A stretch of DNA of 64,000 bases from contig OZ241849.1 in the NCBI GenBank assembly GCA_965203165.1, forward strand, positions 1,680,563 through 1,744,562, given 5' to 3'. Below, one piece after another: positions 1-64,000 of this stretch. Under the pieces are notes generated by a model, which saw only the letters and a list, made by a program, of their open reading frames with translations, searched no databases and had not been told where the DNA came from. The position numbers and the translations under genes are program-made. The stretch's first letter is position 1, and every line of letters starts with the position of its first letter. The DNA comes from Dehalococcoidia bacterium (GTDB lineage Bacteria; Chloroflexota; Dehalococcoidia; Bin125).

Positions 1-2
1 CG

Positions 3-860
3 TGGCGTTACGAAGTCGTTGACCGCGAAGGTCACAACGAGCTTGGGCTGGAGGCGCAGCCCGGCACGCACGAGTTTTCCGTCGCAGCTGTGAGGCACCC
101 ACTGGAGTTGGAGACGCCTGCGGCGTTGAATTGGAGCGACGCGCTCGCATATACCGCGACAAAGCCCGCCCCGAACGTGACGCTCACCGCGACGCACGAC
201 ACGGTAACCGTATCGTGGGACCGTCAACCGCTCGCCCGGCATCCGGGCTGGAACGTAGAGCTGCTTGACGTCGAAGGAGGCGGCATGCGGAGCGACATCA
301 TGAGCCACCGGATGATCTCCGATCAAGGCAGCTCATCGGCTCGCCACACGGTGACTTTCACGCACCTGCCGCCCGATACCGCGTTCAACGTGCACGTCTA
401 CCTAAACCTCGCCGAGCACGAGCCCATCCCGTCGTGGATGGCGTCGCTCTCATCTGAACATCCGCGCACGGTTCGCACCAAACCGGCACCACCAGATTGG
501 ACCCCGTGGCCCGTCGGCGCGCAAAACCTACAAACCACTGCGACTGACGACAGCATCACCATCTCGTGGGACGCACCGTCAGATAGCGCTGCTGATCGCT
601 GGTTCGTCGAGCTGTACGACTCTACATCCGGACGTCTGCTATATGCGCGCTGGGCATACCTCAGCGAAAGCCCACTGACAATCAACCGCCTGCTTCCGAC
701 AACGACGTACCGCATCACCGTGGAGCACATCGATCTGCGAACGACTGCAACGACAGCGACCGTTACTACATCCGCTGCGGCTGCGACCGGCGCCGGCACG
801 CCCGGCTTCAGTAGTGCGTGCTACTGCCCCGATCCGACGAAACTGTTTCACGGGCAGTGA
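3..860 (+). CDS. 5'-truncated secreted repeat protein with FN3-like modules (motif TATHDTVTVSWD); paralog of the genes at 51653..53107 and 53318..55885
   Basis: The reading frame is open from the window start with no upstream stop. The TATHDTVTV(S/T)WD module is shared with the two large minus-strand paralogs. GC3-rich codon usage. Confidence 0.6.
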   Translation, partial: WRYEVVDREGHNELGLEAQPGTHEFSVAAVRHPLELETPAALNWSDALAYTATKPAPNVTLTATHDTVTVSWDRQPLARHPGWNVELLDVEGGGMRSDIMSHRMISDQGSSSARHTVTFTHLPPDTAFNVHVYLNLAEHEPIPSWMASLSSEHPRTVRTKPAPPDWTPWPVGAQNLQTTATDDSITISWDAPSDSAADRWFVELYDSTSGRLLYARWAYLSESPLTINRLLPTTTYRITVEHIDLRTTATTATVTTSAAAATGAGTPGFSSACYCPDPTKLFHGQ

Positions 861-935
861 TCGGCCGGTTGGCGAGGTGGCTCCAGCCGCCAATGACTTG
901 GTCGATCGAGGCGTAGAGCTTGAGCGTCGCTGCCG

Positions 936-1499
936 CTACCCAGTAGCCGCAGGATAACCCTCCGACGCTTTGAGGGCTTCGATTTGGGCGGTGTGCATTT
1001 GGTCGTGGACGGACTGGAAGAGCGGCCAGGCGCGGCAGGGCAGCGGGCCGAAGAAGGCGTGCTCAACCGTCACCTCGTCGTTGGGCTGCGCCGGCATTCG
1101 CAGGCCGACGGAGAGCAGCTGCTCCGAGGCCGCAACCAGCCGCTCGCGCAACTCCGCGACGCCCGCCTCGCCGACCGCGATCTGCCCCGGCGGGCCCTTT
1201 GGCTCGGTGCGTCCGTGCGCCGTGGCCTCGATGATCGCGGCGATGTTGGGCGTCGCGGTGATCAGATGGCGCAGCACCTCGGCGATCGACCACATCTCCT
1301 CCTCGTCGCCCGCGTCGGCACGCTGCGGCGGCCGCCAGACGGCCTGCGCGTCGCTCACATCCAGCGTCGCGCCGATCAGCGCGGCGCGGGCAGCGGCGAG
1401 GCGCTGCCAGATTGCGGGCCAAGGCAGCGCGGCCGCGTCTTCGAGCAGCCGCGCGCGCTGCGCGGCGATTTGGTCTTGCTGCGGTGCTTGGTCGGTCAT
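936..1499 (-). CDS. DinB/YfiT-like (DinB_2 superfamily) metal-dependent protein
   Basis: 187-aa product beginning MTDQAPQQDQ with His-rich DinB-like motifs. Its ATG overlaps the TGA of the upstream LLM gene in an ATGA arrangement. The N-terminal 295 aa of the 483-aa track ORF is an out-of-frame overlap and was rejected. Confidence 0.55.
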   Translation of the reverse strand: MTDQAPQQDQIAAQRARLLEDAAALPWPAIWQRLAAARAALIGATLDVSDAQAVWRPPQRADAGDEEEMWSIAEVLRHLITATPNIAAIIEATAHGRTEPKGPPGQIAVGEAGVAELRERLVAASEQLLSVGLRMPAQPNDEVTVEHAFFGPLPCRAWPLFQSVHDQMHTAQIEALKASEGYPAATG

Positions 1500-2401
1500 G
1501 ACTGCCGGAACTCCGTTGCGATCTCGTTGATGAAGCGGTCCATCTGCTCGGTGCGCTCGAAGGCGTTCGCGCCCAGCGTGAAATCGGGGATGATCAGCTC
1601 GTCGACGCCGACATCGATGTACTCCTGCACAGTGCGCAGCAGCTCGTCGCGCGAGCCGCCCAGCACGGGGCGTCCCGACGCGCGGGCGCGGGCGACGCGC
1701 TCCTCGTCGTCGCTGTAGAGCAGCAGCGTGCAGGCGGAGCGCTGAATTTCGGCCGGGTCGCGCGCGAGATCGCGGCAGTGCGCGTCGAGCACCCCGTTCT
1801 TGTGCCGCAGCACCTCGGGGGTTCCCCAGACATTCCACTCGGTCGCGTATTGCGCGGTAATTCGCAGCGTGCGCTTCTCGCCGCCGCCGCCGATCATCAG
1901 CGGCAGCGGCGTCTGGATCGGCTTGGGTTCCAGCGGCGCATCGACGAGCTGGTAGTGCTCGCCCTCGAAATTGCTCTTCTGGTAGCGGAACAGGTCGGTG
2001 ACGATCCGGCAGGCCTCTTCGAGCTTGTCCAGCCGCTCGCGGATCGTGCCCAGCGGGATGCCGTAGGCGGTGTGCTCGCGCTCCTGCCAACCCGCGCCGA
2101 GCCCCAGGATGAAGCGCCCGCCGGAGACGACATCGATCTGCGCCGCCATCTTGGCCACGACGGCCGGGTGGCGGTAGGTGTTGCCGCTGACCATGTGGCC
2201 CATGTGGATGCGCGGGATGCGCACGGCGAGGGCGCTGAGCACGACCCAGCTTTCGTGCTGCGTTTCGTCGTTCTGCTCCGCCACGGGCATGAAGTGGTCG
2301 GCGAACCAGAGCCGGTCCCAGCCGGTCTGCTCGGCGTGGCGGCTGACATGCAGCACCTCCGCCCAGGGATTGGCGGCGGACGGCCAAAATCCGAATCGCA
2401 T
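1496..2401 (-). CDS. LLM-class (luciferase-like monooxygenase) F420-dependent oxidoreductase
   Basis: 301-aa product with typical LLM motifs (WFADHF, GRFILGLGAGW, TIM-barrel flavin/F420 fold family). Confidence 0.85.
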   Translation of the reverse strand: MRFGFWPSAANPWAEVLHVSRHAEQTGWDRLWFADHFMPVAEQNDETQHESWVVLSALAVRIPRIHMGHMVSGNTYRHPAVVAKMAAQIDVVSGGRFILGLGAGWQEREHTAYGIPLGTIRERLDKLEEACRIVTDLFRYQKSNFEGEHYQLVDAPLEPKPIQTPLPLMIGGGGEKRTLRITAQYATEWNVWGTPEVLRHKNGVLDAHCRDLARDPAEIQRSACTLLLYSDDEERVARARASGRPVLGGSRDELLRTVQEYIDVGVDELIIPDFTLGANAFERTEQMDRFINEIATEFRQS

Positions 2402-2512
2402 CAGTCGCTCCTTCCGAGGCGTCGCGCGGCGGCTTACAGGTTAACGATTGATTGTCATCGGATCGCAGCGGGGCGGGCGGCGATACCCTGAAGCCGCAGA
2501 GGGGAGACGCCG

Positions 2513-3208
2513 ATGCGCACCGTGCTGGTGGTGGAGGACGAGCGGCATCTGGCCGAGACGCTGCGCTACAACCTCGAGGGCGAGGGCTATCGCGTGCGCA
2601 CCGCCGGCGACGGCGTCGAGGGACTCTCCCTGGCGCGCACGCTCCAGCCAGATCTGGTGCTGCTCGACCTGATGCTGCCCGCGATGGATGGCGTGGGCGT
2701 GCTGCGCGGCATCCGCGAAGAGTCGCAGGTGCCGGTGCTGCTGCTGACGGCGCGCACCTCCGAGGCCGACCGCGTGCGTGGGCTGGACCTCGGCGCGGAC
2801 GACTACATCACCAAGCCGTTCAGCGTCGCCGAGCTGCTGGCGCGCGTGCGCGCGCAGCTGCGCCGCAAGCGGCCCGAACCGACCACCGCCGCCGACCGCA
2901 CGATCGGGTTCGGCCCGCCCGACAAGCGGTTCACGCTCGACCTCAACCGCCGCCAACTGCGGCGCGGCGACGAGCCGATCGCCCTGCGCCCCAAGGAGTA
3001 CGAGCTGCTCGCCTACCTCGCGCAGCGCGACGGACGCACCTTCACCCGCGACCAACTGCTCGACGACGTCTGGGACATCACCTTCGCCGGCGGCACGCGC
3101 ACCGTGGATGTCCACGTTCGCTGGCTGCGGATGAAGATCGAGTCGCCCGACGGCCCGCCGCGTCATCTGATCACCGTGCGGGGGGCGGGCTATCGGTTCG
3201 AGCGATGA
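2513..3208 (+). CDS. OmpR/PhoB-family response regulator
   Basis: Receiver domain (VLVVEDE...DLVLLDLMLP) plus winged-helix trans_reg_C (RPKEYELL...ITVRGAGYRF). Located upstream of a PhoR-like kinase and pstS. Confidence 0.9.
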   Translation: MRTVLVVEDERHLAETLRYNLEGEGYRVRTAGDGVEGLSLARTLQPDLVLLDLMLPAMDGVGVLRGIREESQVPVLLLTARTSEADRVRGLDLGADDYITKPFSVAELLARVRAQLRRKRPEPTTAADRTIGFGPPDKRFTLDLNRRQLRRGDEPIALRPKEYELLAYLAQRDGRTFTRDQLLDDVWDITFAGGTRTVDVHVRWLRMKIESPDGPPRHLITVRGAGYRFER

Positions 3209-4602
3209 GCAGCGGGCGGGCGGGCGCGCCGTCGCCATGGGCCGCGCTGTTCGCGGCGCTGCTCTGGATCGCGGCGGGGTTGATCGCCGCCCAGGGCGGC
3301 TGGGGCGTCCCCGTGGGCATCGCGCTCGGCGCGGCGGGACTGCTGCTCCTGCTCGCGGCGATCGTCTCGGTACACCGCGCTCGGCGGCGGCTGGCTGAAG
3401 CGATCCGCACCGCCGGCGCGGGCGACGCGCCGCTCAACCCGCCCGCCGACGCCGACCTGGCGCAGGCCGTGCGCGCCGTCTCCGACGGCGTGCGCAGCGC
3501 CCGCGAGCTGCTCGGGCAGAGCCAGGCCGAGCGCGCCCAATTCGAGCATGCGCTCTCCGCCGCGGGCGACGCGGTGCTGGCGCTCGACGCCGGCGGGCGC
3601 ATCGCCTACCTCAATCCCGCCGCGCGGGAGTCGCTGGCTCCGGCCGAGGGCGTCTCTCCGCTCCGCATCGGCGCACCCCTAATCGACGCGGTGGGCGACC
3701 CCGACCTCTACGCCGCCGTCGAGACGGCGCGCGCCCAAGGCGGCTCGCAGTCGCTCGCGATCCAGCACAGCGGACGCCGCTACCGCGCCGTCGTCGCGCC
3801 GCTCGGCGAGGACGGGGTCTGGAGCGTCGTCGTCGCGCTGCACGACATGACCGAGCAGCAGGAGGCGGAGACCGCGCGGCGCGACTTCTTCATCAACGCC
3901 TCGCACGAGTTGCGCACCCCGCTGGCGACGATCTCCGCGGCCGCCGAGACGCTTGAGCGGGCGCGCGACGCCGCCGACGCGGGGCGCTTCCGCGAGATCA
4001 TCCAGATCGAAGCCGAGCGGATGAGCCAGCTGGTCGAAGAAATGCTGGCCCTGGCGCGGCTCGAGTCGGGGCTGGCGCAGCCCGATCTGCGTAACGTCGC
4101 CGCCGCCCCGCTGATCGAGCGCGCCGTCGAGCGGATGCGCCCGCAGGCCGAGCGCAACGGCCTCAGCCTGAGCGCCCGGCTCGACCCCGCGGCCGAGGAC
4201 GCGATCGAGGCCGACCCCGACCTGATCCTGCGCGCGCTGCTCAACCTGCTGCAGAACGCGATCAAGTTCACGCCCCAAGAGGGAACCATCGAGGTCTTCA
4301 CCGCAGCCGACGATCTGTCGCAGCCCGCACAGCTTTGGATCCACGTGCGCGACAGCGGCATCGGCGTCGAACCCGCGGAGCAGAGCCGCATCTTCCAGCG
4401 CTTCTACCGCATCGATCGCGCCCGCGCGATGGGCAGCGGCACCGGCCTGGGCCTGGCCGTCGTGCGCCACATCGCCGAGGTGCACGGCGGCGCGGTCTCG
4501 CTGGAGAGCGAGCCGGGCCGCGGCTCCACGTTCGGCTTCTCCGTGCCCAGATCCGCGGACGTATCCGACGCGACAGAAGCGAACTCGCTAACTACTCCTT
4601 AA
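3205..4602 (+). CDS. PhoR-like sensor histidine kinase (TM, PAS, HisKA, HATPase_c)
   Basis: The start ATG overlaps the regulator TGA (ATGA). HisKA H-box FFINASHELRTPL; G-box GTGLGLAVV. The N-terminal 250 aa of the 716-aa track ORF is an overlap artefact. Confidence 0.85.
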   Translation: MSSGRAGAPSPWAALFAALLWIAAGLIAAQGGWGVPVGIALGAAGLLLLLAAIVSVHRARRRLAEAIRTAGAGDAPLNPPADADLAQAVRAVSDGVRSARELLGQSQAERAQFEHALSAAGDAVLALDAGGRIAYLNPAARESLAPAEGVSPLRIGAPLIDAVGDPDLYAAVETARAQGGSQSLAIQHSGRRYRAVVAPLGEDGVWSVVVALHDMTEQQEAETARRDFFINASHELRTPLATISAAAETLERARDAADAGRFREIIQIEAERMSQLVEEMLALARLESGLAQPDLRNVAAAPLIERAVERMRPQAERNGLSLSARLDPAAEDAIEADPDLILRALLNLLQNAIKFTPQEGTIEVFTAADDLSQPAQLWIHVRDSGIGVEPAEQSRIFQRFYRIDRARAMGSGTGLGLAVVRHIAEVHGGAVSLESEPGRGSTFGFSVPRSADVSDATEANSLTTP

Positions 4603-4606
4603 CGCC

Positions 4607-4627
4607 TTGCCAACCTGCCATTAACCG
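4607..4627 (+). promoter_or_regulatory. Candidate PHO-box-like direct repeats (TTGCCAACC / CATTAACCG, about 11-bp phase) upstream of pstS
   Basis: Direct repeats of a (T/C)(A/C)ACC core about 65-85 nt upstream of the pstS start. A similar TTACCG/TTAACCG pair lies upstream of pstC at about 26127-26143. Confidence 0.3.
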
Positions 4628-4693
4628 CCGCCCGCCCGCTCGCGCCATACGCTGTCCCTGCCGTCAGGCGGCACAGGTCCGCGCAACGGGGCA

Positions 4694-5836
4694 ATGGGCC
4701 ATCGAGAGAGGACGAACGCTTTGACACGCTTCAACAAGCCGGGAATTCGCTGGCTGCTGCCGATGCTGCTGCTGATCGGCCTCGCGGCCGTAGCCATCGG
4801 CTGCGGCGGCGGTGACGACGCACAACAGACCGCCGTTCAGGCGACCGAGGCCGAACAGCAGCAGCCCGCCGCCGATACGGCGCAGCAGCAGGGCTCCGAC
4901 TCCTCGTCCGTCGCCGCTGACCTGTCGGGCGAGATCGCGGTCGACGGCTCCAGCACTGTCTTCCCCATCACCGAAGCGATGGCCGCCGAGTTCGGCATCG
5001 CCAACCCTGATGTCCGCGTCACCGTCGGCGTCTCCGGCACCGGCGGCGGCTTCAAGCGCTTCTGCGCGGGCGAGACGGATATCTCCGACGCCTCCCGCCC
5101 GATCCGGAGCGCCGAAGTCGAACTCTGCGATGAGAACGGGATCAGCTTCATCGAAGTGCCCGTCGCCTACGACGGTCTCACCGTCGTGGTCCACCCCGAC
5201 AACGACTGGGTCGACCAGCTCACCGTCGCCGAGCTGAACACGATCTTCCGTCCCGACGACTACGCGGTGACCTGGGCCGATGTGCGCGACGGCTTCCCCG
5301 ATGTCGAAATCTCGCTCTTCGCTCCGGGCGCCGACTCCGGCACGTTCGACTACTTCACCGAGACAATCAACGACGACGGCGGCGTCCACCGCTCCGACAA
5401 CACCACCTTCTCCGAGGACGACAACGTGCTCGTGCAGGGCGTCTCCGGCGAGCGTGGCGGAATCGGCTACTTCGGCTTCTCCTACTACGCCAACAACTCG
5501 GACCGGCTCAAGGCCGTGCCGATCATCAACGACGCCGGCGCGGCCGTCGTCCCCAGCCTCGAGACGATCAACGACGGCTCCTACAACCCGCTCTCGCGCC
5601 CGCTGTTCATCTACGTCAGCGTCGCTTCGCTGGACCGCTCGGAGGTCGCCGCCTTCGTCGAGTACTACGTCACCGACGGCGTCTTCCTGGTCGACTCGCC
5701 CGAGGTCGGCTACGTGCAGCTGCCCGAGGAGCTCTACGCCGCCGCGCTGACCCGCGCGCAGGAGCGCATCACCGGCTCCGCCATCGCGCTCGCCCAGGAG
5801 GGCCAGACCCTGGCCTCAATCTACGGCGCGGAGTAG
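4694..5836 (+). CDS. pstS: Phosphate ABC transporter substrate-binding lipoprotein PstS
   Basis: Signal peptide with lipobox (AIGC) and PstS-family motifs ([20 protein letters not shown]). Confidence 0.9.
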
Positions 5837-5875
5837 CCCTCCTCCCGGCCCCAGCGCCCCGAAACCCACCCCGCC

Positions 5876-5934
5876 GCCGAACACCACCGAACACAGCCGA
5901 ACACAGCCGAACACAGCCGAACACCACCGAACAG
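5876..5934. repeat. 11-bp tandem repeat (ccgaacacagc/ccgaacaccac), about 5 units
   Basis: Seen directly in the sequence. Confidence 0.8.
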
Positions 5935-6059
5935 CGCCTGCACCCGCCACAGCACCCCAAACCCACCCCCGCCACTTACCAAGACCTACCAAAACCTACC
6001 AAACCTGACCGCGCCCCAACCCCCCCGACCAGATACAAACCCCACCTCCAACCCCGCCA

Positions 6060-6520
6060 ACTCCGTCACACCCGCGCCCACAGCTCCGTCATACCCGCGC
6101 TTGCCGCGGGTATCTCGCCGTGCCGAGCACCAAGCCCCGTTCCCGCCACCGCCACCGTCATACCCGCGCCCACAGCTCTGTCATACCCGCGCTTGCCGCG
6201 GGTACCCCGCCGCGCCGAGCACCAAGCCCCGTTCCCGCCACCGCCACCGTCATACCCGCGCCCAAAGCTCCGTCATACCCGCGCTTGCCGCGGGTATCTC
6301 GCCGCGCCGAGCACCAAGCCCCGTTCCCGCCACCGCCACCGTCATACCCGCGCCCAAAGCTCCGTCATACCCGCGCTTGCCGCGGGTATCTCGCCGCGCC
6401 GAGCACCAAGCCCCGTTCCCGCCACCGCCACCGTCATACCCGCGCCCAAAGCTCCGTCATACCCGCGCTTGCCGCGGGTACCCCGCCGTGCCGAGCACCA
6501 AGCCCCGTTCCCGTCACAGC
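6060..6520. repeat. 92-bp tandem repeat, about 5 units, each carrying a REP1 hairpin (tacccgcg-cttgc-cgcgggta). Flanked by 43-bp direct repeats (agcaccccaaacccacccccgccacttaccaagacctaccaaa) at about 5950-5995 and 6515-6560
   Basis: Period of 92 bp between successive gtcatacccgcgcttgccgcgggta occurrences (6089, 6181, 6273, 6365, 6457). Confidence 0.85.
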
Positions 6521-6625
6521 ACCCCCAACCCACCCCGGCCACTTACCAAGACCTACCAAACCCGACCACGCCCCACCACCCCCCAACCAGCTGAACACCC
6601 CAAGCCAGGCAAGCATGAACACGCC

Positions 6626-7831
6626 CTAAGAGTGTTGGGAGAAAGAGAGACGCAGGTCGGCGAGGAGCAGCCCGGGAATCTCCATGGCCGGAAAGTGGCC
6701 ACCCTCGGGGAACTCGGTCCAGTGCGCGACATTGAAGGCGCGCTCGCACCAGCTGCGCGGAGGCAGCGGGGTGCCGCGCACCAGCCGGGCGAAGCCGGTC
6801 GGCACGGCGACGCGCTCGCCCTCGCGCAGCCGCACCTGCCCGCCCAACTCGGCCTCAACCTCCGCCGCCGGCCGGCCGGCCTCGTGGTAAATGCGCATCG
6901 AGGAGTTGATCGTCTCCGTGAACCAGTAGATCGAGATGGTCGCGAGCAGCTCATCCATCGTGAAGCGGCGCAGGATGTCGCCGCCGCGCGGCGCCTCCTC
7001 GGGGCGCATGCAGTCGCTGAGCATCCACCACTTATCCACAATCCAGGCCGCGAGCCCGACGGGCGAATCGGCCAGCCCGTAGGAGAGCGTTTGAAAGCGG
7101 GTGCCGTGGATGGCGCGGTGAGCGGCGTCTTCGCGCACGTAGGGCGCCTGCTCGTCGCGGAAGAAGCGCTCCTCTTGCTCGGATTGCGCGCGCGCGGCCG
7201 CGCCGGGCGGGGCGAGGGCGGCGGCGGTGAGGTGCAGCGCGCGCAGCCGCTCCGGATGGCGCAGGCCCAGTTGGCCGCCGACCGCCGCGCCCCAGTCGCC
7301 GCCGTGATAGGCGAAGCGCTCGTAGCCGAGCTCGCGCATCAGCCGCGCCCAGAGGTCGGCGATGGCGGCCGGGCCGAGGCCGGCGCGGCGGGGGATGTCC
7401 GACCAGCCGTAGCCGGGCAGCGAGGGCGCGACGACGTGAAAGGCGGGCGCGGTCGGATCGTCGGGCTCGGCGAGCGCGTCGATGATCTTGTGGAATTCGT
7501 AGACGGAGGAGGGCCAGCCGTGCTGGATCAGCAGCGGAACAGCGTCGGCGCGCGGGCTGCGGCGGTGGATGAAGTGGATCCGAAGCGTCTCGCCGTTGGC
7601 GCAATCAAGCGGAGCGCGAAATTGCGGGAAGGCGTTGAGCCGCCGCTCAACGGCGCGCCAGTCGAAGCGCTCAACCCAGTGCTCGCAGAGCTCGCGCAGG
7701 AACGCAAGCTCGACGCCGTAGAGCCAGGCGGAGCCGGGCACTTCAGGCAGCCAGCGGGTGTTGCGCAGGCGCTCGCGCAGCGCCGCGATTTCGGCGTCGG
7801 GAACGGCGATGGTGTAGCGCTCGGGCTGCAT
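6626..7831 (-). CDS. Epoxide hydrolase (microsomal-EH-like N-terminal domain plus alpha/beta hydrolase)
   Basis: EHN domain motifs and the HGWP oxyanion motif. Paralogous to the adjacent gene. Confidence 0.85.
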   Translation of the reverse strand: MQPERYTIAVPDAEIAALRERLRNTRWLPEVPGSAWLYGVELAFLRELCEHWVERFDWRAVERRLNAFPQFRAPLDCANGETLRIHFIHRRSPRADAVPLLIQHGWPSSVYEFHKIIDALAEPDDPTAPAFHVVAPSLPGYGWSDIPRRAGLGPAAIADLWARLMRELGYERFAYHGGDWGAAVGGQLGLRHPERLRALHLTAAALAPPGAAARAQSEQEERFFRDEQAPYVREDAAHRAIHGTRFQTLSYGLADSPVGLAAWIVDKWWMLSDCMRPEEAPRGGDILRRFTMDELLATISIYWFTETINSSMRIYHEAGRPAAEVEAELGGQVRLREGERVAVPTGFARLVRGTPLPPRSWCERAFNVAHWTEFPEGGHFPAMEIPGLLLADLRLSFSQHS

Positions 7832-7840
7832 CCCCCGCGC

Positions 7841-9022
7841 CTAGCGCAGCGGGCGGAAGAAGTCGCGGATGTCCTGCACCAACAGATCAGGCTCTTCGAG
7901 AGCGGCGAAATGGCCGCCGCGGTCGTGCACCGACCACTGCTGGATGTTGTAGCCCGCTTCGCACCAGCTGCGCGGCGCCGTGATGATCTCGCCGGGGAAA
8001 ATCGAGAAGCCGGTCGGCGTTTCGAGCCGCCCGGGCAGAAAGTTCTCCGCCTGGTTCTGGCGCATCTCGTAGTAGTAGCGCGTGCTGCTGTTGATCGTGC
8101 CGCTGAACCAGTAGATCGAGATGTTGGTCAGAATCTCGTCCTTGCTGAAGCGCTTCTCGATCTCCCCGTCGCAGTCGCTCCAGGCTCGCCACTTCTCCGT
8201 GATCCAGCCCGCCAGCCCGGCCGGCGAATCCGTCAGGCCGTAGGCCAGCGTTTGCGGCCGCGTGCCCTGGATCGCCTGATAGCCCGTCTCCTGCGCCTGC
8301 CATTCAGCCATCTTGGCGGCAATCGCCTTCTCCTCGTCGCTCCACTCTTCCTGCGGGCGGTCCGTGGGCGGGCGGCCGATCGGCATGTTGATCTGCGCGC
8401 CGACGCAGTTCTCGGGATGCTGGTAGGCGACCTGCGCGGTGACGATCGCGCCCCAGTCGCCCCCCTGCGCGCCGTAGCGCTCGTAGCCGAGCTGCTTCAT
8501 CAGCGCGCCCCAGAGCAGCGCCGTCCGCTTCTGCCCGAAGCCGCCGGCCGCGGGAATTTCCGAGAAGCCGTAGCCGGGCAGCGAGGGCGCGACGACGCTG
8601 AAGGCGTCGGCCGGGTCGCCGCCGTGCGCGGCCGGATCGGTCAGCGGACCGAGGATCTTGCTGACCTCATAGAAGGTGCCCGGCCAGCCGTGCGTAAAGA
8701 CGAGCGGCAGCGGGTTGGGACCCACGCCCTCCTGATGCACGAAATGCACCGTGTAGTCGTCCACCCCGTCGGCGCTGACCGCTTCGGTGAACTGCGGCAT
8801 GCGGTTGAGGTAGGTCTCCTGCACGCGCCAGTCGAAATCGTTGCGCCAGTATTCGCAGAGCTCCTGCATGTAGGCCAGGTTGGAGCCGTACTGCCAGCCG
8901 CTGTCCGCCACTTCGGAAGGCCAGCGGGTCTGCGCCAGGCGGCGCTTGAGGTCGCGCAGGTCGGTGTCGGTGACTTCGATCGTGAAGGGCTGCGGCATTC
9001 GGTCGGTCCTCTCCCGGCTCAA
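7841..9022 (-). CDS. Epoxide hydrolase, tandem paralog
   Basis: The same architecture as 6626..7831 (THGWPGTF). Confidence 0.85.
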   Translation of the reverse strand: MSRERTDRMPQPFTIEVTDTDLRDLKRRLAQTRWPSEVADSGWQYGSNLAYMQELCEYWRNDFDWRVQETYLNRMPQFTEAVSADGVDDYTVHFVHQEGVGPNPLPLVFTHGWPGTFYEVSKILGPLTDPAAHGGDPADAFSVVAPSLPGYGFSEIPAAGGFGQKRTALLWGALMKQLGYERYGAQGGDWGAIVTAQVAYQHPENCVGAQINMPIGRPPTDRPQEEWSDEEKAIAAKMAEWQAQETGYQAIQGTRPQTLAYGLTDSPAGLAGWITEKWRAWSDCDGEIEKRFSKDEILTNISIYWFSGTINSSTRYYYEMRQNQAENFLPGRLETPTGFSIFPGEIITAPRSWCEAGYNIQQWSVHDRGGHFAALEEPDLLVQDIRDFFRPLR

Positions 9023-9076
9023 GCGTGTGGTGGCTGCGTTGCGCAGTATCGCACCCGCGCAGGCGCGGCGGGCAGA

Positions 9077-9319
9077 TCAGCCCTCCACGACATCGCCGGA
9101 GACCGGGTCGATCCGCACGCCCTTTTCGACGACCCAGGCAAGCCCGCGCTCGATCTCGTCGGCGTCGCCTTCGAGTTCGAGCACGACCCAGCCGAAATCC
9201 TGCTCGACAGCGGCCATGCGGATGTTGGTCACGACCTCGAACTCGCGGCCGAGCAGGTAGATGACCGGCTCGCGGACGGCGTCGCCCTCGAAGGTGAAGC
9301 GGACTCGGCGCGTGGCCAT
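9077..9319 (-). CDS. Stand-alone NIL-domain protein (MetN C-terminal-like small ferredoxin-fold domain)
   Basis: 80-aa product resembling the NIL domain. Located immediately downstream of a threonine-synthase-like gene. Confidence 0.5.
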   Translation of the reverse strand: MATRRVRFTFEGDAVREPVIYLLGREFEVVTNIRMAAVEQDFGWVVLELEGDADEIERGLAWVVEKGVRIDPVSGDVVEG

Positions 9320-9358
9320 GGCGGCTCTCCTGCCCGGCTTGGGGCGCGGCTGGCTTGC

Positions 9359-10594
9359 TCAGCTCTGCCCGGCGGCGGCGAATGCGTCCTCAAACGATTG
9401 CAGCGTGCCCTCGACCGGAATCGGCCGAGTCACGTGCGGCTCGACGGCGTCGGCCGTTTTGAGGCCGCCGCCGGTGATGAAGGCGACGGTCGATTCGTCG
9501 GGGTCGATGATCTCGCGCTGGAGCGCCTGGCGCAGCCCGGCGATCGTCACGCCGCCGGCGGTCTCCGCGAAGACGCCCTCGCTCTCCGCGAGCAGCTGGA
9601 TGCCCTCGACGACTTCGGCGTCGCTGACCGAGGCCGCCCCGCCGTCGGTCGCCGCCATCGTCTTGAGCGCGTAGTAGCCGTCCGCCGGGTTGCCGATCGC
9701 CAGGCTCTTGGCGATCGTGTCCGGCTTGACCGGGCGGATGTTGGTCGTGCCGTTCTGCCAGGCGGTCGCGATCGGCGAGCAGCCCGTCGCCTGCGCGCCG
9801 ACCATCCGCACCTCCGACTCGTCGATCAGCCCGTAGCTCTGCAGCTCCTCGAAGCCCTTGTGGATCTTGGTGAAGAGCGAGCCGGAGGCCATCGGCGCAA
9901 CGCACTGCCGCGGCGCCCGCCAGCCCAACTGCTCCGCCACCTCAAACGCGAGCGTGCGCGAGCCCTCCGAGTAATAGGGCCGCACATTGATGTTGACGAA
10001 CGCCCAGTGCCGGTTGTCGGCCAGCTCCGAGCAGAGCCGGTTGACATCGTCGTAGGAGCCGTTCACCGCGACGATCGTGGGGTGATAGATCGCCGAGCCG
10101 AGCACTTTGCCGGCTTCGAGGTCGTGCGGGATGAAGACGACCGCCCGCATCCCGGCCCGCGCGGCGTGCGCCGAAACCGCGTTGGCCAGGTTGCCGGTCG
10201 AGGCGCACGCCAGCGTCTCGAAGCCCAGCTGACGCGCCCGGCTGCTGGCCACCGCGACCACCCGATCCTTGAACGACCAGGAGGGATTGCAGGTGTCGTT
10301 CTTGATCCAGAGCTCGCGCATCCCAAGCCGGCGGGCCAGATTGTCGGCGCGCAGCAGCGGCGTGCAGCCCACGTTGAGGTCGACGATGTAGTCGGCGTCC
10401 ACGGGCAGCATGTCCTTGTAGCGCCAGATCGAGCGCGGGCCGGCCTCGATCCGTTCGCGCGTCACGCGCGCCTGAATCGCGCCCCGGTCGTATTGCACTT
10501 CGAGCGGGCCGAAGCAGAAATCGCAGACGTTGATCGGGTCGAGCGGAAACTCGCGGCTGCACTCACGGCAGGCGAGGTGTGTGGCGTTGGTCAT
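9359..10594 (-). CDS. Threonine synthase family PLP enzyme with an N-terminal Zn-ribbon (ThrC or ThrC-like sulfhydrylase)
   Basis: CxxC...CxxC ribbon. PLP lysine motif SFKDR. Fold-type II PLP enzyme of about 410 aa. Confidence 0.8.
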   Translation of the reverse strand: MTNATHLACRECSREFPLDPINVCDFCFGPLEVQYDRGAIQARVTRERIEAGPRSIWRYKDMLPVDADYIVDLNVGCTPLLRADNLARRLGMRELWIKNDTCNPSWSFKDRVVAVASSRARQLGFETLACASTGNLANAVSAHAARAGMRAVVFIPHDLEAGKVLGSAIYHPTIVAVNGSYDDVNRLCSELADNRHWAFVNINVRPYYSEGSRTLAFEVAEQLGWRAPRQCVAPMASGSLFTKIHKGFEELQSYGLIDESEVRMVGAQATGCSPIATAWQNGTTNIRPVKPDTIAKSLAIGNPADGYYALKTMAATDGGAASVSDAEVVEGIQLLAESEGVFAETAGGVTIAGLRQALQREIIDPDESTVAFITGGGLKTADAVEPHVTRPIPVEGTLQSFEDAFAAAGQS

Positions 10595-10741
10595 CGTTGG
10601 GGAAGCTTTCGGGTAGGAGGCGAGAGGGCGTGCGCGCGGCCTGTTGGGGCAACCCCCAATCAGGCCTCCGGCATCGCCATGCGGCCCTCAGCCGCGGCAT
10701 CCGTCCCCGTGCAAGCGCGCGTGCTCATCGGGCGCAGCCTA

Positions 10742-11284
10742 TCACGCGACGGCCCAGGTGGGGGTTTCGATTTGGTGGATGTTGTTGGTGTTGACGATGG
10801 TTAGCAGTTCGGCGATTTGGAGCTGGTCGGGGGGGATGGCGCGGGAGGGGGCTAAGTCGGCCAGGGGGCGGAGGACGAATGCGCGCTCGCGGAGGCGGGG
10901 GTGGGGGATGTTGAGGCGGGGGTGGGCGACGGTTTGGGAGCCGTAGAGCAGGATGTCGATGTCGATGGCGCGCGGCCCCCAGCGGCGCTCGCTGCGGACG
11001 CGGCCGAGGCGGGCTTCGATGGCCTGCGTTTGGTCGAGCAGGTCGAGCGGCGCGAGGTTGGTTCGGCCGCGCAGGGCGGCGTTGAGGAAGGGCGGCTGGT
11101 CTGCGTCGCCCCAGGGGGGGGTTTCGTAGAGGGCGGAGACGCGGACGTCGGCGAGGATGGCGCGCAGCGCGGCGGCGGCGGCGCGCAGCGCGGCGCGGCG
11201 GTCGCCGAGATTCGCGCCGAGCCCGAGGAAGACATCGACGGTGGGGGCATCGGGCGCGGCGGGCAGATTGGGCATGTCAGGCAC
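10742..11284 (-). CDS. folK: 2-amino-4-hydroxy-6-hydroxymethyldihydropteridine pyrophosphokinase (HPPK)
   Basis: Motifs VFLGLGANLGD and RWGPRAIDIDIL. Confidence 0.85.
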   Translation of the reverse strand: MPDMPNLPAAPDAPTVDVFLGLGANLGDRRAALRAAAAALRAILADVRVSALYETPPWGDADQPPFLNAALRGRTNLAPLDLLDQTQAIEARLGRVRSERRWGPRAIDIDILLYGSQTVAHPRLNIPHPRLRERAFVLRPLADLAPSRAIPPDQLQIAELLTIVNTNNIHQIETPTWAVA

Positions 11285-12101
11285 GGCGGACCACGGCGTC
11301 GGCGATTTTGGCGACGCGGATCATTTCGGGCACATCGTGGACGCGCAGGAGGTCCGCGCCGTTGGCGACGGCGATGGCGGCGGCGGCGGCGGAGCCCTCG
11401 AAGCGCTCGCGCGGGGACCAGCCGAACTGCCCGCCGGTCAGGCGTTTGCGCGAGAGGCCGGCCAGCAGCGGCCGTCCGGCGGCGCGCAGCTCGCGCAGGC
11501 GGTCGAGGATTTCGTAGTTCTGCCCGGGCGGCCAGCCGAAGCCGAAGCCGGGATCGAGGATCACGCGCTGCTCGGGAATGCCGGCGGCGCGGGCGCAATC
11601 GAGCGAGGCGGCGAAGCCGTTGAGCAGGGCGGCGACGGGATCGGCGGCGGCGGGGCGTCCGCGCCGGTTGTGCATCGCGATCACGGGCGCGCCGTAGCGC
11701 GCGGCGATCTCGGCGAGGCGGGGATCGCCGCGCAGGCCGTTGATGTCGTTGAGCGCGGCTGCGCCGGCGCAGAGCGCGGCTTCGGCGACTTCCGGCTTGG
11801 TCGTGTCGATGCTGATCGGCGCGGCGACTCGGTTGGCGCGGATCGCTTCGAGCACGGGCAGCACGCGGGCCAGCTCGACTTCGAGCGGGACGGGCTGGAA
11901 GCCGGGCCGAGTGGATTCGCCGCCGAGGTCGATCAGGTCGACGCCGTCGCGGCACATTTGCAGCGCGCGCTCAACCGCGGCGTCGACGTCGGACAGCCCG
12001 TCGCCGGCGAAGGAGTCGGGCGAGAGGTTGAGGATGCCGACGATGTAGGTGCGGGAGCCCCAGACGAACTCGCGGCCGGCGATGCTGAGCGGGGCGGGCA
12101 T
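11277..12101 (-). CDS. folP: Dihydropteroate synthase
   Basis: Motifs GILNLSPDSF and DLIDLGGESTRPG of the pterin-binding domain. Overlaps folK by 8 nt. Confidence 0.9.
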   Translation of the reverse strand: MPAPLSIAGREFVWGSRTYIVGILNLSPDSFAGDGLSDVDAAVERALQMCRDGVDLIDLGGESTRPGFQPVPLEVELARVLPVLEAIRANRVAAPISIDTTKPEVAEAALCAGAAALNDINGLRGDPRLAEIAARYGAPVIAMHNRRGRPAAADPVAALLNGFAASLDCARAAGIPEQRVILDPGFGFGWPPGQNYEILDRLRELRAAGRPLLAGLSRKRLTGGQFGWSPRERFEGSAAAAAIAVANGADLLRVHDVPEMIRVAKIADAVVRRA

Positions 12102-12104
12102 GGG

Positions 12105-12641
12105 TCAGAGCTCGCGCTCGCGGACGCGGGGGCGTCCGTCCTGCTGGATGGTTTCGAGCAGCAGGCGCCGCGGGGGCGCGTCTGTCTCGCCGATTTCGAG
12201 GGCGATTTCGCTGGGCACCACCGAGTCGGGCTCCGCGCCTTCGTCAATCCGCCAGGCGCGCACGCCGGGCTCGGCGTCCATCAGCGTGACGAGCACCCAG
12301 AACGGCCAGGGATTGGGCCCGCGGTGCAGGCGGGCGATGTTGAGGTCGGTCGGAGACGGCCGCGCTTCGCTGGCGACATGCGAGTGGTAGATCACGAGCA
12401 TGTCGCCGTCGCTGCGCTCAATCGCGTTGTAGAGGTGAAGCAGTTCCTGCGGGGGGATGTTAAAGCGCCAGGGGGAGGCTTCGGCGTTGGTGGTGCGGTA
12501 GAGGGTGAGCGCGCCGTCGGCGGCGCGCGCGATGATGCCGCAGCACTCGTTGGGCGCGTCCTGCTGCGCGTGCGCGATCATCTCGTCGACCAGCTGCTGC
12601 GGGAGCGTGAGCGTGGGTTGGTCAGTCATTAGGTCGGTCAT
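12105..12641 (-). CDS. JAMM/MPN+ (Mov34) metalloprotease, Mec+/CysO-hydrolase-like
   Basis: JAMM motif ECCGII...HSHVASEARPSPTDL. Start taken at MTDLMTDQ, with ATGA overlap to the upstream gene. The track's N-terminal extension was rejected as Arg/Pro-rich. Confidence 0.8.
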   Translation of the reverse strand: MTDLMTDQPTLTLPQQLVDEMIAHAQQDAPNECCGIIARAADGALTLYRTTNAEASPWRFNIPPQELLHLYNAIERSDGDMLVIYHSHVASEARPSPTDLNIARLHRGPNPWPFWVLVTLMDAEPGVRAWRIDEGAEPDSVVPSEIALEIGETDAPPRRLLLETIQQDGRPRVREREL

Positions 12642-13252
12642 CGGGCTGCCGCTGTCTGCGTCGGCTGGCTGTTGGACCAGAAGGTACGCGCTTCGTGGTG
12701 GGGGACCTCTTCGCCCCAGCTGTCCCAGCCGGGCGCGCGGCTGCGGGCGAAGAGCTCGATCTTGGACTGGTCGGGGAACATTCGCTCGATGCGGTCGCGG
12801 ACCTCGCGCGGTTTCTCGGAGTGCCGCCCGCGCGGCGCGCTGACCAGCTGGCGAACGTCGCGGCGGCCGCGCGGCTGGGGGATGCGCCCGCGTTTGAAGA
12901 CGAGGCAGAGCTCGCACTGCGAGAGCGTGTAGTGGCCGGGGTTGACGCGCTGCTTGTCCCAGATGAAAGCGACGGTGGCCCAGGCGAAGCCCCAGGCTTT
13001 GCCCAGCTCGATCGCCTGATCGAGGTGCGGCGAGGTGGCCCAGAGGAAGAGCACGCAGTCGTCGGCTGCGATCTCCTGCACGGGCAGTTGCGCCAGGTCC
13101 CGGCTGGCGACGGTGGAAAAGTGCCGCGCCGCGCCGCCGCTGTCGCCGCTGCCGGGCCCGGCGTGCTGCAGCTGGCCTTTGTAGTCCCAGGGCGGGTCGG
13201 CGTAGATCACGGCGTAGCGCCGCTGCGGGAGCGGGGGGAACTCGGTCAGCAT
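12638..13252 (-). CDS. MT-A70 family (DPPW) adenine methyltransferase
   Basis: Hallmark YADPPWDY motif and a 204-aa length typical of the bacterial MT-A70 clade. Confidence 0.75.
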   Translation of the reverse strand: MLTEFPPLPQRRYAVIYADPPWDYKGQLQHAGPGSGDSGGAARHFSTVASRDLAQLPVQEIAADDCVLFLWATSPHLDQAIELGKAWGFAWATVAFIWDKQRVNPGHYTLSQCELCLVFKRGRIPQPRGRRDVRQLVSAPRGRHSEKPREVRDRIERMFPDQSKIELFARSRAPGWDSWGEEVPHHEARTFWSNSQPTQTAAAR

Positions 13253-13644
13253 GTCGGCTCCGGGCGCCAGTCGCGCAGCGGGCCGTCGTCGTGGCAGGCG
13301 CCGGGCGTGAGCTGCATCTTGAGCAGCGTGCGGCTGAGCTGCGGCGCGATCAGGTGGTCGAGCCAGTGCTCCCGCTCGTCTTCGGGGACGATCTGCGCGA
13401 GGTCGGCGAAGCGAATGTGGATCTCGTGCTCGTCGGCGACGATGCCGAAGTCGAGCACCGGCTTGCCCGGCCGCAGCAGGCGGCCGATCGTGTCGCTGCG
13501 CAGGATGCGGTTGTCGGGGCGCTCGAGGTAGCGCTCAAGCACGCCGGCGCGGAAGCGCAGGGGCAGCGCGGCCGCGTCGCCGCTGGCGGCGGCGCGCGCG
13601 ACCGTGCGCCGCCAGACGGGGTCCGAGGGCGGGTCCGCGGGCAT
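13246..13644 (-). CDS. Hypothetical protein (132 aa) translationally coupled to the MT-A70 gene
   Basis: GC3-rich ORF with a 7-nt overlap to the downstream gene. No recognisable domain. Confidence 0.4.
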   Translation of the reverse strand: MPADPPSDPVWRRTVARAAASGDAAALPLRFRAGVLERYLERPDNRILRSDTIGRLLRPGKPVLDFGIVADEHEIHIRFADLAQIVPEDEREHWLDHLIAPQLSRTLLKMQLTPGACHDDGPLRDWRPEPTC

Positions 13645-13653
13645 CTCGCGCGC

Positions 13654-14499
13654 TCAGGCGGAGGGGTTGTCGATCGGCACGCCGACCACGCTGCCGTACT
13701 CGGTCCAGGAGCCGTCGTAGTTGGTCGAGTTCTCGATGCCCAGCAGGTAGCGCAGCGCGAACCAGCTGTGCGAGGAGCGCTCGCCGATGCGGCAGTAGGC
13801 GATCACCGGCTGGTCGCCGCTGATGCCCTTGCTCCCGTAAATCTCGCGCAGCTCGTCGGCCGGCTTGAAGGTGCCGTCCTCGGCGACGGCGCTGGCCCAG
13901 GGAATGTTGGACGCGCCGGGCACGTGGCCCTTGCGCTGCGCGGTTTCGGGCAGGCCGGGCGGGGCCATGATCACGCCGTTGAACTCGTCGGGCGAGCGCA
14001 CATCGACCAGCTGGCCGCCCACGCCGATGTGGGCGATCACGTCGGGCAGCTTGGCGCGGATCGACTCGTCGCGCTCGGCGACCGCGATCGAGCCCGCGGC
14101 CGGCGCGGGGGCGTCGGTGCTGGTCGGGCGGCTCTCGGCCAGCCACTTGACCCGCCCGCCGTCCATCAGCGCGGTGTTGGCCACGCCGTACATCTCGAGC
14201 ATCCAGAGCGCGTAGGCCGCGAACCAGTTGTTGTTGTCGCCGTAGAGCACGATCTGCGAGTCGTCGTTCGCGCCCGCGCCGCGCAGCAGCGTTTGCACGG
14301 TCTCGCGGCTGGCCACATCGCGCTGCACCTGATCCTGCAGCTGGCTGGTCCAGTCCCAGGCCACCGCGCCGGGCGGGTGGCCCTCGTCGTACGCGCCGGT
14401 GTCGACGTCGACTTCGATCAGGCAGACGGCGGGGTCGTCGAGGTGCTCGGCGACCCACTGCGTGCTGACCAGCTTTTCGGGGTGTGCGTATTCGGTCAT
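13654..14499 (-). CDS. sseA: Thiosulfate/3-mercaptopyruvate sulfurtransferase (tandem rhodanese domains)
   Basis: Two rhodanese domains and the active-site loop CRIGERSS. Confidence 0.85.
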   Translation of the reverse strand: MTEYAHPEKLVSTQWVAEHLDDPAVCLIEVDVDTGAYDEGHPPGAVAWDWTSQLQDQVQRDVASRETVQTLLRGAGANDDSQIVLYGDNNNWFAAYALWMLEMYGVANTALMDGGRVKWLAESRPTSTDAPAPAAGSIAVAERDESIRAKLPDVIAHIGVGGQLVDVRSPDEFNGVIMAPPGLPETAQRKGHVPGASNIPWASAVAEDGTFKPADELREIYGSKGISGDQPVIAYCRIGERSSHSWFALRYLLGIENSTNYDGSWTEYGSVVGVPIDNPSA

Positions 14500-14563
14500 C
14501 GTTCTCGTCCTTTCGCGGAGCGTGCAGAGTGCTCCGCAGTTGCGCGTGTTGGGGCGGCGGGAA

Positions 14564-15544
14564 TCACCACCAGATTTTGCCCTCGATCGTTTCGTCGCCG
14601 GCGATGTCCTCGTAGTCGCGCGCCCAGAGGCCGGTGGAGAGGTACTTCCAGCCGCCGTCGGCGAGCAGGACGACGATGTGGGCGGTGTCGGCGCGCTCGG
14701 CGATGCGCTGCGCGGCGCGGACCGCCGCGCCGCAGGAGATGCCGGCGAAGACGCCCTCCTCTTCGAGCAGCGATTTGGTCACGGCGAAGGAGGTGCGGCT
14801 GTCGATCACGATGCGTCCGTCGAGCACGGACTCGTCGAGCACCGGCGGGATGTAGCCCTCGTCGAGGCTGCGCAGCCCCTGCACGAGGTCGCCGGGGTGC
14901 GGCGCGGCGGCGACGACTTTGATCTCGGCGCGCTGTTCTTTGAGGTAGCGGCCCACGCCGGTCAGCGTGCCGCCGGTGCCCAGCCCGGCGACGAAGTGGG
15001 TGATCTCCGGGCAGTCGCGCAGGATTTCGGGGCCGGTCGTCTCGTAGTGCGCGTTGGGGTTGGCGGCGTTTTCGTATTGCATGGGCATGAAGACGCTGGG
15101 GTCTTCGGCGTAGAGCTGTTTGGCCATGCGCACCGCGCCGTTGCTGCCCTGCTCGCCGGGCGAGAGGATCACTTCCGCGCCGAAGAAGGTCAGCAGGTCG
15201 CGCCGCTCGACGCTCACGCTCTCGGGCATCACGCAGCGCACCGGATGGCCGCTGAGCCGGCCGATCATCGCGATCGCCAGCCCGGTGTTGCCGCTGGTCG
15301 GCTCAAGGATCGTTTGGCCGGGCTGCAGCGAGCCGTCCGCGTGGGCGGCATCGAGCATGGACCGGGCGATGCGGTCTTTGACCGAGCCGGTCGGGTTCTG
15401 GCCCTCGAGCTTGACCCAGATCGCGGCGTCGGGATTGGGCGAGAGGTTGTTGAGCCGGACCAGCGGCGTGTTGCCGATCGTCTCCAGCAGGGAGCCGAAG
15501 CGGGCGGGCGGCGCAGCCACGGCGGCAGGGGCGGCGGTGGTCAT
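14564..15544 (-). CDS. cysM: Cysteine synthase B-like (CysM, the CysO-thiocarboxylate-dependent type)
   Basis: PLP motif SVKDR, fold-type II. The start overlaps the CysO stop (ATGA). Confidence 0.85.
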   Translation of the reverse strand: MTTAAPAAVAAPPARFGSLLETIGNTPLVRLNNLSPNPDAAIWVKLEGQNPTGSVKDRIARSMLDAAHADGSLQPGQTILEPTSGNTGLAIAMIGRLSGHPVRCVMPESVSVERRDLLTFFGAEVILSPGEQGSNGAVRMAKQLYAEDPSVFMPMQYENAANPNAHYETTGPEILRDCPEITHFVAGLGTGGTLTGVGRYLKEQRAEIKVVAAAPHPGDLVQGLRSLDEGYIPPVLDESVLDGRIVIDSRTSFAVTKSLLEEEGVFAGISCGAAVRAAQRIAERADTAHIVVLLADGGWKYLSTGLWARDYEDIAGDETIEGKIWW

Positions 15545-15819
15545 CGGCGGCCGCCCGCCAGGGCCGGCAGAATCGCCAGCACGTCGCCGTCGCTCAGCGC
15601 GGTTTCGAGACCCTCCAGGAAGCGGATGTCTTCGTCGTTGAGGAAGATGTTGACGAAGCGGCGCAGTTCGCCCTGCTCGAGCAGTTGGTCGCCGATGCCG
15701 GGGTAGGCGCGTTCGAGCGAGGCGAGCAGGTCGCCGACGTTGGCCGATTCGAGTTGGACGGACTTCTGCCCGTCGGTGAACTTTTGCAGCATCGACGGGA
15801 CGCGGACTTCAACCGGCAT
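15541..15819 (-). CDS. cysO: MoaD/ThiS-family sulfur-carrier protein CysO with a C-terminal Gly-Gly-Arg-Arg tail
   Basis: 92-aa beta-grasp protein ending ...ILPALAGGRR. Sits directly upstream of cysM. Confidence 0.8.
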   Translation of the reverse strand: MPVEVRVPSMLQKFTDGQKSVQLESANVGDLLASLERAYPGIGDQLLEQGELRRFVNIFLNDEDIRFLEGLETALSDGDVLAILPALAGGRR

Positions 15820-15856
15820 TGGGGGTGATCCTCTCCAGGGAGTCTCTGCGCCGGCG

Positions 15857-16960
15857 CTAGCCGCCGGCCGCGGCTGCGGGGCCCTCGTGGAAGGGCGAGC
15901 CGCAGAATTCTTCGTAGTCGATCAGCTCGGTGACGCTGGGCGCGTCGCCGCAGAGCGGGCAGGCGGGGTCGCGGCGGATTTTGACGGTGCGGAAGTCCAT
16001 CGCCAGCGCGTCGTAGAGCAGCAGGCGGTTCTTGAGCGGCTCGCCCTGCTCCAGCAGCACCTTGATCGCCTCGGTGGCCTGGATCGCGCCGATCGTGCCC
16101 GGCAGCACCCCGAGCACCCCCGCCTCCGAGCAGGAGGGCACCATCCCCGGCGGCGGCGGGCTGGGGTAGAGGCAGCGGTAGCAGCCCTGCCCGGGGAAGA
16201 ACGTGGTGACCTGCCCCTCGAAGAGGAAGATGCTGCCGTCGACGAGGATCTTCTCGGCCAGGAACGCGGCGTCGTTGACCAGGTAGCGGGTGGCGAAGTT
16301 GTCCGCGCCGTTGATGATCACGTCGTACTGCGGGATGATCTCCATCGCGTTTTCGGAGGTCAGCGGCTGGGTGTGGGTCTGGACGACGATGTTGGGGTTG
16401 AGGTCGGCGATGCGGTCCTGCGCGGATTCGACTTTGGGGCGTCCGATGTCGCTGGTGCCGTGGATGATCTGGCGTTGGAGGTTGGAGCGGTCGACGACGT
16501 CGAAGTCGACGATGCCGAGGGTGCCGATGCCGGCGGCGGCGAGGTAGACGAGCACGGGCGAGCCGAGCCCGCCCGCGCCGACGGCGAGCACTTTGCCGTC
16601 GATCAGCTTGCGCTGCCCGAGGGGGCCGACCTGGTCCATGATCAGGTGGCGGGAGTAGCGCTCGACCATTTCGGGCGTCATGGCCGCGCCGCCGGCGAGC
16701 GCGGGAATCACGGCCACTTCATCGCCGTCGCTGACCAGGGTGTCGGTGCCCTGCAGTGCGCGAATCTCCTGGCTGTTGAGATAGACGTTGACGTGCTCGA
16801 GCAGCTCCTGCTCGCCGTCGAAGACCATTTCGCCGAAACCCGGGTAGCGCTGGTCGAGGTCGCGCAGCACGCCGTGGACATCGCTGCCGCCGGCCTCGAC
16901 GAAGGTGCGGTTGCCGGTGATCTTGCGGAAGGGGGTGGGAATGTAGACCTTGACGGGCAT
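15857..16960 (-). CDS. In-frame fusion of a MoaD/CysO-like ubiquitin-like domain (91 aa, ending ...IPALAGG) and a ThiF/MoeB-type E1 adenylyltransferase (274 aa) joined by Ala-Ala
   Basis: ATG at 16960 with GAAGGAA about 8 nt upstream. No stop codon between GG and the E1 Rossmann motif (LAVGAGGLGSP). E1 CxxC pairs are present and there is no rhodanese domain. The track's 887-aa ORF N-terminal extension was rejected. Confidence 0.75.
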   Translation of the reverse strand: MPVKVYIPTPFRKITGNRTFVEAGGSDVHGVLRDLDQRYPGFGEMVFDGEQELLEHVNVYLNSQEIRALQGTDTLVSDGDEVAVIPALAGGAAMTPEMVERYSRHLIMDQVGPLGQRKLIDGKVLAVGAGGLGSPVLVYLAAAGIGTLGIVDFDVVDRSNLQRQIIHGTSDIGRPKVESAQDRIADLNPNIVVQTHTQPLTSENAMEIIPQYDVIINGADNFATRYLVNDAAFLAEKILVDGSIFLFEGQVTTFFPGQGCYRCLYPSPPPPGMVPSCSEAGVLGVLPGTIGAIQATEAIKVLLEQGEPLKNRLLLYDALAMDFRTVKIRRDPACPLCGDAPSVTELIDYEEFCGSPFHEGPAAAAGG

Positions 16961-16983
16961 GGGGCGTTCCTTCGCTGTTGGGC

Positions 16984-17919
16984 TCAGTCGTTGTCGAGCG
17001 GCATGCTGAGGTAGCGCTCGCCGGTGTCGCAGATCGTGGTGACGACGCGGCGGCCGGGGCCGAGCTGGCGGGCGATTTCGACGGCGGCGTGGACATTCGC
17101 GCCGGAGGAGATGCCGGCGAGCACGCCTTCCTCGCGGGTCAGCCGGCTGGTCATCGCGATCGCGTCCTCGTCGCTCACGCCGATCACCTCGTCGTAGATC
17201 TCGCGGTTCAGGACGCCGGGCACAAACGACGCGCCGATGCCCTGGATTTGGTGGACGGCGAAGCGTCCGCCCTGCAGGACGGGCGAGCGCAGCGGTTCGA
17301 CGGCGACGATTCGCAGGTCGGGCTTGCGCTCGCGGAGCCACTCGCCGACGCCCGTGATCGTACCGCCCGTGCCCACGCCGGTCACGAACGCGTCGAGTTC
17401 GCCGTCCAGCGCGGCCCAGATTTCGGGCGCGGTGCTGCGGCGGTGGATTTCCGGGTTGGAACGGTTGAGGAACTGCTGGGGCATGAAGTAGCCCGGTTCG
17501 GCCGCCAGCTCTTCGGCGGCGAAGACGGCCCCGGTCATGCCCTCGATCGCGGGCGTGAGCAGGACTTCCGCGCCGAAGCGCTCCAGCAGCCGGCGGCGTT
17601 CGCGGCTCATGTCCTCGGGCATCGTCAGGATCAGCCGGTAGCCCTTGACGGCGCAGACCAGCGCCAGGCCGACGCCGGTGTTGCCGGAGGTGGGCTCGAC
17701 GATCGCGTCGCCGGGCTGCAGCGCGCCGCTGCACTCGGCGTCCTCGATCATCGCGCGGGCGATGCGGTCTTTGACCGAGCCGCCGGGGTTGAGCGATTCG
17801 AGCTTGGCGACGAGCTCGGCGGCGGCGGGCGGCGCGACCCGGCTGAGCCGCAGCATCGGCGTCGCGCCGATCAGGTCGAGCACGGTTTCGGCGACTGGAG
17901 GCCGCTGGATGGTCGTCAC
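16984..17919 (-). CDS. cysK: Cysteine synthase A (O-acetylserine sulfhydrylase)
   Basis: PLP motif SVKDR and the TSGNTG loop, 311 aa. Confidence 0.9.
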   Translation of the reverse strand: MTTIQRPPVAETVLDLIGATPMLRLSRVAPPAAAELVAKLESLNPGGSVKDRIARAMIEDAECSGALQPGDAIVEPTSGNTGVGLALVCAVKGYRLILTMPEDMSRERRRLLERFGAEVLLTPAIEGMTGAVFAAEELAAEPGYFMPQQFLNRSNPEIHRRSTAPEIWAALDGELDAFVTGVGTGGTITGVGEWLRERKPDLRIVAVEPLRSPVLQGGRFAVHQIQGIGASFVPGVLNREIYDEVIGVSDEDAIAMTSRLTREEGVLAGISSGANVHAAVEIARQLGPGRRVVTTICDTGERYLSMPLDND

Positions 17920-17964
17920 TGAGGCTCGCGTTTCCGCTCGTGTGTGTGCGTGGGTGTGGGGCGG

Positions 17965-18399
17965 TCAGATGTGGTAGCGGCCGCCGGCAGCGGCCTCCTG
18001 GCGGGCGAGGTCTTCGACGGTGCGCCCGCCGAGCACCTGCAGAATGGCCGCCTGCACATCCGCCCAGAGGCGGACCTGTGCGGCGGCCCCCGTACAGCGC
18101 TCGACGGGCGCTTCGTCGAGGCAGGCGGCGGGCACGATCGGGCCTTCGAGCGCCTGCACGACGGCATCGAGCCGGATCGCGTCGGCGGGCAGCGCCAGCT
18201 GGTGTCCGCCCTGCGCGCCGCGCGTCGAGCGGATGAAGCCGGCCGTGCGCAGGCGTCCCAGCACCTGCCCCACGAGCGAGGCGGGAATCGCCTGGCGCAG
18301 CGCGATCTCGCTGCTGGGGATCGGCCCCGCGCCGGCCTGCTGGGCCAAATCCACGAGCGCGCGAATGCCGTAATCGCTCTTGCTGGACAGCTTCATCAT
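17965..18399 (-). CDS. Rrf2-family transcriptional regulator (CymR/IscR-like)
   Basis: N-terminal wHTH (SSKSDYGIRALVDLA). Diverges from cysH. Confidence 0.85.
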   Translation of the reverse strand: MMKLSSKSDYGIRALVDLAQQAGAGPIPSSEIALRQAIPASLVGQVLGRLRTAGFIRSTRGAQGGHQLALPADAIRLDAVVQALEGPIVPAACLDEAPVERCTGAAAQVRLWADVQAAILQVLGGRTVEDLARQEAAAGGRYHI

Positions 18400-18421
18400 G
18401 GCGGGTGGGCCGGCTCGGTTG

Positions 18422-18440
18422 GATGCCCGATTGGGGCATC
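18422..18440. promoter_or_regulatory. Palindrome GATGCCC-n5-GGGCATC in the Rrf2/cysH divergent intergenic region (candidate operator). A second palindrome CGAAAT-n6-ATTTCG lies at about 18466-18483
   Basis: Seen directly in the sequence. Sits 23 nt upstream of the Rrf2 start. Confidence 0.3.
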
Positions 18441-18513
18441 GGCGCTACGATGCTGACAATCCTAACCGAAATGGTCCGATTTCGCCCGGACGCCCCGGAG
18501 TTGTGAGTGTCGC

Positions 18514-19275
18514 ATGCCACACCAAGCGCCGCCCGATCAACCGCTGCCAGACCAACCGCTGCTTGCCGAGTACGACGCCGCCGAGGCCGCCGCGCGGCTG
18601 GAGCGCGCGCATCCGGCCGACATCGTGGCGGAGGCGCTGGAGCGCTTCCCGGGGCTGAGCATCTCGTTCAGCGGCGCGGAGGACGCGGCGCTGATCGATA
18701 TGGCGCACCGCGCGGCGGGGCCCGACGGCTTCCGCGTCTTTTCGTTGGACACGGGGCGGCTGCACGGCGAAACGCTGGCCTACCTGGAGACGGTGCGGGA
18801 GCGCTACGGGATCACGATTGAGACGTTTCACCCGCAGGCGGCGGCGGTCGGGGCGCTGGTGCGCGAGAAGGGGCTGTTCTCGTTTCGGCGCGACGGCCAC
18901 GCCGAATGCTGCGGGATTCGCAAGGTGGAGCCGCTGGGCCGGGCGCTGGAGGGCGTGATCGCCTACGCCACGGGGCAGCGCAAAGACCAAAGCCCGGGCA
19001 CGCGCGCGGAGTTGCCCGTGGCGCAGCGCGACGGAATGCGGGTGAAATTCAACCCGCTGGCCAACTTCCGCTCAGAGCAGGTCTGGGACTACATCCTGAG
19101 CTACGGCGTGCCCTACAACCCGCTGCACGATCGCGGCTTCAAGTCAATCGGCTGCGAGCCCTGCACCCGCGCGACGAACCCGGGCGAGCACGAGCGGGCG
19201 GGCCGCTGGTGGTGGGAAGAGGCGACGCAGAAGGAGTGCGGCCTGCACGCGATCAATCTGGCTGAGGACCGCTGA
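18514..19275 (+). CDS. cysH: Adenylylsulfate (APS)/PAPS reductase, thioredoxin-dependent, Fe-S type
   Basis: PAPS_reduct domain. Cys pairs CCGIRK and CEPCT are typical of APS reductases. Confidence 0.85.
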   Translation: MPHQAPPDQPLPDQPLLAEYDAAEAAARLERAHPADIVAEALERFPGLSISFSGAEDAALIDMAHRAAGPDGFRVFSLDTGRLHGETLAYLETVRERYGITIETFHPQAAAVGALVREKGLFSFRRDGHAECCGIRKVEPLGRALEGVIAYATGQRKDQSPGTRAELPVAQRDGMRVKFNPLANFRSEQVWDYILSYGVPYNPLHDRGFKSIGCEPCTRATNPGEHERAGRWWWEEATQKECGLHAINLAEDR

Positions 19276-19534
19276 GCGCCGCGCGGAGGCGGCGGGCGAG
19301 CGCGCCCGGATCGATCCGCTCGGCGGCGAGCTCAATCTCGTCGGCGTTGAGACGCAGGGCGACGACCGGCACGCGCGCCGCATGGCGCTGCGCGAGGGCC
19401 GGGTCGGACTCGACGCCGCACTCCGACCAAGGGAGGTCCAGCGCGGCGGCGATCGAGCGCACGGTTTCGCGGGCGCGATCGCAGGCGGCGCACTCGGCGC
19501 GGCGGTAGAGGACAATTCGAGGTTCCGCGTTCAT
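19253..19534 (-). CDS. Glutaredoxin-like small thioredoxin-fold protein (CxxC = CAAC)
   Basis: Start at MNAEPRIVLYRRAECAAC. 93 aa. Converges with, and overlaps, the cysH 3' end. Confidence 0.55.
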   Translation of the reverse strand: MNAEPRIVLYRRAECAACDRARETVRSIAAALDLPWSECGVESDPALAQRHAARVPVVALRLNADEIELAAERIDPGALARRLRAALSGPQPD

Positions 19535-19538
19535 CGCG

Positions 19539-20498
19539 TCAGCCCCGCGCCATCCCGCCGCGGCGCAGGCGGCCGCGCGGCGACCGACCGCCGCCCCCGC
19601 CGCCAAAGCCGCCGCCCGAATCGGAGCCCATGCGCGAGCGGCGCAGCAGCCAGGCGGCCATCACCAGCGCCGCCGCGCCGGTGACCATCGCCGTAATCTG
19701 CGGCACCGAGAGGCCGCCAATCGCCAGCGCTTCGTCGGTGCGCATGATCGAGAGCGTGCCGCGCACCAGGGCGTAGGCCAGCACGTAGACGACGAAGCGC
19801 CAGCCGTCGCCGATCGGGAAGCGGCGCATCCAGAGCAGGATGCCGAGGATCAGGAAGTCGAACAGCGGCTCGTAGCCGCCCGCCACCGGATGGACGGGCA
19901 CGGGCGCTTCGCCGGGGCGCTCGAGCGAGCCGCGAAACCAGGCGCCGACGGCCTCGCCGTTTTCCCAGACGGCCCAGGGGCCGTCGGTCTGCGGGTGGGT
20001 GTAGCGGAAGGCCCAGGGGAGGTCGGTTTGAGAGGCGAAGTGCTCGCCGTTGGCGAAGTCGCCGAAGCGCCCCACGGCCTGGCCGAGAATCATGCCCGGC
20101 GCGGCGACATCAAGCGCGACCCACTTCGGAAATTTGGGCTTGAAGATGGAGACGTAGAGGAAGCCGCCGAGCACGCCGCCGATCATCGCGCCGTAGATCG
20201 AGATGCCGCCGTCGGTCAGCGCGAAGAGGTCGCCCACATCGCGGATCTGGTCGGTGTGCTCGAGGATCCAGAGAACGCGCGCGCCAATGATGCCGGAGAC
20301 GACGGAAACGATGGCGATGCTCATCGACTCGTCTTCGTTGAGCCGCGCCTGTCGGGCCAGTCGGATGGCAAGCCAAACCCCCGCCGCAATCCCAACAGCG
20401 GTGAAAAGCCCATGCCAGGTGACTTCAAACCCGCCCGCGTCGATCAGGACGGGGTTGATCTTGATGTTGATGGCGGCGACAAGAGAGGCAAGCACCAA
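19539..20498 (-). CDS. lgt: Prolipoprotein diacylglyceryl transferase
   Basis: Lgt signature region (GARVLWILEH...) and multiple TM helices. Confidence 0.85.
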   Translation of the reverse strand: MVLASLVAAINIKINPVLIDAGGFEVTWHGLFTAVGIAAGVWLAIRLARQARLNEDESMSIAIVSVVSGIIGARVLWILEHTDQIRDVGDLFALTDGGISIYGAMIGGVLGGFLYVSIFKPKFPKWVALDVAAPGMILGQAVGRFGDFANGEHFASQTDLPWAFRYTHPQTDGPWAVWENGEAVGAWFRGSLERPGEAPVPVHPVAGGYEPLFDFLILGILLWMRRFPIGDGWRFVVYVLAYALVRGTLSIMRTDEALAIGGLSVPQITAMVTGAAALVMAAWLLRRSRMGSDSGGGFGGGGGGRSPRGRLRRGGMARG

Positions 20499-20619
20499 GC
20501 GAGCCTACCGCGCGCGGCAGTGGCGGGCGCCGCGAGCCGCGCACCAAGCCCCGCTCGCAGCGCCGACCCTCCTCCCGCCACCCCTGCGCCCCCTCCCGTC
20601 ACCCCTGCGCCCCCTCCCG

Positions 20620-20643
20620 TCATTCCTGCGTAGGCAGGAACCA
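20620..20643. repeat. REP2 element (gtcattcctgcgtaggcaggaacc)
   Basis: Member of a dispersed family. Other copies at 44828-44880, 45079-45125, 49314-49606 (x4) and 61589-61618. Confidence 0.8.
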
Positions 20644-20715
20644 GGCGATTTCGCGAGCTCTTGGCCGAGTTCTGTCTCGCCCCTCACTTGGTCTCCCGCC
20701 CAATCAGCGAGGAGG

Positions 20716-20762
20716 CGCCCCAATTCATCCCTCCCCCCTCTCTGGGGGGAGGGATGAATTGG
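20716..20762. repeat. Near-perfect 19-bp-stem palindrome ccccaattcatccctccccc...gggggagggatgaattgggg (motif recurs at about 45026-45060)
   Basis: Seen directly in the sequence. Confidence 0.7.
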
Positions 20763-20919
20763 GGTGAGGAGTGGTGCGGTAGCTCTGTGCTGGGCGCGGC
20801 GAAGCGTGGGTACGACGGGCAGAGGGTGGGTGGAGGAGCGGCCCAGGTGGGCCGTCGCAGCATCGTGGCGCGCACAGACGCTGGAAGTCCGCCTGGATTG
20901 CGAGCTCAAGACCGCCCAC

Positions 20920-22500
20920 TCAGAGCAGGCGGCGGCGCTCCCAGGAGGCGGGGATGGGCAGATCAGGGAAGCGGCCCGCGAAGTAGTCGGCCAGCGACCA
21001 GAGTTGGACTGCGGGGTATTCGCGGTCGCCGATTGCGACTCGCCCGGCGCGGCCGGCGGCGGCGCGCACGCCCGCGCTGACCTCGTCCATCGTCAGGAAC
21101 ACGCCGAGGTCGGCGCTGGCGTCGTCGAGCGCGCTGCGGAAGGCCTGCACATCGGCGGGAGCGACGCGGCCGGATTTGACCTGGGCGACAGCGAGTCCGT
21201 CGGGGCGGCGGCGGCCCTCGGTTTTGCGGAAGCGCATTCGCCCGTCGATGCCGCCGTCGCCGCGCTGGCGCTCGTTGGGGCGGAAGCCGCGCAGCCGCTG
21301 GATTGCCCAGGTCTCGAACTGGAAGGGGTCGCGGCCGGCGAGGTCGCGCGCCGAGCCGAGGTCCTGCGGCGCGCCCAGCACGCGCGGCTCGACGCCGATC
21401 TCGTTGAGCCAGTCTTCGACGATGCCGATGGCGAGATGGGTGATGTCGATTCCGGCCCAGCGGCGGCCGAGATTTTCGGCGGCGACGACGGCTGTGCCGC
21501 AGCCGCAGAAGGGATCCAGCACGAGGTCGCCGGGGTTGGAGGCGAGGCTGATGATCCGCTCGAGCAGGCGGAGCGGCTTTTGCGTCGGATAGCCCCGCCG
21601 CGTCAGATCCCGCGAGCCGAGCGGGGGAATGTCCACCCAGACATCGCCCAGCGGCATCCCGCGCTGCTCGTCGAGGTAGCGCACGTAGCGGGGCACCGCG
21701 CCGGGGCGGGCCTGGACAATGCGGCCCTCGTCGTATTCCTGCTGCATCCGCTCGCGCGTCCAGCGCCAGACGCGCGTGACGCCCAGGAACTCATAGGTGA
21801 GGTTGGGCCGCTCTTTGTGGGGATTGACCAGGTTGTCGAGGGCGTACCGCCGACCATCCGCGTCCTCATGCCGGTAGTGCTCGAGCGTCGCCGGATCGAT
21901 GTTTTTCGGGTCGTACGGGACGAATACTTCATCCATGTTCCAAACGGCGTCGGGGCTGCCCGCGTAGGCGAAGATCATGTCGTGGTTGCGGGGCAGGCGG
22001 CGGGTGGCGAGGCCTTTCGCCGCTGTTCTGCGCCAGATGATCTGGTTGCGAAAGTTGTCGCCATGAAAGGCGGCGTCCATCACCAGCTTCAGATAATGGC
22101 CGGCGGTGGTGTCGCAGTGCAGAAAGATGTTGCCGCTGGGCTTGAGCACGCGGCGCAGCTCGACCAGCCGCACGCCCATCATGCAGAGATAGGCCGTGAG
22201 CTGGTTTTCGCCGATCGAATCGGTCAGCGCGTTGAGCAGGTTGCCGGTCGGCGTGCCGTTGAGATCGAGCAGCGCGTCGACGGCGTCCGGCCCCCAGTGC
22301 CAGGTGTCTTCAAAGGCGCGGATTTGCGAGGGCGCGGTGTTGCCGCTCTCGTCGCGGAAGAGCACATTGTAGCTGGCGTTGGAATTGAACGGCGGGTCGA
22401 GATAGACGAGGTCCACCGAGTGGTCGGGAAACTCGTTGCGCAGCACATCGAGGTTGTCGCCGTAGAAGAGCGAGCCTTCAAGGCCGGTGGCGTCGGGCAT
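20920..22500 (-). CDS. N4/N6 DNA methyltransferase (beta-class: DPPF motif before FxGxG) fused to a C-terminal Mrr-like (Mrr_cat, PD-D/ExK) restriction-endonuclease domain
   Basis: Motifs YLDPPFNSN and LDPFCGCGT. The C-terminal part carries D-GGIDG...Q-K, diagnostic of the Mrr catalytic domain. Confidence 0.8.
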   Translation of the reverse strand: MPDATGLEGSLFYGDNLDVLRNEFPDHSVDLVYLDPPFNSNASYNVLFRDESGNTAPSQIRAFEDTWHWGPDAVDALLDLNGTPTGNLLNALTDSIGENQLTAYLCMMGVRLVELRRVLKPSGNIFLHCDTTAGHYLKLVMDAAFHGDNFRNQIIWRRTAAKGLATRRLPRNHDMIFAYAGSPDAVWNMDEVFVPYDPKNIDPATLEHYRHEDADGRRYALDNLVNPHKERPNLTYEFLGVTRVWRWTRERMQQEYDEGRIVQARPGAVPRYVRYLDEQRGMPLGDVWVDIPPLGSRDLTRRGYPTQKPLRLLERIISLASNPGDLVLDPFCGCGTAVVAAENLGRRWAGIDITHLAIGIVEDWLNEIGVEPRVLGAPQDLGSARDLAGRDPFQFETWAIQRLRGFRPNERQRGDGGIDGRMRFRKTEGRRRPDGLAVAQVKSGRVAPADVQAFRSALDDASADLGVFLTMDEVSAGVRAAAGRAGRVAIGDREYPAVQLWSLADYFAGRFPDLPIPASWERRRLL

Positions 22501-22506
22501 GGGGCG

Positions 22507-24759
22507 TCATTTTCGCTTCTGGACGCTGTGCGGACCAGCGTAGTCGTCGCTGAAGCGGTTGCGCAGGCGGCGGGCCGGCGCGGCGGGAGCGGGCGCGGCC
22601 TCGCCGGCGGCTGCGCGCGCGATCTGCTCCAGCTCGCGGGTCAGGCGGACGCCGTGGCCGGCCTGCCCGGCGAGCGCGATGCGGTCGTCGGTGAGGCGCG
22701 CCCAGACCCGCCGGCGGGGCATGAAAAAGGTCGTCGACATCCCCACCACGCCCAGCGCGACGCCGATCCAGAAGGGAATGCCGCCCGGGTCGCGGCGCAC
22801 ATTGAGACCGGTGAACTCGCGCGGGCCGGCGAACTCGTAGCGGTAGCCGTTGGCCACGATCTCCTGCCCCTCGTCAAGCTCGATTCGAGCCGCGCCGCCG
22901 CCCAGACCGAGCACCAGGCGGGCGGGGCGTCCGACCTGCCCGCCGGCGCTGGTGGCGTTGGTGCCCACCGCCAGATCGACATCTTCGCCGCCCATCGCGT
23001 TGATGCCCGTTTCGCTGAACTGCTCGGCGGTGCGGGCCTGCCCGAAGCGTTCGAGCGCGAGCAGCGCCTCGCCCTCCGCCCCGGGCAGGTCGGCCACGGT
23101 CGCCCAGAAAACGGACTCCGCGCCGAGATAGGTGAGCTCGACCGCGCCGACGCGGCTGGACTGGCCGCTTTCGAGGCTGCCGCCGAGCGTGGCGTCGGGC
23201 GCGCCGCCGAGGTACTCGAGCGTCGCTCCGCCGAGACGCGCGCGCGCGCCCGGCTGGAGGATGCCGCGGGCGGCCTCGTCGTTGAACGAGTAGTAGAAGA
23301 AGGTGCGCTCGTCGGCGCTCTCGCGGAAGCCGATCGCCGCGCCCCCGCCGTCGGGCAGCGCGAGCGCGGCGAGCCGCGCCTCCCCCTCGCGCAGACCAAG
23401 GCTGACGAGCCCGTCGATCAGCACCTCGCCGTCGCCGCCGGTCAGCCGCACGCGCGGGGCCCAGGGCGGCTCCCGGCCGACGCCCAGCTGCGCCGGCGTC
23501 AGCTGCCGCGCTTCGGGGGAATTGAGGTCGAGGTCGAGCAGTCGGTACCAGAACTGGAGGCTGACCTCGCCCTCGGGCGACTCGCGGGGGATCAGGGCGA
23601 CGGCGAGGCTGCGCTCGGCGGCGAGCGGAACGAGGGTGTAGCGAGCGCCCTGCGGGGCGTCGCCCGCGACGGGGTGTTGCAGGCCCAGCACATCCTCGCT
23701 GACCAGCGCGCCGCCGCGCGCGATCCGCACGCGCGGACCGACGAGCTGCTCGCCGAGGAAGTGCGCCTCGGAGTAGACCAGCTGGCCGCTGGCGTGGTCG
23801 TAGATGCGCAGCGCCGCGCCGTGCTCCCAGTAGGACGCCTGATGGACGCGGTAGCCGGCGGCATGCAGCGGGCCGTTGACCGTCACATCGCCCTCGCCGG
23901 CCGGCGCGCCGCCTTCGGCGACGCGGACCTTGCTGCGGAAGTCGAGCGCCTGGCCGTCGTCGGCGAAGCGGGCGATCGCGTCGTCGACGATGATCTGGAT
24001 CTGGGCCCGCTCCGCGCCCGGCGCGAAGAGCGGATGGCTCTCGCCCTCGGCGACCCAGAACTGGTACTCCTCGCCGCCGAACTTGGTCACCAGCGTCGCG
24101 CCGAGCAGCAGCAACAGCGCGAGATGCGTCACGAATGTCGCGAGCTGGGTCCAGCCGAAGCGATCGGCGAAGAGATCGATGGCGTCATCAGTCTCCGCAA
24201 TCGGCTCGACCCGATATCGGCGGGACCGCAGCGCCGCGCTCAGCGCGGCGGCGCGCTCACTGGGCGAAACAGGCGAGTCGGGCGCGGCGCTCTGAGGCAA
24301 GTCGAGCGCGAAGCGGTGCCGCGCTCGCTCGAAGTAGGTGGGGTTGACGCGCCGCGGCGGGCGGCGCACCGTGCGCCAGATCGGCGCCGCGCGGCTCACC
24401 GTGCAGACCGCGATCGCCACGGCCACCAGCGCGACCAGCGCGTACCAATAGGGCTGCTTGTAGAGATTGAAGACGCCTCCCTTGGCGTCATAAAACCAGG
24501 GGAATTCAGCGAGGGCGTCGGTCGCCCAGCCAAAAGTGCCGCGCTGGGCGTCGATGTGCTGCCGCACCTGCTCCGGAATGTCGGCCAGTTGCGGCGGAAC
24601 CTGCGGGATGATCACCCCGGCGGCGGAGAACAGCGCGGCGATCAGGATCAGCGCCGCAGCCCAGCGAACAGAGGTGAGCCGCCGCCAAATCCAATACGCG
24701 GGGTGGGGCAAACCAATTCGCCCGGCGGGACGGCGGGGGCTGGAGCTGACTGCCGCCAT
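22507..24759 (-). CDS. Cytochrome c biogenesis protein ResB/Ccs1-like with a long C-terminal extension
   Basis: N-terminal ResB TM region (RRLTSVRWAAALILIAALF...). Start chosen at MAAVSS; the upstream part of the track ORF is uncertain. Confidence 0.65.
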   Translation of the reverse strand: MAAVSSSPRRPAGRIGLPHPAYWIWRRLTSVRWAAALILIAALFSAAGVIIPQVPPQLADIPEQVRQHIDAQRGTFGWATDALAEFPWFYDAKGGVFNLYKQPYWYALVALVAVAIAVCTVSRAAPIWRTVRRPPRRVNPTYFERARHRFALDLPQSAAPDSPVSPSERAAALSAALRSRRYRVEPIAETDDAIDLFADRFGWTQLATFVTHLALLLLLGATLVTKFGGEEYQFWVAEGESHPLFAPGAERAQIQIIVDDAIARFADDGQALDFRSKVRVAEGGAPAGEGDVTVNGPLHAAGYRVHQASYWEHGAALRIYDHASGQLVYSEAHFLGEQLVGPRVRIARGGALVSEDVLGLQHPVAGDAPQGARYTLVPLAAERSLAVALIPRESPEGEVSLQFWYRLLDLDLNSPEARQLTPAQLGVGREPPWAPRVRLTGGDGEVLIDGLVSLGLREGEARLAALALPDGGGAAIGFRESADERTFFYYSFNDEAARGILQPGARARLGGATLEYLGGAPDATLGGSLESGQSSRVGAVELTYLGAESVFWATVADLPGAEGEALLALERFGQARTAEQFSETGINAMGGEDVDLAVGTNATSAGGQVGRPARLVLGLGGGAARIELDEGQEIVANGYRYEFAGPREFTGLNVRRDPGGIPFWIGVALGVVGMSTTFFMPRRRVWARLTDDRIALAGQAGHGVRLTRELEQIARAAAGEAAPAPAAPARRLRNRFSDDYAGPHSVQKRK

Positions 24760-24921
24760 CAACGCCTCGAATCCTCCACAAGGCAGCCTACTAGGGCGCG
24801 CCCACGCATACCGCAAACCTCGTCACCTCTACTCCACCCCCTCCGCACCAGCGCGCACACCCGCCACTGGAGCTAGTGCGCCGGCATCTGGGAAGGGCCG
24901 GAATAGGGCTGCGCCGAGTGC

Positions 24922-26013
24922 TTACTCGCCGCCGCCGCTCGCCCCCTGCTTGAGGCCGTGGCCGGTGAGCGGGACGATCACGTGCTCGTCGGGGCCAATC
25001 ACGCCGTCGCGGCGGAGTTGCTCAAGCGCGGCTACGGGCACGGCGGAGGTGGGCTCGCACCAGTAGCCCGTGCGCCCGAGCTCGCGCTGCGCCTCGAGGA
25101 TGTCTGCTTCGGCGACGCCGACGGCGGAGCCGCCGCTTTCACGTACGGCCTCCACCATCTCGGCCAGACGCGGTGGCTCGGCGACCGCGATGCCGTCGGC
25201 CACGGTGGCCGCGGCGAGCGGCGGCGACTCGCCGTTGAGGGCGGCGACGAGCGGGGCGACGGCCTGGGCCTGCGCGGCGTGCAGGCGAGGGATGCGATCG
25301 GCCTTATCGGTCTGGATCAGCTCCTGAAAGCCGCGCCAGAGGCCGAGCAGCAGCGAGCCGTTGCCGACGGGCATGACGATGTGATCCGGCAGGTGGTCGG
25401 GCGTCACACCGATCAGCTGGGAGGCGAACTCCCAGGCGAGGCTTTTCATGCCTTCGGCGAAGTAGGGGCTGAGGTTGTGCGAGAGGTAGGGCAGTCCGCG
25501 CTGCTCGGCGAAGCGCTGGGCGGCTTCAGCGGCGGCAGCGCGGGGGCCGTCGACACGGTGGGCGATGCCGCCGACGCCTTCAATTTGGGCGCGCTTCATC
25601 GGCGGGGCGGAGGCGGGCAGGAAGATGTGGGCGGTGATGCCTGCTGCGGCAGCGAAAGCGGCCAGGGCTGCGCCGGCGTTGCCGGAGGAGTCTTCGACAA
25701 ATTCGGCGGTCTTGAAGGCGCGGGCGGCACCGATCAGGATCGCGGCCCCGCGATCTTTGAAGGAGCCGGTCGGGGAGAAGAATTCGAGTTTGGCGGAGAA
25801 ACCGCCGGCGAGGGGCAGTTCGGTCAGCGGCGTCCAGCCGCCGCGCAGGGAGACGGGGAGCCAGGGGATGCGGGCTTCGTAGCGGCGCGGCGGATCGTGG
25901 TATCGGATGCAGAAGAGTCCGCCGCATTCGGGGCAGCGCAGGTCCAGACTGGGCGCGCAGGAGCGTCGGCAATCGAGGCAGACGAGGTGGTGATCGTAGT
26001 TGGGGTGGGGCAT
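24922..26013 (-). CDS. thrC: Threonine synthase (second ThrC-family paralog with an N-terminal Zn-ribbon)
   Basis: CLDC...CPEC ribbon and PLP motif SFKDRG. Start at MPHPNYDH. Confidence 0.8.
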   Translation of the reverse strand: MPHPNYDHHLVCLDCRRSCAPSLDLRCPECGGLFCIRYHDPPRRYEARIPWLPVSLRGGWTPLTELPLAGGFSAKLEFFSPTGSFKDRGAAILIGAARAFKTAEFVEDSSGNAGAALAAFAAAAGITAHIFLPASAPPMKRAQIEGVGGIAHRVDGPRAAAAEAAQRFAEQRGLPYLSHNLSPYFAEGMKSLAWEFASQLIGVTPDHLPDHIVMPVGNGSLLLGLWRGFQELIQTDKADRIPRLHAAQAQAVAPLVAALNGESPPLAAATVADGIAVAEPPRLAEMVEAVRESGGSAVGVAEADILEAQRELGRTGYWCEPTSAVPVAALEQLRRDGVIGPDEHVIVPLTGHGLKQGASGGGE

Positions 26014-26230
26014 GGGAGTGCGTCTTCCAGAATCAGGGTAGTGGGCGGCGCAGCCGCCGCTGGGCGCAGCCGCGCTGTCGTGCGTTGGGGACATATTGAG
26101 CGCTGGTTGACATGCGGAGGCGGCGCTTACCGCTTGTTAACCGTTGTCGGACTGGCGCTTCGTAGCGTTTGCCGGGTTGCCGCTATGCGTTCCCCGAGAC
26201 GGTGGGGGCGGCGGGGCAGGAGCGGGCGGG

Positions 26231-27208
26231 ATGGCTGCGCAAGCGCCGCGACAGCGCGATACGGTGGTCGGCCTGCTGGCCGAACTCTGGCGCGACAAAC
26301 TCCAACCCAGCCGCTCCGGCACCGGCCGCGAAACCCTCTCCGGACGCATCATCCACGGCGCACTCTTCATCGTCGCCACACTCTCCGCCTTCGTCACCGT
26401 CGGCATCGTCCTCGTCCTGATCTTCGAAACCGTCGAATTCTTCCGCATCATCCCCTTCGGAGACTTCTTCGGCTCCACCGAATGGTCCGCCCTCTTCGCC
26501 GAAGGACAATTCGGCGTCTGGGCACTCGTCTGGGGCACCCTGCTCGTCGCCGCCCTCGCCCTCGCCGTCGCCGTCCCCCTCGGCCTGCTCGCCGCCATCT
26601 TCCTCAGCGAATACGCCCCCCCGCGCCTCCGCGCCGTCCTCAAACCGCTCCTCGAAGTCCTCGCCGGCGTCCCCACCGTCGTCTACGGATACTTCGCCCT
26701 GCTCACCGTCAGTCCCCTCATCCGCAGCATCTTCGGCCAGGACGTCGGCATCTACAACGCACTCGCCGCCGGCATCGTGCTCGGCATCATGATCATCCCC
26801 ATGGTCTCCTCGCTCAGCGAAGACGCCCTCAACGCCGTCCCCCGCTCCCTCCGCGAAGGCTCCTACGCCCTCGGCGCAACACGCTTCGAAACCGCCGTCC
26901 GCGTCGTCCTCCCCGCCGCCTTCTCCGGCGTCGTCGCCTCCATCATCCTCGCCGCCTCTCGCGCCGTCGGCGAAACCATGATCGTCACCATCGCCGCCGG
27001 CGGCAACCCCCAATTCCTCGTCGACCCCCTCGAAGCCGTCCAGACCATGACCGCCATGATCGTCCAACTCAGCCTCGGCGACACCCCCACCACCAGCGTC
27101 GAATTCAAAGTCCTCTTCGCCGTCGCCATGACCCTCTTCGTCATGACCCTCGCCATGAACATCTTCGCCCAGTGGGTCGTCCGACGCTTCCGCGAGGAAT
27201 ACGAATGA
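26231..27208 (+). CDS. pstC: Phosphate ABC transporter permease PstC
   Basis: Six TM helices and the ABC permease EAA-like region. Start chosen at MAAQAP. Confidence 0.85.
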
Positions 27209-27525
27209 CCCCCCCGCGCCGCTTCCGCGCCGGCCGGCGCGCCGCCGCCTTCGCCGCGCTGTTCGCCCTGGTGCTCGCCCTCGGCGTTTACGCCGCCCAC
27301 ATCGGCCAGGCCACACCCAACTGGCGCGACATCGACGCCCACTACGCCCAGCTGGGCGGCGCAGACCACTCCGACGCACGCTACGACCCGGCGCTCTGCG
27401 ACGCCTTCGCTCACTCCCTGCGACTCAACAAGAACGCCTTCGCCCGCCACCCGACCATCACCAGCGGCGCCCAGAGCCGCATCTACCTGGCCGACGAATA
27501 CGCCCGCCACTGCGAGACGCCATGA
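27205..27525 (+). CDS. Small (106 aa) predicted single-TM protein inserted between pstC and pstA, coupled by ATGA overlaps at both ends
   Basis: ATG 27205 overlaps the pstC TGA and its TGA overlaps the pstA ATG. It has a hydrophobic helix [18 protein letters not shown] and GC3-rich codon usage. Confidence 0.45.
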
Positions 27526-28835
27526 CCGCCGCCGCCTTCGACCCGCCCTCCGCTCCGCGCTTCCAGCCGCGCGTCGCCCTCCGCCGACTCTTCTCCAGAG
27601 CCTTCCTCGGCGGCTGCTTCCTCGCCATCTGCGTCGGCGTCGTGCTGCTCGGCGCGCTCGTGATCGAAGTCGCAATCGACGGCGGCGCAGTGCCCGCCGC
27701 CCCTCCCAGCGGCGCGTCGCTGCCCCAGGGACTCGCCTGGCTCGCCTGGGCCTTCCCCCTGGCCGTGCTCGCCCCCTTCCTCCTGCCCCGCCTGATCCAC
27801 AAGGTCCACGACCGCGCCCGAAACTCCCCGCGCCGCTTCGCCGCGCTCTGCCTGCTCTGCGCCGCCCCCGCCGCCGTCTTCGCCCACATCATCTACGTCA
27901 GCTTCGAGGGCGCTTACTACGTCGGCGTCGAAGGTCACATCTTCGACCTGCTCGGCCAAGCCACCACCTGGCAAACCTTCCGCATCGCCCTGGCCGGCTT
28001 CCTCTTCCCCCTCCTCCTGCTCGCCGCCGCCTGGCGCGCCGCCCCACGCCTCCGCAGCCCCTCACTCATCTGGCCCGCCATCATCCTCGCCGCCTGGGCC
28101 GTCTACCTCTTCATCGAGCCCAACTTCCTCGCCTCTCCCCCCTCCCACGCTCCCGACCGCATCGGCATCTTCCCCGCACTGATCGGCACCCTCTACATGA
28201 TGACCATCACCGCCGCCGTCGCCTTCCCTCTCGGCGTCGGCGCGGCCATCTACCTCGAAGAATACGCCCGCCGCAACTGGTTCTCCCGCTTCATCCAGGT
28301 CAACATCGCCAACCTCGCCGGCGTCCCCTCAATCGTCTACGGACTGCTCGGCCTCCAACTCTTCGTCCGCGTGCTCGAATTCGACCGCAGCGTCCTCGCC
28401 GGCGCGCTCACCATGGCCCTGCTCGTCATGCCCATCATCATCGTCAGCGCCCAGGAATCCCTCCGCGCCGTCCCACCCTCAATGCGCGAAGCCGCCTACG
28501 CCGTCGGCGCAACCCGCTGGCAAGTCATCCGCCATCACGTCCTCCCCTACGCCTTCGGCGGCATGCTCACCGGCAACATCCTCGCCATGTCCCGCGCCAT
28601 CGGCGAAACCGCGCCACTCATCGCCATGGGCGCGCTCACCTTCATCGCCTTCCTGCCCGACGCCCCCACCGACGACTTCACCGTCCTCCCCATCCAAATC
28701 TTCAACTGGGTCACCCGCCCCCAATCCGCCTTCCACGAAATCGCCGCCTCCACCATCATCATCCTCCTGCTCATCCTCCTGCTCATGAACAGCGCCGCCA
28801 TCATCATGCGCCACCGCACCCGCACCGAGTGGTAA
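27522..28835 (+). CDS. pstA: Phosphate ABC transporter permease PstA (with an N-terminal extension)
   Basis: C-terminal 290 aa typical of PstA ([12 protein letters not shown]...). Confidence 0.85.
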
Positions 28836-28889
28836 TCTTCCCTATCGCGCCCCCCCGCGCCGCCGCCCGGCGCTCCGAAAGGAACTCCG

Positions 28890-29828
28890 ATGTCGCAACA
28901 GCCAGCCGCTCCGCCCGCGCCCGACCACGCGGCCGAGCAGCGCGCGCCGGCCGCCCCACAGGACCTTGGCCCCGTGATCGCCGCGCCCGAACCCGGCGGC
29001 AAAATCGACTCCGTCCACCTCGACCCCAACCGCAGCGCCGTCCGCCACACAATCCCCGACGACGTCCAACTCGCCCTCGAACTCCACGAAGTCTCCGTCT
29101 ACTACGGCTCCTTCCAGGCCGTCGACCGCATCAGCATCCAAATCCCCCGCAACCGCGTCACCGCACTGATCGGTCCCTCCGGCTGCGGCAAAAGCACCCT
29201 CCTCCGCTGCCTCAACCGCATGAACGACCTCATCCCCTCCGCACGCGTCGAAGGCGCAATCCGCTTCGGCGAACTCAACCTGCTCAGCCCCAAAGTCGAC
29301 GCCGTCGACGTCCGCCGACGCATCGGCATGGTCTTCCAAAAACCCAACCCCTTCCCCAAATCAATCTTCGAAAACGTCGCCTTCGGCGCACGCATCAACG
29401 GCTACGCCGGCGACATGGACCGCCTCGTCGAAAACTCCCTCCGCCGCGCCGCACTCTGGGACGAAGTCAAAGACGACCTCGGCAAAAGCGGCCTCGCCCT
29501 CTCCGGCGGACAGCAACAGCGCCTCTGCATCGCACGCGCCATCGCCGTCCAGCCCGAAGTCATCCTCATGGACGAACCCGCCAGCGCACTCGACCCCGTC
29601 GCCACACTCAAAATCGAAGACCTCATGCGCGAACTCGCCGAGGACTACACCATCGTCGTCGTCACCCACAACATGCAGCAGGCCGGGCGCGTCTCCGACT
29701 TCACCGCCTTCCTCCTCGCCGGCGAAGAACGCACCGGACGCCTCGTCGAATTCGGCCCCACCACCGACATCTTCACCAACCCCGCAGACCCCCGCACGGA
29801 AGACTACATTACCGGAAGGTACGGCTGA
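28890..29828 (+). CDS. pstB: Phosphate ABC transporter ATP-binding protein PstB
   Basis: Walker [10 protein letters not shown], the LSGGQQQR signature, and Walker B ILMDEP. Confidence 0.9.
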
Positions 29829-29868
29829 TCGGGCCTCGCGCCCGGCTCCCAGCGCCGGGATTCCCCTC

Positions 29869-30543
29869 ATGACACGCACCGCCTACACCAACGATCGACA
29901 GGGAGCGGTCGACCGCCTGCGCCTGCTCCACGCGCGCACCGACCGCAGCATCGTCGACGCCATGCAATCCCTCCTCCGACGCGACCTCGTCCTCGCACGC
30001 AGCGTCTGCGACGGCGACGCCGCCATCAACGAACTCCGCTACGAAATCGAAGAAACCGTCCTCAACCTCATCGCGCTCCAACAACCCGTCGCCGGCGACC
30101 TCCGCGAACTCATCTCCCTCAACGCCATCGCCTCCAACCTCGAACGCATCGCCGACCACGCCGAAGGCATCGCCCGCATCGCCATCTTCCTCGAAGACGA
30201 CCCCATCGCCGCCACCGAACCCGACCTCTGGCGCATGTCCGACCTCGTCCGCGAAATGCTCCGCAACGCCACTCGCTCCTTCCTCGACCGCGACGACGCC
30301 CTCGCGCGCAGCACCTGCGACCAGGACGACCAGGTCGACGACCTCTACACCGACCTCCACCGACGCCTCATCGCCCGCCTCGCCGGCGTCGACAGCGCCG
30401 CCGCCGACTTCGACGCCATCACCCACGTCCTCTGGTGCAGCCACAACCTAGAGCGCATCGGCGACCGCGCCACCAACATCTGCGAGCGCGCCATCTTCCT
30501 AGTCACCGGCCGCTTCCAAGAAATCAACGTCTCCAAGTACTGA
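29869..30543 (+). CDS. phoU: Phosphate-specific transport system accessory protein PhoU
   Basis: Two PhoU repeats. Follows pstB. Confidence 0.85.
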   Translation: MTRTAYTNDRQGAVDRLRLLHARTDRSIVDAMQSLLRRDLVLARSVCDGDAAINELRYEIEETVLNLIALQQPVAGDLRELISLNAIASNLERIADHAEGIARIAIFLEDDPIAATEPDLWRMSDLVREMLRNATRSFLDRDDALARSTCDQDDQVDDLYTDLHRRLIARLAGVDSAAADFDAITHVLWCSHNLERIGDRATNICERAIFLVTGRFQEINVSKY

Positions 30544-30547
30544 GCTC

Positions 30548-31165
30548 TCAGCGCGCTTCCCAGACCTGGTTCATGTCGATTTCGAGGCCGACGCAGACAT
30601 CCTTGCCGAGCAGTCGGTCGGGGCGGTCGAGCTGTTCAACAGAGCCGTCGGCGCGGTAGATCCAGACCTGCTCCTCATAGGGGTCGATCAGCCAGCCAAG
30701 CCGCACGCCGTTGTCCATCCAGCGGCGCATCCGGGAATGCCGCGCTGTAATCCACTGTTCGGGCGAGAAAACCTCCGCCACGAACGCAGGCGCGAAGTCG
30801 CGCTGCCTGCCGTGCGCTTCGAGCTGGCTGGGAGAGATCCACGAGACGGCGGGCGCGAGGACGGAGCTGTCGGGCAGGAGGTAACTCCCTCGGCTGCTCC
30901 GCGTTGCTCCACCCACCCCGGACTCCATTTCCCAGCGGCCGACAAACGCGATCAGCTTTGTGCCGACGCTCACGCTGAGACCGTCCGGCCAGGGGACCTG
31001 CACAAGCTGTCCGTTGGCGGTGCGCTCGAAGAACTGCTCGGGATTGAGCTCGCTGATCTGGAGGAGCCGCTCATTCGTGAGCTCCCAGTCGGACGGCAAA
31101 CGGATCGGAAACGGCGTGTCGCCGATCAGCGGCTCAACCTCAACGGGCTGGCGCTGGGTGACCAT
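30548..31165 (-). CDS. Uma2-family (DUF820) PD-(D/E)xK endonuclease
   Basis: Uma2 motifs (...PAFVAEVFSPEQ...). Confidence 0.7.
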   Translation of the reverse strand: MVTQRQPVEVEPLIGDTPFPIRLPSDWELTNERLLQISELNPEQFFERTANGQLVQVPWPDGLSVSVGTKLIAFVGRWEMESGVGGATRSSRGSYLLPDSSVLAPAVSWISPSQLEAHGRQRDFAPAFVAEVFSPEQWITARHSRMRRWMDNGVRLGWLIDPYEEQVWIYRADGSVEQLDRPDRLLGKDVCVGLEIDMNQVWEAR

Positions 31166-31184
31166 TGACGAACCTTCCTCGGCC

Positions 31185-31970
31185 TCAGCCGTAGCGCTCC
31201 TCGCGCCAGGGGTCGCCGTGCATGTGGTAGCCGTACATCTCCCAGAAGCCGGGCGCGTCGCGGGTGAGAAACTCGATCCCGCCGACCCATTTGGCGCTCT
31301 TCCAGAAATAGAGCGAGGGCACCACGACGCGGGCGGGCCCGCCGTGCTCAGGCCGCAGCGGCGCGCCGTCGTGCGCCACCGCGATCATCGCGTGATCGTC
31401 GGCGCGCAGGTCGGCCAGCGGAATGTTGGCGGTGTAGCCGCCGAAGCAGTGGAACATCACCGCCTCGGCCTGCGGCGAGATCTCCAGCTGGGCGAACAGG
31501 TCGCTGAGCAGCACGCCCTGCCAGGTGTTGTCGTAGCGCGACCAGTGAGTGACGCAGTGAATGTCGTTGAAGCGCTCGGAGAGCCCGAGCGCCGTGAACT
31601 GCTCCCAGTCGAAGACGCGCTCCTGCGCGACCGCGCCCCAGATCTGCAGGGTCCAGTCCTGCGTTTCCACCAGCGGCGTGCCGCCGTAGGTGAGCACCGG
31701 CCACTCGCGCACCAGCCGCTGCCCGGGCGGCAGCCGGTCATGCCCCGTGCGCGCGCGCAGCTCCTGGGCCTCGCTGAAGAGCGGGCCGCGCAGCGGCGCA
31801 GCGGGCTGGCTCGGGGGCTGCACAGAGGGCTGGGCGATGGTCGGATCTTCGGACACGGGCGCACTCCTTCGCCCGCGGACTGGGGCGGAATTCAGATTGA
31901 GCGTATCGCATCGCGGGGCGGCGGCGGGCGCGCAGGCTGTAGGCTGGCAGACAAATGGCCGGCGCGACAT
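31185..31970 (-). CDS. Sulfite-oxidase-like molybdopterin oxidoreductase (YedY/MsrP-like catalytic domain). The start is uncertain
   Basis: Oxidored_molyb domain motifs (HCVTHWSRYDNTWQG). Confidence 0.7.
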   Translation of the reverse strand: MSRRPFVCQPTACAPAAAPRCDTLNLNSAPVRGRRSAPVSEDPTIAQPSVQPPSQPAAPLRGPLFSEAQELRARTGHDRLPPGQRLVREWPVLTYGGTPLVETQDWTLQIWGAVAQERVFDWEQFTALGLSERFNDIHCVTHWSRYDNTWQGVLLSDLFAQLEISPQAEAVMFHCFGGYTANIPLADLRADDHAMIAVAHDGAPLRPEHGGPARVVVPSLYFWKSAKWVGGIEFLTRDAPGFWEMYGYHMHGDPWREERYG

Positions 31971-32518
31971 CCTCGGTTTCGGAGACGGACGCGCCGCCCC
32001 GACGCGGGCAGCTGCGCCGCCACCTGCTCTTCTTGGGCGCAGCCGCGCTGGTCGTCGCCCTGGACCAGATCACCAAGCTGATCGTGCGCGAGTCGCTGGA
32101 ACTGGGCGAACGCGAGTGGCTGGCGCAGTTTTTCGCCTTCTCGCACGTCGCGAACGACGGCGGAGCCTTCGGCATCTTCGGCGGCGCGAACACGATCCTG
32201 GCGGTTTCGGCGGTGGTCGCGATCGCGATCGTGCTCGCCTACTACCTCTGGCCGCCGCTCAATCACTGGCTGATCCGCAGCGGGTTGGCGCTGATTCTGG
32301 GCGGCGCAGTGGGCAACCTGCTCGATCGCATCTACCAGGGCCACGTGACCGACTTCATCGACTTCATCCACTTCCCCGCGTTCAATGTGGCCGACGCGGC
32401 GATCAACGTGGGCGTGGCCGCGGTGATCATCGCGATCCTGTTCCCCGACAGCCGCCGTTGGCTGGCCCGACGCCGAATGCGGCGGCAGTGGCGGCGGCAG
32501 GCGCGGCGGCAACCCTGA
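31955..32518 (+). CDS. lspA: Lipoprotein signal peptidase II
   Basis: LspA motifs (FSHVANDGGAFG and FNVADAAINVG). Confidence 0.75.
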   Translation: MAGATSSVSETDAPPRRGQLRRHLLFLGAAALVVALDQITKLIVRESLELGEREWLAQFFAFSHVANDGGAFGIFGGANTILAVSAVVAIAIVLAYYLWPPLNHWLIRSGLALILGGAVGNLLDRIYQGHVTDFIDFIHFPAFNVADAAINVGVAAVIIAILFPDSRRWLARRRMRRQWRRQARRQP

Positions 32519-32530
32519 TAGCGTGGCCCA

Positions 32531-33544
32531 ATGCCCGATCTGCCGCCCGAACTGTCGCCCGAACCGCCGCTGGAACTACTCGCCGACCGCGATGATGAGC
32601 GCCTTGATGTGTTCGTCAGCCGCCGCCTGCCCGGCGCGTCGCGCTCAGAGGCGCGGCGGCTAATCGACGACGGCCTGGTGCGCGTCGAGAGCGCGCTGGA
32701 GCGCCCCTCGTATCGGGTGCGCAGCGGGGATCTGATCGCAGTGCATCAGCGGGTCGCCCCGCCCGCCCAGCGCGCCGCCCCGACCGAGCTGGATCTGGTC
32801 TACGAGGACGAGCACCTGGCCGTGCTCAACAAACCCGCCGGGCTCACGGTGCATCCCGCGCCGGGCGAGCGGGAAACGACCCTGACCAGCGCGCTGGTGC
32901 ATCGCTGGCCCCAGCTGGCCGAGCTGGGCGGCGGCCTGCGCGCGGGGCTGGTCCACCGCCTCGACCGCGATACCACCGGGCTGCTGATGGTCGCCAAAAC
33001 GCAACCCGCCCTGGACGCGCTGCAGGCGCAGCTGCGCGAGCGCGCGATGCAGAAACGCTATTGGGCGGTGGTGATCGGCGCGCCGGATCCGGAAGTCGGG
33101 CTGATCGACGCCCCGCTCGGGCGCGATCCGGCGGACCCCCGCCGCTTCGCAGTAGTCGAGCGCGGGCGCAGCTCGCAGACCGGCTACCGCCTGCTGGAAC
33201 GCTTCGCCGACGCCGCGCTGGTCGAATGCGAGCTGATCACCGGGCGCACGCACCAGATCCGCGTGCATCTGGCCGCGATCGGGCACGCAGTGGTCGGCGA
33301 CACTGTCTACGGCGCGCCGAGCGATCAGATCGAGCGCCAGGCGCTGCACGCCCGCGCGCTCGCATTCGCGCATCCCGCCGGCGGCGAGCCGGTCAACCTC
33401 GAGCGTGAGCCGCCGGAGGACTTCCAGCAGCTGCTCGAATATCTGCGCGAAGGCGGGCTGCTGCTGGCCGCCGCCCCGCCCCGCGCGCGCCGCGAGCGCA
33501 ACCCGCACCGAACGAAGCGACGCAGGAGCCAGCATGTCCGATAG
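32531..33544 (+). CDS. rluD: RluA-family 23S rRNA pseudouridine synthase (RluD-like)
   Basis: S4 domain plus the catalytic HRLDRDTTG motif. Confidence 0.85.
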   Translation: MPDLPPELSPEPPLELLADRDDERLDVFVSRRLPGASRSEARRLIDDGLVRVESALERPSYRVRSGDLIAVHQRVAPPAQRAAPTELDLVYEDEHLAVLNKPAGLTVHPAPGERETTLTSALVHRWPQLAELGGGLRAGLVHRLDRDTTGLLMVAKTQPALDALQAQLRERAMQKRYWAVVIGAPDPEVGLIDAPLGRDPADPRRFAVVERGRSSQTGYRLLERFADAALVECELITGRTHQIRVHLAAIGHAVVGDTVYGAPSDQIERQALHARALAFAHPAGGEPVNLEREPPEDFQQLLEYLREGGLLLAAAPPRARRERNPHRTKRRRSQHVR

Positions 33545-35024
33545 CTCCCCGCCGTCCGCCGCAGCGGTGCGGGTGCGCTACGGCCCGTCGCCCACCGGCG
33601 AGCCGCACATCGGCAACATCCGCACCGCGCTGTTCGACTGGCTCCTCGCGCGGCGGCACGGCGGACAATTCATCGTGCGCATCGAGGACACCGATCAGTC
33701 GCGCCGCGTCGAGGGCGCCGAAGAGCAAATCCTCGACGCGCTGCGCTGGCTCGGCCTGGACTGGGACGAGGGGCCGGACATCGGCGGCCCGCACGCCCCC
33801 TATCGGCAGTCGGAGCGGCTGCCGCTCTACCAGGAAACGGCGAATTCGCTGATCGCGTCGGGCAACGCCTACCGCTGCTTCTGCTCGCCCGATCGGCTCG
33901 ACGCGGTGCGCAAGGCGCAGCAGCAGCAAAAGCTCGCCCCCGGCTACGACCGCCGCTGCCGCAATCTGAGCCCCGAGCAGATCGCCGAGGCCGCCGCGCA
34001 GGGCCCGTGCGTGGTGCGCTTCGCGATGCCCCTCGAAGGCGTGACGGTCGTCGAAGACGCGCTGCGCGGCCCAGTGGAGTTCCGCAACGAGCTGCTCGAC
34101 GACCACGTGCTGCTCAAGCGCGACGGCTTCCCCACCTACCACCTCGCCTCGGTCGTCGACGACCGCGCAATGCAAATCACCCACGTAATCCGCGGCGAAG
34201 AGTGGCTGCCCAGCGCGCCGCGCCATGTCGCGCAGTACGCCGCGCTGGGCTGGCAGCCGCCGATCTGGGTGCACGTTCCCATAATTCGCGGCGCCGACAA
34301 GGGCAAACTGAGCAAGCGCCACGGCGCGACCAGCGTGCGCGCCTACGCCGAGCAGGGCTTCCTCCCCGAAGCGCTGCTCAACTTCATGGCCCTGCTCGGC
34401 TGGGCCAAGGACGAATCGACCACCATCATGTCGCGCGGCGAAATGGTCGATGCGTTCTCGATCGACGGGCTGGGCCTGGCCAGCGCGATGTTCGACCTCG
34501 ACCGACTCACGGAGATGAACGCGCGCTACATCCGCGATCTCGAGCCGCAGGACTTCCTCGAACGCGGCCGCCCCTGGCTCGAAGCCGCGCTGGACCGCCC
34601 GCTCGACCTCACACCGCTCGCCCCGCTCGCCCCCTCCATCCAGGAGCGAATCAAGCTGCTCCCGGAGCTGGTCGATTACGCCGACTTCTTCTTCACCGAA
34701 GCTCCGCTCGACTACGCCAACGACGAGCTGATGGGCCGCGCCTACCGAGGCAAGCCCTGGGCCGCGCTGGAAGCGCTGGAAGCAGCGCTCAAAACGCTGC
34801 GCGAGCTGAAAGACTGGACCGCGTCAGATCTGGAAACAGCGCTGCGCAGTCTGGCCGAAGCCCGCAACGAAAAACCCGGCGCGCTCTTCACCCCAATCCG
34901 CGTAGCCGTCACCGGCAAACGAATCGCTCCCCCACTCTTCGAGACGCTGGAGGTGCTAGGCCGCGAAACGGTGCTAAATCGCCTCAACGCCGCCGCCGAG
35001 CGCCTGGCGCGGCCCGACGACTAA
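33534..35024 (+). CDS. gltX: Glutamate-tRNA ligase
   Basis: HIGH motif (PTGEPHIGN) and KMSKS (KLSKRHG). Start chosen at MSDSSPP. Confidence 0.9.
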   Translation: MSDSSPPSAAAVRVRYGPSPTGEPHIGNIRTALFDWLLARRHGGQFIVRIEDTDQSRRVEGAEEQILDALRWLGLDWDEGPDIGGPHAPYRQSERLPLYQETANSLIASGNAYRCFCSPDRLDAVRKAQQQQKLAPGYDRRCRNLSPEQIAEAAAQGPCVVRFAMPLEGVTVVEDALRGPVEFRNELLDDHVLLKRDGFPTYHLASVVDDRAMQITHVIRGEEWLPSAPRHVAQYAALGWQPPIWVHVPIIRGADKGKLSKRHGATSVRAYAEQGFLPEALLNFMALLGWAKDESTTIMSRGEMVDAFSIDGLGLASAMFDLDRLTEMNARYIRDLEPQDFLERGRPWLEAALDRPLDLTPLAPLAPSIQERIKLLPELVDYADFFFTEAPLDYANDELMGRAYRGKPWAALEALEAALKTLRELKDWTASDLETALRSLAEARNEKPGALFTPIRVAVTGKRIAPPLFETLEVLGRETVLNRLNAAAERLARPDD

Positions 35025-35134
35025 TCCACACGCGCCCCGCTTACCCTCTCCTCCAGCAGCCTCGCCCCATTTGTAGCGAAAGCCACCCCAAGCGGCTTGC
35101 CGATCCCGCTGCTCCGCTGCTACCTTTAGGGTGA

Positions 35135-35208
35135 TGGGGATTGGTCTAGTGGTAGGACGACTGACTCTGGATCAGTTAGCGGGGGTTCGAATCCTCCATC
35201 CCCAGCCA
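35135..35208 (+). tRNA. tRNA-Gln (anticodon CUG), CCA encoded
   Basis: Manual cloverleaf: acceptor tggggat/atcccca, D-stem gtct/ggac, anticodon stem actga/tcagt with loop ctCTGga, T-arm ggggg-ttcgaat-cctcc. Coordinates are +/-2. Confidence 0.85.
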
Positions 35209-35237
35209 ACCTGCCAAATCGTCCTGATTTGCCGCGT

Positions 35238-35314
35238 GGGGCATTCGTCTAGCGGCCTAGGACACCGCCCTCTCAAGGCGGAGATCGGGGGTTCGAATCC
35301 CCCATGCCCTACCA
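35238..35314 (+). tRNA. tRNA-Glu (anticodon CUC), CCA encoded
   Basis: Manual cloverleaf: acceptor ggggcat/atgccct, D-arm tcgtctagcggcctaggac (E. coli tRNA-Glu-like), anticodon stem ccgcc/ggcgg with loop ctCTCaa, T-arm ggggg-ttcgaat-ccccc. Coordinates are +/-2. Confidence 0.85.
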
Positions 35315-35392
35315 CTCTCTCCACCCAGACCTCTCTCAACCCTCGCCCGCATGCGGCGTTCCCTATGCTGAGGTTCGTCAGACTGCGAGGCG

Positions 35393-35665
35393 ATGGCGAT
35401 GAAGAACATCACAGTGGCCGTCGACGACGAGACCTATCGGTTGTCGTGCGCCAAGGCGGAGAAGCGCGGAACCTCGGTGGCGGAGTTGGTTCGCTCGTAC
35501 TTGGTCAGCCTGGCTGAAGACGAAAACGCCGAAGCAGAGTTTGAGCGCCTGCGGGCGGTCCAAGACGAGACGCTGAGGGAGATTCGCGCGCGGGGAGAGG
35601 AGTTCCGGGCGGCGGACAACCTGCCGCGCGAGGCGCTGTACGAGCGCGACAAGTTGAGCGCATAG
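35393..35665 (+). CDS. Ribbon-helix-helix (CopG/Arc-like, antitoxin-type) small protein. No partner toxin is seen
   Basis: N-terminal MKNITVAVDDETYR...VAELVRSYL is typical of the RHH DNA-binding fold. Lies just downstream of the tRNA pair. Confidence 0.5.
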   Translation: MAMKNITVAVDDETYRLSCAKAEKRGTSVAELVRSYLVSLAEDENAEAEFERLRAVQDETLREIRARGEEFRAADNLPREALYERDKLSA

Positions 35666-35689
35666 GCCGCAAACCGGACAACCTGGCGC

Positions 35690-36457
35690 TCACAGGATCC
35701 GCACGACCTCCGCTTGGTTGTCGTAGGCGATGATCCGCTCGATGTTGGCGGCGTGGCAGGCGGCGGCGATGGATTGGGCGGCGCGCTCGCGGTTGGTGGT
35801 GTTGGCGATCACGACGGCGTATTGCGCGTCGGCGGGGACATTCTTGCGCCCGCCCTGGGGGTGGGCGAGCACGGTTGCGACGATTTCGGGCGTGATTTCG
35901 CAGCAGTCGTCGGGCTCGATGCCGAGCAGCGCGCGGACGCGCTCGGGGCGGTGCGCGCGGCGCTCGTCGAGCGGCTGGCCGAGCACTTGCGCGCCAACCA
36001 CAGCGATGACGAGGTCGACGCCGTCGGGGATGACCGGCTCGTGCTCGGCCGGAGCTTTGAAGGGGCGCCCGGCGGAGCCGTCGGCTTCGACCGCGACGAG
36101 CCCGACGCCGGGCGCGCGCAGGGCGCGGGCGGGCCAGTCGGGTTGGACGCCGAGGATGCGCCCGCGGTCGCCGCGGCCGGCGCCGACGACGGCGGCGCTC
36201 AGCCCGCGGCGCTGCGCATCGTCGAGCGCGGCCGCGCGCGAGGCCTCGTCGGCGCCCACGATCAGCGGCAGCTGCTTGCTCTCGGGCGGCAGCGTCATCT
36301 TGGTCGTCGTGGTGACGATCGTCATGCCGTGTTCGGCGTTCTCGGCGTTCTCGGCGGCAAGCGCGAAGAGCAGCGTGGTTTTGCCGCCCCCGCCGACGGC
36401 GGCGGCGAGGGCCGGGCGCTCGAGGCCGAGGGCCTGGTGCAAGAGCAGCTTGGGCAT
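35690..36457 (-). CDS. yqeC: YqeC-family P-loop protein (putative selenium-dependent molybdenum hydroxylase maturation factor)
   Basis: Walker A GGGGKTT and overall similarity to the YqeC family. Start chosen at MPKLLL. Confidence 0.65.
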   Translation of the reverse strand: MPKLLLHQALGLERPALAAAVGGGGKTTLLFALAAENAENAEHGMTIVTTTTKMTLPPESKQLPLIVGADEASRAAALDDAQRRGLSAAVVGAGRGDRGRILGVQPDWPARALRAPGVGLVAVEADGSAGRPFKAPAEHEPVIPDGVDLVIAVVGAQVLGQPLDERRAHRPERVRALLGIEPDDCCEITPEIVATVLAHPQGGRKNVPADAQYAVVIANTTNRERAAQSIAAACHAANIERIIAYDNQAEVVRIL

Positions 36458-36510
36458 TGGTATCGTTCCTACCCGCACGCCTCGTTCAAGCGTAAACTCC
36501 AAAACGGAAA

Positions 36511-37152
36511 GTGGCATACACAAGCGACGACAAATTCAGCGTGGTGATTCTGGCCGGCGGGTTCGGTCGGCGGCTGGGTCGCGACAAGGCGACCTGCCCG
36601 GCGGCGGGCCGCCCGCTGTTGCACTGGACCGCGCTGGCCGCGGCGCAGGCGACGGACGACATCGTGGTGGTGCGGCGGCCTGATCAACAACTGCCCACGA
36701 CGCCGGGCGCGCCCTGGCGGGAGGCGACCGATCGCCGCCCCGAGCGCGGCCCGCTGGCCGGGCTGGAGGCGGCGCTGGAGCAGACAACGCACGATCTGGC
36801 GGTGCTCGTAGCCTGCGATATGCCGCTGACGCGCGGCGAGGTGCTGGCGGCGGTGGCATCGGCGGCGCGGGGGGTGGAAATTGCGATGCCGGTCGTGGAC
36901 GGCTACGCGCAGCCGCTGCTGGCGGCCTACCGCCGCGGCGTCGCGCCGCACGTCGGCGCGCTGCTCGACGCGGGCGAGGGGCGGCTGCGCGCGCTGCTGC
37001 CGCTCGTTGACCACACCCTGATCGCAGCAGACGATCTGCGCAGGCTCGACCCGCAGCTGGAGTCGCTGACCAATGTGAATCACGCCGAGGATCTGGAGCG
37101 GGTGGAGCGCATTCTGCGCGCCCGCAACGAGCCGATCCGCGAAGCCGAATAG
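36511..37152 (+). CDS. MobA-like NTP transferase (molybdenum cofactor nucleotidyltransferase, MocA/YgfJ-like)
   Basis: N-terminal ILAGGFGRRLG...DK motif of the MobA family. Diverges from yqeC. Confidence 0.75.
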   Translation: MAYTSDDKFSVVILAGGFGRRLGRDKATCPAAGRPLLHWTALAAAQATDDIVVVRRPDQQLPTTPGAPWREATDRRPERGPLAGLEAALEQTTHDLAVLVACDMPLTRGEVLAAVASAARGVEIAMPVVDGYAQPLLAAYRRGVAPHVGALLDAGEGRLRALLPLVDHTLIAADDLRRLDPQLESLTNVNHAEDLERVERILRARNEPIREAE

Positions 37153-37169
37153 CCCGAGGAGGACGAATC

Positions 37170-37484
37170 ATGGCCATGTACCGCCGAGTGCTGACGGGGC
37201 AAGTCGCGCCGGGCAAGCATCAGGACTTCCTGCGCGCGGTCGAGGCGGCGCTGAGCTACCAGGCGGCGCGGGGCATCGAGGCGCGCTTCTCCGTCTGGGA
37301 CGCAATCTCGGGCCCGGCCAGCCGGGTGGAGATCATCGCGGAGTTCGACAATCTGCTCGAGCTGGAGCAGTTCGAGGAGTTGGCCGCCCAGGACCAAAAA
37401 TTCGCCCAGTTGCGCCGCGCAGTGCGCGAGGCGATGGTCTTCGAGTCGACGGAGATCGCAATCTATCGGGTGCTGGTCGAATGA
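37170..37484 (+). CDS. Hypothetical small protein (possible dimeric alpha/beta-barrel, NIPSNAP/ABM-like)
   Basis: ORF with GC3 bias. Weak family resemblance only. Confidence 0.35.
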   Translation: MAMYRRVLTGQVAPGKHQDFLRAVEAALSYQAARGIEARFSVWDAISGPASRVEIIAEFDNLLELEQFEELAAQDQKFAQLRRAVREAMVFESTEIAIYRVLVE

Positions 37485-37799
37485 GAGCTGAGAGGCGCGG
37501 CGATGGTGCATGCTGATCCGCAGCGGAGGCGGGAGTACCGCGAGGCCTGGGAGGCCTGGCAGAAGCAGCTGGCGCGGCTGCACGAGGTGTTTCTGGAGGG
37601 CGAAGCGATCGCGCCGCCGCAACTCAAGGGCCTACTCAACCGCGAGGCGCGCGCGAAGCAGCGCTACGACGCGGCGCGGGAGGCGCTGCTCGGCTTGGGA
37701 CCGGCTGATGGGCGAATCAGCGCCGGGCGGATTGGACGCCCTCGCGCGCCAGACTTACACTCCGAGTGAGCGTTAGGGCGAGAGCAGCGGAGCGCTGAC

Positions 37800-38234
37800 T
37801 TGAGCGACGACTACGGCGTTGATCTGGATGAGATTCTGCGCGTGATTGAGCGCGCGGCGGTGCTGATCGTGCGCTTTGAGGTGCTCGAGCAGCGGCTGCT
37901 GGTGGACTTTCGCGCGGATGGGTCGGACGGGCCGATCATCACGCTGGTGGATCGGGTGAATTCGGCGGAGGAGCGCTTTCGGCATTTGAAGTCGCTGCGT
38001 CCGCGGATGCCGCTGCCGGAGCGGATTTTGTCGTTTCCCTGGCCGCGCGCGGTGGCGGCGTTCGATGAGGCTGGGGTGTGGGATCGGATTGCGGAGCGGC
38101 TGCGGGGTCTGGGCGTGGAGGAGGATGCGCTGGAGCGGACGCACCGCAGTCTGCATGAGGGCGAGGCGGCGGTGACGCTGGCGGCGATTCGGGGGGGCGA
38201 GGGTTTTCGCACGATTTGGGAGCGGGGCTCGTGA
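37800..38234 (+). CDS. Hypothetical protein (144 aa)
   Basis: ORF with GC3 bias, probably with a TTG start. No recognisable domain. Confidence 0.3.
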   Translation: MSDDYGVDLDEILRVIERAAVLIVRFEVLEQRLLVDFRADGSDGPIITLVDRVNSAEERFRHLKSLRPRMPLPERILSFPWPRAVAAFDEAGVWDRIAERLRGLGVEEDALERTHRSLHEGEAAVTLAAIRGGEGFRTIWERGS

Positions 38235-39328
38235 GCGGCTCTGGCGGCGCTGGGCTGCGGGTGATTGACTTTCGCAGCGACACGCTGACGCTGCCTTCGG
38301 CGGGGATGCGGGAGGCGATGGCGGCGGCGGCGCTGGGCGACGATGTGTTCGGCGAGGATCCGACGATCAACGAGTTGGAGCGTCGGGCGGCGGCGGTGGC
38401 GGGCAAGGAGGCGGCGCTGTTCGTGGCTTCGGGCACGATGGCGAATTTGACTTCGCTGCTGGCGCAGACGCAGCCGGGCGACGAGTTGATTGTGGGGCGT
38501 CTGGCGCACATTGTGCGTTCGGAGGCGGGCGGGGTTTCGCGGCTGGGTGGCGTGCTGGCGACGATTGTCGAGCAGGACGCGGACGGGGGGATTGATCCGG
38601 GCGCGGTGGCGGCGGCGGTGCGGACGGACGACATCCATCAGCCGCGCACGTCGCTGCTGGCGCTGGAGAACACGCACAATTTCTGCGGGGGGGCGGCGCT
38701 GCCGCCGGCGCGGATGCGGGAGTTGGCGGATACGGCGCACGCGCACGGTCTGCGGGTGCATGTGGACGGGGCGCGGATTTTCAACGCGGCGATCGCCTGC
38801 GGCTGCTCGGTGGCGGAGTTGGCGCGGGAGGCGGACAGCGTGTGCTTCTGCCTGTCGAAGGGTTTGGGCGCGCCGGTGGGCTCGGTGATTTGCGGCGATG
38901 GGGCGTTCATCGAGGAGTGCCGGCGGGTGCGCAAGCTGCTGGGGGGCGGCTGGCGTGAGGCGGGGATGCTGGCGGCGGCGGGGCTGTACGCGCTGGAGCA
39001 CAATGTGGAGCGGCTGGCGGATGATCACGACAATGCGCGTCGGCTGGCGCGGGGGCTGGCGGAGTTGGGCTATCCGATTCGACCCGAGGCGGTGCAGACG
39101 AACATCGTGATTTTTCCGCTGGAGCCGAGCGAGGCGCAGCCCAATCCGGCGCGGGGGCTGAGCGAGCGGCTGGCGGAGTTGGGGGTGCGGACTTCGCCGA
39201 TCGGGCGGGCGCAGCTGCGCTTTGTGACGCATCTGGATGTGGATCGCGCGGATGTCGACGAGACGCTTGGGCGGATTGCGGCGGCGGGCGTGGCGCCCGA
39301 TGTCGGGCCAGAGGGAGTCGCGCGTTGA
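38216..39328 (+). CDS. ltaE: Low-specificity L-threonine aldolase
   Basis: Beta-eliminating-lyase family motifs (FRSDTLTLP, ASGTMANL, PLP lysine CLSKGLGAPVGS). The true start may be the GTG at 38231. Confidence 0.8.
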   Translation: MGAGLVSGSGGAGLRVIDFRSDTLTLPSAGMREAMAAAALGDDVFGEDPTINELERRAAAVAGKEAALFVASGTMANLTSLLAQTQPGDELIVGRLAHIVRSEAGGVSRLGGVLATIVEQDADGGIDPGAVAAAVRTDDIHQPRTSLLALENTHNFCGGAALPPARMRELADTAHAHGLRVHVDGARIFNAAIACGCSVAELAREADSVCFCLSKGLGAPVGSVICGDGAFIEECRRVRKLLGGGWREAGMLAAAGLYALEHNVERLADDHDNARRLARGLAELGYPIRPEAVQTNIVIFPLEPSEAQPNPARGLSERLAELGVRTSPIGRAQLRFVTHLDVDRADVDETLGRIAAAGVAPDVGPEGVAR

Positions 39329-40077
39329 AGTTCGCGCGCCGCATTCTGGCGCTGGGGGGGGCGATCGTGGCGCTGGCGGCGCTGGCGGGCTGCTCGTCGC
39401 CGTCGCAGTTCGATGATCCGACCAATCCGGTGGCGCAGATTCCCTGGCCGGACTATGAGCGGTTGAGCTACGCGATTCTGGATCAGACGGATACGGAGTT
39501 GGGCACGTTTGTGATCGAGGTGGAGCGCGAGGGGGATGAGTGGGTGTTCACGCAGCGGTTCGATTTGGCGGCGACGGTGGAGGTGCGGCGGCTGCGGGTG
39601 GACGCGGAGACGCTGCGGCCGATTGAGCAGTCGCTGGAGTCGGAGTCGGGGGAGGAGCGGGTGAGCGTGCGCGGGGTCTACGGGGTCGATGCGGAGGGCG
39701 GGCTGTATGTGGATGCGGTGGTGGAGCAGGACGGGGAGCGGAAGTCGGAGCGGGTGGCGGCGGGTGAGTTCGCGTTCGACAACGACAGTTCGCCGTGGCT
39801 GTGGCGGAGCGTGGCGTTCGGGCCGGATTTGGAGTTGACCTATCGGTCGGTGAATGTGTTTCAGCGCCGGTCGCAGTTGGTGCAGTTGGCGGTGCGGGGT
39901 CAGGACACGCTGCGGGGTCCGGAGGGGGATGTGGTGGTGTGGCAGGTGGTGGTGACGCCGGGTGTGGAGATCAGTCGGGCGTGGTACGAGGTGGATGCGC
40001 CGCATCGTCTGATTCGGTGGGATCAGCAGCCGCGGCGGTATTTGCTGCGGGAGGTGTCGACGGTGCGGGGGGAGTGA
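39325..40077 (+). CDS. Hypothetical lipoprotein (signal peptide plus LAGCSS lipobox)
   Basis: TTG start overlapping the ltaE stop. Lipobox present. Confidence 0.5.
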   Translation: MKFARRILALGGAIVALAALAGCSSPSQFDDPTNPVAQIPWPDYERLSYAILDQTDTELGTFVIEVEREGDEWVFTQRFDLAATVEVRRLRVDAETLRPIEQSLESESGEERVSVRGVYGVDAEGGLYVDAVVEQDGERKSERVAAGEFAFDNDSSPWLWRSVAFGPDLELTYRSVNVFQRRSQLVQLAVRGQDTLRGPEGDVVVWQVVVTPGVEISRAWYEVDAPHRLIRWDQQPRRYLLREVSTVRGE

Positions 40078-40293
40078 TCGGGGGTGGGGCGGCGATGCGC
40101 GGCGGCCTGCCTCTGGCAGGATGCTCACTTTTCCACGTTATCTACAACGCCTCTCCAGCTCGCCTTGGCTGCCTAGTTCCCAGCTCGCTCAGGCTCACAT
40201 CACGCTGCTCACCGTCGCGCGCCCGTATCCCCTCTCGCTTCGGCTCTATGGGCGCTCTCGCCGCCGCCATCGCCTTCGCGCCCATCTGGTCAG

Positions 40294-42771
40294 ATGAAAA
40301 AGCTCGCTGTCGTGCCGGGGACGCCCGTCGCACATGCGCGGGCTGCGCTGCCGGGATCGCGGCCAGATTCGGACGGCGGCCGAGTGTGGAGCCTGGCTGC
40401 CTCGCATGCGAGAATACATGATTGCGCGATACCTGATCTCGGGGGGAGGGGGGGGATACGATCCCTCGTCCGTAGCCCCTGGCGGCTGACCCTTGCGCTG
40501 GCGGCGCTCATCGCCGTCGCCGCGCTAGCCGTCTTCTCTCTCAACACGCCGGTGAACGCCGACGCCTACCAGCCCGAGGTCCTGTTCGGTTCATGCACTG
40601 AGGTGACGGAACCGGTGTGCGTGGACGAAGAGGAACCCGGCGACGACATTGAGGTGATGGGCCTCAAGGCCATCCAAATTTCGTCGGGCACCAGCTTCGT
40701 CCTGACGCTCGGCCACGACGGCACCATCTCCTGCTGGGGCGAAACCGACGCGGTTGAGGCGATTCTCTGTGGCGTGCCGGACATCAAAGTCCAGCGGGGC
40801 AACAATGTGCGCCTGACCGCCGGCGAGAAGGCGGTTGTCGTTCTCAACGCTCACGGCCGCCCGGCGATCGATGAGACCGGCCAGGAGCCGACCCAGGGCA
40901 ACCGCTACCTGGTCGATCAGGAGGAAGTCCGCTGGTCCCAGGTCGCGGCCGGCAATGTGCATTCTTGCGGCATCACCACCGAGGGCGAGGTCTACTGCTA
41001 GGGCTCGTCCCGCGTTCTCCCCGCCATCCTGATCCCGATGGGACTTCTCGGGCTGGAAACAGACCGCGAGATCCCCAACCCGCGCTTCTATAAAGTCGCC
41101 GTGGGCGACGCGCACATCTGCGTGCTGGAGCACGAGGCGAACGTGAACAGCGACGGTGATGTGCTCATGGGGGACACCCAAGTCCGCGCCGGTCAGATTG
41201 CCGCCGGCAGCATCGTCTGCTGGGGCGACAACTCCTCCGGCTAGACCGATGTGCCGGGCGATCCGCATCCCGCCCACCGACCGCCACTTGCGCCCGAGGC
41301 TGCGTCGCCCAGCGGCGATGCCGGTGGCCCCGACAGCGATGGCACTCCCGAGTCGAAGCACATGTACGTCGACGTCACCGCCGGCGCCAACCACACCTGC
41401 GCAGTGCGCACCAGCGGCATTGTCGACTGCTGGGGCAGTGACTCACACGGCCAGAGCAGCGTGCCGATGCAACTGCGGGTGGAATTCGATCCGCCGTCCC
41501 AACCGGCGGTGATCGGCCCCGATGGTCAGTTGACGACTCTGGAGGAGGCCCGCCAGGGCCGGTTCCACAGCATTGAAGCCGGCGAGAACTACACCTGCGC
41601 GATCAACGCTGAGGGCGGCACGCTGTGCTGGGGCGCCAACATCGGCGCGAACCCGAGCGCGGTTGAGACCGTCAGCGACGCGGGCGTGGGCGGCACCGGC
41701 GAAACCGCCGTCACGAGCATGAGCATTGAGGCCGGCTACGCGGCAGGCCAGGAGTACCCGCCGGCCGGCGAGTACACCCAGATCAGCGCGGGCCGCTGGC
41801 ACGCCTGCGCGCTGCACACCTGGGACGAATTCCCGATGCGCGCCGTGAACCCTGAGGCTCCCGAGCCGGCGGCGCTGCAGGCGGTGGACGCTTCCGGGCG
41901 GCCGATCGAGCCGACGCTGCAGATCTCGCTCTCGGACGGAGCCCCTGCCAATCTGGACTGCTGGGGCAACGACGCCGGCCTCGACGGATCGGGCGGCCGG
42001 ATCAACACTGGTCGCGCAGTTCCGCCCAGCGATCTGATTCGCCGTACCAATGACAACCGGCAGGCGAGGATCACTCCTCTCAGCTGGAATCAGATCTCGG
42101 CCGGCGGCACCTTCAGCTGCGGCATCGTCAACATCGCCGGCGGCGTCGGTTCGCCGCCGCCCACTAGCGCAGGAGCGGCTGACGGCGGCCTCTTCAGCGC
42201 GACGGCGGCTGTGGAGGAAGGCGCAGTCGCTTGCTGGGGCCTCATCAACGACAACGATGTCCCGTCTCCTCACGTGATCCACACCAGGGGCACGACAAAG
42301 ATCGTCACAGTGTGCAGCGACGAAACGGTCGGCGGCAAGGCAACCATCTCCGATGGCTGGGGCAAGATCCGCGGCCGCGTTTCCGACGAGGGCGGCTTGC
42401 AGCTGGCCTTCAGTGTGATCCAGACCGGCCCGGACTTCTGGATCGAGCCGGAGTTCGGCTTCGTGCCGAGCGAGGGCAACATGGCGGTCGGCCGCTGGTA
42501 CTACAGCGAGATGATGAGCGTGCCGCGCTACGCCGACAGCGGAACGGGCAAGCCGCTGGACGCCTCAGCGTGCGACTGCGGCGACATGCAGGTCGGCCGG
42601 ATCGCGGTGCGGCTGCTGCCCAGCGGGCACTGGGAGCTCGCGCTGGCGACGCCCACCGGCGACGATCTGGTGATGGCCAACCTCCCGGACAACCACAACC
42701 GCGTTCCCACCCCGGCCGAGACCGGCAAGTGGTGGACCACCGACTGGATCAAGTGGCACGACGCCCCCTAG
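40294..42771 (+). pseudogene. RCC1-repeat (beta-propeller) membrane-anchored or secreted protein interrupted by two in-frame TAG codons (at 40999-41001 and about 41245-41247). Either a pseudogene or a candidate for amber read-through
   Basis: The three track ORFs (40294..41001, 41038..41244, 41251..42771) share one frame. The TAGs sit where the repeat consensus has W (GEVYC-TAG-G vs TISCWGE) and Q (CWGDNSSG-TAG-TDVP vs CWGSDSHGQSSVP). Confidence 0.5.
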
Positions 42772-43086
42772 CGCCGCGCCAGTAGCCCGCGCGCCCAACT
42801 CATCGGGCGCGCGGAGAACACCACGAGGCGGGCGGCTCCTCACGGAGCCGCCCGCCTCTGCGTTCAGCGCCTGCGCGCAAGACGTTCAGCGGCCTGCGCG
42901 CGGCAGGGCCATGATCGCAGCGGTGTCGGTCTGTCGTTCCGCTCAACAAGTCCCGATGGAGATCCCTGTGCGCTTTGCGGTTGTGGCATTTCCTGGGATG
43001 TGGAGCGAATTGGGACTGCATCTATGCGCTGCGGGGGTTTGGCCTGTTCACACATACCGCACGCTTCGTGATTCTCCCGCGCCCCG

Positions 43087-43330
43087 CCTCCGTCATACCC
43101 GCGCTTGCCGCGCGCGGATATCTCGCCGCGGTGAGGGCCAAGCAACCGTCCACGCCTCCCACAGCCTCGCGCGTCACCCCCATTGGGTGCCGCCGGACAT
43201 CTGGATTGGGGTGTTGCGCTGCGCGAGAGGGTCTGCGCAGGAACGACCGGAGAGGGTGGCGGAGGCAGGCGCGGGGCTCCGTGCAGAGCTCGGCGAGATA
43301 CCCGCGGCGAGCGCGGGTATGACGGAGTTG
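43087..43330. repeat. MITE-like unit: inverted REP1 copies (43089-43130 and 43293-43328) bracketing about 160 bp
   Basis: ccgtcatacccgcgcttgccgcg ... cgcggcgagcgcgggtatgacgg in inverted orientation. A GTTCACAC flank motif lies at about 43044. Confidence 0.5.
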
Positions 43331-43391
43331 ATTTAGCGCAGGTAGGGCGGAGTTGGAGGGCGGGGGTGGCGGGGTGGTGGTGGTGTGGGCG

Positions 43392-44774
43392 CTAGTAGCG
43401 CTTGTTCCAGGCGGTGGCGCGCTCGGTGAAGATGTTGGGGTTGGCTACCCAGTCGGCGTAGCCGATTTGACGGTTGTTGGTGAGCCAGTTGATGCGGGCG
43501 TCTAGGCAGTTGAGCAGCTGGGCGTCTTCGACGCGGAGCGAGAAGCCGCCGTATTCGACGGCGGGGTCGTAGGCGGTGACGGCGAGCGCGCCGGCGGAGG
43601 CCTGGACGGCGTCGGCGTTGCCCAGTTCGCCGCGGGCGAGGCCGTCGATTTGGCCGTCGAGCACTGCGGCGATGTAGGCCGACTCGTCGTCGCCCATGTA
43701 GATCACCTGCGGCAGGTCGGCATTGGGCGGGACCAAGCGGGTGCGGCCGGCGACGTTTTCGGTTTGCTCGGAGGAGGTGATCGTGAACGCGGCGCTGCCG
43801 TCGGCGACGACTACGCCGTTGGGCGTCTCGATCCGCGTTCCCGCCGCCAGCGCGCCGTCTTCGTCGGCCAGCCCGGCCAGCTGGAGCAGGCGCGCTTCGC
43901 CGGTGGTGCCGGGGACTGCGCCGATGCGGTCGTCGGAGGTGAGGTCGGCGTGGGTGCGGATGCGGTCGGCGTCGGCGGCGCGGACGAGCAGCGTCTGGCG
44001 GAAGGCGATGTGGCCGGAGGTGAAGGCGACGGCGACGCGCCCGTTGTGGTCCATCGTGCGGCTTTCGAGGATCGTGATGCCGCCGCCGACCATGTCGAAT
44101 TCGGGCTTGGTGGGCGAGAGCCAGATGTCGGACCAGACGCCGATCGGGATGCGCTCGAACGAGAGGCCGGTCTGATCCATCGTCTCGATCGCGTTGATCA
44201 GCGCCGCCTCGTAGCCGCGGTGGTCGCGGTAGCCGGACGATTCCGGGTCGCCGTCGGCGCTGTAGCTGACGGGCTCGAAGAAGGCGAAGAAGCCGAGCTT
44301 GAGGCGCTGTTCACCGCCGCAACAGAGCAGCGGCAGCGCAATTCCGCGGCTGTGGAGCCAGGAGGTGAAGCTGCGCAGGGGCGGGATGTAGCGGTCGTCG
44401 GGCAGCAGGCGGGCGTCGCTCCCGTCGACGCGGATGCCCCACTCGAAGCGTCCGTCGGCGATGCGGCGGGCGACGACGCGGGCGGCGCGTCCGTCGGGCA
44501 GCGCGATTTCGGAGCTGCGCAGCCAACCGGTCGCGCCGCGATCCAGCGAGACGAAGCGGCGCTCGGGCAGGATTGTCCGGCCGCCGATCTGGAGGCCGAA
44601 CTCGACGCGGCGGTTCTCCGCGAGGCGGGCGACCACCTGCGCGTAGTCGCCCGTGCAGCCGGCAGGTGGGGCTGGCAAAAAGCCGTTGGCTGCGACTTGC
44701 CCAAAGCCGGCGAGCGCGGCGGCGATGAGCGCGAGCAGGAAGGCGGGGCGGAGCAGGCGGGCGGTGAGCGTCAT
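43392..44774 (-). CDS. Secreted family-3 solute-binding-protein-like protein (SBP_bac_3 domain) with an N-terminal extension
   Basis: Signal peptide and the C-terminal periplasmic binding fold (GFFAFFEPVSY..., IPIGVWSDIWLSPT). Confidence 0.6.
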   Translation of the reverse strand: MTLTARLLRPAFLLALIAAALAGFGQVAANGFLPAPPAGCTGDYAQVVARLAENRRVEFGLQIGGRTILPERRFVSLDRGATGWLRSSEIALPDGRAARVVARRIADGRFEWGIRVDGSDARLLPDDRYIPPLRSFTSWLHSRGIALPLLCCGGEQRLKLGFFAFFEPVSYSADGDPESSGYRDHRGYEAALINAIETMDQTGLSFERIPIGVWSDIWLSPTKPEFDMVGGGITILESRTMDHNGRVAVAFTSGHIAFRQTLLVRAADADRIRTHADLTSDDRIGAVPGTTGEARLLQLAGLADEDGALAAGTRIETPNGVVVADGSAAFTITSSEQTENVAGRTRLVPPNADLPQVIYMGDDESAYIAAVLDGQIDGLARGELGNADAVQASAGALAVTAYDPAVEYGGFSLRVEDAQLLNCLDARINWLTNNRQIGYADWVANPNIFTERATAWNKRY

Positions 44775-44827
44775 TTTGGGAGGGCCAATCTGTGGGGGGT
44801 GTGGTGTTGGGCTAGGGCGTGTTCACG

Positions 44828-45125
44828 AATCCGTCGTTCCTGCCTGCGCGTGGGTTCCTGCCTGCGCAGGAATGACGGAAGGGGGCGCGATGTGGATGAG
44901 CGGGGCGCGGCGCGATTGGTGGGCTGGTTCGCGGTGCGATTGGTGGGCTGGCGCGCGGCGCGATTGGCGGGCTGGCACGCGGTGCGATTGGTGGGCTGGT
45001 TCGCGGCGTTCCACCCCCCACCTAACCTCCCCCCTGGAAGGGGGGAGGGATGAATTGGGGAAGGGGCGAGTATTGGGGTGGGTTCCTGCCTGCGCGTGGG
45101 TTCCTGCCTGCGCAGGAATGACGGA
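44828..45125. repeat. Composite repeat: REP2 doublet direct repeats (44828-44880 and 45079-45125) flanking a 24-bp x4 tandem (gcgattggtgggctggttcgcggt, about 44911-45005) and the GGGGAGGGATGAATTGGGG palindrome motif
   Basis: Seen directly in the sequence. Confidence 0.8.
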
Positions 45126-45157
45126 TTTGCGGGGGCGGCGGGAAGTGTGGACATGTT

Positions 45158-46420
45158 CTAGCCGATCCGGCGGAAGATGAGGCAGGCGTTTTGGCCGCCG
45201 AAGCCGAATGAGTTTTTGAGTGTGACCCGCACATCGGCCTCGCGGGCGGTGTTGGGCACGTAGTCGAGGTCGCAGTCGGGGTCGGCGTGCGCGTAGTTGA
45301 TCGTGGGGTGGATGCGGCCGTCGAGCATGCCTTTGATCGCGGCGATTGATTCGAGTCCGCCCGCGCCGCCGAAGGCGTGGCCGATCATCGACTTGGTTGA
45401 GGAGATGGCGACGCCGGCGGCGGCTTCGCCCAGCGCCTGCTTGATCGCGCGGGTTTCCGAAGCGTCGTTGAGCGGCGTCGAGGTGCCGTGCGCGTTGATG
45501 TGGTCGATCTCCTCCGGCTCGACGCCGGCGTCGTCCATCGCCCAGCGGATGGCGCGGACGGGGCCGGCTCCGTCGGCGTCGGGCATGACGAGGTGGTGGG
45601 CGTCGGCGCTGGAGCCGAAGCCGGCGATCTCGATCTGGAACTCGGCACCGCGGGCGCGGGCGGATTCCTCGCTCTCGAGGATCAACACGCCTGCGCCTTC
45701 GGCGGGGACGAAGCCGTCGCGCTGCGCGTCAAAGGGGCGGCTGGCCTCTTGGGGGTGTTCGTTGTTGGCGGTGAGCGCGCGCATCACGGCGAAGCCGCCC
45801 AGACCGAGCTGGCAGAAGCCGGCCTCGCATCCGCCGGTGATCACGATGTCGGCCTGGCCGCGGCGGATCACGTCGGCGGCTTCGCCGATCGCCTGGGTGC
45901 CGGCGGCGCAGGCGGTGACGACGGTGGTGTTGTAGCCGAGCAGGCCGAACTGCATCGCAATGTTGGCGGCGGCCATGTTGGGCAGCACGCGGGGGATGAA
46001 GAGCGGGTCGAGGCGCATGCCGCCGCGGTCGATCAGCTTGCGGGCGCCGTCCTCCAGCTCGGGGTAGCCGCCGCTGCCGTTGCCCAGCACGACGCCGATT
46101 CGCGCGCGGTCGAGCGCGTCGAGATCCAGCCCGGCGTCGTCCACCGCCTCGCGGGCGGCGGCCACGGCGAGTTGGGAGAAGCGCGCCATGCGCCGGGCCG
46201 ACTTGCGGTCCATGAAGTCCTGCGGATGAAAGTCGCGGATTTCGCCGCCGATGGTGCAGGAGAAGCCCTCGACGTCGAAGAGCGCGATCGGCTCGATGCC
46301 GCTCTCGCCGGCCAGGGCGCGCCGCCAGAATGTCTCGACGCCGTTACCCAGCGGCGAAAGCGCGCCCATGCCGGTGACGACGACGCGGGTGCGATCGGGG
46401 CGCGTGCGATCGTCCCCCAT
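45158..46420 (-). CDS. fabF: 3-oxoacyl-ACP synthase II
   Basis: KAS-II active-site regions (VTACAAG, HGTSTPLND, GHAFGGAGG). Start chosen at MGDDRT. Confidence 0.9.
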   Translation of the reverse strand: MGDDRTRPDRTRVVVTGMGALSPLGNGVETFWRRALAGESGIEPIALFDVEGFSCTIGGEIRDFHPQDFMDRKSARRMARFSQLAVAAAREAVDDAGLDLDALDRARIGVVLGNGSGGYPELEDGARKLIDRGGMRLDPLFIPRVLPNMAAANIAMQFGLLGYNTTVVTACAAGTQAIGEAADVIRRGQADIVITGGCEAGFCQLGLGGFAVMRALTANNEHPQEASRPFDAQRDGFVPAEGAGVLILESEESARARGAEFQIEIAGFGSSADAHHLVMPDADGAGPVRAIRWAMDDAGVEPEEIDHINAHGTSTPLNDASETRAIKQALGEAAAGVAISSTKSMIGHAFGGAGGLESIAAIKGMLDGRIHPTINYAHADPDCDLDYVPNTAREADVRVTLKNSFGFGGQNACLIFRRIG

Positions 46421-46422
46421 GG

Positions 46423-47892
46423 CTAGCGCTCGCGCTCGGCGGCCGGCGAGGCGTCCGGCTCGTCGGTCGCCAGGGCGTCGGCGTTGCGGAGGCAAGCGCG
46501 GGCGTTGGCGGCGAGCGAGAGCGAGCCGAGCACGGCGACCAGGTCCTCATCGCCGCCGGCCAGCTCGCGGGCGGCGGCGAGGGCCGACTCGACCGAGGGC
46601 GCGATCGCGACGGAGCCGTTCCAGTCGGCGAAGGCGGCGGTGAGGTCGGCGGCGGGGCGTGAGCGGGGGTGGTCGGAGGCGGTCAGGACGACCGCGGCGG
46701 CGCGCTCGCTGATTGCGGCGGCGATCGCGTCGAGCGCCTTGTCGCCGAGCACGCCGAGCACGACGATCAGCCGCTCGTGGGGAAAGTATTCACGCAGCGC
46801 ATCGAGCGCGCGCTGCACGGACTCGCCGTTGTGCGCGCCGTCGACGACGAGCCGCGGGGTGGCGCGCCCGCCGCGCAGCGCCTCGGGCCATTGCAGCTCT
46901 TCGAGCCGCCCGGGCCACTGCACGGTCGCCAGCCCGCTGTGGACGGCGGACTGGGGGATTTCGAGTCCCTGGGCGCGGAGCAGGTCCAGCGCGGCGACGG
47001 CGGTTGCGGCGTTCTCGATCTGGAAGTCGCCCAGCAGCGGGATCAGCAGCAGTTGCTCTTCCGGCTCGCCGGGGCGCGGCTCGCGCCGCCGCAGTCGGAA
47101 CCACTGCCCCCACGGCTCGACGCCGGCGGGCGTCCATTCGTAGGCGGCGGCGACTTCGACCAACGGCGTGGGCAGATCGTCGGCGGCGTTGCGAATTACC
47201 GCGGCGGCGGCTTCGGAGCGCTGCGGCCCCAGCACCGCGACATGCGTGCCGGCGGTCATGATGCCGGCTTTTTCGGCGGCGATCTGCTCGATGCGGTTGC
47301 CCAGGATGTCGGTGTGCTCGTAGGACAGCGCGGTGATCACCGCGGCGTCTTTCTCGCCGAAGACATTGGTGCAGTCGAGCCGCCCGCCGAGGCCGACTTC
47401 GACGACCTGGATGTCGACCTCATCGTCCCAGAAGGCGTGGAAGGCGAGCGCGGTGAGCAGCTCGAAGGTGCTGATGTGGCCCGGCTGGGCGGCGAGCTCG
47501 GCCTCGACGTGGACGCGCAGCTCGTTCGTCAGCGCGGTGAAGTATTCCTCGGGCAGCGGCTGGCCGTCGATGCGGATCCGCTCGCTGAAGGAGTGGAGGT
47601 GCGGGCTGGTGAAGAGGCCGGTGTGGAGGCCGGCGGCGCGCAGGCAGGACTCGATCATCGCGGCGGTGGAGCCTTTGCCCTTGGAGCCGGCGATGTGGAC
47701 GGTGCGGCGGCCGAGTTGGGGGGAGTCCATGCGGCGCAGCAGGGAGCCGATGCGGTCGAGCGCGAACATCGGTCGCGAGCGGCGCGGGAGCGAGCCGCGC
47801 TCGAAGTCGGCGAAGCTCATCAGCCAGTCGGTCGCGGCCTTGTAGGAGGTGATCGCGGTTGGCTCGGTGGGCGCGGGCCGGGTCTCGCTCAT
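46423..47892 (-). CDS. folC: Bifunctional folylpolyglutamate synthase / dihydrofolate synthase
   Basis: Mur-ligase family P-loop (IAGSKGKGST) and FolC domains. Start chosen at MSETRPAP. The track's 612-aa version runs through a repeated leader segment. Confidence 0.8.
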   Translation of the reverse strand: MSETRPAPTEPTAITSYKAATDWLMSFADFERGSLPRRSRPMFALDRIGSLLRRMDSPQLGRRTVHIAGSKGKGSTAAMIESCLRAAGLHTGLFTSPHLHSFSERIRIDGQPLPEEYFTALTNELRVHVEAELAAQPGHISTFELLTALAFHAFWDDEVDIQVVEVGLGGRLDCTNVFGEKDAAVITALSYEHTDILGNRIEQIAAEKAGIMTAGTHVAVLGPQRSEAAAAVIRNAADDLPTPLVEVAAAYEWTPAGVEPWGQWFRLRRREPRPGEPEEQLLLIPLLGDFQIENAATAVAALDLLRAQGLEIPQSAVHSGLATVQWPGRLEELQWPEALRGGRATPRLVVDGAHNGESVQRALDALREYFPHERLIVVLGVLGDKALDAIAAAISERAAAVVLTASDHPRSRPAADLTAAFADWNGSVAIAPSVESALAAARELAGGDEDLVAVLGSLSLAANARACLRNADALATDEPDASPAAERER

Positions 47893-47916
47893 TGCGCTTC
47901 GCTTCCTCTGCCTGCG

Positions 47917-48080
47917 CGTCGTCGACTCATCGTACGCGCTGAGTCGGCCCTGCGCAGCCGCGCCGCCACTGAGCACCTCCTCGCTCCACTCGCGGGCTGG
48001 CGCGATGTCCCTCGTGCGAGCATCGGCGCGGCGCGTTTTCCAGCCCCCGATCGGCGAAAACCTGGGCGGATTTGGCGCAC
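47917..48080. repeat. Copy 1 of a roughly 130-bp duplicated leader element (copy 2 at about 49163-49290); here immediately 5' of folC
   Basis: gcgtcgactcatcgtacgcgctgagtcggccctgcgcagccgcg...catcggcgcgg...cccgatcggcgaaaac(c)tgggcgga(t/c)ttgcgcac is shared. Copy 1 carries a 45-nt insertion. Confidence 0.7.
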
Positions 48081-48412
48081 GGAAGCGTGCGCGATGTGCG
48101 CCGGCATCTGAGTTTGGCGACGGGCGGGGCAAGCTCGCTGAGGCACACGTGACGGTGACGAGGGGCAACGCTCGATCGTCGGCTGCGCCGGCGTGGGGCG
48201 CGCTCTCGGCGCGGGAACGTAGAGCGCTAGGCTGCTCGCGGGCGGAACGCTCGGCGCTCAATGGAGTGGCGTGGGTGCTGCTTGGTACGCTGGCGCGGGC
48301 GGCTTATGCGCATAGGGGTGGTGCCGATCGCGACGATTGAAGCGTCAGGGCATCCGCGGAGACCTGCGGATCGCAGAGTGTGCGGCGGCAGCAGCTTGCT
48401 TCCCGCAGAAGC

Positions 48413-49018
48413 TCAGTACGCGCACCCGGCCTCTTTCAACGCGACGCGGGTGGTGGGGCGCAGGTCTTCTACGGCGGCTTCAAATTCGAGAATGGGAGAA
48501 CGGGTGTCTGGTGCTCTGCCGGGATCGTAGTCCCCTTCTAGGAACGTCGCCATCGTCACCATTATGTCCGCCCGGGCGAGGTGAAACTGCATGAGCTCGC
48601 TGGGGACTCTGCGAAGGACCTGGAGGTGCTGGAAATATGTATCGGTGTAGTCGTAGGCGGTTTCGGTGGCGGCGACGCGACCAAACATGTAACACCAAGC
48701 GGCGTACTCGTCGATCGTCATCTCGCGGGTGGGCTGAGGCGCTGGGGTGGTACGCGACGACTGCTGTTGCGCCTGTTCCTGCGTCTGCTCTTGCTGCAGC
48801 GACAGCTGCTGTGCCTGTTCCTGCGCTTGCAGCTCCTGATGCGTCTGCTCCTGCTGCTCGGTGGCGCTCGATGTGCTGGCAGTTGCGGGCACTGGTGTCG
48901 AGTCGTCCTCGTCTCCCCCAGCGATGGCGGCGATGATCACGACGACGATGAAGAATCCGGCGGCGGCAAGCGCGACGCGACGCAAGGTGGTGCGGTTCAT
49001 CTGCTCTCTCCAGCTCAC
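48413..49018 (-). CDS. Hypothetical membrane-anchored protein with a Gln/Glu-rich linker
   Basis: N-terminal TM helix. The low-complexity QEQ region might be spurious, but codon bias is consistent. Confidence 0.45.
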   Translation of the reverse strand: MSWREQMNRTTLRRVALAAAGFFIVVVIIAAIAGGDEDDSTPVPATASTSSATEQQEQTHQELQAQEQAQQLSLQQEQTQEQAQQQSSRTTPAPQPTREMTIDEYAAWCYMFGRVAATETAYDYTDTYFQHLQVLRRVPSELMQFHLARADIMVTMATFLEGDYDPGRAPDTRSPILEFEAAVEDLRPTTRVALKEAGCAY

Positions 49019-49313
49019 TCGGCGGGGTAGATTTGTGACTGGGGGATGTTACGGCGCTGCGTTGATGTTCCTCTGCCGGCGGCCGATGGTCGTTTGTCGT
49101 AGGGCGTAGGCCGCGACGCAACGGGCCGATCGGCCCGTTCAGCGTCGGCTTCCTGCTCGTTCTGCATGGCGTCGACTCATCGTACGCGCTGAGTCGGCCC
49201 TGCGCAGCCGCGCGGCCACCGAGCATCGGCGCGGTGCGTCTCCCATCTCCCGATCGGCGAAAACTGGGCGGACTTGCGCACCAAGCCCCGTCCACGCCTC
49301 CCCCACGCCCCCT

Positions 49314-49628
49314 TCCGTCATTCCTGCGTAGGCAGGAACCCAGGTGATCTCCAGCGCCCGTATGCGCCACGATGCCGCGACGGTCCACCTGAGCCGCTCT
49401 GCGCTGCCGCTGGACATTCAACGCCACGCTGAGCCGCTCCTACTGCGTGGGTTCCTGCCTACGCAGGAATGACGGAAGGGGCGCAGGGGCGCAGGGCGGG
49501 GTTGGGCGCCGGGTGCGGCGAGATGCTCGCGGCGAGCGCGGGTTCCTGCCTGCGCAGGAATGACGAAAGTGGCAGCGGGTTCCTGCCTGCGCAGGAATGA
49601 CGGAAAGGGCGTAGGAGTGACGGAATGT
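49314..49628. repeat. Cluster of four REP2 hairpins (one joined to a REP1-like fragment at about 49517-49567)
   Basis: ttcctgc(g/c)...gcaggaatgacgga repeated at 49314, 49449, 49540 and 49578. Confidence 0.85.
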
Positions 49629-49680
49629 GGGGCGTGTGCCCATCGGCGCTGGCGGGTTACCCTGTGGGCGGGAGTTGGCG

Positions 49681-50643
49681 ATGGCTGGCACGCTGCGCGA
49701 GACGCTTGAGGGCAATCTGGCGGGACGCGACGACGTCGAGGGCCTGATCGAGGTGGTCGAAGCGATCGCCGAGGGGGCCTCGCGGGTGGACGCGCTGACG
49801 CGCCGGGCGGCGCTCGCGGATCTGCTCGGCGAGACCGGCGAAACCAACGTGCAGGGCGAGATCGTGCAGCGGCTCGACGCGGCCGGCACCGACACGTTCG
49901 TCGAGGTGCTGAGCGAGTGCGGGCGGGTCGCCGCGCTGGCTTGCGAAGAGCTGGAGCAGGCCGTCTTCGTCAGCGACGACGCGGACCACCCCTACCTGGC
50001 GCTGTTTGACCCGGTGGACGGCTCAAGCAACATTGATGTGGCGGTGACGATCGGCTCGATCTTCGCGATTTACCGCCGTGCCGACGATGCGCCGGTCACG
50101 GAGCGCTCGCTGCTCCGCCCGGGGCGCGAGCAGATTGCGGCGGTCTACGTGGTCTACGGCTCGAGCACCGTGCTGGTCGCCGCGACGGCGGGGCGGGTGG
50201 ACGGTTTCACGCTGGATCCGGACAGCGGGGCGTTTCTGCACAGCCACCCGAACATTGCCATTCCGCAGAAGTGCGCCGCGTACAGCGTGAACGAGGGCAA
50301 CGCGGGCAACTGGGAGCCGCCGATGCAGGTGGCGGTGGCCGAGCTGCGCGAGGCCTACGGGCTGCGCTACGTCGGCTCGCTGGTGGCGGATTTTCACCGC
50401 GATCTGCTGAAGGGCGGAATCTTCCTCTACCCCGGCGACCGCAAGAGTCCCGCGGGCAAGCTGCGGCTGGGCTACGAGGCCAACCCGCTCTGCTACGTGG
50501 CCGAGCAGGCGGGCGGCGCGGGCAGCGACGGCGCGAGCCGCATTCTCGACCTCCAGCCCGAACAACTGCACCAGCGCACGCCGCTGATCGTCGGCAACGC
50601 CGACGTCGTCCAATCCGTCGTCCAACGCCTCAGCGCCGGCTGA
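49681..50643 (+). CDS. fbp: Fructose-1,6-bisphosphatase class I
   Basis: FBPase motifs (DPVDGSSNID, GDRKSPAGKLRLGYEANP). Start chosen at MAGTLRE. Confidence 0.85.
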   Translation: MAGTLRETLEGNLAGRDDVEGLIEVVEAIAEGASRVDALTRRAALADLLGETGETNVQGEIVQRLDAAGTDTFVEVLSECGRVAALACEELEQAVFVSDDADHPYLALFDPVDGSSNIDVAVTIGSIFAIYRRADDAPVTERSLLRPGREQIAAVYVVYGSSTVLVAATAGRVDGFTLDPDSGAFLHSHPNIAIPQKCAAYSVNEGNAGNWEPPMQVAVAELREAYGLRYVGSLVADFHRDLLKGGIFLYPGDRKSPAGKLRLGYEANPLCYVAEQAGGAGSDGASRILDLQPEQLHQRTPLIVGNADVVQSVVQRLSAG

Positions 50644-50679
50644 CACACCGCCGCGCGACACCTCCAAGGGAGCCCAAAC

Positions 50680-51708
50680 ATGACCACCGCCGACCTTCAC
50701 GACACCGCGCGGGCGCTCGTCGCGCCCGGCAAGGGCATCCTTGCCGCCGATGAATCGGCGCCCACGATCAAGCGGCGCTTCGACGGAATCGGGGTCGATT
50801 CGACCGAGACCAACCGCCGCGACTGGCGGCAGTTGCTGTTCACCGCCGACGGCATCGGCGACTACATCTCCGGCGTGATTCTGTTCGACGAGACGCTGCG
50901 GCAGCAGGCGTCGGACGGGCGGACGCTGGTCGAGGTGCTCAGTTCGGCGGGCGTGATTCCGGGCATCAAGATCGACAGCGGCGCGAAGGATCTGGCGGGC
51001 GCGCCCGGCGAGAAGGTGACGGAGGGCCTGGACGGCCTGCGCGAGCGGCTCGATGAGTACCGCGGGCTGGGCGCGCGGTTCACCAAGTGGCGCGCGGTGA
51101 TCGCGATCGACGAGGGGCTGCCGAGCGACTACTGCCTCGAGGTCAACGCGCACGCGCTGGCGCGGATGGCGGCGCTCTCGCAGGAGGCGGGGCTGGTGCC
51201 GATCATCGAGCCGGAGGTGCTGATGGACGGGGCGCACGACATCGCGGCCTGCGCCGACGCGACGGAGCGCGCGCTGCGCGCCACGTTCGCGGCCTGCGCG
51301 GCGCAGCGCGTGGACCTGCCGGGCGCGCTGCTCAAGCCCAACATGGTGCTTTCGGGCAAGGACGCCGCCGAGCGCGCGCCGGCCGAGACGGTCGCGGCAG
51401 AGACGCTGCGCGTCTTCCGCAACGCGGTGCCGGCCGCGGTGCCGGGCTGCGTCTTCCTTTCGGGCGGCCAGAGCGACGCGGAGGCGACGGTGAATCTCGA
51501 CGCGATCAACCGGCTCGCGGCGTCGGAGGGCGCGCCGTGGGAGTTGAGTTTCTCCTACGGGCGCGGCCTGCAGGCGACGCCGCTGGGCGTCTGGAGCGGG
51601 CAGCGGGAGAATGTCGCCGCCGCCCAGGCCGCATTCCAGCTCCGCGCCAGGCTCACCGCCGCCGCCCGCCGCGGGGAGTACAGCCCGTCGCTGGAGCAAG
51701 AGGGGTAG
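50680..51708 (+). CDS. fba: Fructose-bisphosphate aldolase class I
   Basis: Class I FBA motifs (GKGILAADES, IKIDSGAKDL, Schiff-base lysine region). Confidence 0.85.
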   Translation: MTTADLHDTARALVAPGKGILAADESAPTIKRRFDGIGVDSTETNRRDWRQLLFTADGIGDYISGVILFDETLRQQASDGRTLVEVLSSAGVIPGIKIDSGAKDLAGAPGEKVTEGLDGLRERLDEYRGLGARFTKWRAVIAIDEGLPSDYCLEVNAHALARMAALSQEAGLVPIIEPEVLMDGAHDIAACADATERALRATFAACAAQRVDLPGALLKPNMVLSGKDAAERAPAETVAAETLRVFRNAVPAAVPGCVFLSGGQSDAEATVNLDAINRLAASEGAPWELSFSYGRGLQATPLGVWSGQRENVAAAQAAFQLRARLTAAARRGEYSPSLEQEG

Positions 51709-53107
51709 GGGGCGTGGTTAAGCGACCTCTGGGGATGGGGAATACCGGGGTAACCGACAGCGCGGTTGAGCGGCTTTGGGTGGTCGCTTCCAGCTCAACA
51801 TCAGACTCGACAATCGCGACATGATCGACCACGACACGATAGGTCAAGCCCGGCTCCAGATTGTCGAACGTGTACGCTGTGGTGCCGTTGTAGACCCTCT
51901 CGTGCCTGATGCCCGAGCGCGTGGGGTGAAACAGCATCAAGCGGTAGTCGTCGTTTGCCGCGTCGGGGTACGGCGCATCCCAACTCACCGTAATGCTGTT
52001 GCTGGTTGTCGTCGTCCGTACATTTTGCGCGCCGCGCGGCGGCGCGGTCCAGCCGGGCGGCGCAGGCAGCGTGCGGACCATGGTTGAGGCCAGCAAAGGT
52101 TCCGGGGACTCGCCGAGTTGTACTCGGACCGTGTACTCGCGGTCTGGCGGAACATTGCGGAAAATGATCGTGGGAGTCCCGTCGCTGTGGTCGTCCGGAT
52201 CATAGATCTCGCCGTCGCTCACTCGTGGGCGAGCGCCAGACAGATCGTCAAGGAGGACGTAGAAGAAGCTCACCGACGGCTGCTCATCCCAGGTCACGGT
52301 CACAGTGTCATGCGTGGCGGTCGCTGATACGCCGGTGGGTGAGGTAAGCGTAGTCGCCGTACGGTCGATCCAGATCAGGGCGTTGGGCGTTTCAGATTCG
52401 ATCCGATCGCGCAGCGATGCGAACTCGAACCGGTACTCAACGCCTTTGCGCAGCCCGACGATGTTGACGTGCATCGCGTGATCGAGGTAGTGGGTATGTT
52501 CGAGCAGCTCATAAGTCCAGGCGGTCGTGCCGGTAGGGCGCCAACGGGCCAGGAAGTGAGAGGTTGCGCCGTTCGGCTTGCTGGTATCAACGGTCCAGCC
52601 GCTAACGATGTCGTTGCGATAGGCGATCAGAGGTATCGCCGGCGGAGCCGGCAGCGCCCGCGCCCTTGCCACATCGAGCGCCGCCTCGCGCCGCACGCCC
52701 CTCGAGTCCGTCACCGTCGCCGTGACCCGCTTGGCGGCCAGCGCCGCATCCTCGTCTGCGGCCTCCGCCTCGCTCAGCGCGCCGCAGTTGATGCGGACGT
52801 TGTCGGCGTCCGCGTTGACGGGGGTTCCTTCAACTTGCAGCTTGTAGGGCGGCTTGCCGACCGCGATCTGCCAGGAGATTTCAGTCAGCGTGCCCGCGGT
52901 GCAGAGCTCGCGCGAGCTTGCCAGCTCGAGCCTGAGGCGCTGGCGCCACTCGATCAGGGCCAGCCAGAGGCGTGGATCGGCTGACCAGCGCTCCACGAGC
53001 GGCGCGTCCGCATCGGGCGGCGCGTCGGCCCGCGCGGGTCCCGCCGCGCCGAGCAACGCCGCGAACAGCCCGATCAGTCCAATCAGCGCCATTGCCGTCA
53101 AGCGCAT
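51653..53107 (-). CDS. Secreted repeat protein: conserved 140-aa N-terminal domain (DPRLWLALIEWRQRLRLEL...CTAGTLTEISWQIA...INCGAL) plus FN3-like modules
   Basis: Signal peptide MRLTAMALIGLIGLFAALLGAAGPARA. Paralog of 53318..55885 and of the 5' partial gene. Confidence 0.65.
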   Translation of the reverse strand: MRLTAMALIGLIGLFAALLGAAGPARADAPPDADAPLVERWSADPRLWLALIEWRQRLRLELASSRELCTAGTLTEISWQIAVGKPPYKLQVEGTPVNADADNVRINCGALSEAEAADEDAALAAKRVTATVTDSRGVRREAALDVARARALPAPPAIPLIAYRNDIVSGWTVDTSKPNGATSHFLARWRPTGTTAWTYELLEHTHYLDHAMHVNIVGLRKGVEYRFEFASLRDRIESETPNALIWIDRTATTLTSPTGVSATATHDTVTVTWDEQPSVSFFYVLLDDLSGARPRVSDGEIYDPDDHSDGTPTIIFRNVPPDREYTVRVQLGESPEPLLASTMVRTLPAPPGWTAPPRGAQNVRTTTTSNSITVSWDAPYPDAANDDYRLMLFHPTRSGIRHERVYNGTTAYTFDNLEPGLTYRVVVDHVAIVESDVELEATTQSRSTALSVTPVFPIPRGRLTTPPTPLAPATGCTPRGGRRR

Positions 53108-53317
53108 TCAGAGACCCCTTCATTCACTGCGATGTTAGCCAGACGCGCGGGCGCGCCGTTTGGTTCCCGCGCGGCGGTCAGCGCGAACAGTGCTGCGATC
53201 CGGATGCGCATCCGAGACCTCCTGCGCTGGTCGTAATGATGAACGGGCGGAGATGAGTGTGCCCGCGCCGCGCGGGTTCGCGGCTTTCGGAGCGCATGGG
53301 CGTACCTGACGGCGCGG

Positions 53318-55885
53318 CTAGCGGCTTTGGGTGGTCGCTTCCAGCTCAACGGCGGACTCGACAATCGCGAGGTGATCGACCACAACTCGGTAGGTCAAGC
53401 CCGGCTCCAGATTGTCGAACGTGTACGATGTGGTGCCGTTGTCGACCCACTCATGCCTGATTCCGGAGCGCGTGGGGTGAAACAGCATCAAGTGGTAGCT
53501 GTCGTCCTCTGCGTCGGGGTACGGCGCTTCCCAACTCACCGTGATGCTGTTGCTGGTCGTCGTCGTCCGCACATTTTGCGCGCCGCGCGGCGGCGCGGTC
53601 CAACCTTGGGGCGGCGATGTGGTGCGTACCGTCGTGGTTGCTTCCAGCGGATCATCTGACTCGCTGAGAGACCACGTGCCCACCCGCACTCGCACCGTGT
53701 ATTCGCGGTCGGAGGGGACGTTGCGAAAGACGACCGAATACGCTTCGCCGTCATGCTCGCGCGGTATGTAGATCTCGGCATCGTCCACGCGCGGGAGCCG
53801 ATCCGACGAGCCCTCGAGGTATACGCGGAAGAAGCTTGCCGACGGCTGTTCGTCCCACGTTACAGTCACTGTGCTGTGTGTGGCCGTTGCCGACAAACCC
53901 GTTGGCTCTGCCAGCGTCCTGGTCGAGCTGCGCACCCAGCGCAAAGCCTCCGGCGTCCTGGCTTCAATGCGATGTCGCATCGTTGCAAATTCGAACTGGT
54001 AGTCGGTACCTTGACGCAGGTCCCAGAGGAGGACAGGCGCTACGCCTAGCGGCGCATGTTTGTGTTCCCACGCTCTGGTGGACCACTCGGTCGACGTCGT
54101 AGGTCGCCAGCGCATGATGAAAAGCGAAGTGGCGCCGTCCGGCTTGGTTTCGTCGCCCAGCAGTCCAGTTGTGATCGCCTCGCCGTAAGCGACTATGCCT
54201 GTGGTTCTCGGCGCAGGCAGCGCATGCGCCCTTGCCACATCGATCGCCGCCTCGCGCCGCACGCCCCTCGAGTCGGTCGCCACCGCCGTGACCCGCTTGG
54301 CGGCCAGCGCCGCATCCTCGTCCGCGGCCTCCGCTTCCGTCAGCGCGCCGCAGTTGATGCGGATGTTGTCGGCGTCTGCGTTGACGGGGGAGCTTGCGAC
54401 TTGCAGATTGTAGGGCGGCTTGCCGCCCGCGATCTGCCAGGAGATTTCCGTCAGCGTGCCTGCGGTGCAGAGTTCGCGGGAGCTTGCCAGCTCGAGTCTC
54501 AGGCGCTGGCGCCACTCGATCAGGGCGAGCCAGAGACGCGGGTCGGCTGGGTAGCCCGGCGAGCTTTGGCCCTGCACGGGCGCTGGTGTAGTGGTGACGG
54601 TTGTCGAAACCTCGACACCGTACAGGTCGAGATGAGCCACGGTGACTGTGTATGTGGTCGCGGGTGTCAGGCCTTCCAGGGTGAACGTCAGTGGTGCGCT
54701 CACCCAGCGGCTGTACGGGCGACGCCAACTCGAATGCTCGACGTAGACGATCCAGCGATCGCGCGTGTTCGGAGTGGGCGCGTCCCAAGTAGCTGTGATC
54801 GTGTCGTGCGTCGCGGTGACGCTGAGGCTCTGCGCGCCGCGCGCTGGCGCCTGCCAAGCGGTTGGCGCCGCAACCGTGGTTGCCCGGATCGTTGTACGGA
54901 GTTGCGCTTCGTCGTCGCCGTGAACTGAAACGTGAATTTTGTACTCCGTCTCCGGCTCGAGATCGATGTGCGTCACCTGGTTCGTCACAACCGCATCACG
55001 GCGCCGCATGATCACTCTCCTGCTGCGTCCAGCCCCATCAGCGCGAATGAGGTCCACGTAGACGTAACTGACCGATGGTTGATCATCCCAGCTCACGGTG
55101 ATCGTGTCGTGCGTACTGGTCGTACGGACGCCCGTTGGCGTGGTCGCGGTCGTCGCTTCAAGGTTCCCGCTCCAGATGAGCGCATCAAGCGTTGACTGCT
55201 CGATCGGATCGCGCAGCGATGCGACTGCGAATACGTAGGAGGATCTTTCGGCGAGACCGCTGAAGGCCGCTATCACGATCTCGAGCTGACCTGTCGAGCC
55301 GATGAGTTTGTATGTCCAGTTCGAATCAGTTGCAGCACGCCAGCGCATCAGCCACCAGCCGCTCCCCGCGACCCAGCTTGTGCTAACCAGGGTCCGCTGA
55401 ACCACTGGAGTGCGCAGATGCGGCGCCGGCAGCGCCCGCGCTCTTGCCACATCGATTGCCGCCTCGCGCCGCACGCCCCTCGAGTCCGTCACCACGGCGC
55501 TGATCCGCTTGGCGGCCAGCGACGCATCCTCGTCCGCCGCCTCCGCCTCGCTCAGCGCGCCGCAGTTGATGCGGATGTTGTCGGCGTCGGCGTTGACGGG
55601 GGTTCCTTCGACTTGCAGCTCGTAGGGCGGCTTGCCGCCCGCGATCTGCCAGGAGATTTCTGTCAGCGTGCCTGCAGTGCAGAGTTCGCGCGAGCTTTCC
55701 AGCTCGAGCCTCAGGCGTTGGCGCCACTCAATCAGGGCGAGCCAGAGGCGCGGATCGGCCGACCAGCGCTCCGCCGCCGGCTCGCCCGCATCCGGCGGCG
55801 CGTCGGCCTGCGCGGGTCCCGCCGCGCCGAGCAGCGCTGCCAGCAGTGCGAGCAGCCCAATCAGCGCCATTGCCGCCACGCGCAT
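53318..55885 (-). CDS. Secreted repeat protein, large paralog. The 140-aa conserved domain occurs twice; FN3-like modules follow
   Basis: Start chosen at MRVAAMALIGLLALLAALLGAAGPAQA (signal peptide). Long stretches are near-identical to 51653..53107 at the DNA level. Confidence 0.65.
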   Translation of the reverse strand: MRVAAMALIGLLALLAALLGAAGPAQADAPPDAGEPAAERWSADPRLWLALIEWRQRLRLELESSRELCTAGTLTEISWQIAGGKPPYELQVEGTPVNADADNIRINCGALSEAEAADEDASLAAKRISAVVTDSRGVRREAAIDVARARALPAPHLRTPVVQRTLVSTSWVAGSGWWLMRWRAATDSNWTYKLIGSTGQLEIVIAAFSGLAERSSYVFAVASLRDPIEQSTLDALIWSGNLEATTATTPTGVRTTSTHDTITVSWDDQPSVSYVYVDLIRADGAGRSRRVIMRRRDAVVTNQVTHIDLEPETEYKIHVSVHGDDEAQLRTTIRATTVAAPTAWQAPARGAQSLSVTATHDTITATWDAPTPNTRDRWIVYVEHSSWRRPYSRWVSAPLTFTLEGLTPATTYTVTVAHLDLYGVEVSTTVTTTPAPVQGQSSPGYPADPRLWLALIEWRQRLRLELASSRELCTAGTLTEISWQIAGGKPPYNLQVASSPVNADADNIRINCGALTEAEAADEDAALAAKRVTAVATDSRGVRREAAIDVARAHALPAPRTTGIVAYGEAITTGLLGDETKPDGATSLFIMRWRPTTSTEWSTRAWEHKHAPLGVAPVLLWDLRQGTDYQFEFATMRHRIEARTPEALRWVRSSTRTLAEPTGLSATATHSTVTVTWDEQPSASFFRVYLEGSSDRLPRVDDAEIYIPREHDGEAYSVVFRNVPSDREYTVRVRVGTWSLSESDDPLEATTTVRTTSPPQGWTAPPRGAQNVRTTTTSNSITVSWEAPYPDAEDDSYHLMLFHPTRSGIRHEWVDNGTTSYTFDNLEPGLTYRVVVDHLAIVESAVELEATTQSR

Positions 55886-55961
55886 TTGCGGCCTCCCATT
55901 CACTGCGATGCTAGCCAGACGATGGGGTGCGCTGCTTGGTTCCCGCGGTGGGGCCAGGGGG

Positions 55962-56230
55962 TGTTCACACTTCTCTAGATCCGTCATCCCGCGGCGAGCG
56001 CGGGTATGCGGGTCAATTTCGCGCGCGGGGTGGGGGAGATGGGAGCGGGGGCTTGGTACGCAGCGCGGCGAGATACCCGCGGCGGAGCGCGGGTATGACG
56101 GTTTTGCTTCGCGCGGGTGTGGCGGAGGTGTTTGCGCGGGTGTGGCGGAGGTGTTTGCGCGGGGGTGGCGGAGGTGTTTGCGCGGGTATGGCGGAGGTGT
56201 TTGCGCGGGGGTTGCGGGGTTGTTGCGTGG
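55962..56230. repeat. Two REP1 hairpins plus a 23-bp x4 tandem (ggtgtggcggaggtgtttgcgcg), preceded by a GTGTTCACAC flank
   Basis: Seen directly in the sequence. Confidence 0.85.
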
Positions 56231-56242
56231 GGCGCGCGCCCG

Positions 56243-57133
56243 CTAGCGGTTGCGGGGGGCTTGGGAGTAGTCGCCGAAGGGGCCGTCGCGCCAGGCCAGG
56301 GCGCCTTTTAGGCCTTCTTCGCGCATGCGGCGGGACCATTCGTAGTGCTGGGAGGTGAAGGTGCCGACGGCGTCGAGGTCGGTGGAGGAGCGGAGCGAGG
56401 CGTAGATGCCCATGTTTTCGTAGAAGCGGTTGATGTGGACTTTGAGTTGGGCGAGGTGGTCGGCGGGGAGGTTGGCGATGCGCTCGGCGAGGGCGAGGGT
56501 GCGCTCTTCGAGCTCGTCTTTGGGGACGGCGTAGTTGATCAGGTTGAGCTCGGCGGCCTGGGTGGCGCGGATTGGGTCGCCGGTATAGAAGAGCTCTTTG
56601 GCTTTGCGCATGTTGGTGAGCAGGGGCAGGATGGCGGAGGTGCGGCTGCCGGCGAAGCGCAGGCCGGGGTGGCCGATTTGGGTGTCTTCGGCGGCGACGA
56701 CGAGGTCGGCCATCATGGAGAGTTCGAAGCCGCCGGCGATGGCGTAGCCGTGCAGTTGGGCGATGGTGACCTTCTGCATGTTCCAGAAGTAGAGCCAGAT
56801 GTCGGTGACGCGGGCCATGCCGCCGCGGATGCCCATGATCAGGCGGTTGCCGTCGTCGTCGCTGGTGCGGAAGGCGCGGTGGACGGCGTCGGCGCCGTAG
56901 CCGCCGGCGGGGGTGAGGTCGTAACCGGCGGAGAAGGTGCGCCCGGCGCCTTTGACGATCAGGACGCGGACGTCGTCGTCGGTTTCGAAGTATTCGAGGG
57001 CGTCGCGGAAGTCGTAGATGAGTTCCTGGGAGAGGGCGTTCATTTTTTCGGGGCGGTTGAGGGTGACGACGCCGATGCGGTCGTCGGTTCCGGTGCGTTC
57101 GAGCAGGATGTTCTCGAAGGTGGGGAGGGTCAT
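56243..57133 (-). CDS. Enoyl-CoA hydratase/isomerase (crotonase family)
   Basis: Crotonase fold motifs (RPEKMNAL, GAGRTFSAGYDL). Confidence 0.85.
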   Translation of the reverse strand: MTLPTFENILLERTGTDDRIGVVTLNRPEKMNALSQELIYDFRDALEYFETDDDVRVLIVKGAGRTFSAGYDLTPAGGYGADAVHRAFRTSDDDGNRLIMGIRGGMARVTDIWLYFWNMQKVTIAQLHGYAIAGGFELSMMADLVVAAEDTQIGHPGLRFAGSRTSAILPLLTNMRKAKELFYTGDPIRATQAAELNLINYAVPKDELEERTLALAERIANLPADHLAQLKVHINRFYENMGIYASLRSSTDLDAVGTFTSQHYEWSRRMREEGLKGALAWRDGPFGDYSQAPRNR

Positions 57134-57174
57134 GGGGCGTGTCTCCGTCGGTTGCGGCTTGCGTGCCGCACAGT

Positions 57175-57855
57175 CTACTCGTCCTGCTCGGCTTCGCGGG
57201 TTCCCTGGAAGAAGTCGCGGTTGGCGCGGCGGCGGTGGACGCGTGACATGGCGCGGCGCTCCGTAATGCCGCGGCTGACGGAGCGGTTGGCGCGGGCGAC
57301 GCCGCCCGCGGAGGCGTCGAAGTTGGAGGCGCTGCGGCGGTCGATGCCGAGCTTGCGGCTTTCGGCGTAGGCGTCCTGGTTTGCGCCGAGGTAGCCGATC
57401 GTCCAGCCCTGGTTCTGGCGCTCGTCAAGCAGCTCGATGATGGTGTCGCGCTGGTAGTCGGTGCTGGCGTTTTCGAGGCCGTCGGTGAAGATCACGAGCA
57501 GTTGGTCTTCTTCGGGCAGGCGTGCGGTTTGGCGCTCGCTGATGCGGCGGTCGGCGCGGCTGATCAGCGCGCCGATCGCGTCGTAGAGCGGGGTCGTGGC
57601 GCGCGGCTCGTAGTCGTCGGCGGTGAGAGGCTTGACGTCGCCGATCGCTTCGTCGTCGACGATCAGCTCGAAGGGCTCTTGGGAGTCGAACTGGGCGATG
57701 GTGATGCGGCAGTCGTCGTCGCCGCGGCGCTGCTCGGCGAGCAGCTTGTTGGTCTCGCGGACGACGGCCTTGCGGAGTGGGCGCATGGAGCCGGAGCGGT
57801 CGATCAGGTACCAGATTTTGAGCGGCTCGGGGGCGGTTTTGGAGGTCTGGGGCAT
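57175..57855 (-). CDS. von Willebrand factor type A (vWA) domain protein
   Basis: MIDAS DxSxS motif (DRSGSM) and vWA fold. Confidence 0.7.
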   Translation of the reverse strand: MPQTSKTAPEPLKIWYLIDRSGSMRPLRKAVVRETNKLLAEQRRGDDDCRITIAQFDSQEPFELIVDDEAIGDVKPLTADDYEPRATTPLYDAIGALISRADRRISERQTARLPEEDQLLVIFTDGLENASTDYQRDTIIELLDERQNQGWTIGYLGANQDAYAESRKLGIDRRSASNFDASAGGVARANRSVSRGITERRAMSRVHRRRANRDFFQGTREAEQDE

Positions 57856-58016
57856 TGCGTTTTCCTGCTCTCTCGGCGTCCGTCTGGGGCGGCGGCGGGC
57901 CGGCCGCCCTACTTCGTGTCAGATCAACACTAACTCGCTCGGCGCAGATGTCAAGCGGCGCACTATCCTGTGGGCGTCGTGGTTGGTTGAGCAGTTGACG
58001 GAGAGGAGCGCGCGCG

Positions 58017-58775
58017 ATGTGCCACCGATACGAGGCTCTGCCGGCGGTGCCGCCGATTGCCGGGGCGGCGGTCGATCTGGAGGATCTGACGCTGCGCGCG
58101 TCGGACGGGGTGGAGTTCGCCGCGTTTCACGCGCGACCGGAGCAGTCGGGCGGGCCGGCGATCGTGGTGCTGCCGGATGTGCGCGGGTTGTTCCGCTTCT
58201 ACGAGGAGCTGGCGATTCGCTTCGCGGAGGCGGGCGTGGAGGCGGTCGCGATCGACTACTTCGGGCGCACGGCCGGCGTGGGCAAGCGCGACGCGGAGTT
58301 TGACTTCTGGCCGCATGTGCGAGGCACGACGCCGGAGGGGATCGCGGCGGATGTGGCGGCGGCGGCGGCGGTGCTGCGGGCCGACGACGCGGAGCGGGCG
58401 CTGTTCACGGTGGGTTTCTGCTTCGGCGGGAGCAACTCGTGGCTGCAAGGGGCGGCGGGGCACGGACTGAGCGGGGCGATCGGCTTCTACGGGCACCCGA
58501 CGCGGGAGGGGCTGAATGGGGGTTCCTCGCCGCTGGGGCAAGTCGAGCAGGTCGCCTGCCCGCTGCTCGGTCTGATGGGCGGCGCGGACGAGGGCATCCC
58601 GCGGGCGGAGGTGGACAAGTTCGCGGCGGCGCTGGACGCGCGAGGCGTGGCGAACGAGTTCATCACCTACGAGGGCGCGCCGCATTCGTTCTTCGACCGC
58701 ACGTATGACGAGCATCAGGACGCCTGCGCGGACGCCTGGCGGCGGGTGCAGGAGTTCATCAGCGCGAACAGCTAG
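58017..58775 (+). CDS. Dienelactone hydrolase family protein
   Basis: DLH family alpha/beta hydrolase (nucleophile elbow GFCFGG). Confidence 0.8.
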   Translation: MCHRYEALPAVPPIAGAAVDLEDLTLRASDGVEFAAFHARPEQSGGPAIVVLPDVRGLFRFYEELAIRFAEAGVEAVAIDYFGRTAGVGKRDAEFDFWPHVRGTTPEGIAADVAAAAAVLRADDAERALFTVGFCFGGSNSWLQGAAGHGLSGAIGFYGHPTREGLNGGSSPLGQVEQVACPLLGLMGGADEGIPRAEVDKFAAALDARGVANEFITYEGAPHSFFDRTYDEHQDACADAWRRVQEFISANS

Positions 58776-58811
58776 ACAGCTGGCGAGCACACACAGTAAG
58801 GAGCGGCGGGA

Positions 58812-59198
58812 ATGCGAGTGACGCAGGCAGCGGAGGGGAACACGAACCAGGCGAACGCGCCGATTTTCACGGGCGGCGATGTCTGGGTGCGCGCGCTGGC
58901 GGGGGCGATCGGCGGTCAGCAGGGCGGCGACGACGCGGATTTCAACCTGGCGGTCGTGCAGTTCGGCGCGGGCGCGCGGACCAAGCGCCACACGCACTCG
59001 TCGGAGCAGATGCTGTACGTGGTCGCGGGGATCGGCAAGGTGGGCAACGCGGAGGGGGAGCGCACGATCAGCGTGGGCGATTTCGTGATCATCCCGGCGG
59101 GCGAGGATCACTGGCACGGGGCAGGCGACACGGGCTCGCCAATGTCGCATCTGGCGATCACGCGGCGGGACAGCGTGACGGAGGTGACGGAGGACTGA
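58812..59198 (+). CDS. Cupin domain protein
   Basis: Cupin metal-binding His/Glu motifs (HTHSSEQ...HWHG). Confidence 0.7.
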   Translation: MRVTQAAEGNTNQANAPIFTGGDVWVRALAGAIGGQQGGDDADFNLAVVQFGAGARTKRHTHSSEQMLYVVAGIGKVGNAEGERTISVGDFVIIPAGEDHWHGAGDTGSPMSHLAITRRDSVTEVTED

Positions 59199-59212
59199 GG
59201 CGGGAGGGCGTT

Positions 59213-59727
59213 CAGTCGTCTTCGCGCTCGCGTTTGCGGCGTAGTTCTTCTTCCGCGCGGCACCTCGCCCCGCCCCAGATGTCCGGCGGCGCTTGGATGC
59301 CGCCTTCGCGGGGGTGGGGAGCGCGGGAGACGGGGACGGGGTTTGGTGCTCAGCGCGGCGAGATACCCGCGGCAAGCGCGGGTATGACGGAGTGGGGGGT
59401 GCGGGGGTATGACGGAGTGGCGAGCGCGGAGGTGTCGGAGTGGGGAGCGCGGGAGACGGGGACGGGGTTTGGTGCTCAGCGCGGCGAGATACCCGCGGCA
59501 AGCGCGGGTATGACGGAGTGGGGGTGCGGGGGTATGACGGAGTGGCGAGCGCGGAGGTGTCGGAGTGGGGAGCGCGGGCATGACGGAGTGGGAGCGCGGG
59601 GGTGTCGGAGTGGGGAGCGCGGGTATGACGGAGTGGGGGTGCGGGGGGTGTCGGGAGAGGGAAGCGTGAACAGGCTTTAGTCGTCTTCGCGCTCGCGTTC
59701 GCGGCGCAGCTCTTCTTCCACGCGGCG
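59213..59727. repeat. REP1-rich insert (two roughly 120-bp higher-order units) bracketed by 48-bp direct repeats. The left repeat is a duplicated 3' end (last 14 codons plus stop) of the minus-strand gene 59677..60117
   Basis: Left tcagtcgtcttcgcgctcgcgtttgcggcgtagttcttcttccgcgcgg vs right ttagtcgtcttcgcgctcgcgttcgcggcgcagctcttcttccacgcgg. Confidence 0.8.
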
Positions 59728-60117
59728 GCGTTCTTCAGCGCGGATTTGTTCGCGCAGTCGTCGCTCGTTCTCGGCGTCGTCGCTTTGCAGGCCCTCGTCC
59801 CGCCAGTCGCGCCCTCTCGCCAGCCGTTCTTTCTCGATTCGACGTTCGGTGCTCTCCGGGGCGATCAACGCGAACGCCAGACCGATCGGGCCGAGTACGA
59901 AACCGAGAAAGAAGCCTCCACAGCTGGAGCGACCTTTACTGCTCATCATCATGCCCCCGGCCACGCCGCAGGCGAGCCAGATGATCAGGGCGATGACGAC
60001 TATTTCCACTGCTGCATTCCTTCGCTTGGCGACTGTGAATTGCCGTAACCGCGGCTTGGGGTTCTCAGCCTCAGTAGCTGCTCCGCCGCGCCACCCGAAC
60101 GACATCCCAGGCCGCAA
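59677..60117 (-). CDS. Hypothetical small membrane protein with a charged C-terminal tail (...RREREREDD)
   Basis: Two predicted TM helices and a duplicated 3' end nearby. The start is uncertain. Confidence 0.4.
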   Translation of the reverse strand: MRPGMSFGWRGGAATEAENPKPRLRQFTVAKRRNAAVEIVVIALIIWLACGVAGGMMMSSKGRSSCGGFFLGFVLGPIGLAFALIAPESTERRIEKERLARGRDWRDEGLQSDDAENERRLREQIRAEERRRVEEELRREREREDD

Positions 60118-60562
60118 TGGCCACGATCGCCGCCACGCTGGCGATGCTCAGCGCGAGCAGCACGGCTGAGCCGGTATCGCCCACATCGCCGAGTTGGCGC
60201 AGGGCGAGCAGCACGCCCGCGGTGCTCGCGGCGAGAGCGATCGCCAGCCAGTGATGCACCCACTCGGCGGCGAAATTCACCGCAATCGCCACGACTACCG
60301 CGGCGTTGACCACGATCAGCAGGTGGACATCTTCAAGTCGGTTCCAGCCGCCGCGCTGGGTGCCGGTCAGCTCGTCGGCGGCCTCGATTAGCGCGTCGCC
60401 GCGCAGGCTGAGGAAGAGCACCACAATCGCCGCGCCAACCGCCCCGCCGACCAGCGGGCGAAAGAGGCGCGGGCCGATGCTCTCGAACGAGCGCGCCGGC
60501 GCGGCGCCCAGCTTGCGGCGCGCGTGCTCGCGTCCTGCCGGTTCGGCTGCTGAGTCGGCCAT
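60071..60562 (-). CDS. Hypothetical polytopic membrane protein
   Basis: Hydrophobic ORF with GC3 bias. Overlaps the downstream ORF by 47 nt. Confidence 0.35.
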   Translation of the reverse strand: MADSAAEPAGREHARRKLGAAPARSFESIGPRLFRPLVGGAVGAAIVVLFLSLRGDALIEAADELTGTQRGGWNRLEDVHLLIVVNAAVVVAIAVNFAAEWVHHWLAIALAASTAGVLLALRQLGDVGDTGSAVLLALSIASVAAIVAIAAWDVVRVARRSSY

Positions 60563-60596
60563 CGGACTCCTCCACTGCGCGGCTCCCGCGCGCAGT

Positions 60597-61376
60597 TCAA
60601 ATGTTAGACCGCGTTTGGCCGCCGTCGACGTTGAGGCACGCCCCTGTCACCCACGCCGCGCGCGGCGAGGCAAGGAACGCGACGACGTCGGCCACCTCTT
60701 CGGGACGCCCGAAGCGGCCAAACGCGATGCCGTCGAGCACGCTGCTGCGGATGCCTTCGGGGTCGGCGTCGTAGCGCTCCTGCCAGCGGCTGCCCGGCCA
60801 GGCGATCGAGCCCGGCGCGACGGCGTTGGCGCGGATGTTGCGCGGCGCGAGTTCGAGCGCGAGCGACTTGGCGTGACTGTGCACCGCCGCCTTCATCGCG
60901 TTGTACTGCGCCGAACCGCCAGCCTCGCGCCCGAAGATCGAGCCGATGTGGACGATCGCGCTGCTCTCCGCTCCCTCGCCCGAGGCGGCCGCTTCCAGAT
61001 GCGGCAGCGCCGCGCGGGTGGTGCGCACCGCCGCCATCAGATTCAGCTCGAACATCTCCTGCCAAACCTCATCGCTCTCGCCGCGAATCGACACGCCCAT
61101 GTTGTTGACCAGGATGTCGAGGCGTCCGAACACCTCAACGGCGCTCGCGACGACCCGATCCGGCGCGCCCGCCTCGCCCAGGTCGGCAGCGACGGTGTGG
61201 ACATTGCCGGGTCCTTCGGCGGCGATGCGTTGAGCGGCGGCGGCGAGCGCGTCGGGGCGGCGGGCGCAGATCGCGACATCCGCCCCCTCAGCCGCCAGCG
61301 CCCGCGCGCACCAGAGGCCAATCCCCTCCGATGCGCCCGTAATCAGCGCCGCTTTGCCGGTCAGCCCCAAGTCCAT
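60597..61376 (-). CDS. SDR-family oxidoreductase
   Basis: TGASEGIG Rossmann motif and a YxxxK catalytic region. Start chosen at MDLGLTGK. Confidence 0.8.
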   Translation of the reverse strand: MDLGLTGKAALITGASEGIGLWCARALAAEGADVAICARRPDALAAAAQRIAAEGPGNVHTVAADLGEAGAPDRVVASAVEVFGRLDILVNNMGVSIRGESDEVWQEMFELNLMAAVRTTRAALPHLEAAASGEGAESSAIVHIGSIFGREAGGSAQYNAMKAAVHSHAKSLALELAPRNIRANAVAPGSIAWPGSRWQERYDADPEGIRSSVLDGIAFGRFGRPEEVADVVAFLASPRAAWVTGACLNVDGGQTRSNI

Positions 61377-61584
61377 CAGCATCTCCAGTGCGTCGCAGTG
61401 TACGACGCGGCGGGCGCGGAGCGGGTTTGACATCGGCTGCCGACTGCACACCTCTGGGCGCACGCGGATCGACCGCCGGAGGCAACCGTGCCCGACGCAA
61501 CCGGCGTCACCACGCCCATCCCCGCTCTGACCGACGCGAAGTGCGATCTGATCGCGATGCTCGCCACCGACTAGAGCCCGTTCA

Positions 61585-62545
61585 CACTTCCGTCATTCCT
61601 GCCTGTGCGGGAATGACGGAAGTGCGGTGCAGGTGTGGCGGGGGCAGTCGCGGGGCTCCGTGCTGTGCGCGGCGAGATACCCGCGGCGAGCGCGGGTATG
61701 ACGGTCTTCTCTCGCGCGGGTGTGGCGGAGCTGTCTTGCGTGGGTACGACGGTCTTCTCTCGCGCGGGTGTGGCGGTCTTCTCTTGCGCGGGTGTGGCGG
61801 AGCTGTCTTGCGTGGGGTGGCGGTGGTGGGGCGCAGGTGTGGCGGGGGCAGTCGCGGGGCTCCGTGCTGTGCGCGGCGAGATACCCGCGGCGAGCGCGGG
61901 TATGACGATTTTCTCTCGCGCGGGTATGACGGTCTTCTCTCGCGCGGGTACGACGGTCTTCTCTCGCGCGGGTGTGGCGGAGCTGTCTTGCGTGGGGTGG
62001 CGGTGGTAGCGCGCAGGTGTGGCGGTGGCAGTCGCGGGGCTCCGTGCTGTGCGCGGCGAGATACCCGCGGCGAGCGCGGGTATGACGGTCTTCTCTCGCG
62101 CGGGTGTGACGATTTTCTCTCGCGCGGGTGTGGCGGTCTTCTCGCGCGCGGGTATGACGGTCTTCTCTCGCGCGGGTGTGGCGGAGCTGTCTTGCGTGGG
62201 GTGGTGGAGCTGTCTCGCGCGGGTGTGGCGGTGGCAGTCGCGGGGCTCTCCGTGCTGTGCGCGGCGAGATACCCGCGGCGAGCGCGGGTATGACGGTCTT
62301 CTCTCGCGCGGGTGTGACGGTCTTCTCTTGCGCGGGTGTGGCGGAGCTGTCTTGCGTGGGGTGGCGGTGGTGGGGCGCAGGTGTGGCGGAGCTGTCTTGC
62401 GTGGGTGTGGCGGAGCTGTCTTGCGTGGGTGTGGCAGAGCTGTCTTGCGTGGGTGTGGCAGAGCTGTCTCGCGCGGGTGTGGCGGTGGTGTTTTGCGCGG
62501 GTGTGGCGGTGGTGTTTTGCGTGGGGTGGCTGGCGCATGCGGGAT
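61585..62545. repeat. Higher-order tandem array of about 960 bp: one REP2 hairpin, then four roughly 200-bp units, each holding a REP1 hairpin (61674, 61877, 62057, 62266) followed by 24-bp tandem repeats (tcttctctcgcgcgggtgtggcgg / agctgtcttgcgtgggtgtggcgg)
   Basis: Seen directly in the sequence. Fills the divergent intergenic region between the SDR gene and the penicillin acylase gene. Confidence 0.85.
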
Positions 62546-62556
62546 AATCGAGCCTA

Positions 62557-64000
62557 ATGGGCTCCATGAGCAGTCTGCGGCGCGGGTCTGCGCTTGCTTT
62601 GCGGCAGGGGGTTGGGCTGCTGCGGGCGCTGGGCGGGGAGGCTTGGCCGCTGCGGGGGCGCGTTCGGCGGCGCGGGCGCGAGACTGTTTCGGGCATTGGG
62701 GCGGAGATTGAGATCATCCGCGACCACTGGGGGGTGCCGCACTGCTTTGCGGAGTCCGTGGCCGACGCGCTTTTTGCGCTGGGCTACGTGCATGCGCAGG
62801 ATCGGCTCTGGCAGATGCACTGGAGTCGGCGGGCGGCGCTGGGCCGGATTGCGGAGCTGGTCGGTCCGCTCGGGCTGCCGGCGGATCGCCTGACGCGCAC
62901 GCTGGGCATCGGGCGCGTCTCGCTGGCGGCGTGGGAGGCGACGTCGCAGCGGCAGCGCGACGAGCTCGCGCCCTATATCGCGGGGGTGAACGCCGGGGCG
63001 GCGCGCGCGCCCGCGCCGTTTGAGGCGCGGATGCTCGATGGGCGAATTGAGCCGTGGGAGCCGCCGCACTCGATCGCCTGGGGCAAGCTGCTCTCGTTTC
63101 TGCTTGCGCCGGCCTGGGAGCAGCAGTTGCTGCGGGCGGGCGTCTACGAGCGGGCGGGCGGCGAGGCGTTGCGGGCGATCGACCCGCCGATCTCGTCTGA
63201 GGCGGCGGTGGTGACGCCGCCCGAAGCGGCGTATGGGCGGCTCGCGGGGCCGGCGCAGGACGGCGCGCGGGCGCTGGCGGAGCTGCTGGGGCTGCGGGGC
63301 GGGGCGAGCAATAATTGGGCGGTCGCGGGCGCGAGGACGAAGAGCGGGCGGCCGATTCTGGCCTGCGATCCGCACCTCACCCCGGTGACGCCGCCGCATG
63401 CCTACTTCGCCCACCTGCACTGCCCGGAGTTCGACGCGGCGGGCGCGACGGTGCCGGGCCTGCCGGGGATCGTCTGGGGCTGCAACGACCAAATTGCCTG
63501 GGGTCCGACGGCGGCGATGCAGGCGATGCACATCGCGGTGGTGGAGGAGCTGAACGACGCGGGCGACGCGACGCGCACGCCGGAGGGCTGGGCGCCGATC
63601 GAGCGCAGCCGTGAGGAGATTGCGGTGCGGGGGTATCCGTCGGAGTGGATCGAGCTGCGGCGCAGCGTTCACGGGCCGATCGTCTCGGAGGCGCTCGCGC
63701 CGCAGCGCGCGCCGCAATTCCGCAGCGAGCATGCGGCGAAGCGGGCGATCAGCCTGCAGTCGGCGGTGCTGAGCCCCAACCAGAGCGGCTCGGCGATTGT
63801 GGCGCTGATGCAGGCGACGGACTGGGAAAGCTTCTCCGCGGCGGCGGGCGGGATCGACGATTTCAATCTCGCGTTCGCCTACGCGGACACGGCGGGGTCG
63901 ATCGGGATGCGGGTTTCGGGCGCGGTACCGGCGGGCGATCCGCAGGCGCTGCGGCTGCCGGTCGCGGGCTGGCTTGCGGCGGAGCAGGGCGGCGCGCCAA
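62557..64000 (+). CDS. Penicillin acylase (Ntn-hydrolase peptidase S45) family protein, 3'-truncated by the window end
   Basis: Frame-1 translation MGSMSSLRRG...IRDHWGVPH...GASNNWAV (beta-subunit nucleophile Ser) continues to the window end. Not in the ORF track because no stop codon lies in the window. Confidence 0.8.
   Translation, partial: MGSMSSLRRGSALALRQGVGLLRALGGEAWPLRGRVRRRGRETVSGIGAEIEIIRDHWGVPHCFAESVADALFALGYVHAQDRLWQMHWSRRAALGRIAELVGPLGLPADRLTRTLGIGRVSLAAWEATSQRQRDELAPYIAGVNAGAARAPAPFEARMLDGRIEPWEPPHSIAWGKLLSFLLAPAWEQQLLRAGVYERAGGEALRAIDPPISSEAAVVTPPEAAYGRLAGPAQDGARALAELLGLRGGASNNWAVAGARTKSGRPILACDPHLTPVTPPHAYFAHLHCPEFDAAGATVPGLPGIVWGCNDQIAWGPTAAMQAMHIAVVEELNDAGDATRTPEGWAPIERSREEIAVRGYPSEWIELRRSVHGPIVSEALAPQRAPQFRSEHAAKRAISLQSAVLSPNQSGSAIVALMQATDWESFSAAAGGIDDFNLAFAYADTAGSIGMRVSGAVPAGDPQALRLPVAGWLAAEQGGAP

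Follow-up and report, generated by a model that had tools for sequence, protein, structure and literature searches.

Two amber codons and an out-of-frame G tract in a probably recently inactivated RCC1-like propeller gene of a Dehalococcoidia bacterium

The RCC1 gene in the 64-kb stretch of DNA that we analysed (hereafter, the window) is most likely a recently inactivated allele of a gene for a predicted secreted or membrane-anchored, seven-bladed RCC1-like propeller, carried by what is probably a sponge-associated Dehalococcoidia bacterium. Two premature TAG codons sit where the orthologs have sense codons, and the native start is also out of frame, as in a pseudogene; these lesions are very probably ordinary loss-of-function mutations, with no recoding involved. 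In addition, a run of G residues behind the native start, which is conserved in relatives, suggests that the RCC1 family may be a poly-G phase-variable (contingency) gene, a reading that we favour by a modest degree.

Translated as a single frame, positions 40294-42771 of the forward strand contain two internal stops and one terminal stop, all of them TAG (Table 1). Single-frame tblastn HSPs against three relatives (L001, L007 and L010) span both internal stops, covering residues 51-825 or 55-825, and no frameshift was found within the gene body in these comparisons. Because homology crosses both stops without a frameshift, the locus is one interrupted gene and a chance run of ORFs is ruled out. 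A sequence-only reading of this DNA had already placed the three ORF pieces in the same frame, which the translation bears out; the length of 825 aa that it gave is an overestimate, because the poly-G tract that follows the native start and puts it out of frame was overlooked; the intact orthologs are 777-803 aa long. The first 54 codons of ORF piece 1 (40294-40455; 41-54 codons by homology) probably represent a non-native 5' leader, which joins the body frame only through the present length of the G tract. Specifically, residues 1-53 were found by tblastn in a frame other than that of the body in L006, L007 and L008, and L001 has no ATG at the position equivalent to 40294.

Table 1. Features of the RCC1 locus (positions in the window).
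Feature	Position	Strand	Description
ORF piece 1	40294..41001	+	235 codons, closed by the first TAG
Native start ATG	40418..40420	+	Assigned by homology; ATG ATT GCG CGA TAC CTG ATC TCG (MIARYLIS)
Interrupted poly-G tract	40441..40455	+	G6-A-G8 (15 nt); matches the G11-G16 tract of the orthologs
Predicted signal peptide or N-terminal membrane anchor	40456..40566	+	IRSLVRSPWRLTLALAALIAVAALAVFSLNTPVNADA; conserved in all homologs
Seven-bladed RCC1-like beta-propeller	40630..42240	+	Pfam, motifs, fold matches
Premature TAG number 1	40999..41001	+	TGG>TAG; replaces the invariant Trp in the C-W-G of blade 2 (VYC*GS)
ORF piece 2	41002..41244	+	80 sense codons and TAG; blade 3
Premature TAG number 2	41242..41244	+	CAG>TAG; replaces the conserved Gln in CWGDNSSGQTDVP
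ORF piece 3	41245..42771	+	508 sense codons and stop; blades 4-7 and C-terminal domain
C-terminal beta-rich domain	42286..42768	+	About 160 aa; conserved throughout the ortholog group
Natural terminator TAG	42769..42771	+	Same position in L001, L006, L007 and L008

The encoded protein matched Pfam RCC1_2 (PF13540) in four stretches at 86.8 bits (cut-off, 22) and RCC1 (PF00415) at 24.6 bits (cut-off, 21.7); the score against PF25390 WD40_RLD, 91.9 bits, was under the cut-off of 150. Seven C-W-G motifs start at 40732, 40996, 41218, 41428, 41626, 41959 and 42232. The AlphaFold model of one ortholog, P0001 (pLDDT 66), matched UVR8, RCC1/Prp20 and BLIP-II (Foldseek E values, 1e-11 to 1e-9), and its N-terminal segment is modelled as a helix at residues 21-40; on the basis of its charge, hydrophobic and A-x-A pattern, this segment is predicted to be a Sec signal. 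The protein is thus like BLIP-II of Streptomyces exfoliatus (PDB 1jtd_B; Foldseek E = 3.8e-11) in combining a seven-bladed RCC1-type propeller with an N-terminal export signal, the latter predicted here. LegG1/PieG of Legionella is also a bacterial RCC1-like propeller. Sequence identity is only 13-18%, however, and the present family differs in having at its C-terminus an additional conserved domain, about 160 aa long, that belongs to no known family and gave no Pfam match.

Both premature stops fall on conserved residues. The first lies at a position occupied by Trp in 36 of 36 aligned homologs, and the second, which follows the third C-W-G motif (CWGDNSSG*TDVP), at a position occupied by Gln in 33 of the 36. 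Each is a single transition (G:C>A:T) found in the window only, TGG and CAG being kept in L007, L006, L009 and L001; judged from these alignments, the ancestral codons are TGG and CAG. The comparison with the DNA of these four relatives agrees with the sequence-only reading, which had attributed the ambers to single transitions, from TGG at the Trp of C-W-G and from CAG at the Gln of G-Q-x-x-V-P. Two ambers are also what would be expected, because about 57% of the possible nonsense mutations in this GC-rich gene yield TAG (probability of TAG given a nonsense mutation, 0.57-0.58), and CAG>TAG (24%) and TGG>TAG (18%) are both among the three most likely nonsense classes. More generally, G:C>A:T transitions account for 13 of the 23 substitutions specific to the window. 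We considered but rejected a particular mutational signature (a deaminase context or Dcm-type CCWGG), since the C-A-G context shared by the two sites follows from the codon identities, and DGR-type mutagenesis was rejected as well, the changes being G>A and C>T with adenine not targeted.

A third lesion lies upstream. An ATG equivalent to the native start of the window aligned in L001, L002, L006-L009 and L011-L014, with a GAGGA Shine-Dalgarno sequence at this ATG in L001, L002, L011 and L014, and N-termini of the M-x-x-R-x-L-x-S-GGGG type were found in 13 homologs. Read from this ATG, the window sequence ends after 23 codons: the interrupted tract is out of frame with the start (the in-frame condition being n = 1 mod 3) and constitutes a lesion of the window allele besides the two TAGs. 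Scanning the surroundings of the gene for sigma-70 promoters gave no match, and terminator matches did not rise above background.

We found that the four closest alleles, all from sponge metagenomes, are each disabled by a different lesion. Specifically, L007 and L008, which are separate records, share a TAG at a different Gln; L006 combines a deletion that breaks the frame with a TAG at yet another Gln and a W>R change in a C-W-G motif; and L009 has a 1-nt deletion. The genes flanking these alleles are called at full length, contain the Pfam domains expected of them and show 95-98% nucleotide identity in alignments whose gaps are all in frame, and the RCC1 propeller gene is the fastest-evolving gene of the neighbourhood. 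The dN/dS ratio between the window and its relatives is 0.40-0.52, not about 1; together with a gene body free of frameshifts, this suggests that the lesions are recent relative to the divergence of the alleles. In the window lineage alone, the ratio is about 0.6 (15 non-synonymous and 8 synonymous changes), a value that cannot separate constraint from neutrality. More distantly, the sole ortholog found in a search of genome contigs, in the Dehalococcoidia MAG OZ251457.1, is 50% identical, and the sole relative found in a search of metagenome contigs is 24% identical.

A G11-G16 tract is present at the same position, 15-23 nt past the ATG, in 11 relatives with 29-90% amino acid identity, and it is the only homopolymer of at least 9 nt in the 159 kb examined. 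Tract lengths were 11, 13, 14, 15, 16 and 22 nt, with three relatives in frame and eight out of frame, calls that are soft because runs of 11-16 G are error-prone in both short- and long-read assemblies. L011 and L012, which might be two assemblies of one sample, are identical over 3,079 nt save for G16 in one and G13 in the other, a change that preserves the frame. The alleles L001, L002, L011/L012, L013 and L014 are out of frame yet have intact bodies, and intact in-frame alleles also exist, for example P0001 and P0003. The family therefore has a long homopolymer (taken as about 8-9 nt or longer) in its 5' coding region and frame-changing length differences between related alleles, with the reservation that these lengths are error-prone, and these are features of phase-variable genes. 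Owing to the tract, most members of the family are truncated or given a wrong start by gene callers, which also split L007 in a way similar to the window.

The composition of the tract suggests that it matters as DNA. Glycine is encoded by GGG in 13% and by GGC in 79% of cases, so that the chance of four GGG codons is 0.13^4, or about 3e-4, per allele, and the tract stays a pure G run in the orthologs while adjacent codons change. Because a pure GGG run is kept despite this low usage, down to 29% amino acid identity, the tract appears to be maintained by selection at the DNA level. Programmed frameshifting of fixed direction at the tract was rejected, as a -1 shift would be needed in five independent alleles and a +1 shift in two (L011/L012 counted as one). 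The 59-aa leader does not appear to be a cassette used on other proteins: a protein search with it gave no matches, and tblastn against the DNA of the window and its relatives found it in RCC1 genes only.

The same data bear on the possibility that this clade is losing the gene by plain decay, without any switch, the tract being neutral or a Gly4 linker. All four of the close alleles sampled are broken, and homopolymer lengths are unreliable in assemblies, both of which fit such a history. A glycine linker, however, would be expected to use GGC rather than four or more GGG codons, the purity of the run outlasts the divergence of its neighbouring codons, and the out-of-frame alleles retain intact bodies in a family whose dN/dS is below 1; we therefore regard plain decay as rather unlikely. 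Less likely still is a sequencing or assembly artefact, or a minority-variant consensus, with the population having TGG and CAG and an intact gene. As sequencing errors, two independent stop-creating substitutions inside 243 nt of a single gene would make an odd pattern, neither TAG site lies in a homopolymer, the independent assemblies of the closest relatives have lesions of their own in the RCC1 gene, and the TAG common to L007 and L008 comes from different records.

Amber suppression or programmed read-through, in which both UAGs would be decoded by a suppressor tRNA (Gln or Trp) or by near-cognate tRNA-Gln(CUG) or tRNA-Trp to give a full-length secreted propeller, was the alternative raised by the sequence-only reading. 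As in natural amber suppression and pyrrolysine decoding, the UAGs lie in frame within an otherwise intact ORF: the frame continues past both stops, the 508 downstream codons still look coding, and all four premature stops in the clade of the window and its close alleles are TAG. Such a run of four, however, has a probability of about 0.11 by chance under the mutation bias. TAG is a working terminator in this organism. It closes 17 of 48 crude ORFs in the window, about one third. Housekeeping genes whose domains are complete end in it, and the genes so terminated include those for KAS, a Mur ligase, a class-I aldolase (Pfam match to residue 340 of 342) and a dienelactone hydrolase (249 of 252). 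The interrupted gene itself shares one terminal TAG with its orthologs. On this terminator usage, reassignment of the TAG codon was rejected. Unlike in amber suppression or pyrrolysine decoding, where TAG is depleted as a terminator and UAG positions are conserved, the premature TAGs vary in position by lineage, with TGG or CAG in relatives at the sites of the window and no TAG conserved. No tRNA-CUA was found within the window or the 11 related loci; an Rfam scan gave two tRNAs and nothing else, and the local tRNA-Gln has the normal CUG anticodon (CTG in the DNA). Elsewhere in the 64 kb, an in-frame TAG flanked by coding signal was seen in one place only, and the sequence there turned out to be two adjacent epoxide-hydrolase genes, each complete on its own. 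Moreover, sister alleles bear frameshifts that suppression would be unable to rescue, and the native start of the window is out of frame regardless of the TAGs. We conclude that decoding of the two UAGs is very improbable and unsupported, whereas the other option of the sequence-only reading, a fresh pseudogene, is supported by lineage-specific stops at conserved residues and by the absence of any sign of recoding in the DNA examined. Equally improbable is a functional split gene, in which the 506-aa piece from GTG 41251, whose ORF opens two codons past the second TAG, or the N-terminal 235-aa fragment would work alone: although L007 is split likewise by gene callers, the downstream piece has no signal peptide and lacks three of the seven blades, no homolog shows a split architecture as its conserved form, and the shorter database calls are explained by out-of-frame G tracts or lesions.

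Among known systems, the window allele resembles ordinary nonsense pseudogenes in that lineage-specific transitions created stops at conserved residues, intact orthologs exist and no recoding machinery was found. It differs in that the gene has been hit repeatedly and independently in sister lineages and has a hypermutable tract, and for these two reasons its decay resembles the end state of a switchable gene rather than random erosion. Genes that vary in phase through homopolymeric tracts are known from Neisseria meningitidis (poly-G in hmbR and hpuA), Campylobacter jejuni, Bordetella pertussis and Mycobacterium tuberculosis (PMC3786947, PMC8355987, PMC1891110, PMC10334774), and contingency genes with such tracts have been surveyed in general (PMC2831843). 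As in poly-G contingency genes, the RCC1 tract is a run of 11-16 G within the 5' part of the coding sequence for a predicted surface or secreted protein, near-identical alleles differ in length by numbers of nucleotides not divisible by three, alleles in frame occur alongside alleles out of frame, and some alleles (the window, L007 and L010) appear 'locked', their tract having been interrupted or lost. Unlike the contingency genes of pathogens, the putative RCC1 switch belongs to uncultivated Dehalococcoidia (Chloroflexota) of sponge metagenomes, and its tract is conserved in orthologs down to 29% identity. A literature search combining phase variation, homopolymeric tracts and Dehalococcoidia found no paper.

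The opa genes of Neisseria have a (CTCTT)n repeat within the signal-peptide coding region. The RCC1 repeat similarly comes after the start codon and before the hydrophobic core of the predicted signal peptide, and because the repeat precedes the core in both cases, in-frame length changes would alter only a tolerant leader. The opa repeat, unlike that of RCC1, is a pentanucleotide rather than a homopolymer, and the protein families are unrelated.

A history of the following kind may account for the window allele. Slippage of the conserved G tract between the start codon and the signal peptide would switch expression, and alleles would at times be OFF and unexpressed, so that a disabling mutation arising then would escape selection. 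In the lineage of the window, the tract is interrupted by an A, which leaves G8 as the longest pure run and should make slippage much less frequent; the allele would since have gained its two nonsense mutations, both of highly probable classes. Only truncated products would now be expected, either a peptide of 23 codons if translation begins at the native start or a fragment of 235 aa if it begins at ATG 40294, and neither one would be a functional propeller. For the family as a whole, we give about even chances to the proposal that the G11-G16 tract is an expression switch across the exported RCC1 propellers of sponge-associated Dehalococcoidia, acting through slippage on DNA (classical phase variation) or during transcription, and that selection against expressing a eukaryote-like protein, imposed by host or phage, explains why out-of-frame alleles predominate and why knock-outs recur, the two TAGs of the window included. 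If slippage were transcriptional, the out-of-frame alleles would be partly expressed.

The amber codons themselves represent the textbook death of a GC-rich gene, in which a single transition is enough to turn CAG or TGG into TAG, and they should not be counted as evidence of recoding. For annotation, members of the RCC1 family are prone to being mis-started or truncated by gene callers at the tract. More useful than the ambers is the combination of a conserved hypermutable tract with repeated knock-outs in a gene for a predicted exported, eukaryote-like propeller. If the tract is a real switch, it would represent the first description of a contingency locus in Chloroflexota or among sponge symbionts; sponge symbionts would then share the stochastic on/off strategy of mucosal pathogens, and the RCC1 propeller would be a candidate for a molecule seen by the host or by phages.

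The RCC1-repeat gene of the window reads as one frame broken by two stops ahead of the terminal one, all three being TAG (table). In an alignment of 36 homologs, the first premature TAG fell at a position that is W in 36/36 sequences and the second at one that is Q in 33/36, so that the sequence-only description of a single RCC1 frame with ambers at conserved W and Q positions is correct. Both were window-specific singletons with TGG and CAG as the ancestral codons, in agreement with the proposed TGG to TAG and CAG to TAG changes, and are ordinary transitions; G:C to A:T transitions made up 13 of the 23 window-specific substitutions. The allele has been disabled three times, by an out-of-frame G tract, W236* and Q317*. 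It is most probably a fresh pseudogene allele, one of the two options first proposed, since the transitions at conserved residues are confined to this lineage, TAG terminates and the tract is out of frame; the two ambers, real but ordinary, are the expected outcome of GC to AT mutation pressure. Ordinary loss of function, with no recoding, is thus very probable.

The stop-masked product matched Pfam RCC1_2 (86.8 bits in four stretches; cut-off 22 bits) and RCC1 (24.6 bits; cut-off 21.7 bits) and contained seven C-W-G motifs. With its stops repaired, the sequence matched intact database orthologs 777-803 aa long at 77-82% identity, and beyond these homologs of gradually decreasing identity, reaching about 29%. 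The AlphaFold model of one intact ortholog (P0001), of moderate confidence (pLDDT 66), comprised a propeller preceded by an N-terminal helix (residues 21-40) and followed by a C-terminal, beta-rich domain of ~160 aa, and its top Foldseek matches in the PDB were UVR8, RCC1/Prp20 and BLIP-II (E about 1e-11). BLIP-II is a secreted Streptomyces inhibitor. The conserved leader of the family, R/K-rich and followed by ~20 hydrophobic residues and VNADA, may serve to export the protein or to anchor it in the membrane. The genes flanking the window gene shared 80-83% nucleotide identity with the complete chromosome of a Dehalococcoidia MAG (OZ251457.1, locus L002); that MAG carries an ortholog at 50% identity. 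Contigs of the nearest relatives are labelled PANK22-1_SAMN1229xxxx, which suggests that they were re-assembled from the sponge metagenomes of Pankey et al. 2022, a paper that PMC13083261 cites as a data source.

Thirteen homologs shared the N-terminus M-[IL]-x-R-x-L-x-S-G-G-G-G followed by the leader, corresponding in DNA to an ATG, seven codons, a G run and the leader. The start first proposed, ATG 40294, has no counterpart in L001, its equivalent lies in another frame than the gene body in L006 and L007, and in the window it owes its match to the frame of the body solely to the length that the tract now has; by homology, the native start is ATG 40418. Every homopolymer of at least 9 nt in 159 kb of related DNA was a 5' G tract of an RCC1 gene. 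As glycine is encoded by GGG in 13% and by GGC in 79% of cases in the window genes, one would expect a linker under selection as protein to lose its pure G run. L011 and L012, possibly from one sample, were identical across 3,079 nt but for G16 versus G13. Homopolymer lengths, on which all frame calls depend, are error-prone in assemblies.

Features of the window and of related loci bearing RCC1 orthologs (L numbers); frame is relative to the native ATG and depends on assembled tract length
Feature	Location	Strand	Description
RCC1-repeat gene	window 40294-42771	+	two TAGs as lesions
TAG 1	window 40999-41001	+	TAC TGC TAG GGC; W of second C-W-G motif
TAG 2	window 41242-41244	+	TCC GGC TAG ACC; Q after third C-W-G motif (CWGDNSSG*TDVP)
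Terminal TAG	window 42769-42771	+	
G tract	window 40441-40455	+	G6AG8, 15 nt, out of frame; stop 23 codons after ATG 40418
G tract	L006		G13, in frame; lesions: out-of-frame deletion, TAG at another Gln (CEKEM*VG), W to R in C-W-G motif
G tract	L007/L008		22 nt, G6AGGTG12, in frame; lesion: TAG at another Gln (GQEPA*GNRY)
G tract	L015 (29% identity)		G14, in frame
G tract	L001		G14, out of frame
G tract	L002; L012; L014		G13, out of frame
G tract	L009		G16, out of frame; lesion: 1-nt deletion
G tract	L011		G16, out of frame
G tract	L013 (41% identity)		G11, out of frame
No tract	L010		frame not applicable
G8 run	window 39354-39361		~30 nt into DUF3108 gene (39325-40077) directly upstream of RCC1 gene; no run of at least 8 there in L006
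Non-coding	window 40078-40417		upstream of RCC1 gene
Divergent RCC1-repeat paralog	L002 2663-4183	-	23-25% identity; few kb from L002 ortholog; no long homopolymer
Epoxide hydrolase, upstream	window 7841-9022	-	ends at separating TAG 7841-7843
Epoxide hydrolase, downstream	window 6626-7831	-	ends at TAG 6626-6628
tRNA-Gln(CTG)/tRNA-Glu(CTC) pair	window 35135-35314; L002 9044-9227; L011 2059-2260; L012 85-158		
REP-like repeats	window 6063-6517, 43255-43372, 56087-56231, 59376-59666, 61622-62530; L001 16220-16680; L002 about 1980-2270		

All four of the closest allele lineages (83-90% amino acid identity) were broken, each differently, with no lesion common to different lineages. Compared with intact orthologs, the window body is free of frameshifts, and window-L007 dN/dS was 0.51, indicating that the knock-outs are recent relative to the nucleotide divergence of about 6%. 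The RCC1 gene evolves fastest among the genes of its neighbourhood: between the window and L006 it was 91% identical (dN/dS 0.44), as against 95-98% (0.19-0.31) for the flanking genes. The upstream non-coding segment, at 97%, exceeded the RCC1 gene and about equalled the best-conserved neighbours.

On its tract anatomy, we are inclined to regard the RCC1 family as a contingency gene, phase-variable by its poly-G tract. This anatomy, as read from assembled sequences, agrees with classical homopolymeric-tract phase variation (PMC2831843, PMC8355987, PMC3786947, PMC10334774). Slippage in the tract would switch the gene on and off, and since OFF periods would hide it from selection, disabling mutations may accumulate. 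The G to A change interrupting the tract in the window and L007 lineage would be expected to slow switching, and may lock the window allele out of frame. Plain decay with an incidental G tract is unlikely; the otherwise intact bodies of out-of-frame alleles (L001, L002, L011/L012, L013 and L014) and a family-wide dN/dS of 0.4-0.5 suggest that the gene is maintained despite the many consensus alleles in which its frame is off.

That an assembly artefact produced the TAGs is improbable. Amber suppression decoding both, the other option of the sequence-only reading, is highly unlikely, because TAG terminates translation in this organism, tRNA-CUA is lacking from the sequences searched, the TAGs are singletons and nonsense mutation is biased. 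TAG ended 17 of 48 crudely called ORFs in the window, including genes for a class-I fructose-bisphosphate aldolase and a dienelactone hydrolase, whose Pfam matches reach residues 340 of 342 and 249 of 252, a beta-ketoacyl synthase and a Mur ligase, and it follows the C-terminal peptide DWIKW[HY]DAP in the RCC1 genes of the window, L001, L006, L007 and L008. The suggested search for a suppressor tRNA (ARAGORN, Rfam) found only tRNA-Gln(CTG) and tRNA-Glu(CTC) in the 64-kb window, and no tRNA-CUA there or in any related locus. A six-frame scan of the window revealed no other in-frame TAG between coding-type stretches except where two epoxide hydrolase genes (EHN plus alpha/beta hydrolase) adjoin; these are tandem paralogs in one frame, each separately complete, with 10 nt between them. 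That both stops are amber is uninformative, since TAG accounts for 57-58% of possible single-base nonsense mutations in this GC-rich CDS, whether the substitution spectrum is taken as uniform or as observed, with CAG to TAG (24%) and TGG to TAG (18%) within the top three classes. A functional split gene is equally hard to credit.

In L002 and L011/L012 the RCC1 gene follows the tRNA pair at a distance of 500-700 nt. In the window 5 kb separate the two, and the block between them (35.7-40.1 kb) has the opposite orientation to that in L002, indicating that a rearrangement took place beside the RCC1 gene. The neighbours of this gene differ among genomes, with purQ/purL downstream in L001 and L010, PIN/RHH upstream and gltX downstream in L011, and ECH upstream and DUF429 downstream in L013, so that it belongs to no conserved operon. 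Also abundant between genes are REP-like repeats whose palindromic core is GCGCGGGTATGACGG / CCGTCATACCCGCGC; they occur in tandem arrays (e.g. a 92-nt unit in 4.9 copies with 96% match, and a 24-nt unit in about 18 copies) and are common to related Dehalococcoidia genomes.

Our literature search found no paper combining phase variation, homopolymeric tracts and Dehalococcoidia, and no phase-variable contingency gene seems to have been described yet for this phylum and habitat. The conserved, length-variable poly-G tract in these putatively exported RCC1 propellers is a notable by-product of following up the ambers, and the family probably joins the phase-variable contingency genes already known.

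Follow-up and report, generated by a model that had tools for sequence, protein, structure and literature searches.

CGTC-tagged REP elements and their length-variable intergenic arrays in uncultured Dehalococcoidia

The two small hairpin repeat families found in a 64,000-nt stretch of Dehalococcoidia DNA (hereafter the window) are non-coding, CGTC-tagged REP elements. This REP type has already been described; here it occurs in uncultured Dehalococcoidia (Chloroflexota), for which we found no earlier report. Arrays of both repeats lie between genes and, as judged from strain comparison, are unstable in length. We consider it likely that these REPs are non-autonomous mobile DNA, mobilised in trans and then amplified in place.

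Two CGTC-tagged hairpin families

The window carries dozens of copies of the two repeats. With at most one mismatch, the family 1 core CCGTCATACCCGCG is matched 28 times (0.01 expected) and the family 2 core CCGTCATTCCTGC 10 times (0.08 expected), and a perfect hairpin of at least 7 bp directly after CGTC occurs 11 times, compared with 0.7 in shuffled sequences. All window copies of both families are intergenic; open reading frames crossing the arrays have a GC3 of 0.65-0.75 against about 0.91 in real genes and thus lack the coding signal, and an Rfam search of the window returned two tRNAs only. Consistent with the original prediction, a wider census places the elements beyond the window: family 1 is present in at least 100 stretches of genome contigs, from at least 23 Chloroflexota and at least two Rhodopseudomonas assemblies, and in 45 metagenome stretches. 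CGTC REP elements are hosted by at least 23 Dehalococcoidia/Chloroflexota assemblies, counted at species level, chiefly as tags-outward inverted dimers.

The family 1 unit reads C-CGTC, ATACCCGCG-CTYGC-CGCGGGTAT, CTCGCCG, and the family 2 unit C-CGTC, ATTCCTGC-GYAG-GCAGGAAC, CCA. Each unit is asymmetric: the CGTC tag is unpaired, the stem of 8-9 positions opens with the pairs A-T/T-A, the loop measures 4-5 nt and the tail is short; the symmetric-palindrome consensus first proposed is therefore replaced by units tagged on one side. In family 1, CCGTCAT stands at one side only, with ATCTCGCCG opposite, and on the other reading the normal family 2 unit is GGGTTCCTGC-CTRC-GCAGGAATGACGG. The two families are related, with a common CCGTCAT tag, as predicted, and stems that differ by paired changes, but CCGTCAT...ATGACGG at both ends of one hairpin is confined to three double-headed forms (44831-44878, 55981-56012 and 61590-61619). 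Folded as DNA, family 1 yields -11.1 kcal/mol (z = -3.6), family 2 -7.2 kcal/mol (z = -4.0) and a dimer -36.3 kcal/mol (z = -5.1). Eleven perfect hairpins remain in the window, in whose 70% G+C lineage the units are partly decayed, with tags drifting from ATGACGG to GTGGCGG.

A survey of 864 kb, comprising the window and 100 related loci, contains 315 hairpins with four main stem types, all of which keep pairing (ATACCCGC, 168; ATTCCCGC, 49; ATTGCCGC, 44; ATTCCTGC, 38). Pairs are arranged tags-outward in 68 cases (median gap 42), tags-inward in 18 and in tandem in 44. The normal form in related Dehalococcoidia is a REPIN-like, tags-outward inverted dimer, which as single-stranded DNA could form one long hairpin; in some cases the dimer is enclosed by an imperfect palindrome (~175 bp) with CTAG-GNCCTGTTCACA ends. 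The 23/24-bp "satellites" are half-units, made up of the tag and the arm next to it, and are repeated alongside a full hairpin on its tag side. Half-sites lie 23-24 nt tag-side of the hairpin in 10 of 13 window copies and in 32 of 155 copies in related loci; Tandem Repeats Finder reports periods of 23, 24, 46/48, 126 and about 180/204 bp in the window, and the satellite spacer differs array by array.

We compared the units with CGTC-1 and CGTC-3 of the superfamily of Di Nocera, De Gregorio and Rocco (2013, BMC Genomics 14:522). That paper defines CGTC REPs by a CGTC tag left unpaired, stems of 8-9 bp that begin with AT, loops of 4-5 nt and a 3-nt tail, CCA in most cases; dimers are for the most part tags-outward, and no transposase lies next to the repeats (PMC3733652). 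The Dehalococcoidia units likewise have an unpaired CGTC tag at one end and 8-9-position stems opening A-T/T-A; the loop is 4 nt in family 2, as in CGTC-1, and 5 nt in family 1, as in CGTC-3. Also alike are the CCA tail of family 2, the intergenic location, the absence of a transposase gene alongside and the predominance of tags-outward dimers, with spacers of 20-100 bp. In contrast, family 1 has the tail CTC(GCCG) instead of CCA, and the stem of family 2 begins with an A/C mismatch, both of which count against our preferred explanation. Clusters are common here but called rare in that paper, in the consulted parts of which we found no description of tag-side half-unit satellites. CGTC repeats are reported there from Proteobacteria, Chlorobi, Bacteroidetes, Spirochaetes and Thermotogae, with only GTAG-23 from Chloroflexi, whereas the present hosts are Chloroflexota; the Rhodopseudomonas copies have head and stem in common with family 1.

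Composites and tandem arrays in the window

The original prediction of REP-like hairpins building higher-order arrays holds, in that both inverted pairs and tandem arrays occur between genes and all six composites lie where they had been placed. Its range, 43040-62545, was too narrow. Five 92-bp super-units of family 1 occupy 6063..6517 on the plus strand (period 92, 4.9 copies, 96% match), each with a half-site (CCGTCATACCCGCGC plus 8 nt) followed by a full REP, CCGTC-ATACCCGCG-CTTGC-CGCGGGTAT-CTCGCCG. A family 2 composite spans 20571-20818: two degenerate 21-nt half-sites precede a full REP, CCGTC-ATTCCTGC-GTAG-GCAGGAAC (20571..20642, plus strand), and a degenerate family 1-like partner (GCGTGGGTACGACGG; 20790..20818, minus strand) faces the REP at 20617, with tags outward and a spacer of ~160 nt.

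Composite A carries an outer repeat remnant, GGCCTGTTCACAC, at its left edge (43041..43053, plus strand), followed by a tags-outward dimer whose left half is a degenerate family 1 REP with a spoiled hairpin (43090..43128, plus; fold z = -0.08) and whose right half, across a spacer of ~165 nt, is an intact family 1 REP (43292..43325, minus). Composite B is edged on the left by the outer repeat CTAGGGCGTGTTCACG (44812..44827, plus) and on the right by a family 2 REP (45078..45124, minus). Within it, at 44831..44878, a family 2 palindrome is double-headed (CCGTCGT...ATGACGG) and contains an 18-bp duplication, which recurs as a partial duplication in the right-edge REP; composite B also includes 4.3 copies of a 24-bp tandem repeat (CGCGGCGCGATTGGTGGGCTGGCT; 44906..45008) bearing no relation to the REP arms. 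Family 2 forms a tags-outward dimer at 49315..49475 (49315-49340, plus; 49450-49475, minus; spacer 109 nt) and, at 49539..49623 on the minus strand, two tandem REPs (49541-49566 and 49578-49603) followed by a degenerate half-site (49609-49623).

Array D has GTTCACAC at its left edge (55963..55970, plus), a double-headed family 1 variant, CCGTCAT-CCCGCG-GCGAG-CGCGGG-TATGCGG (55981..56012), which is probably a collapsed dimer, a full family 1 REP whose loop is 6 nt long (56067..56101, minus) and five 23-bp satellites of tag and tag-proximal arm, their tag decayed to GTGGCGG (56108..56231, minus; six in strain L102). Array E (59311..59655, minus) comprises two 126-bp super-units; their family 1 REPs (59357-59390 and 59483-59516) are both followed by satellites of 22-25 bp, again tag plus arm. 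A direct duplication of 51 nt, derived from the 3' end of a minus-strand gene, flanks the array, with the distal copy at 59211..59261 and the proximal copy, the functional gene end, at 59676..59726; an outer repeat (AGCCTGTTCACGC on the minus strand; 59664..59676) adjoins the TAA stop of the gene at 59677. In the terminal array, TAG-AGCCC-GTTCACAC (61571..61587, plus), whose TAG terminates the upstream ORF, is followed by a double-headed family 2 palindrome with an 18-bp stem (61590..61619; DNA fold -21 kcal/mol, z = -7.7). Tandem Repeats Finder recovers the four predicted super-units, of ~180-204 bp, at 61622..62413 (minus), each made of a family 1 REP (61671-61704, 61875-61908, 62055-62088 and 62263-62296) and 24-bp satellites, and a final run of decayed 24-bp satellites extends over 62414..62530 (minus).

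The recurring left flank of the original prediction is present as GTTCAC[A/G] at all five places proposed, but its exact 10-mer, GTGTTCACAC, occurs once, at 55961. The GTTCACAC flank is part of an outer inverted repeat (CTAG-GNCCTGTTCACA) that is complete in relatives; this had gone unrecognised, as had the published CGTC superfamily and the nature of the satellites as half-units.

Related systems and the search for a transposase

Family 2 and the Neisseria dRS3/REPIN master 21-mer ATTCCCGCGCAGGCGGGAATC agree at 18 of 21 positions, and of the three that differ two compensate each other; the exact 21-mer, with CCGTC head and CCA tail, occurs in the related MAGs L001 and L026. In Neisseria, too, the majority of copies are found in large clusters between genes, interspersed with other repeats. 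Neisseria NIME arrays alternate dRS3 with other 50-150-bp repeat units, whereas the present arrays reiterate half-REPs, and Neisseria has a Group 2 RAYT, whose loss accompanies REPIN decay, whereas none was found here. The REPIN-RAYT systems of Pseudomonas and Enterobacteria resemble the present elements in the inverted hairpin pair able to form one long hairpin and in their hundreds of extragenic copies with strain-level variation, and E. coli BIMEs resemble them in tandem higher-order arrays; the tag, however, is GTAG there and CGTC here, and the defining REP-flanked RAYT gene was not found in the sampled DNA. With IS200/IS605 elements and their palindrome-associated derivatives, the repeats share subterminal hairpins at a fixed short distance from a terminal tetranucleotide: CTAG lies ~20 or 40 nt from the stem foot, a distance we take to be comparable to that in IS608. 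IS200/IS605 elements insert 3' of a specific short target, and insertion of this kind would explain why units abut TAG stop codons. Unlike that group, no TnpA was found here, and the one site whose empty allele is known has a 51-nt duplication, which does not fit single-strand peel-and-paste transposition.

In line with the original prediction, no transposase was found in the window: Pfam transposase families are absent from 50 GC3-supported or longest ORFs, in a scan that left out 3208-4625, 12104-13246, 15808-16984 and 37152-38159, and a profile built from 118 RAYTs has no match there in six frames. The ~1.2 Mb of related sequence, which covers a few percent of each genome, likewise yielded no RAYT or other transposase; E. 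coli RayT has no match in the sampled DNA, and the single weak RAYT profile match (L030, E = 0.003) lacks the HUH motif. Mobilisation in trans is therefore only proposed.

Strain variation and candidate explanations

In the strain comparison proposed at the outset, array lengths vary between strains. Array E, with two super-units in the window, has about 3 satellites in L108, about 6 in L110 and about 11 in L109, and is absent from L104, L105 and L097; since this presence/absence polymorphism is seen among strains ~96% identical, its gain or precise loss is recent. Site D has four states in four strains, bearing family 1, family 2 or one collapsed palindrome, and array C has four hairpins in the window versus six in L102. 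No copy was observed to move, and the evidence for mobility is wholly comparative. The 51-nt target duplication around array E, the sole insertion with a known empty site, counts against our preferred explanation, because single-strand Y1 transposition makes no such duplication.

That the arrays are assembly artefacts, collapsed or duplicated repeats, is exceedingly improbable: short-read scaffolds of the same population (L106, L107, L111-L113) do end in or beside arrays, but point changes distinguish units within every array, independent assemblies (two contigs >3.4 Mb, L102 and L103, and short-read scaffolds L108-L110) have related arrays, differing in length, at these sites, and the family recurs across species-level assemblies. 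A possible, if doubtful, alternative is that the repeats are relics of past spread that nothing in this lineage mobilises now, all variation seen today arising as copies already there undergo slippage, unequal crossing-over, gene conversion and deletion. The decay of many window copies, in tags and in the hairpin at 43090, agrees with this, as do the array-specific satellite spacers, which point to local amplification, strain differences chiefly in copy number, the lack of a RAYT in 1.2 Mb and the precedent of N. gonorrhoeae, where decay follows RAYT loss. However, the recent gain or loss of array E, the presence at site D of family 1 in some strains and family 2 in others, and the eleven still perfect hairpins argue otherwise, and the sampled DNA is just a few percent of each genome.

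It is unlikely that the CGTC hairpins are mere cargo of a MITE that arose from an IS5/IS1031-like DDE insertion sequence and is delimited by inverted repeats (GGNCTGTTCACA) and a target duplication, (C)TAG/TAA. Complete ~175 bp palindromes with CTAG-GNCCTGTTCACA at both ends (L010, L044, L068 and L033) and a 455-bp element with the same ends and other content (L085) would suit such an origin; GTTCAC keeps a fixed spacing to the CGTC tag (+32 or +11), lies within 60 nt of a tag 12 times versus 2.0 expected, and marks one edge of five window composites. Yet the outer repeat is near just 12 of 315 hairpins, so most copies cannot move as a MITE; the flanking tetranucleotides are inverted, not direct (in L069, TTAG left and CTAA right); no DDE transposase was found among recurrent ORFs or in the window; and the resemblance of the ends to those of IS5/Harbinger is presumptive. 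A DDE insertion sequence with GGCCTGTTCACA ends, if present in these genomes, would favour the MITE origin. Quite unlikely, too, is that the hairpins are kept through selection instead of transposition, as host sites that stabilise mRNA 3' ends, terminate transcription or bind nucleoid or topology proteins. They are indeed found downstream of genes or between convergent ones, a family 1 REP has an orthologue behind the same gene in another species (L097 versus the window at 56.1 kb), the identity of head and stem extends across phyla, and the outer CTAG often supplies the true stop codon. But presence, number and even family vary at one site between conspecific strains, the T-run of an intrinsic terminator is missing, no function is obvious for arrays of decayed half-units, and Di Nocera et al. 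take the 50-fold interspecies range in copy number as an argument against a general function (PMC3733652).

In the preferred explanation, the repeats would have spread to new sites as non-autonomous mobile DNA, served by an enzyme whose gene would lie elsewhere in the genome. Analogy points to a single-copy HUH/Y1 tyrosine transposase of the RAYT type, recognising hairpin and tag on single-stranded DNA, as the likeliest candidate. In favour of a RAYT, frameshifted Group 2 RAYT genes in Neisseria accompany decay of the dRS3-type REPIN population (bioRxiv 10.1101/2021.07.10.451892); against it, CGTC repeats flank a transposase gene in none of the species examined by Di Nocera et al. (PMC3733652). 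Both the 20-25 bp half-units of tag and proximal arm, in tandem on the tag side, and whole 92-204-bp units display a pattern of amplification, which may have proceeded by replication slippage and unequal recombination. The result, as strain comparison shows, is hypervariable intergenic arrays, with a possible effect on the 3' ends of neighbouring mRNAs.

Architecture and abundance of the CGTC-tagged repeats

Both repeat families in the window are CGTC-tagged REPs, a known kind of element, and the finding is real and well supported. Read from tag to tail, family 1 is C-CGTC / ATACCCGCG - CTYGC - CGCGGGTAT / CTCGCCG and family 2 is C-CGTC / ATTCCTGC - GYAG - GCAGGAAC / CCA, each unit being asymmetric, with CGTC immediately 5′ of the stem in 21 of the 21 intact window hairpins and CGCC, TGTC or CGTT in its place in decayed copies. 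The family 1 stem (ATACCCGCG/CGCGGGTAT) measures 9 bp and carries a CTTGC or CTCGC loop (6 nt in a single copy); the family 2 stem (ATTCCTGC/GCAGGAAC) has 8 positions, 7 of them paired and position 1 an A/C mismatch, with a GTAG or GCAG loop. Tails are mostly CCA in family 2, and begin with CTC in 145 of 168 family 1 copies and in all 44 ATTGCCGC-type copies. The original prediction had described symmetric palindromes, a form confined to three double-headed copies (44831-44878, 55981-56012 and 61590-61619) that look like collapsed dimers; inverted dimers lie at 43090/43325 and 49315/49475. The 23/24-bp satellites comprise the tag and its proximal arm (on the plus strand, GCGCGGGTATGACGG) plus 8-9 array-specific nt, in every case flank a full hairpin on its tag side, and often have tags decayed to GTGGCGG.

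The hairpins are statistically significant, both in their counts against shuffles and in their fold z-scores. With G+C at ~70% over the entire window, the family 1 14-mer CCGTCATACCCGCG (at most one mismatch) gives 28 matches against 0.01 expected and the family 2 13-mer 10 against 0.08, while a perfect stem immediately after CGTC occurs 11 times, compared with 0.7 in shuffles. The predicted single-stranded DNA folds reach -11.1 kcal/mol for family 1 (z = -3.6) and -7.2 kcal/mol for family 2 (z = -4.0). Re-reading the six regions between 43040 and 62545 in which higher-order composites had been proposed bore out each of them, with Tandem Repeats Finder periods of 23, 24, 46/48 and ~180/204 bp; the range itself was too narrow, as it missed a 92-bp array at 6063-6517, detected by Tandem Repeats Finder, and a family 2 composite at 20571-20818.

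Every window copy is intergenic and flanked by GC3-supported genes with ordinary products (among them KAS, Mur ligase, FBPase, aldolase, enoyl-CoA hydratase, cupin, SDR and penicillin amidase). ORFs that cross the arrays have a GC3 of 0.65-0.75 versus ~0.91 in genes, and GC1/2/3 is flat over the arrays, which rules out coding sequence. An Rfam RNA family is likewise rejected as the repeats' identity, the only matches in the window at gathering thresholds being two tRNAs (tRNA-Gln and tRNA-Glu), and a CRISPR array is ruled out because the within-array spacers are themselves repeated and none of 50 scanned ORFs belongs to a cas family.

Several further features accompany the repeats. Below 21 kb the REP tags are plus-strand, and above 43 kb mostly minus-strand; a CCGTCAT tag also provides, through its CAT (55985-55987), the first ATG of the ORF at 53318-55987. 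A 10-bp tandem repeat, GCCGAACACA, is present in 5.8 copies at 5876-5933, where it directly borders the 92-bp array of family 1 on its 5′ side; repeats resembling it, CCGAACAGAT, lie within a 455-bp element of the related locus L085 (3885-4339), which carries the same outer inverted repeats as the REP palindromes described below. A third repeat module, CCACCCCCCACCTAACCTCCCCCCTGGAAGGGGGGAGGGATGAAT, forms a C9/G9 hairpin with a fold z of only -1.3 and accompanies REP composites at 45012-45056 and 20727-20760 in the window, at ~10455-10490 in the conspecific contigs L102/L103 and at ~7340-7385 in L103, with more copies in the loci L092, L083, L003 and L070. Adjoining the family 2 REP at 20617 is a fused N6/N4 DNA methylase and Mrr-type endonuclease gene (20920-22506, minus strand), which may be mobile, since L103 has a gene of the same domain composition at another locus (11818-13164).

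Distribution across genomes and variation between strains

A scan for the family 1 hairpin with one genome per species returned at least 100 stretches, and the matches listed come from at least 23 Dehalococcoidia/Chloroflexota assemblies and two Rhodopseudomonas genomes; the elements are therefore not restricted to the window. JGI metagenomes supplied 45 further stretches with 60-67% G+C. In the window plus 100 loci (864 kb) we counted 315 hairpins, which fall into four main stem types, ATACCCGC (168), ATTCCCGC (49), ATTGCCGC (44) and ATTCCTGC (38), each with its own complementary arm. In the same 864 kb the tags point outward in 68 dimers (median gap 42) and inward in 18, and another 44 pairs are in tandem; one dimer, in locus L010, is predicted to fold into a single long hairpin (-36.3 kcal/mol, z = -5.1). 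Since two conspecific 20-kb stretches fetched via a gene rather than a repeat hold 15 and 9 hairpins, each genome would by extrapolation carry on the order of a thousand. MAG names (RHO1, IRC3, bin125, SB0664) suggest that the clade may be of sponge-symbiont origin. Rhodopseudomonas copies (L017, L051 and L058) have head and 9-bp stem exactly as in family 1, and the one inspected, in L017, ends in a CCA tail like the published CGTC-3 family.

The strain comparison of array lengths suggested in the original prediction was made on conspecific contigs picked by an identical cupin (58812-59198) or small membrane protein (59677-60009) gene and 96-97% identical to the window. Array E (59262-59675), which comprises two 126-bp super-units in the window, is absent from L104 and L105, where a 14-bp spacer takes its place, and from the more distant L097; it is represented by one hairpin with ~3 satellites in L108, ~6 in L110 and ~11 in L109, and in L102/L103 a family 2 array and tRNA-Lys come after the cupin gene, at which point synteny with the window stops. 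Site D (55961-56231) has five 23-bp satellites in the window and six in L102, a family 2 dimer with other modules in L103 and a lone double-headed palindrome in L104, while array C (49315-49623) has four hairpins in the window and six in L102. These differences argue that the arrays are real and unstable, and the variation in presence or absence that at least one was recently gained or lost. In L097, an orthologue of a window family 1 REP lies downstream of the corresponding gene.

Other differences between strains involve more than repeats. At 30.5 kb, L098 and the window differ by ~1 kb that includes a gene and one half-site, so it was rejected as a clean REP insertion. Paralogues with fn3 and Pur_ac_phosph_N domains share ~540-bp segments (window 3-860, 51653-53107 and 53318-55885; L103 405-6259), and the first 5.8 kb of the window is inverted in L103, adjoining an fn3/Pur_ac_phosph_N gene, which shows that a rearrangement separates the two.

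An outer repeat and long flanking duplications

A recurring left flank, GTGTTCACAC, had been proposed at five positions; it matches exactly at one, and all five carry its core, GTTCAC[A/G]. In relatives of lower G+C (L010, L044, L068 and L033), the element is complete and forms an imperfect ~175-bp palindrome, whose left half reads CTAG-GNCCTGTTCACA-(25 nt)-C-CGTC-hairpin-CTCGCCG and, after ~30 nt, is followed by the right half, CGGCGAG-hairpin-GACG-G-(25 nt)-TGTGAACAGGNC-CTAG. This palindrome explains the predicted GTTCACAC flank. GTTCAC precedes the tag by +32 in most relatives and by +11 in the window's sub-lineage, and in about a dozen cases a long ORF with coding GC3 has as its in-frame stop the TAG or TAA found 8 nt upstream of GTTCAC. 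Because GTTCAC lies within 60 nt of 12 of the 315 hairpins against 2.0 expected, the outer repeat is a real accompaniment, though of a minority of copies only. TAG-N5-GTTCACA is also found at gene ends without a nearby REP (L031 6106, L043 5175, L054 ~4826 and L085 3885/4339), where it may be an independent 3′-end motif or the solo end of a palindromic unit. The window ORF at 61388-61573, whose stop is the TAG of the outer repeat, is shorter than its L097 orthologue (7560-8000): it lacks ~300 bp internally and stops earlier. A truncated gene seems to owe its stop codon to the outer-repeat element.

Outer inverted repeats of this kind, which may resemble IS5/Harbinger ends, would be expected if the repeats were MITEs derived from a DDE insertion sequence, and they occur in a minority of copies. 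The flanking tetranucleotides are direct repeats in some cases at most, and no parent insertion sequence with the same ends, expected to be GGCCTGTTCACA, was seen.

Array E lies between two directly repeated 51-nt copies, 90% identical, of the neighbouring gene's 3′ end (59211-59261 and 59676-59726), a stretch that is single-copy in the empty-site strains; the distal copy retains the ancestral TGA and the functional copy a TAA that abuts AGCCTGTTCACG. A second insertion with long flanking duplications occupies 47912-49264, where the 5′ region of a Mur-ligase gene is duplicated (47912-48061 and 49162-49264, 89-92% identity) around a 1250-bp segment that is absent in L102 and carries a 201-aa ORF (48413-49018, minus strand) with no significant Pfam match. 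Single-strand Y1 transposition is not known to yield such long flanking duplications.

Relation to known REPs and candidate modes of mobilisation

Tail aside, the anatomy agrees feature by feature with the published CGTC superfamily (Di Nocera et al. 2013, PMC3733652): CGTC (or TGTC/CCTC), unpaired and present at a single end, immediately before the 5′ side of the stem, an 8-9 bp stem whose first two pairs are A-T and T-A, a 4-5 nt loop, and many interspersed extragenic copies, chiefly in tags-outward inverted dimers. The superfamily's short unpaired tail is mostly CCA, as in most family 2 copies; family 1 and the ATTGCCGC type have CTC. That paper places CGTC repeats in five phyla, Chloroflexi not among them, finds them flanking no transposase gene, and equates Neisseria dRS3 with CGTC-1 (PMC3733652). 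Bertels and colleagues take the dRS3 21-mer ATTCCCGCGCAGGCGGGAATC to be the master sequence of a REPIN population in Neisseria, one that decays where the Group 2 RAYT, a REP-associated Y1/HUH tyrosine transposase, is frameshifted (bioRxiv 10.1101/2021.07.10.451892). Family 2 and this 21-mer disagree at three positions, including one compensatory pair, and the exact 21-mer occurs in the related loci L001 and L026; head and stem are identical among Dehalococcoidia, Rhodopseudomonas and Neisseria copies. As in REPIN-RAYT systems, inverted REP pairs here can form one long hairpin; unlike in those systems, the conserved terminal GTAG is absent, the tag being CGTC and GTAG appearing only as a loop variant of family 2. 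A literature search returned no report of REPs in Chloroflexi, SAR202 or sponge symbionts, and a full-text search none of REP, REPIN or MITE for Dehalococcoidia or SAR202. New here are the host phylum, the tag-side half-unit satellites, the frequent clustering and the stop-abutting outer CTAG/GTTCACA repeat.

The repeats have hairpin potential, are spread extragenically in many copies, form dimers, vary in presence and copy number between strains and are locally amplified in tandem. Such units would be mobilised in trans by a RAYT-type Y1/HUH transposase acting on single-stranded hairpins, and arrays would grow via slippage or unequal recombination, helped along where several proximal arms compete to pair with a single distal arm. 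None of the 50 window ORFs scanned against Pfam is a transposase. Searching the window and 100 loci with E. coli RayT by tblastn gave chance matches only (best E = 0.49), a six-frame HUH...Y-x-x-NP regular expression had no match, and a profile built from 118 diverse RAYTs gave as its best match an ORF in L030 (E = 0.003), rejected as it has no HUH motif, and found nothing in the 45 metagenome loci. The three approaches together detected no RAYT in ~1.2 Mb, which is a weak test since only a few percent of each genome is covered. Clustering ORFs over the loci for a recurrent repeat-adjacent protein returned metabolic paralogues only (CoA-transferases, luciferase-like monooxygenases, short-chain dehydrogenases, enoyl-CoA hydratases and ABC transporters).

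We consider it unlikely, though worth stating, that CGTC REPs are instead moved by a non-classical system in which one nicking-joining enzyme has kept its specificity across phyla; its footprints could include the cross-phylum identity of head and stem, the abutment of unit ends on (C)TAG stop codons, the tag-side satellites and the 51-nt target duplication at one insertion. If so, this clade, with its many complete long-read MAGs, would suit the search for that enzyme and the settling of a question left by Di Nocera et al. 2013.

At a practical level, the arrays disrupt short-read assemblies and give rise to spurious ORF calls, for example a 293-aa "gene" over a family 2 array (L102 1-204), and some coincide with synteny breaks, as between L102/L103 and the window at the array E site. 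Their differences between conspecific strains could make the arrays useful for marking strains of these uncultured bacteria. More broadly, the repeats would extend the host range of CGTC-tagged REPs to Chloroflexota, and their near or complete identity with alpha- and betaproteobacterial copies sharpens the question of what moves or recognises CGTC REPs.

Follow-up and report, generated by a model that had tools for sequence, protein, structure and literature searches.

A repeated region upstream of folC, probably a duplicated promoter module, flanks a strain-variable orphan gene in a Dehalococcoidia bacterium

The window (the whole 64,000-nucleotide stretch of Dehalococcoidia DNA that was analysed) carries folC on its minus strand (46423–47892), which encodes a 489-aa dihydrofolate synthase/folylpolyglutamate synthase and lies downstream of the first of two repeated segments, copy A. 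An earlier note, made from the letters alone, had named this gene folC, and the identity is borne out by a TIGR01499 score of 338.6 bits (cutoff 162.65) and by Pfam Mur_ligase_M and Mur_ligase_C domains. The folC start codon is called identically in L002, L006 and other relatives (handles of this form denote related loci). Its conserved divergent neighbour is the fructose-1,6-bisphosphatase (FBPase) gene on the plus strand (49681–50643; Pfam FBPase and FBPase_C), the true start of which is likely ATG 49681, as this agrees with the 320-aa gene call of L002 and with a TACCCT hexamer 18 nt upstream. Lodged between the two repeat copies is a minus-strand orphan gene (48413–49000) for a 195-aa protein with one N-terminal hydrophobic transmembrane helix followed by a Q/E-rich linker. 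It is unrelated to folC and looks like a membrane protein, as the note had said, and it has no match to any Pfam or NCBIfam family. Five homologues were found among 5.8 billion proteins, all with at least 62% identity, and the gene is missing from L001 and from L007–L025. Exact database look-ups of the window FolC and of P0003 returned no record.

The intervals around the orphan gene differ in how fast they change. The spacer that separates the orphan gene from copy B (49001–49162, minus strand) is 99% shared with L002 and 54% identical to L026, with indels, and it contains a 20-bp perfect palindrome, AACGGGCCGATCGGCCCGTT, at 49120–49139. The spacer from the orphan gene's stop codon to copy A (48086–48412, minus strand) is fast-evolving and indel-rich, being 66% identical to L026 and partly unalignable with L002. 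The gap between FBPase and copy B is filled by a cluster of REP-like palindromes (49300–49620), each made of TTCCTGCCTGCGCAGGAA and a tail; the window holds seven TTCCTGCCTGCGCAGGAA sites (0.01 expected), and L001 has an orthologous cluster.

Upstream of each minus-strand gene lies one copy of the repeat, in the same orientation and ~1.25 kb apart. The earlier note had described this arrangement, and both repeat and profile searches recovered it. Copy A (47912–48085, minus strand) is the folC-proximal copy of the repeated upstream region and consists of block 2 (48085–48017), a 47-nt segment (48016–47970) and block 1 (47969–47912). Copy B (49163–49281, minus strand), upstream of the orphan membrane-protein gene, consists of block 2 (49281–49220) and block 1 (49219–49165), without the 47-nt segment. 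In a repeat search of the window, the block 1 pair aligned over 64 nt at 92% identity (47912–47975 and 49162–49225) and the block 2 pair over 45 nt at 89% (48017–48061 and 49220–49264), with block 2 ~87–89% identical between the copies overall. A 43-mer, GTCGACTCATCGTACGCGCTGAGTCGGCCCTGCGCAGCCGCGC, is exact at 47921–47963 and 49171–49213; as it was matched in 0 of 100 shuffles, the repeat is far beyond chance. A profile built from an alignment of the element (nhmmer) found copy A at 48079–47913 (E=2.8e-50) and copy B at 49280–49163 (E=3.6e-30), both on the minus strand. The copies are thus ~170 nt and ~118 nt long rather than the 130 bp first proposed, the 47-nt segment being present in A only. 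They were also said to sit 25–140 nt upstream of their genes. The upstream position stands and the distances do not: copy A ends ~20 nt before the folC ATG (47892), spanning 20–190 nt upstream, and copy B ends ~165 nt before the orphan-gene ATG (49000), spanning 165–281 nt upstream. The composite motif GTCGAC-TCAT-CGTACG is found in copies A and B alike, as had been noticed.

The repeat is restricted to the folC locus. The same profile detected no third copy in the 64-kb window (next-best match E=2.2) and no further copies in 193 kb of related loci, so the dispersal at positions unrelated to gene starts that had been named as a refuting outcome was not seen. A 20-nt core has a single match in a 596 Gb genome collection, again upstream of folC, on a related Dehalococcoidia chromosome of 3.42 Mb that is ~97% identical to the window. 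Three metagenome matches to this 20-mer were discarded, since they come from unrelated sequences of lower G+C content that resemble the window in the 20-mer alone. The 47-nt segment (47970–48016, minus strand; copy A only in the window) is flanked by the short direct repeats TGCTCG and TGCTCA. By alignment it is present in copy A of the window and in both copies of L026, and missing from copy B of the window and from L002. This distribution indicates that the segment is ancestral to the element and that copy B and the single L002 copy have lost it by deletion.

All relatives keep the gene order, with aldolase–FBPase diverging from folC–fabF. In most of them the FBPase–folC gap is ~140–200 nt (~440 nt in L013) and holds no membrane-protein gene. 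The locus is structurally polymorphic, with three arrangements among four haplotypes: two copies plus the orphan gene (the window and L026), one copy plus the orphan gene (L002), and one copy without it (L001). L026, known from a separate assembly, encodes an orphan protein with 71% identity to that of the window and has the same two-copy layout, with TACGAT and GGCTGCGCAG (described below) intact in both copies; an assembly artefact was rejected on account of this independent match. In L002 the orphan gene, at 99% DNA identity to the window, stands with no copy in front, so the gene does not depend on copy B. Homology between L002 and the window breaks exactly at CGACG, a 5-nt microhomology common to both junction sequences. 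Overall, a ~1.25-kb segment between direct repeats of ~120–170 bp is present or absent among near-identical strains. The paralogous copies within L026 are identical over the 47-nt segment (46/46), while each is 91–93% identical to the window. Paralogous copies match each other at least as well as they match their positional orthologues, which points to mosaic gene conversion between copies A and B, and such conversion by itself could explain why the copies within a genome are nearly identical, with no need to invoke selection on copy B.

Anchored and MAFFT alignments of the region upstream of folC identified G(C/G)CGTACGAT(G/A)A as the sole block conserved across relatives. It lies 30–99 nt before the folC start codon, at FolC identities from 84% down to 62%, and the sequence 3' of it is not conserved and varies in length. 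Within the block, the hexamer TACGAT and its flanks, G(C/G)CG-TACGAT-(G/A)A, are kept in the eight lineages examined, down to 62% FolC identity, and the upstream copy of L026 retains TACGAT likewise. In the window, the copy A hexamer (47929–47934, minus strand) ends 36 nt before the ATG and is the putative -10 box of folC; the copy B hexamer (49179–49184, minus strand), the candidate duplicated -10 box, lies 178 nt upstream of the orphan-gene ATG. In front of folC, L001 has only block 1, with REP sequence in place of block 2, so block 1 is the indispensable part. A conserved TACGAT block followed by unconserved sequence is the pattern of a promoter and not of a leader RNA.

At a fixed 15 nt upstream of TACGAT, in the -35 region, lies a second conserved element, GGCTGCGCAG (copy A, 47950–47959; copy B, 49200–49209; both minus strand), which contains the 8-bp palindrome CTGCGCAG (given for copy A). 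It is invariant in seven sequences (both window copies, both L026 copies, L007, L009 and L010), down to 78% FolC identity, and is missing in more distant relatives. From its position and palindromic make-up, the GGCTGCGCAG/CTGCGCAG block could be a -35-position element, possibly an operator. TACGAT, which agrees with TATAAT at 4/6 positions, fits the -10 hexamer pattern (TATAAT or TANNNT), and its spacing from the start codon suits a promoter. No TTGACA-like -35 hexamer was found at 16–18-nt spacing, the best candidates, TGCGCA and CTGCGC, matching TTGACA at ~3/6 positions. A consensus scan of 47800–49700 found no sigma-70 promoter and a companion scan no intrinsic terminator (a G+C-rich hairpin and a T tract), both under strict E. 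coli-type criteria, which carry little weight in a genome of 69% G+C. High-G+C bacteria, Mycobacterium and Streptomyces among them, typically show TANNNT -10 boxes together with a -35 consensus that is weak or lacking. A conserved TANNNT hexamer (TACCCT, TAGGCT or TAAGCT) likewise stands 18–21 nt before the FBPase ATG, which supports this promoter type in the clade. For this uncultured Dehalococcoidia lineage of high G+C content, TACGAT and its flanks provide the phylogenetic footprint of what is probably a TANNNT-type promoter. The block is ~12 nt, longer than a -10 hexamer strictly requires, so it may hold a protein-binding site, either in place of the promoter or overlapping it.

A peptide, AAAQGRLSAYDEST, had been proposed to be encoded in frame in both copies if extended reading frames were allowed. 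At copy A it does share the reading frame of the folC ATG, so that part of the claim stands. At copy B the frames differ (49211 mod 3 = 2, against 1 for the orphan-gene start at 49000), and the reading frame that holds the peptide (48480–49427) is an out-of-frame overlap of the 195-aa gene. A shared N-terminal peptide or coding extension was rejected, as the upstream region is in frame at folC only and is unconserved as protein; FolC conservation in relatives begins at the ATG, so the peptide is not real.

The repeated segment is the region just upstream of folC; we consider it likely that it carries the folC promoter and that the locus contains a duplicated promoter module. This was among the options raised in the earlier note, and it is favoured because the TACGAT block alone is conserved and copy B is a local duplication, being seen only together with the lineage-specific gene inserted between FBPase and folC. 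That the segment works as a promoter, where transcription begins and that copy B is active are deduced from sequence comparison. The functional core would be block 1, with TACGAT as a TANNNT-type -10 box and GGCTGCGCAG 15 nt upstream at the -35 position. Transcription would start ~7 nt past TACGAT, near GTCGAC at the 3' edge of the repeat, and the folC leader would then be ~30 nt, including the ribosome-binding site. If TACGAT is the -10 box, the word leader, first used for the shared segment, is a misnomer, since nearly all of it lies upstream of the transcription start. In the presumed ancestral state, FBPase and folC were divergent, ~150 nt apart, and folC had a single promoter. The small orphan membrane-protein gene would then have lodged between them, leaving the folC upstream region on either side. 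Copy A would still serve folC, and copy B would probably drive the orphan gene via a ~170-nt leader. Recombination and gene conversion between the direct repeats would have given rise to the variants with two copies and the gene, one copy and the gene, and one copy alone. So read, the locus would be a clean natural case of promoter duplication alongside the insertion of an orphan gene beside an essential gene.

The main competitor to a duplicated promoter is that the rearrangement which brought the orphan gene next to folC left copy B behind as a side product without function, with only copy A working and copy B kept similar by gene conversion alone. Such a scar could have arisen from one homologous and one microhomology-mediated crossover, or from a Campbell-type single crossover. 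The L002 gene without an upstream copy, with its break exactly at the shared CGACG, fits this account, as do the mosaic of paralogue and orthologue identities indicative of gene conversion, the loss of the 47-nt segment from copy B, and the 178 nt, with a strong palindrome between, that separate TACGAT from the orphan gene's start codon. However, a functionless scar would be expected to decay or to vanish by recombination between the repeats, and L026 retains the two-copy layout although its spacers have diverged to 54–66% identity, with TACGAT and GGCTGCGCAG intact in both of its upstream copies and block 1 82–91% conserved. We regard this explanation as rather unlikely. It is less probable still, and in our view doubtful, that the segment is or includes an operator for a regulator that controls folC and the orphan gene together, through either the palindrome (G)CTGCGCAG(C) or GACTCA-N10-TGAGTC. 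The invariance of GGCTGCGCAG across the seven sequences, with its perfect 8–10-bp palindrome, and the ~12-nt extent of the TACGAT block, beyond the needs of a -10 hexamer, would suit an operator, but GACTCA-N10-TGAGTC is conserved in the closest strains only and CTGCGCAG is missing or shifted in relatives below 78% FolC identity. In addition, no regulator gene adjoins the locus, and the TACGAT 11-mer occurs elsewhere in the window at chance level (three one-mismatch matches against 1.1 expected).

Two other explanations are much weaker. A structured cis-regulatory leader RNA common to both mRNAs, for example a folate-related riboswitch, was suggested by the position upstream of a folate gene and by a possible 7-bp hairpin in block 1 (CGACUCA/UGAGUCG). 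Yet an Rfam cmscan of 46000–51000 on both strands at E<=1 returned only an unrelated sRNA inside folC (E=0.51) and no THF or ZTP family, in agreement with the failure to match the ZTP and THF riboswitches by eye. The two copies with their leaders fold no better than shuffled sequences (z-scores −0.39 to +0.86). The hairpin is broken in L007, L009, L010 and L026 with no compensatory changes, pairing being 71.4% against 68.0% in shuffles and the covariation score 0.068 against 0.078. Moreover, the parts upstream of block 1 are dispensable (missing in L001; the 47-nt segment missing in L002), and the sequence from TACGAT to the start codon is unconserved. We therefore hold a leader RNA to be very improbable; what the locus shows is a commonplace rearrangement between strains rather than a new regulatory RNA, and the candidate shared leader of a folate gene, as a local duplication, need not be pursued as a riboswitch. 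Slightly less credible again is a mobile or dispersed repeat (a MITE, a REP-type element or a pair of att sites) that lies near two gene starts by chance. It is true that genuine REP-like elements crowd the interval from FBPase to copy B, and that the orphan gene together with one copy behaves as a presence/absence unit between strains. Against this, the repeat search found no terminal inverted repeats and none joining the ends of either copy, the 64 kb hold just this pair of copies, the 596 Gb of genomes contain the core at a single place, in the related complete chromosome, the element is at the orthologous folC position in every relative, and no recombinase gene is nearby. Occurrence at many unrelated loci, with terminal inverted repeats or a palindromic core, as in MITE and REP-type elements, is not what was found here.

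The duplicated module was also compared with known systems. Putative mobile promoters have been surveyed as a form of promoter propagation (Matus-Garcia, Nijveen and van Passel, 2012; PMC3488235), using promoter fragments within ~150 nt of the start codon, and two-member families of ~92% mean identity were the commonest class in that survey. The best block here, which spans 64 nt at 92% and contains an exact core of 43 nt, resembles these. Measured against the survey's definition, the upstream regions share at least 50 nt at at least 80% identity (64 nt at 92%, plus 45 nt at 89%), the downstream coding sequences are non-homologous (FolC against the 195-aa protein, best BLASTP E 1.1), and so are the upstream neighbours (orphan gene against FBPase); by distance, copy A (20–190 nt) falls within its range and copy B (165–281 nt) outside (PMC3488235). 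Unlike mobile promoters (PMC3488235), the copies here are 1.25 kb apart and flank one inserted gene, with no distant propagation, and nothing suggests that the promoter itself is mobile.

The candidate promoter resembles the sigma-A TANNNT housekeeping promoters of Mycobacterium and Streptomyces, with its TACGAT hexamer, plausible distance to the start codon, ill-defined -35 region and short leader with a GGAG-type ribosome-binding site, and the FBPase hexamer is similar. It differs in that its host is a Chloroflexota/Dehalococcoidia MAG lineage, the conserved block is ~12 nt and function is deduced from conservation; a literature search for promoter mapping in Dehalococcoidia found nothing usable. 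All that the segment has in common with the THF-I, THF-II and ZTP riboswitches is its genomic context, upstream of a folate-metabolism gene; no covariance model matches it at E<=1, its structure is not conserved and it does not fold stably.

Indels flanked by direct repeats arise by homologous or by homology-facilitated illegitimate recombination, and the 1.25-kb segment, the ~120–170-bp repeats, the CGACG junction and the signs of gene conversion all resemble such events, with strain-level gain, loss and gene conversion apparently driven by the repeats. A more speculative thought, to which we give little credence, is that the promoter-carrying repeats form a built-in recombination cassette or, alternatively, that the conserved block GGCGTACGATGA, unusual in its length, is where an unknown regulator of the divergent FBPase–folC pair binds. 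If the cassette were real, the orphan gene could be lost and regained between strains by homologous recombination and folC would never be silenced, since each flank carries a copy of an essential gene's promoter; a cell-surface protein would then vary between on and off at the population level in this uncultured lineage of Dehalococcoidia. Unlike simple direct-repeat indels, the variants here bear the marks of further changes, by which L001 has also lost block 2 and L002 has lost the upstream copy.

Reading of 47600–49600 and a repeat search revealed two direct repeat blocks in a common order and orientation, with 47912–47975 matching 49162–49225 (block 1, the 3′ part of the repeat; 64 nt, 92% identity) and 48017–48061 matching 49220–49264 (block 2, the 5′ part; 45 nt, 89% identity). 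The same-orientation repeat described in the earlier note is real: both copies contain an identical 43-nt core, GTCGACTCATCGTACGCGCTGAGTCGGCCCTGCGCAGCCGCGC (47921–47963 and 49171–49213), which was present in 0/100 dinucleotide-preserving shuffles. Pairwise alignment placed an extra 47 nt (47970–48016) between the two blocks of the folC-proximal copy (copy A). Using a profile built from all copies, the limits on the minus strand were set at 48079–47913 for copy A and 49280–49163 for the other (copy B). The copies are about 170 and 118 nt long rather than 130 nt each, and the distance from the end of copy B to the ATG of the downstream gene is about 165 nt instead of 140 nt. Within the window, no third copy was found by profile search (next match E=2.2), and sensitive blastn of both intergenic regions gave no further copies.

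The gene identities given previously hold. FolC is encoded at 46423–47892 (minus strand); it carries the Mur ligase M and C domains and scores 338.6 bits for TIGR01499 (cutoff 162.65). An orphan gene on the same strand, at 48413–49000, specifies a protein of 195 aa that has a single hydrophobic helix at its N terminus and a linker rich in Q and E, and that matched no known family. The two proteins showed no relationship on comparison, and only 5 homologs of the orphan protein were found among 5.8 billion proteins, all within the narrow lineage of the window. An internal imperfect repeat (48758–48859) codes for the low-complexity linker, a region that differs in length among homologs (181–199 aa). 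The peptide AAAQGRLSAYDEST, said to be in frame in both genes if extended ORFs are allowed, is in frame only with the folC ATG; as the frame at copy B differs from that of the 195-aa gene, a shared in-frame peptide is biologically meaningless.

Related loci differ in copy number and gene content. The window is 69% G+C, and a 20-nt stretch of the repeat core had exactly one match among 185,579 species genomes, in L001, a 3.42-Mb chromosome labelled “MAG: Dehalococcoidia bacterium” that is ~96–97% identical to the window on either side of the region. L001 lacks the membrane-protein gene and carries a single block 1 immediately before folC, with REP-like sequence in place of block 2. L002, a 90-kb metagenome contig whose 195-aa protein is identical to the window’s, has the orphan gene without a repeat copy upstream: homology ends at ...CGACG|CCATGCAG, and the upstream position is occupied by a 75-aa ORF. 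Its folC is preceded by one contiguous block 2 plus block 1, without the 47 nt. A third locus, L026, reached through a 71%-identical homolog of the orphan protein, has the two-copy layout of the window (129–365 and 1374–1620, 81% identity), with the 47-nt segment in both copies. The two-copy arrangement is therefore no assembly artefact, is not limited to the window strain, and is older than the split between L026 and the window. In all of the more distant relatives examined, which were gathered via FolC homologs and their contigs, the order aldolase–FBPase (fructose-1,6-bisphosphatase) followed by divergent folC–fabF is kept, with an FBPase–folC gap of ~140–200 nt (~440 nt in L013) and no gene in it. 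Given these empty gaps and the narrow distribution of the orphan gene, that gene together with the second copy of the repeat is a lineage-specific insertion into the FBPase–folC gap. The folC upstream region has been duplicated locally, flanking a lineage-specific orphan gene, and the duplication is polymorphic among strains.

The core of the duplicated region is a motif deeply conserved upstream of folC. When folC upstream regions from eight lineages were aligned (FolC identity 84% down to 62%), the sole surviving block was G(C/G)CG-TACGAT-(G/A)A, located 30, 33, 36, 36, 56, 73, 84 and 99 nt from the start codon. Apart from a GGAG-type ribosome-binding site, the intervening stretch varies in length and content. 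Exactly 15 nt upstream of TACGAT lies a second block, GGCTGCGCAG, which shows no variation among the window copies, the two L026 copies, L007, L009 and L010 and is gone in more distant relatives. Both motifs fall within block 1. The rest of the repeat is dispensable in nature: L001 lacks block 2, and L002 lacks the 47-nt segment. The “composite palindrome” noted earlier consists of two adjoining 6-bp palindromes: CGTACG, which shares bases with the conserved block, and GTCGAC, which shows no conservation.

What marks a −10 promoter box is a conserved TANNNT hexamer at a suitable spacing from the start, with unconserved sequence after it. In the window and five relatives, FBPase likewise has a conserved hexamer (TACCCT, TAGGCT or TAAGCT), placed 18–21 nt ahead of its ATG. 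We consider the repeat core to be probably the folC promoter, with TACGAT as −10 box and GGCTGCGCAG as −35-region block. Transcription would then start near GTCGAC, where the repeat ends on its 3′ side, and the transcript would include almost none of the shared segment, which would count as a promoter region rather than a leader. No terminator-like site and no E. coli-type promoter site was found; the lack of the latter is a genuine weakness of this reading, given the poor −35 match. High-G+C bacteria generally use TANNNT promoters whose −35 regions are weak; our literature search returned no promoter mapping for Dehalococcoidia. That copy B drives the orphan gene is suggested more weakly than the role at folC.

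The earlier note had offered a cis-regulatory RNA, an operator or a duplicated promoter module, and the last agrees with the observed duplication together with the promoter function that we infer. A leader RNA is very improbable. The Rfam scan that had been proposed (46000–51000, E≤1) returned only a chance sRNA match within folC, and fold z-scores against shuffles for both copies and both leaders were −0.23, +0.86, +0.37 and −0.39. The only neat hairpin, CGACUCA/UGAGUCG, spans TACGAT, is 71% paired (68% in shuffles), has a covariation score below the shuffled mean, and is disrupted in L007, L009, L010 and L026 with no compensating changes. An operator overlapping the promoter is compatible with the promoter reading and is unlikely; the 11-mer GCGTACGATGA has no other exact match in the window and three one-mismatch matches (1.1 expected), a chance level that gives no sign of a regulon within the available sequence.

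Operationally, the folC-locus repeat fits the “putative mobile promoters” described by Matus-Garcia et al (PMC3488235), a class defined by ≥80% identity over at least 50 nt ahead of non-homologous genes, in which families of two members are the commonest case. Copy B is farther from its start codon than the limit set in that survey, and the copies are adjacent rather than spread to distant loci. A mobile or dispersed repeat is extremely doubtful here. Membership in a riboswitch, MITE or REP family was also rejected. The folC-region duplication is a further case of an event type already known.

Segment-by-segment identities between copies form a mosaic. In block 1, within-genome paralogs (window A/B 95%; L026 upstream/downstream 91%) are at least as similar as positional orthologs (91% and 82%). 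In block 2, window copy A is nearest to the upstream L026 copy (95%, against 85% for its positional ortholog). The 47-nt segment is identical between the L026 copies (46/46) and 91–93% identical to the window’s; copy B and the single L002 copy share a deletion of it bounded by TGCTCG/TGCTCA. Its presence in window copy A and in the two L026 copies makes it most readily understood as an ancestral component of the element, presumably lost in copy B and L002. The mosaic points to exchange between the direct repeats, 1.25 kb apart, by gene conversion and recombination. A CGACG microhomology coincides with the left junction of copy B (folC-proximal GTCGACG|ACGCG versus CCACGACG|CCATG in L002), which fits one illegitimate and one homologous crossover, although four haplotypes are too few to settle the sequence of events. 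Since conversion is able to keep copies alike, likeness alone is no evidence that copy B functions, and copy B may be a non-functional recombination scar, which we regard as rather unlikely. Neighboring spacers fall to 54–66% identity between the window and L026 while the two-copy layout and both motifs persist, which indirectly, and more weakly, suggests a functional copy B.

Several further features lie nearby. The dominant hairpin in the leader of the orphan gene comes from a perfect 20-bp palindrome, AACGGGCCGATCGGCCCGTT (49120–49139), lying between that gene and copy B; the palindrome occurs in L002, is missing from L026, and has no T-run after it. In L002, ~500 nt of unrelated sequence replaces the REP cluster and copy B, and the 75-aa ORF (4520–4747) has the orientation of the orphan gene and no Pfam match. 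The FBPase start at GTG 49627 (longest ORF) is probably wrong: ATG 49681 agrees with the 320-aa gene call in L002 and has GGGAG before it and the conserved TACCCT 18 nt upstream. TAGGCT, TAAGCT or TACCCT lies 21 nt upstream of FBPase in L007, L009, L010 and L013. The motifs GGATCGTCGCAGC and GATCAAG, conserved in the FBPase–folC gap of L010, L013, L014 and L015–L025 and unrecognizable in the window, could be FBPase promoter or regulator sites. The REP-like palindromic element (core TTCCTGCCTGCGCAGGAA, TGACGGAAGGGG-type tail) occurs at 7 sites across the window (0.01 expected), in both orientations, at 49300–49620 and at 20623–20640, 44855–44872 and 45101–45118. These gather in intergenic gaps and have orthologous clusters in L001, where the element has taken the place of block 2 upstream of folC. 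The flank of copy B adjoining the REP cluster (GGGGCGTGGGGGAGGCG-type sequence) matches, by blastn, arrays at 6093–6431 (period ~92 nt) and pieces at 59316–59509 and 61596–62289, which are probably further members of a REP-associated repeat family.
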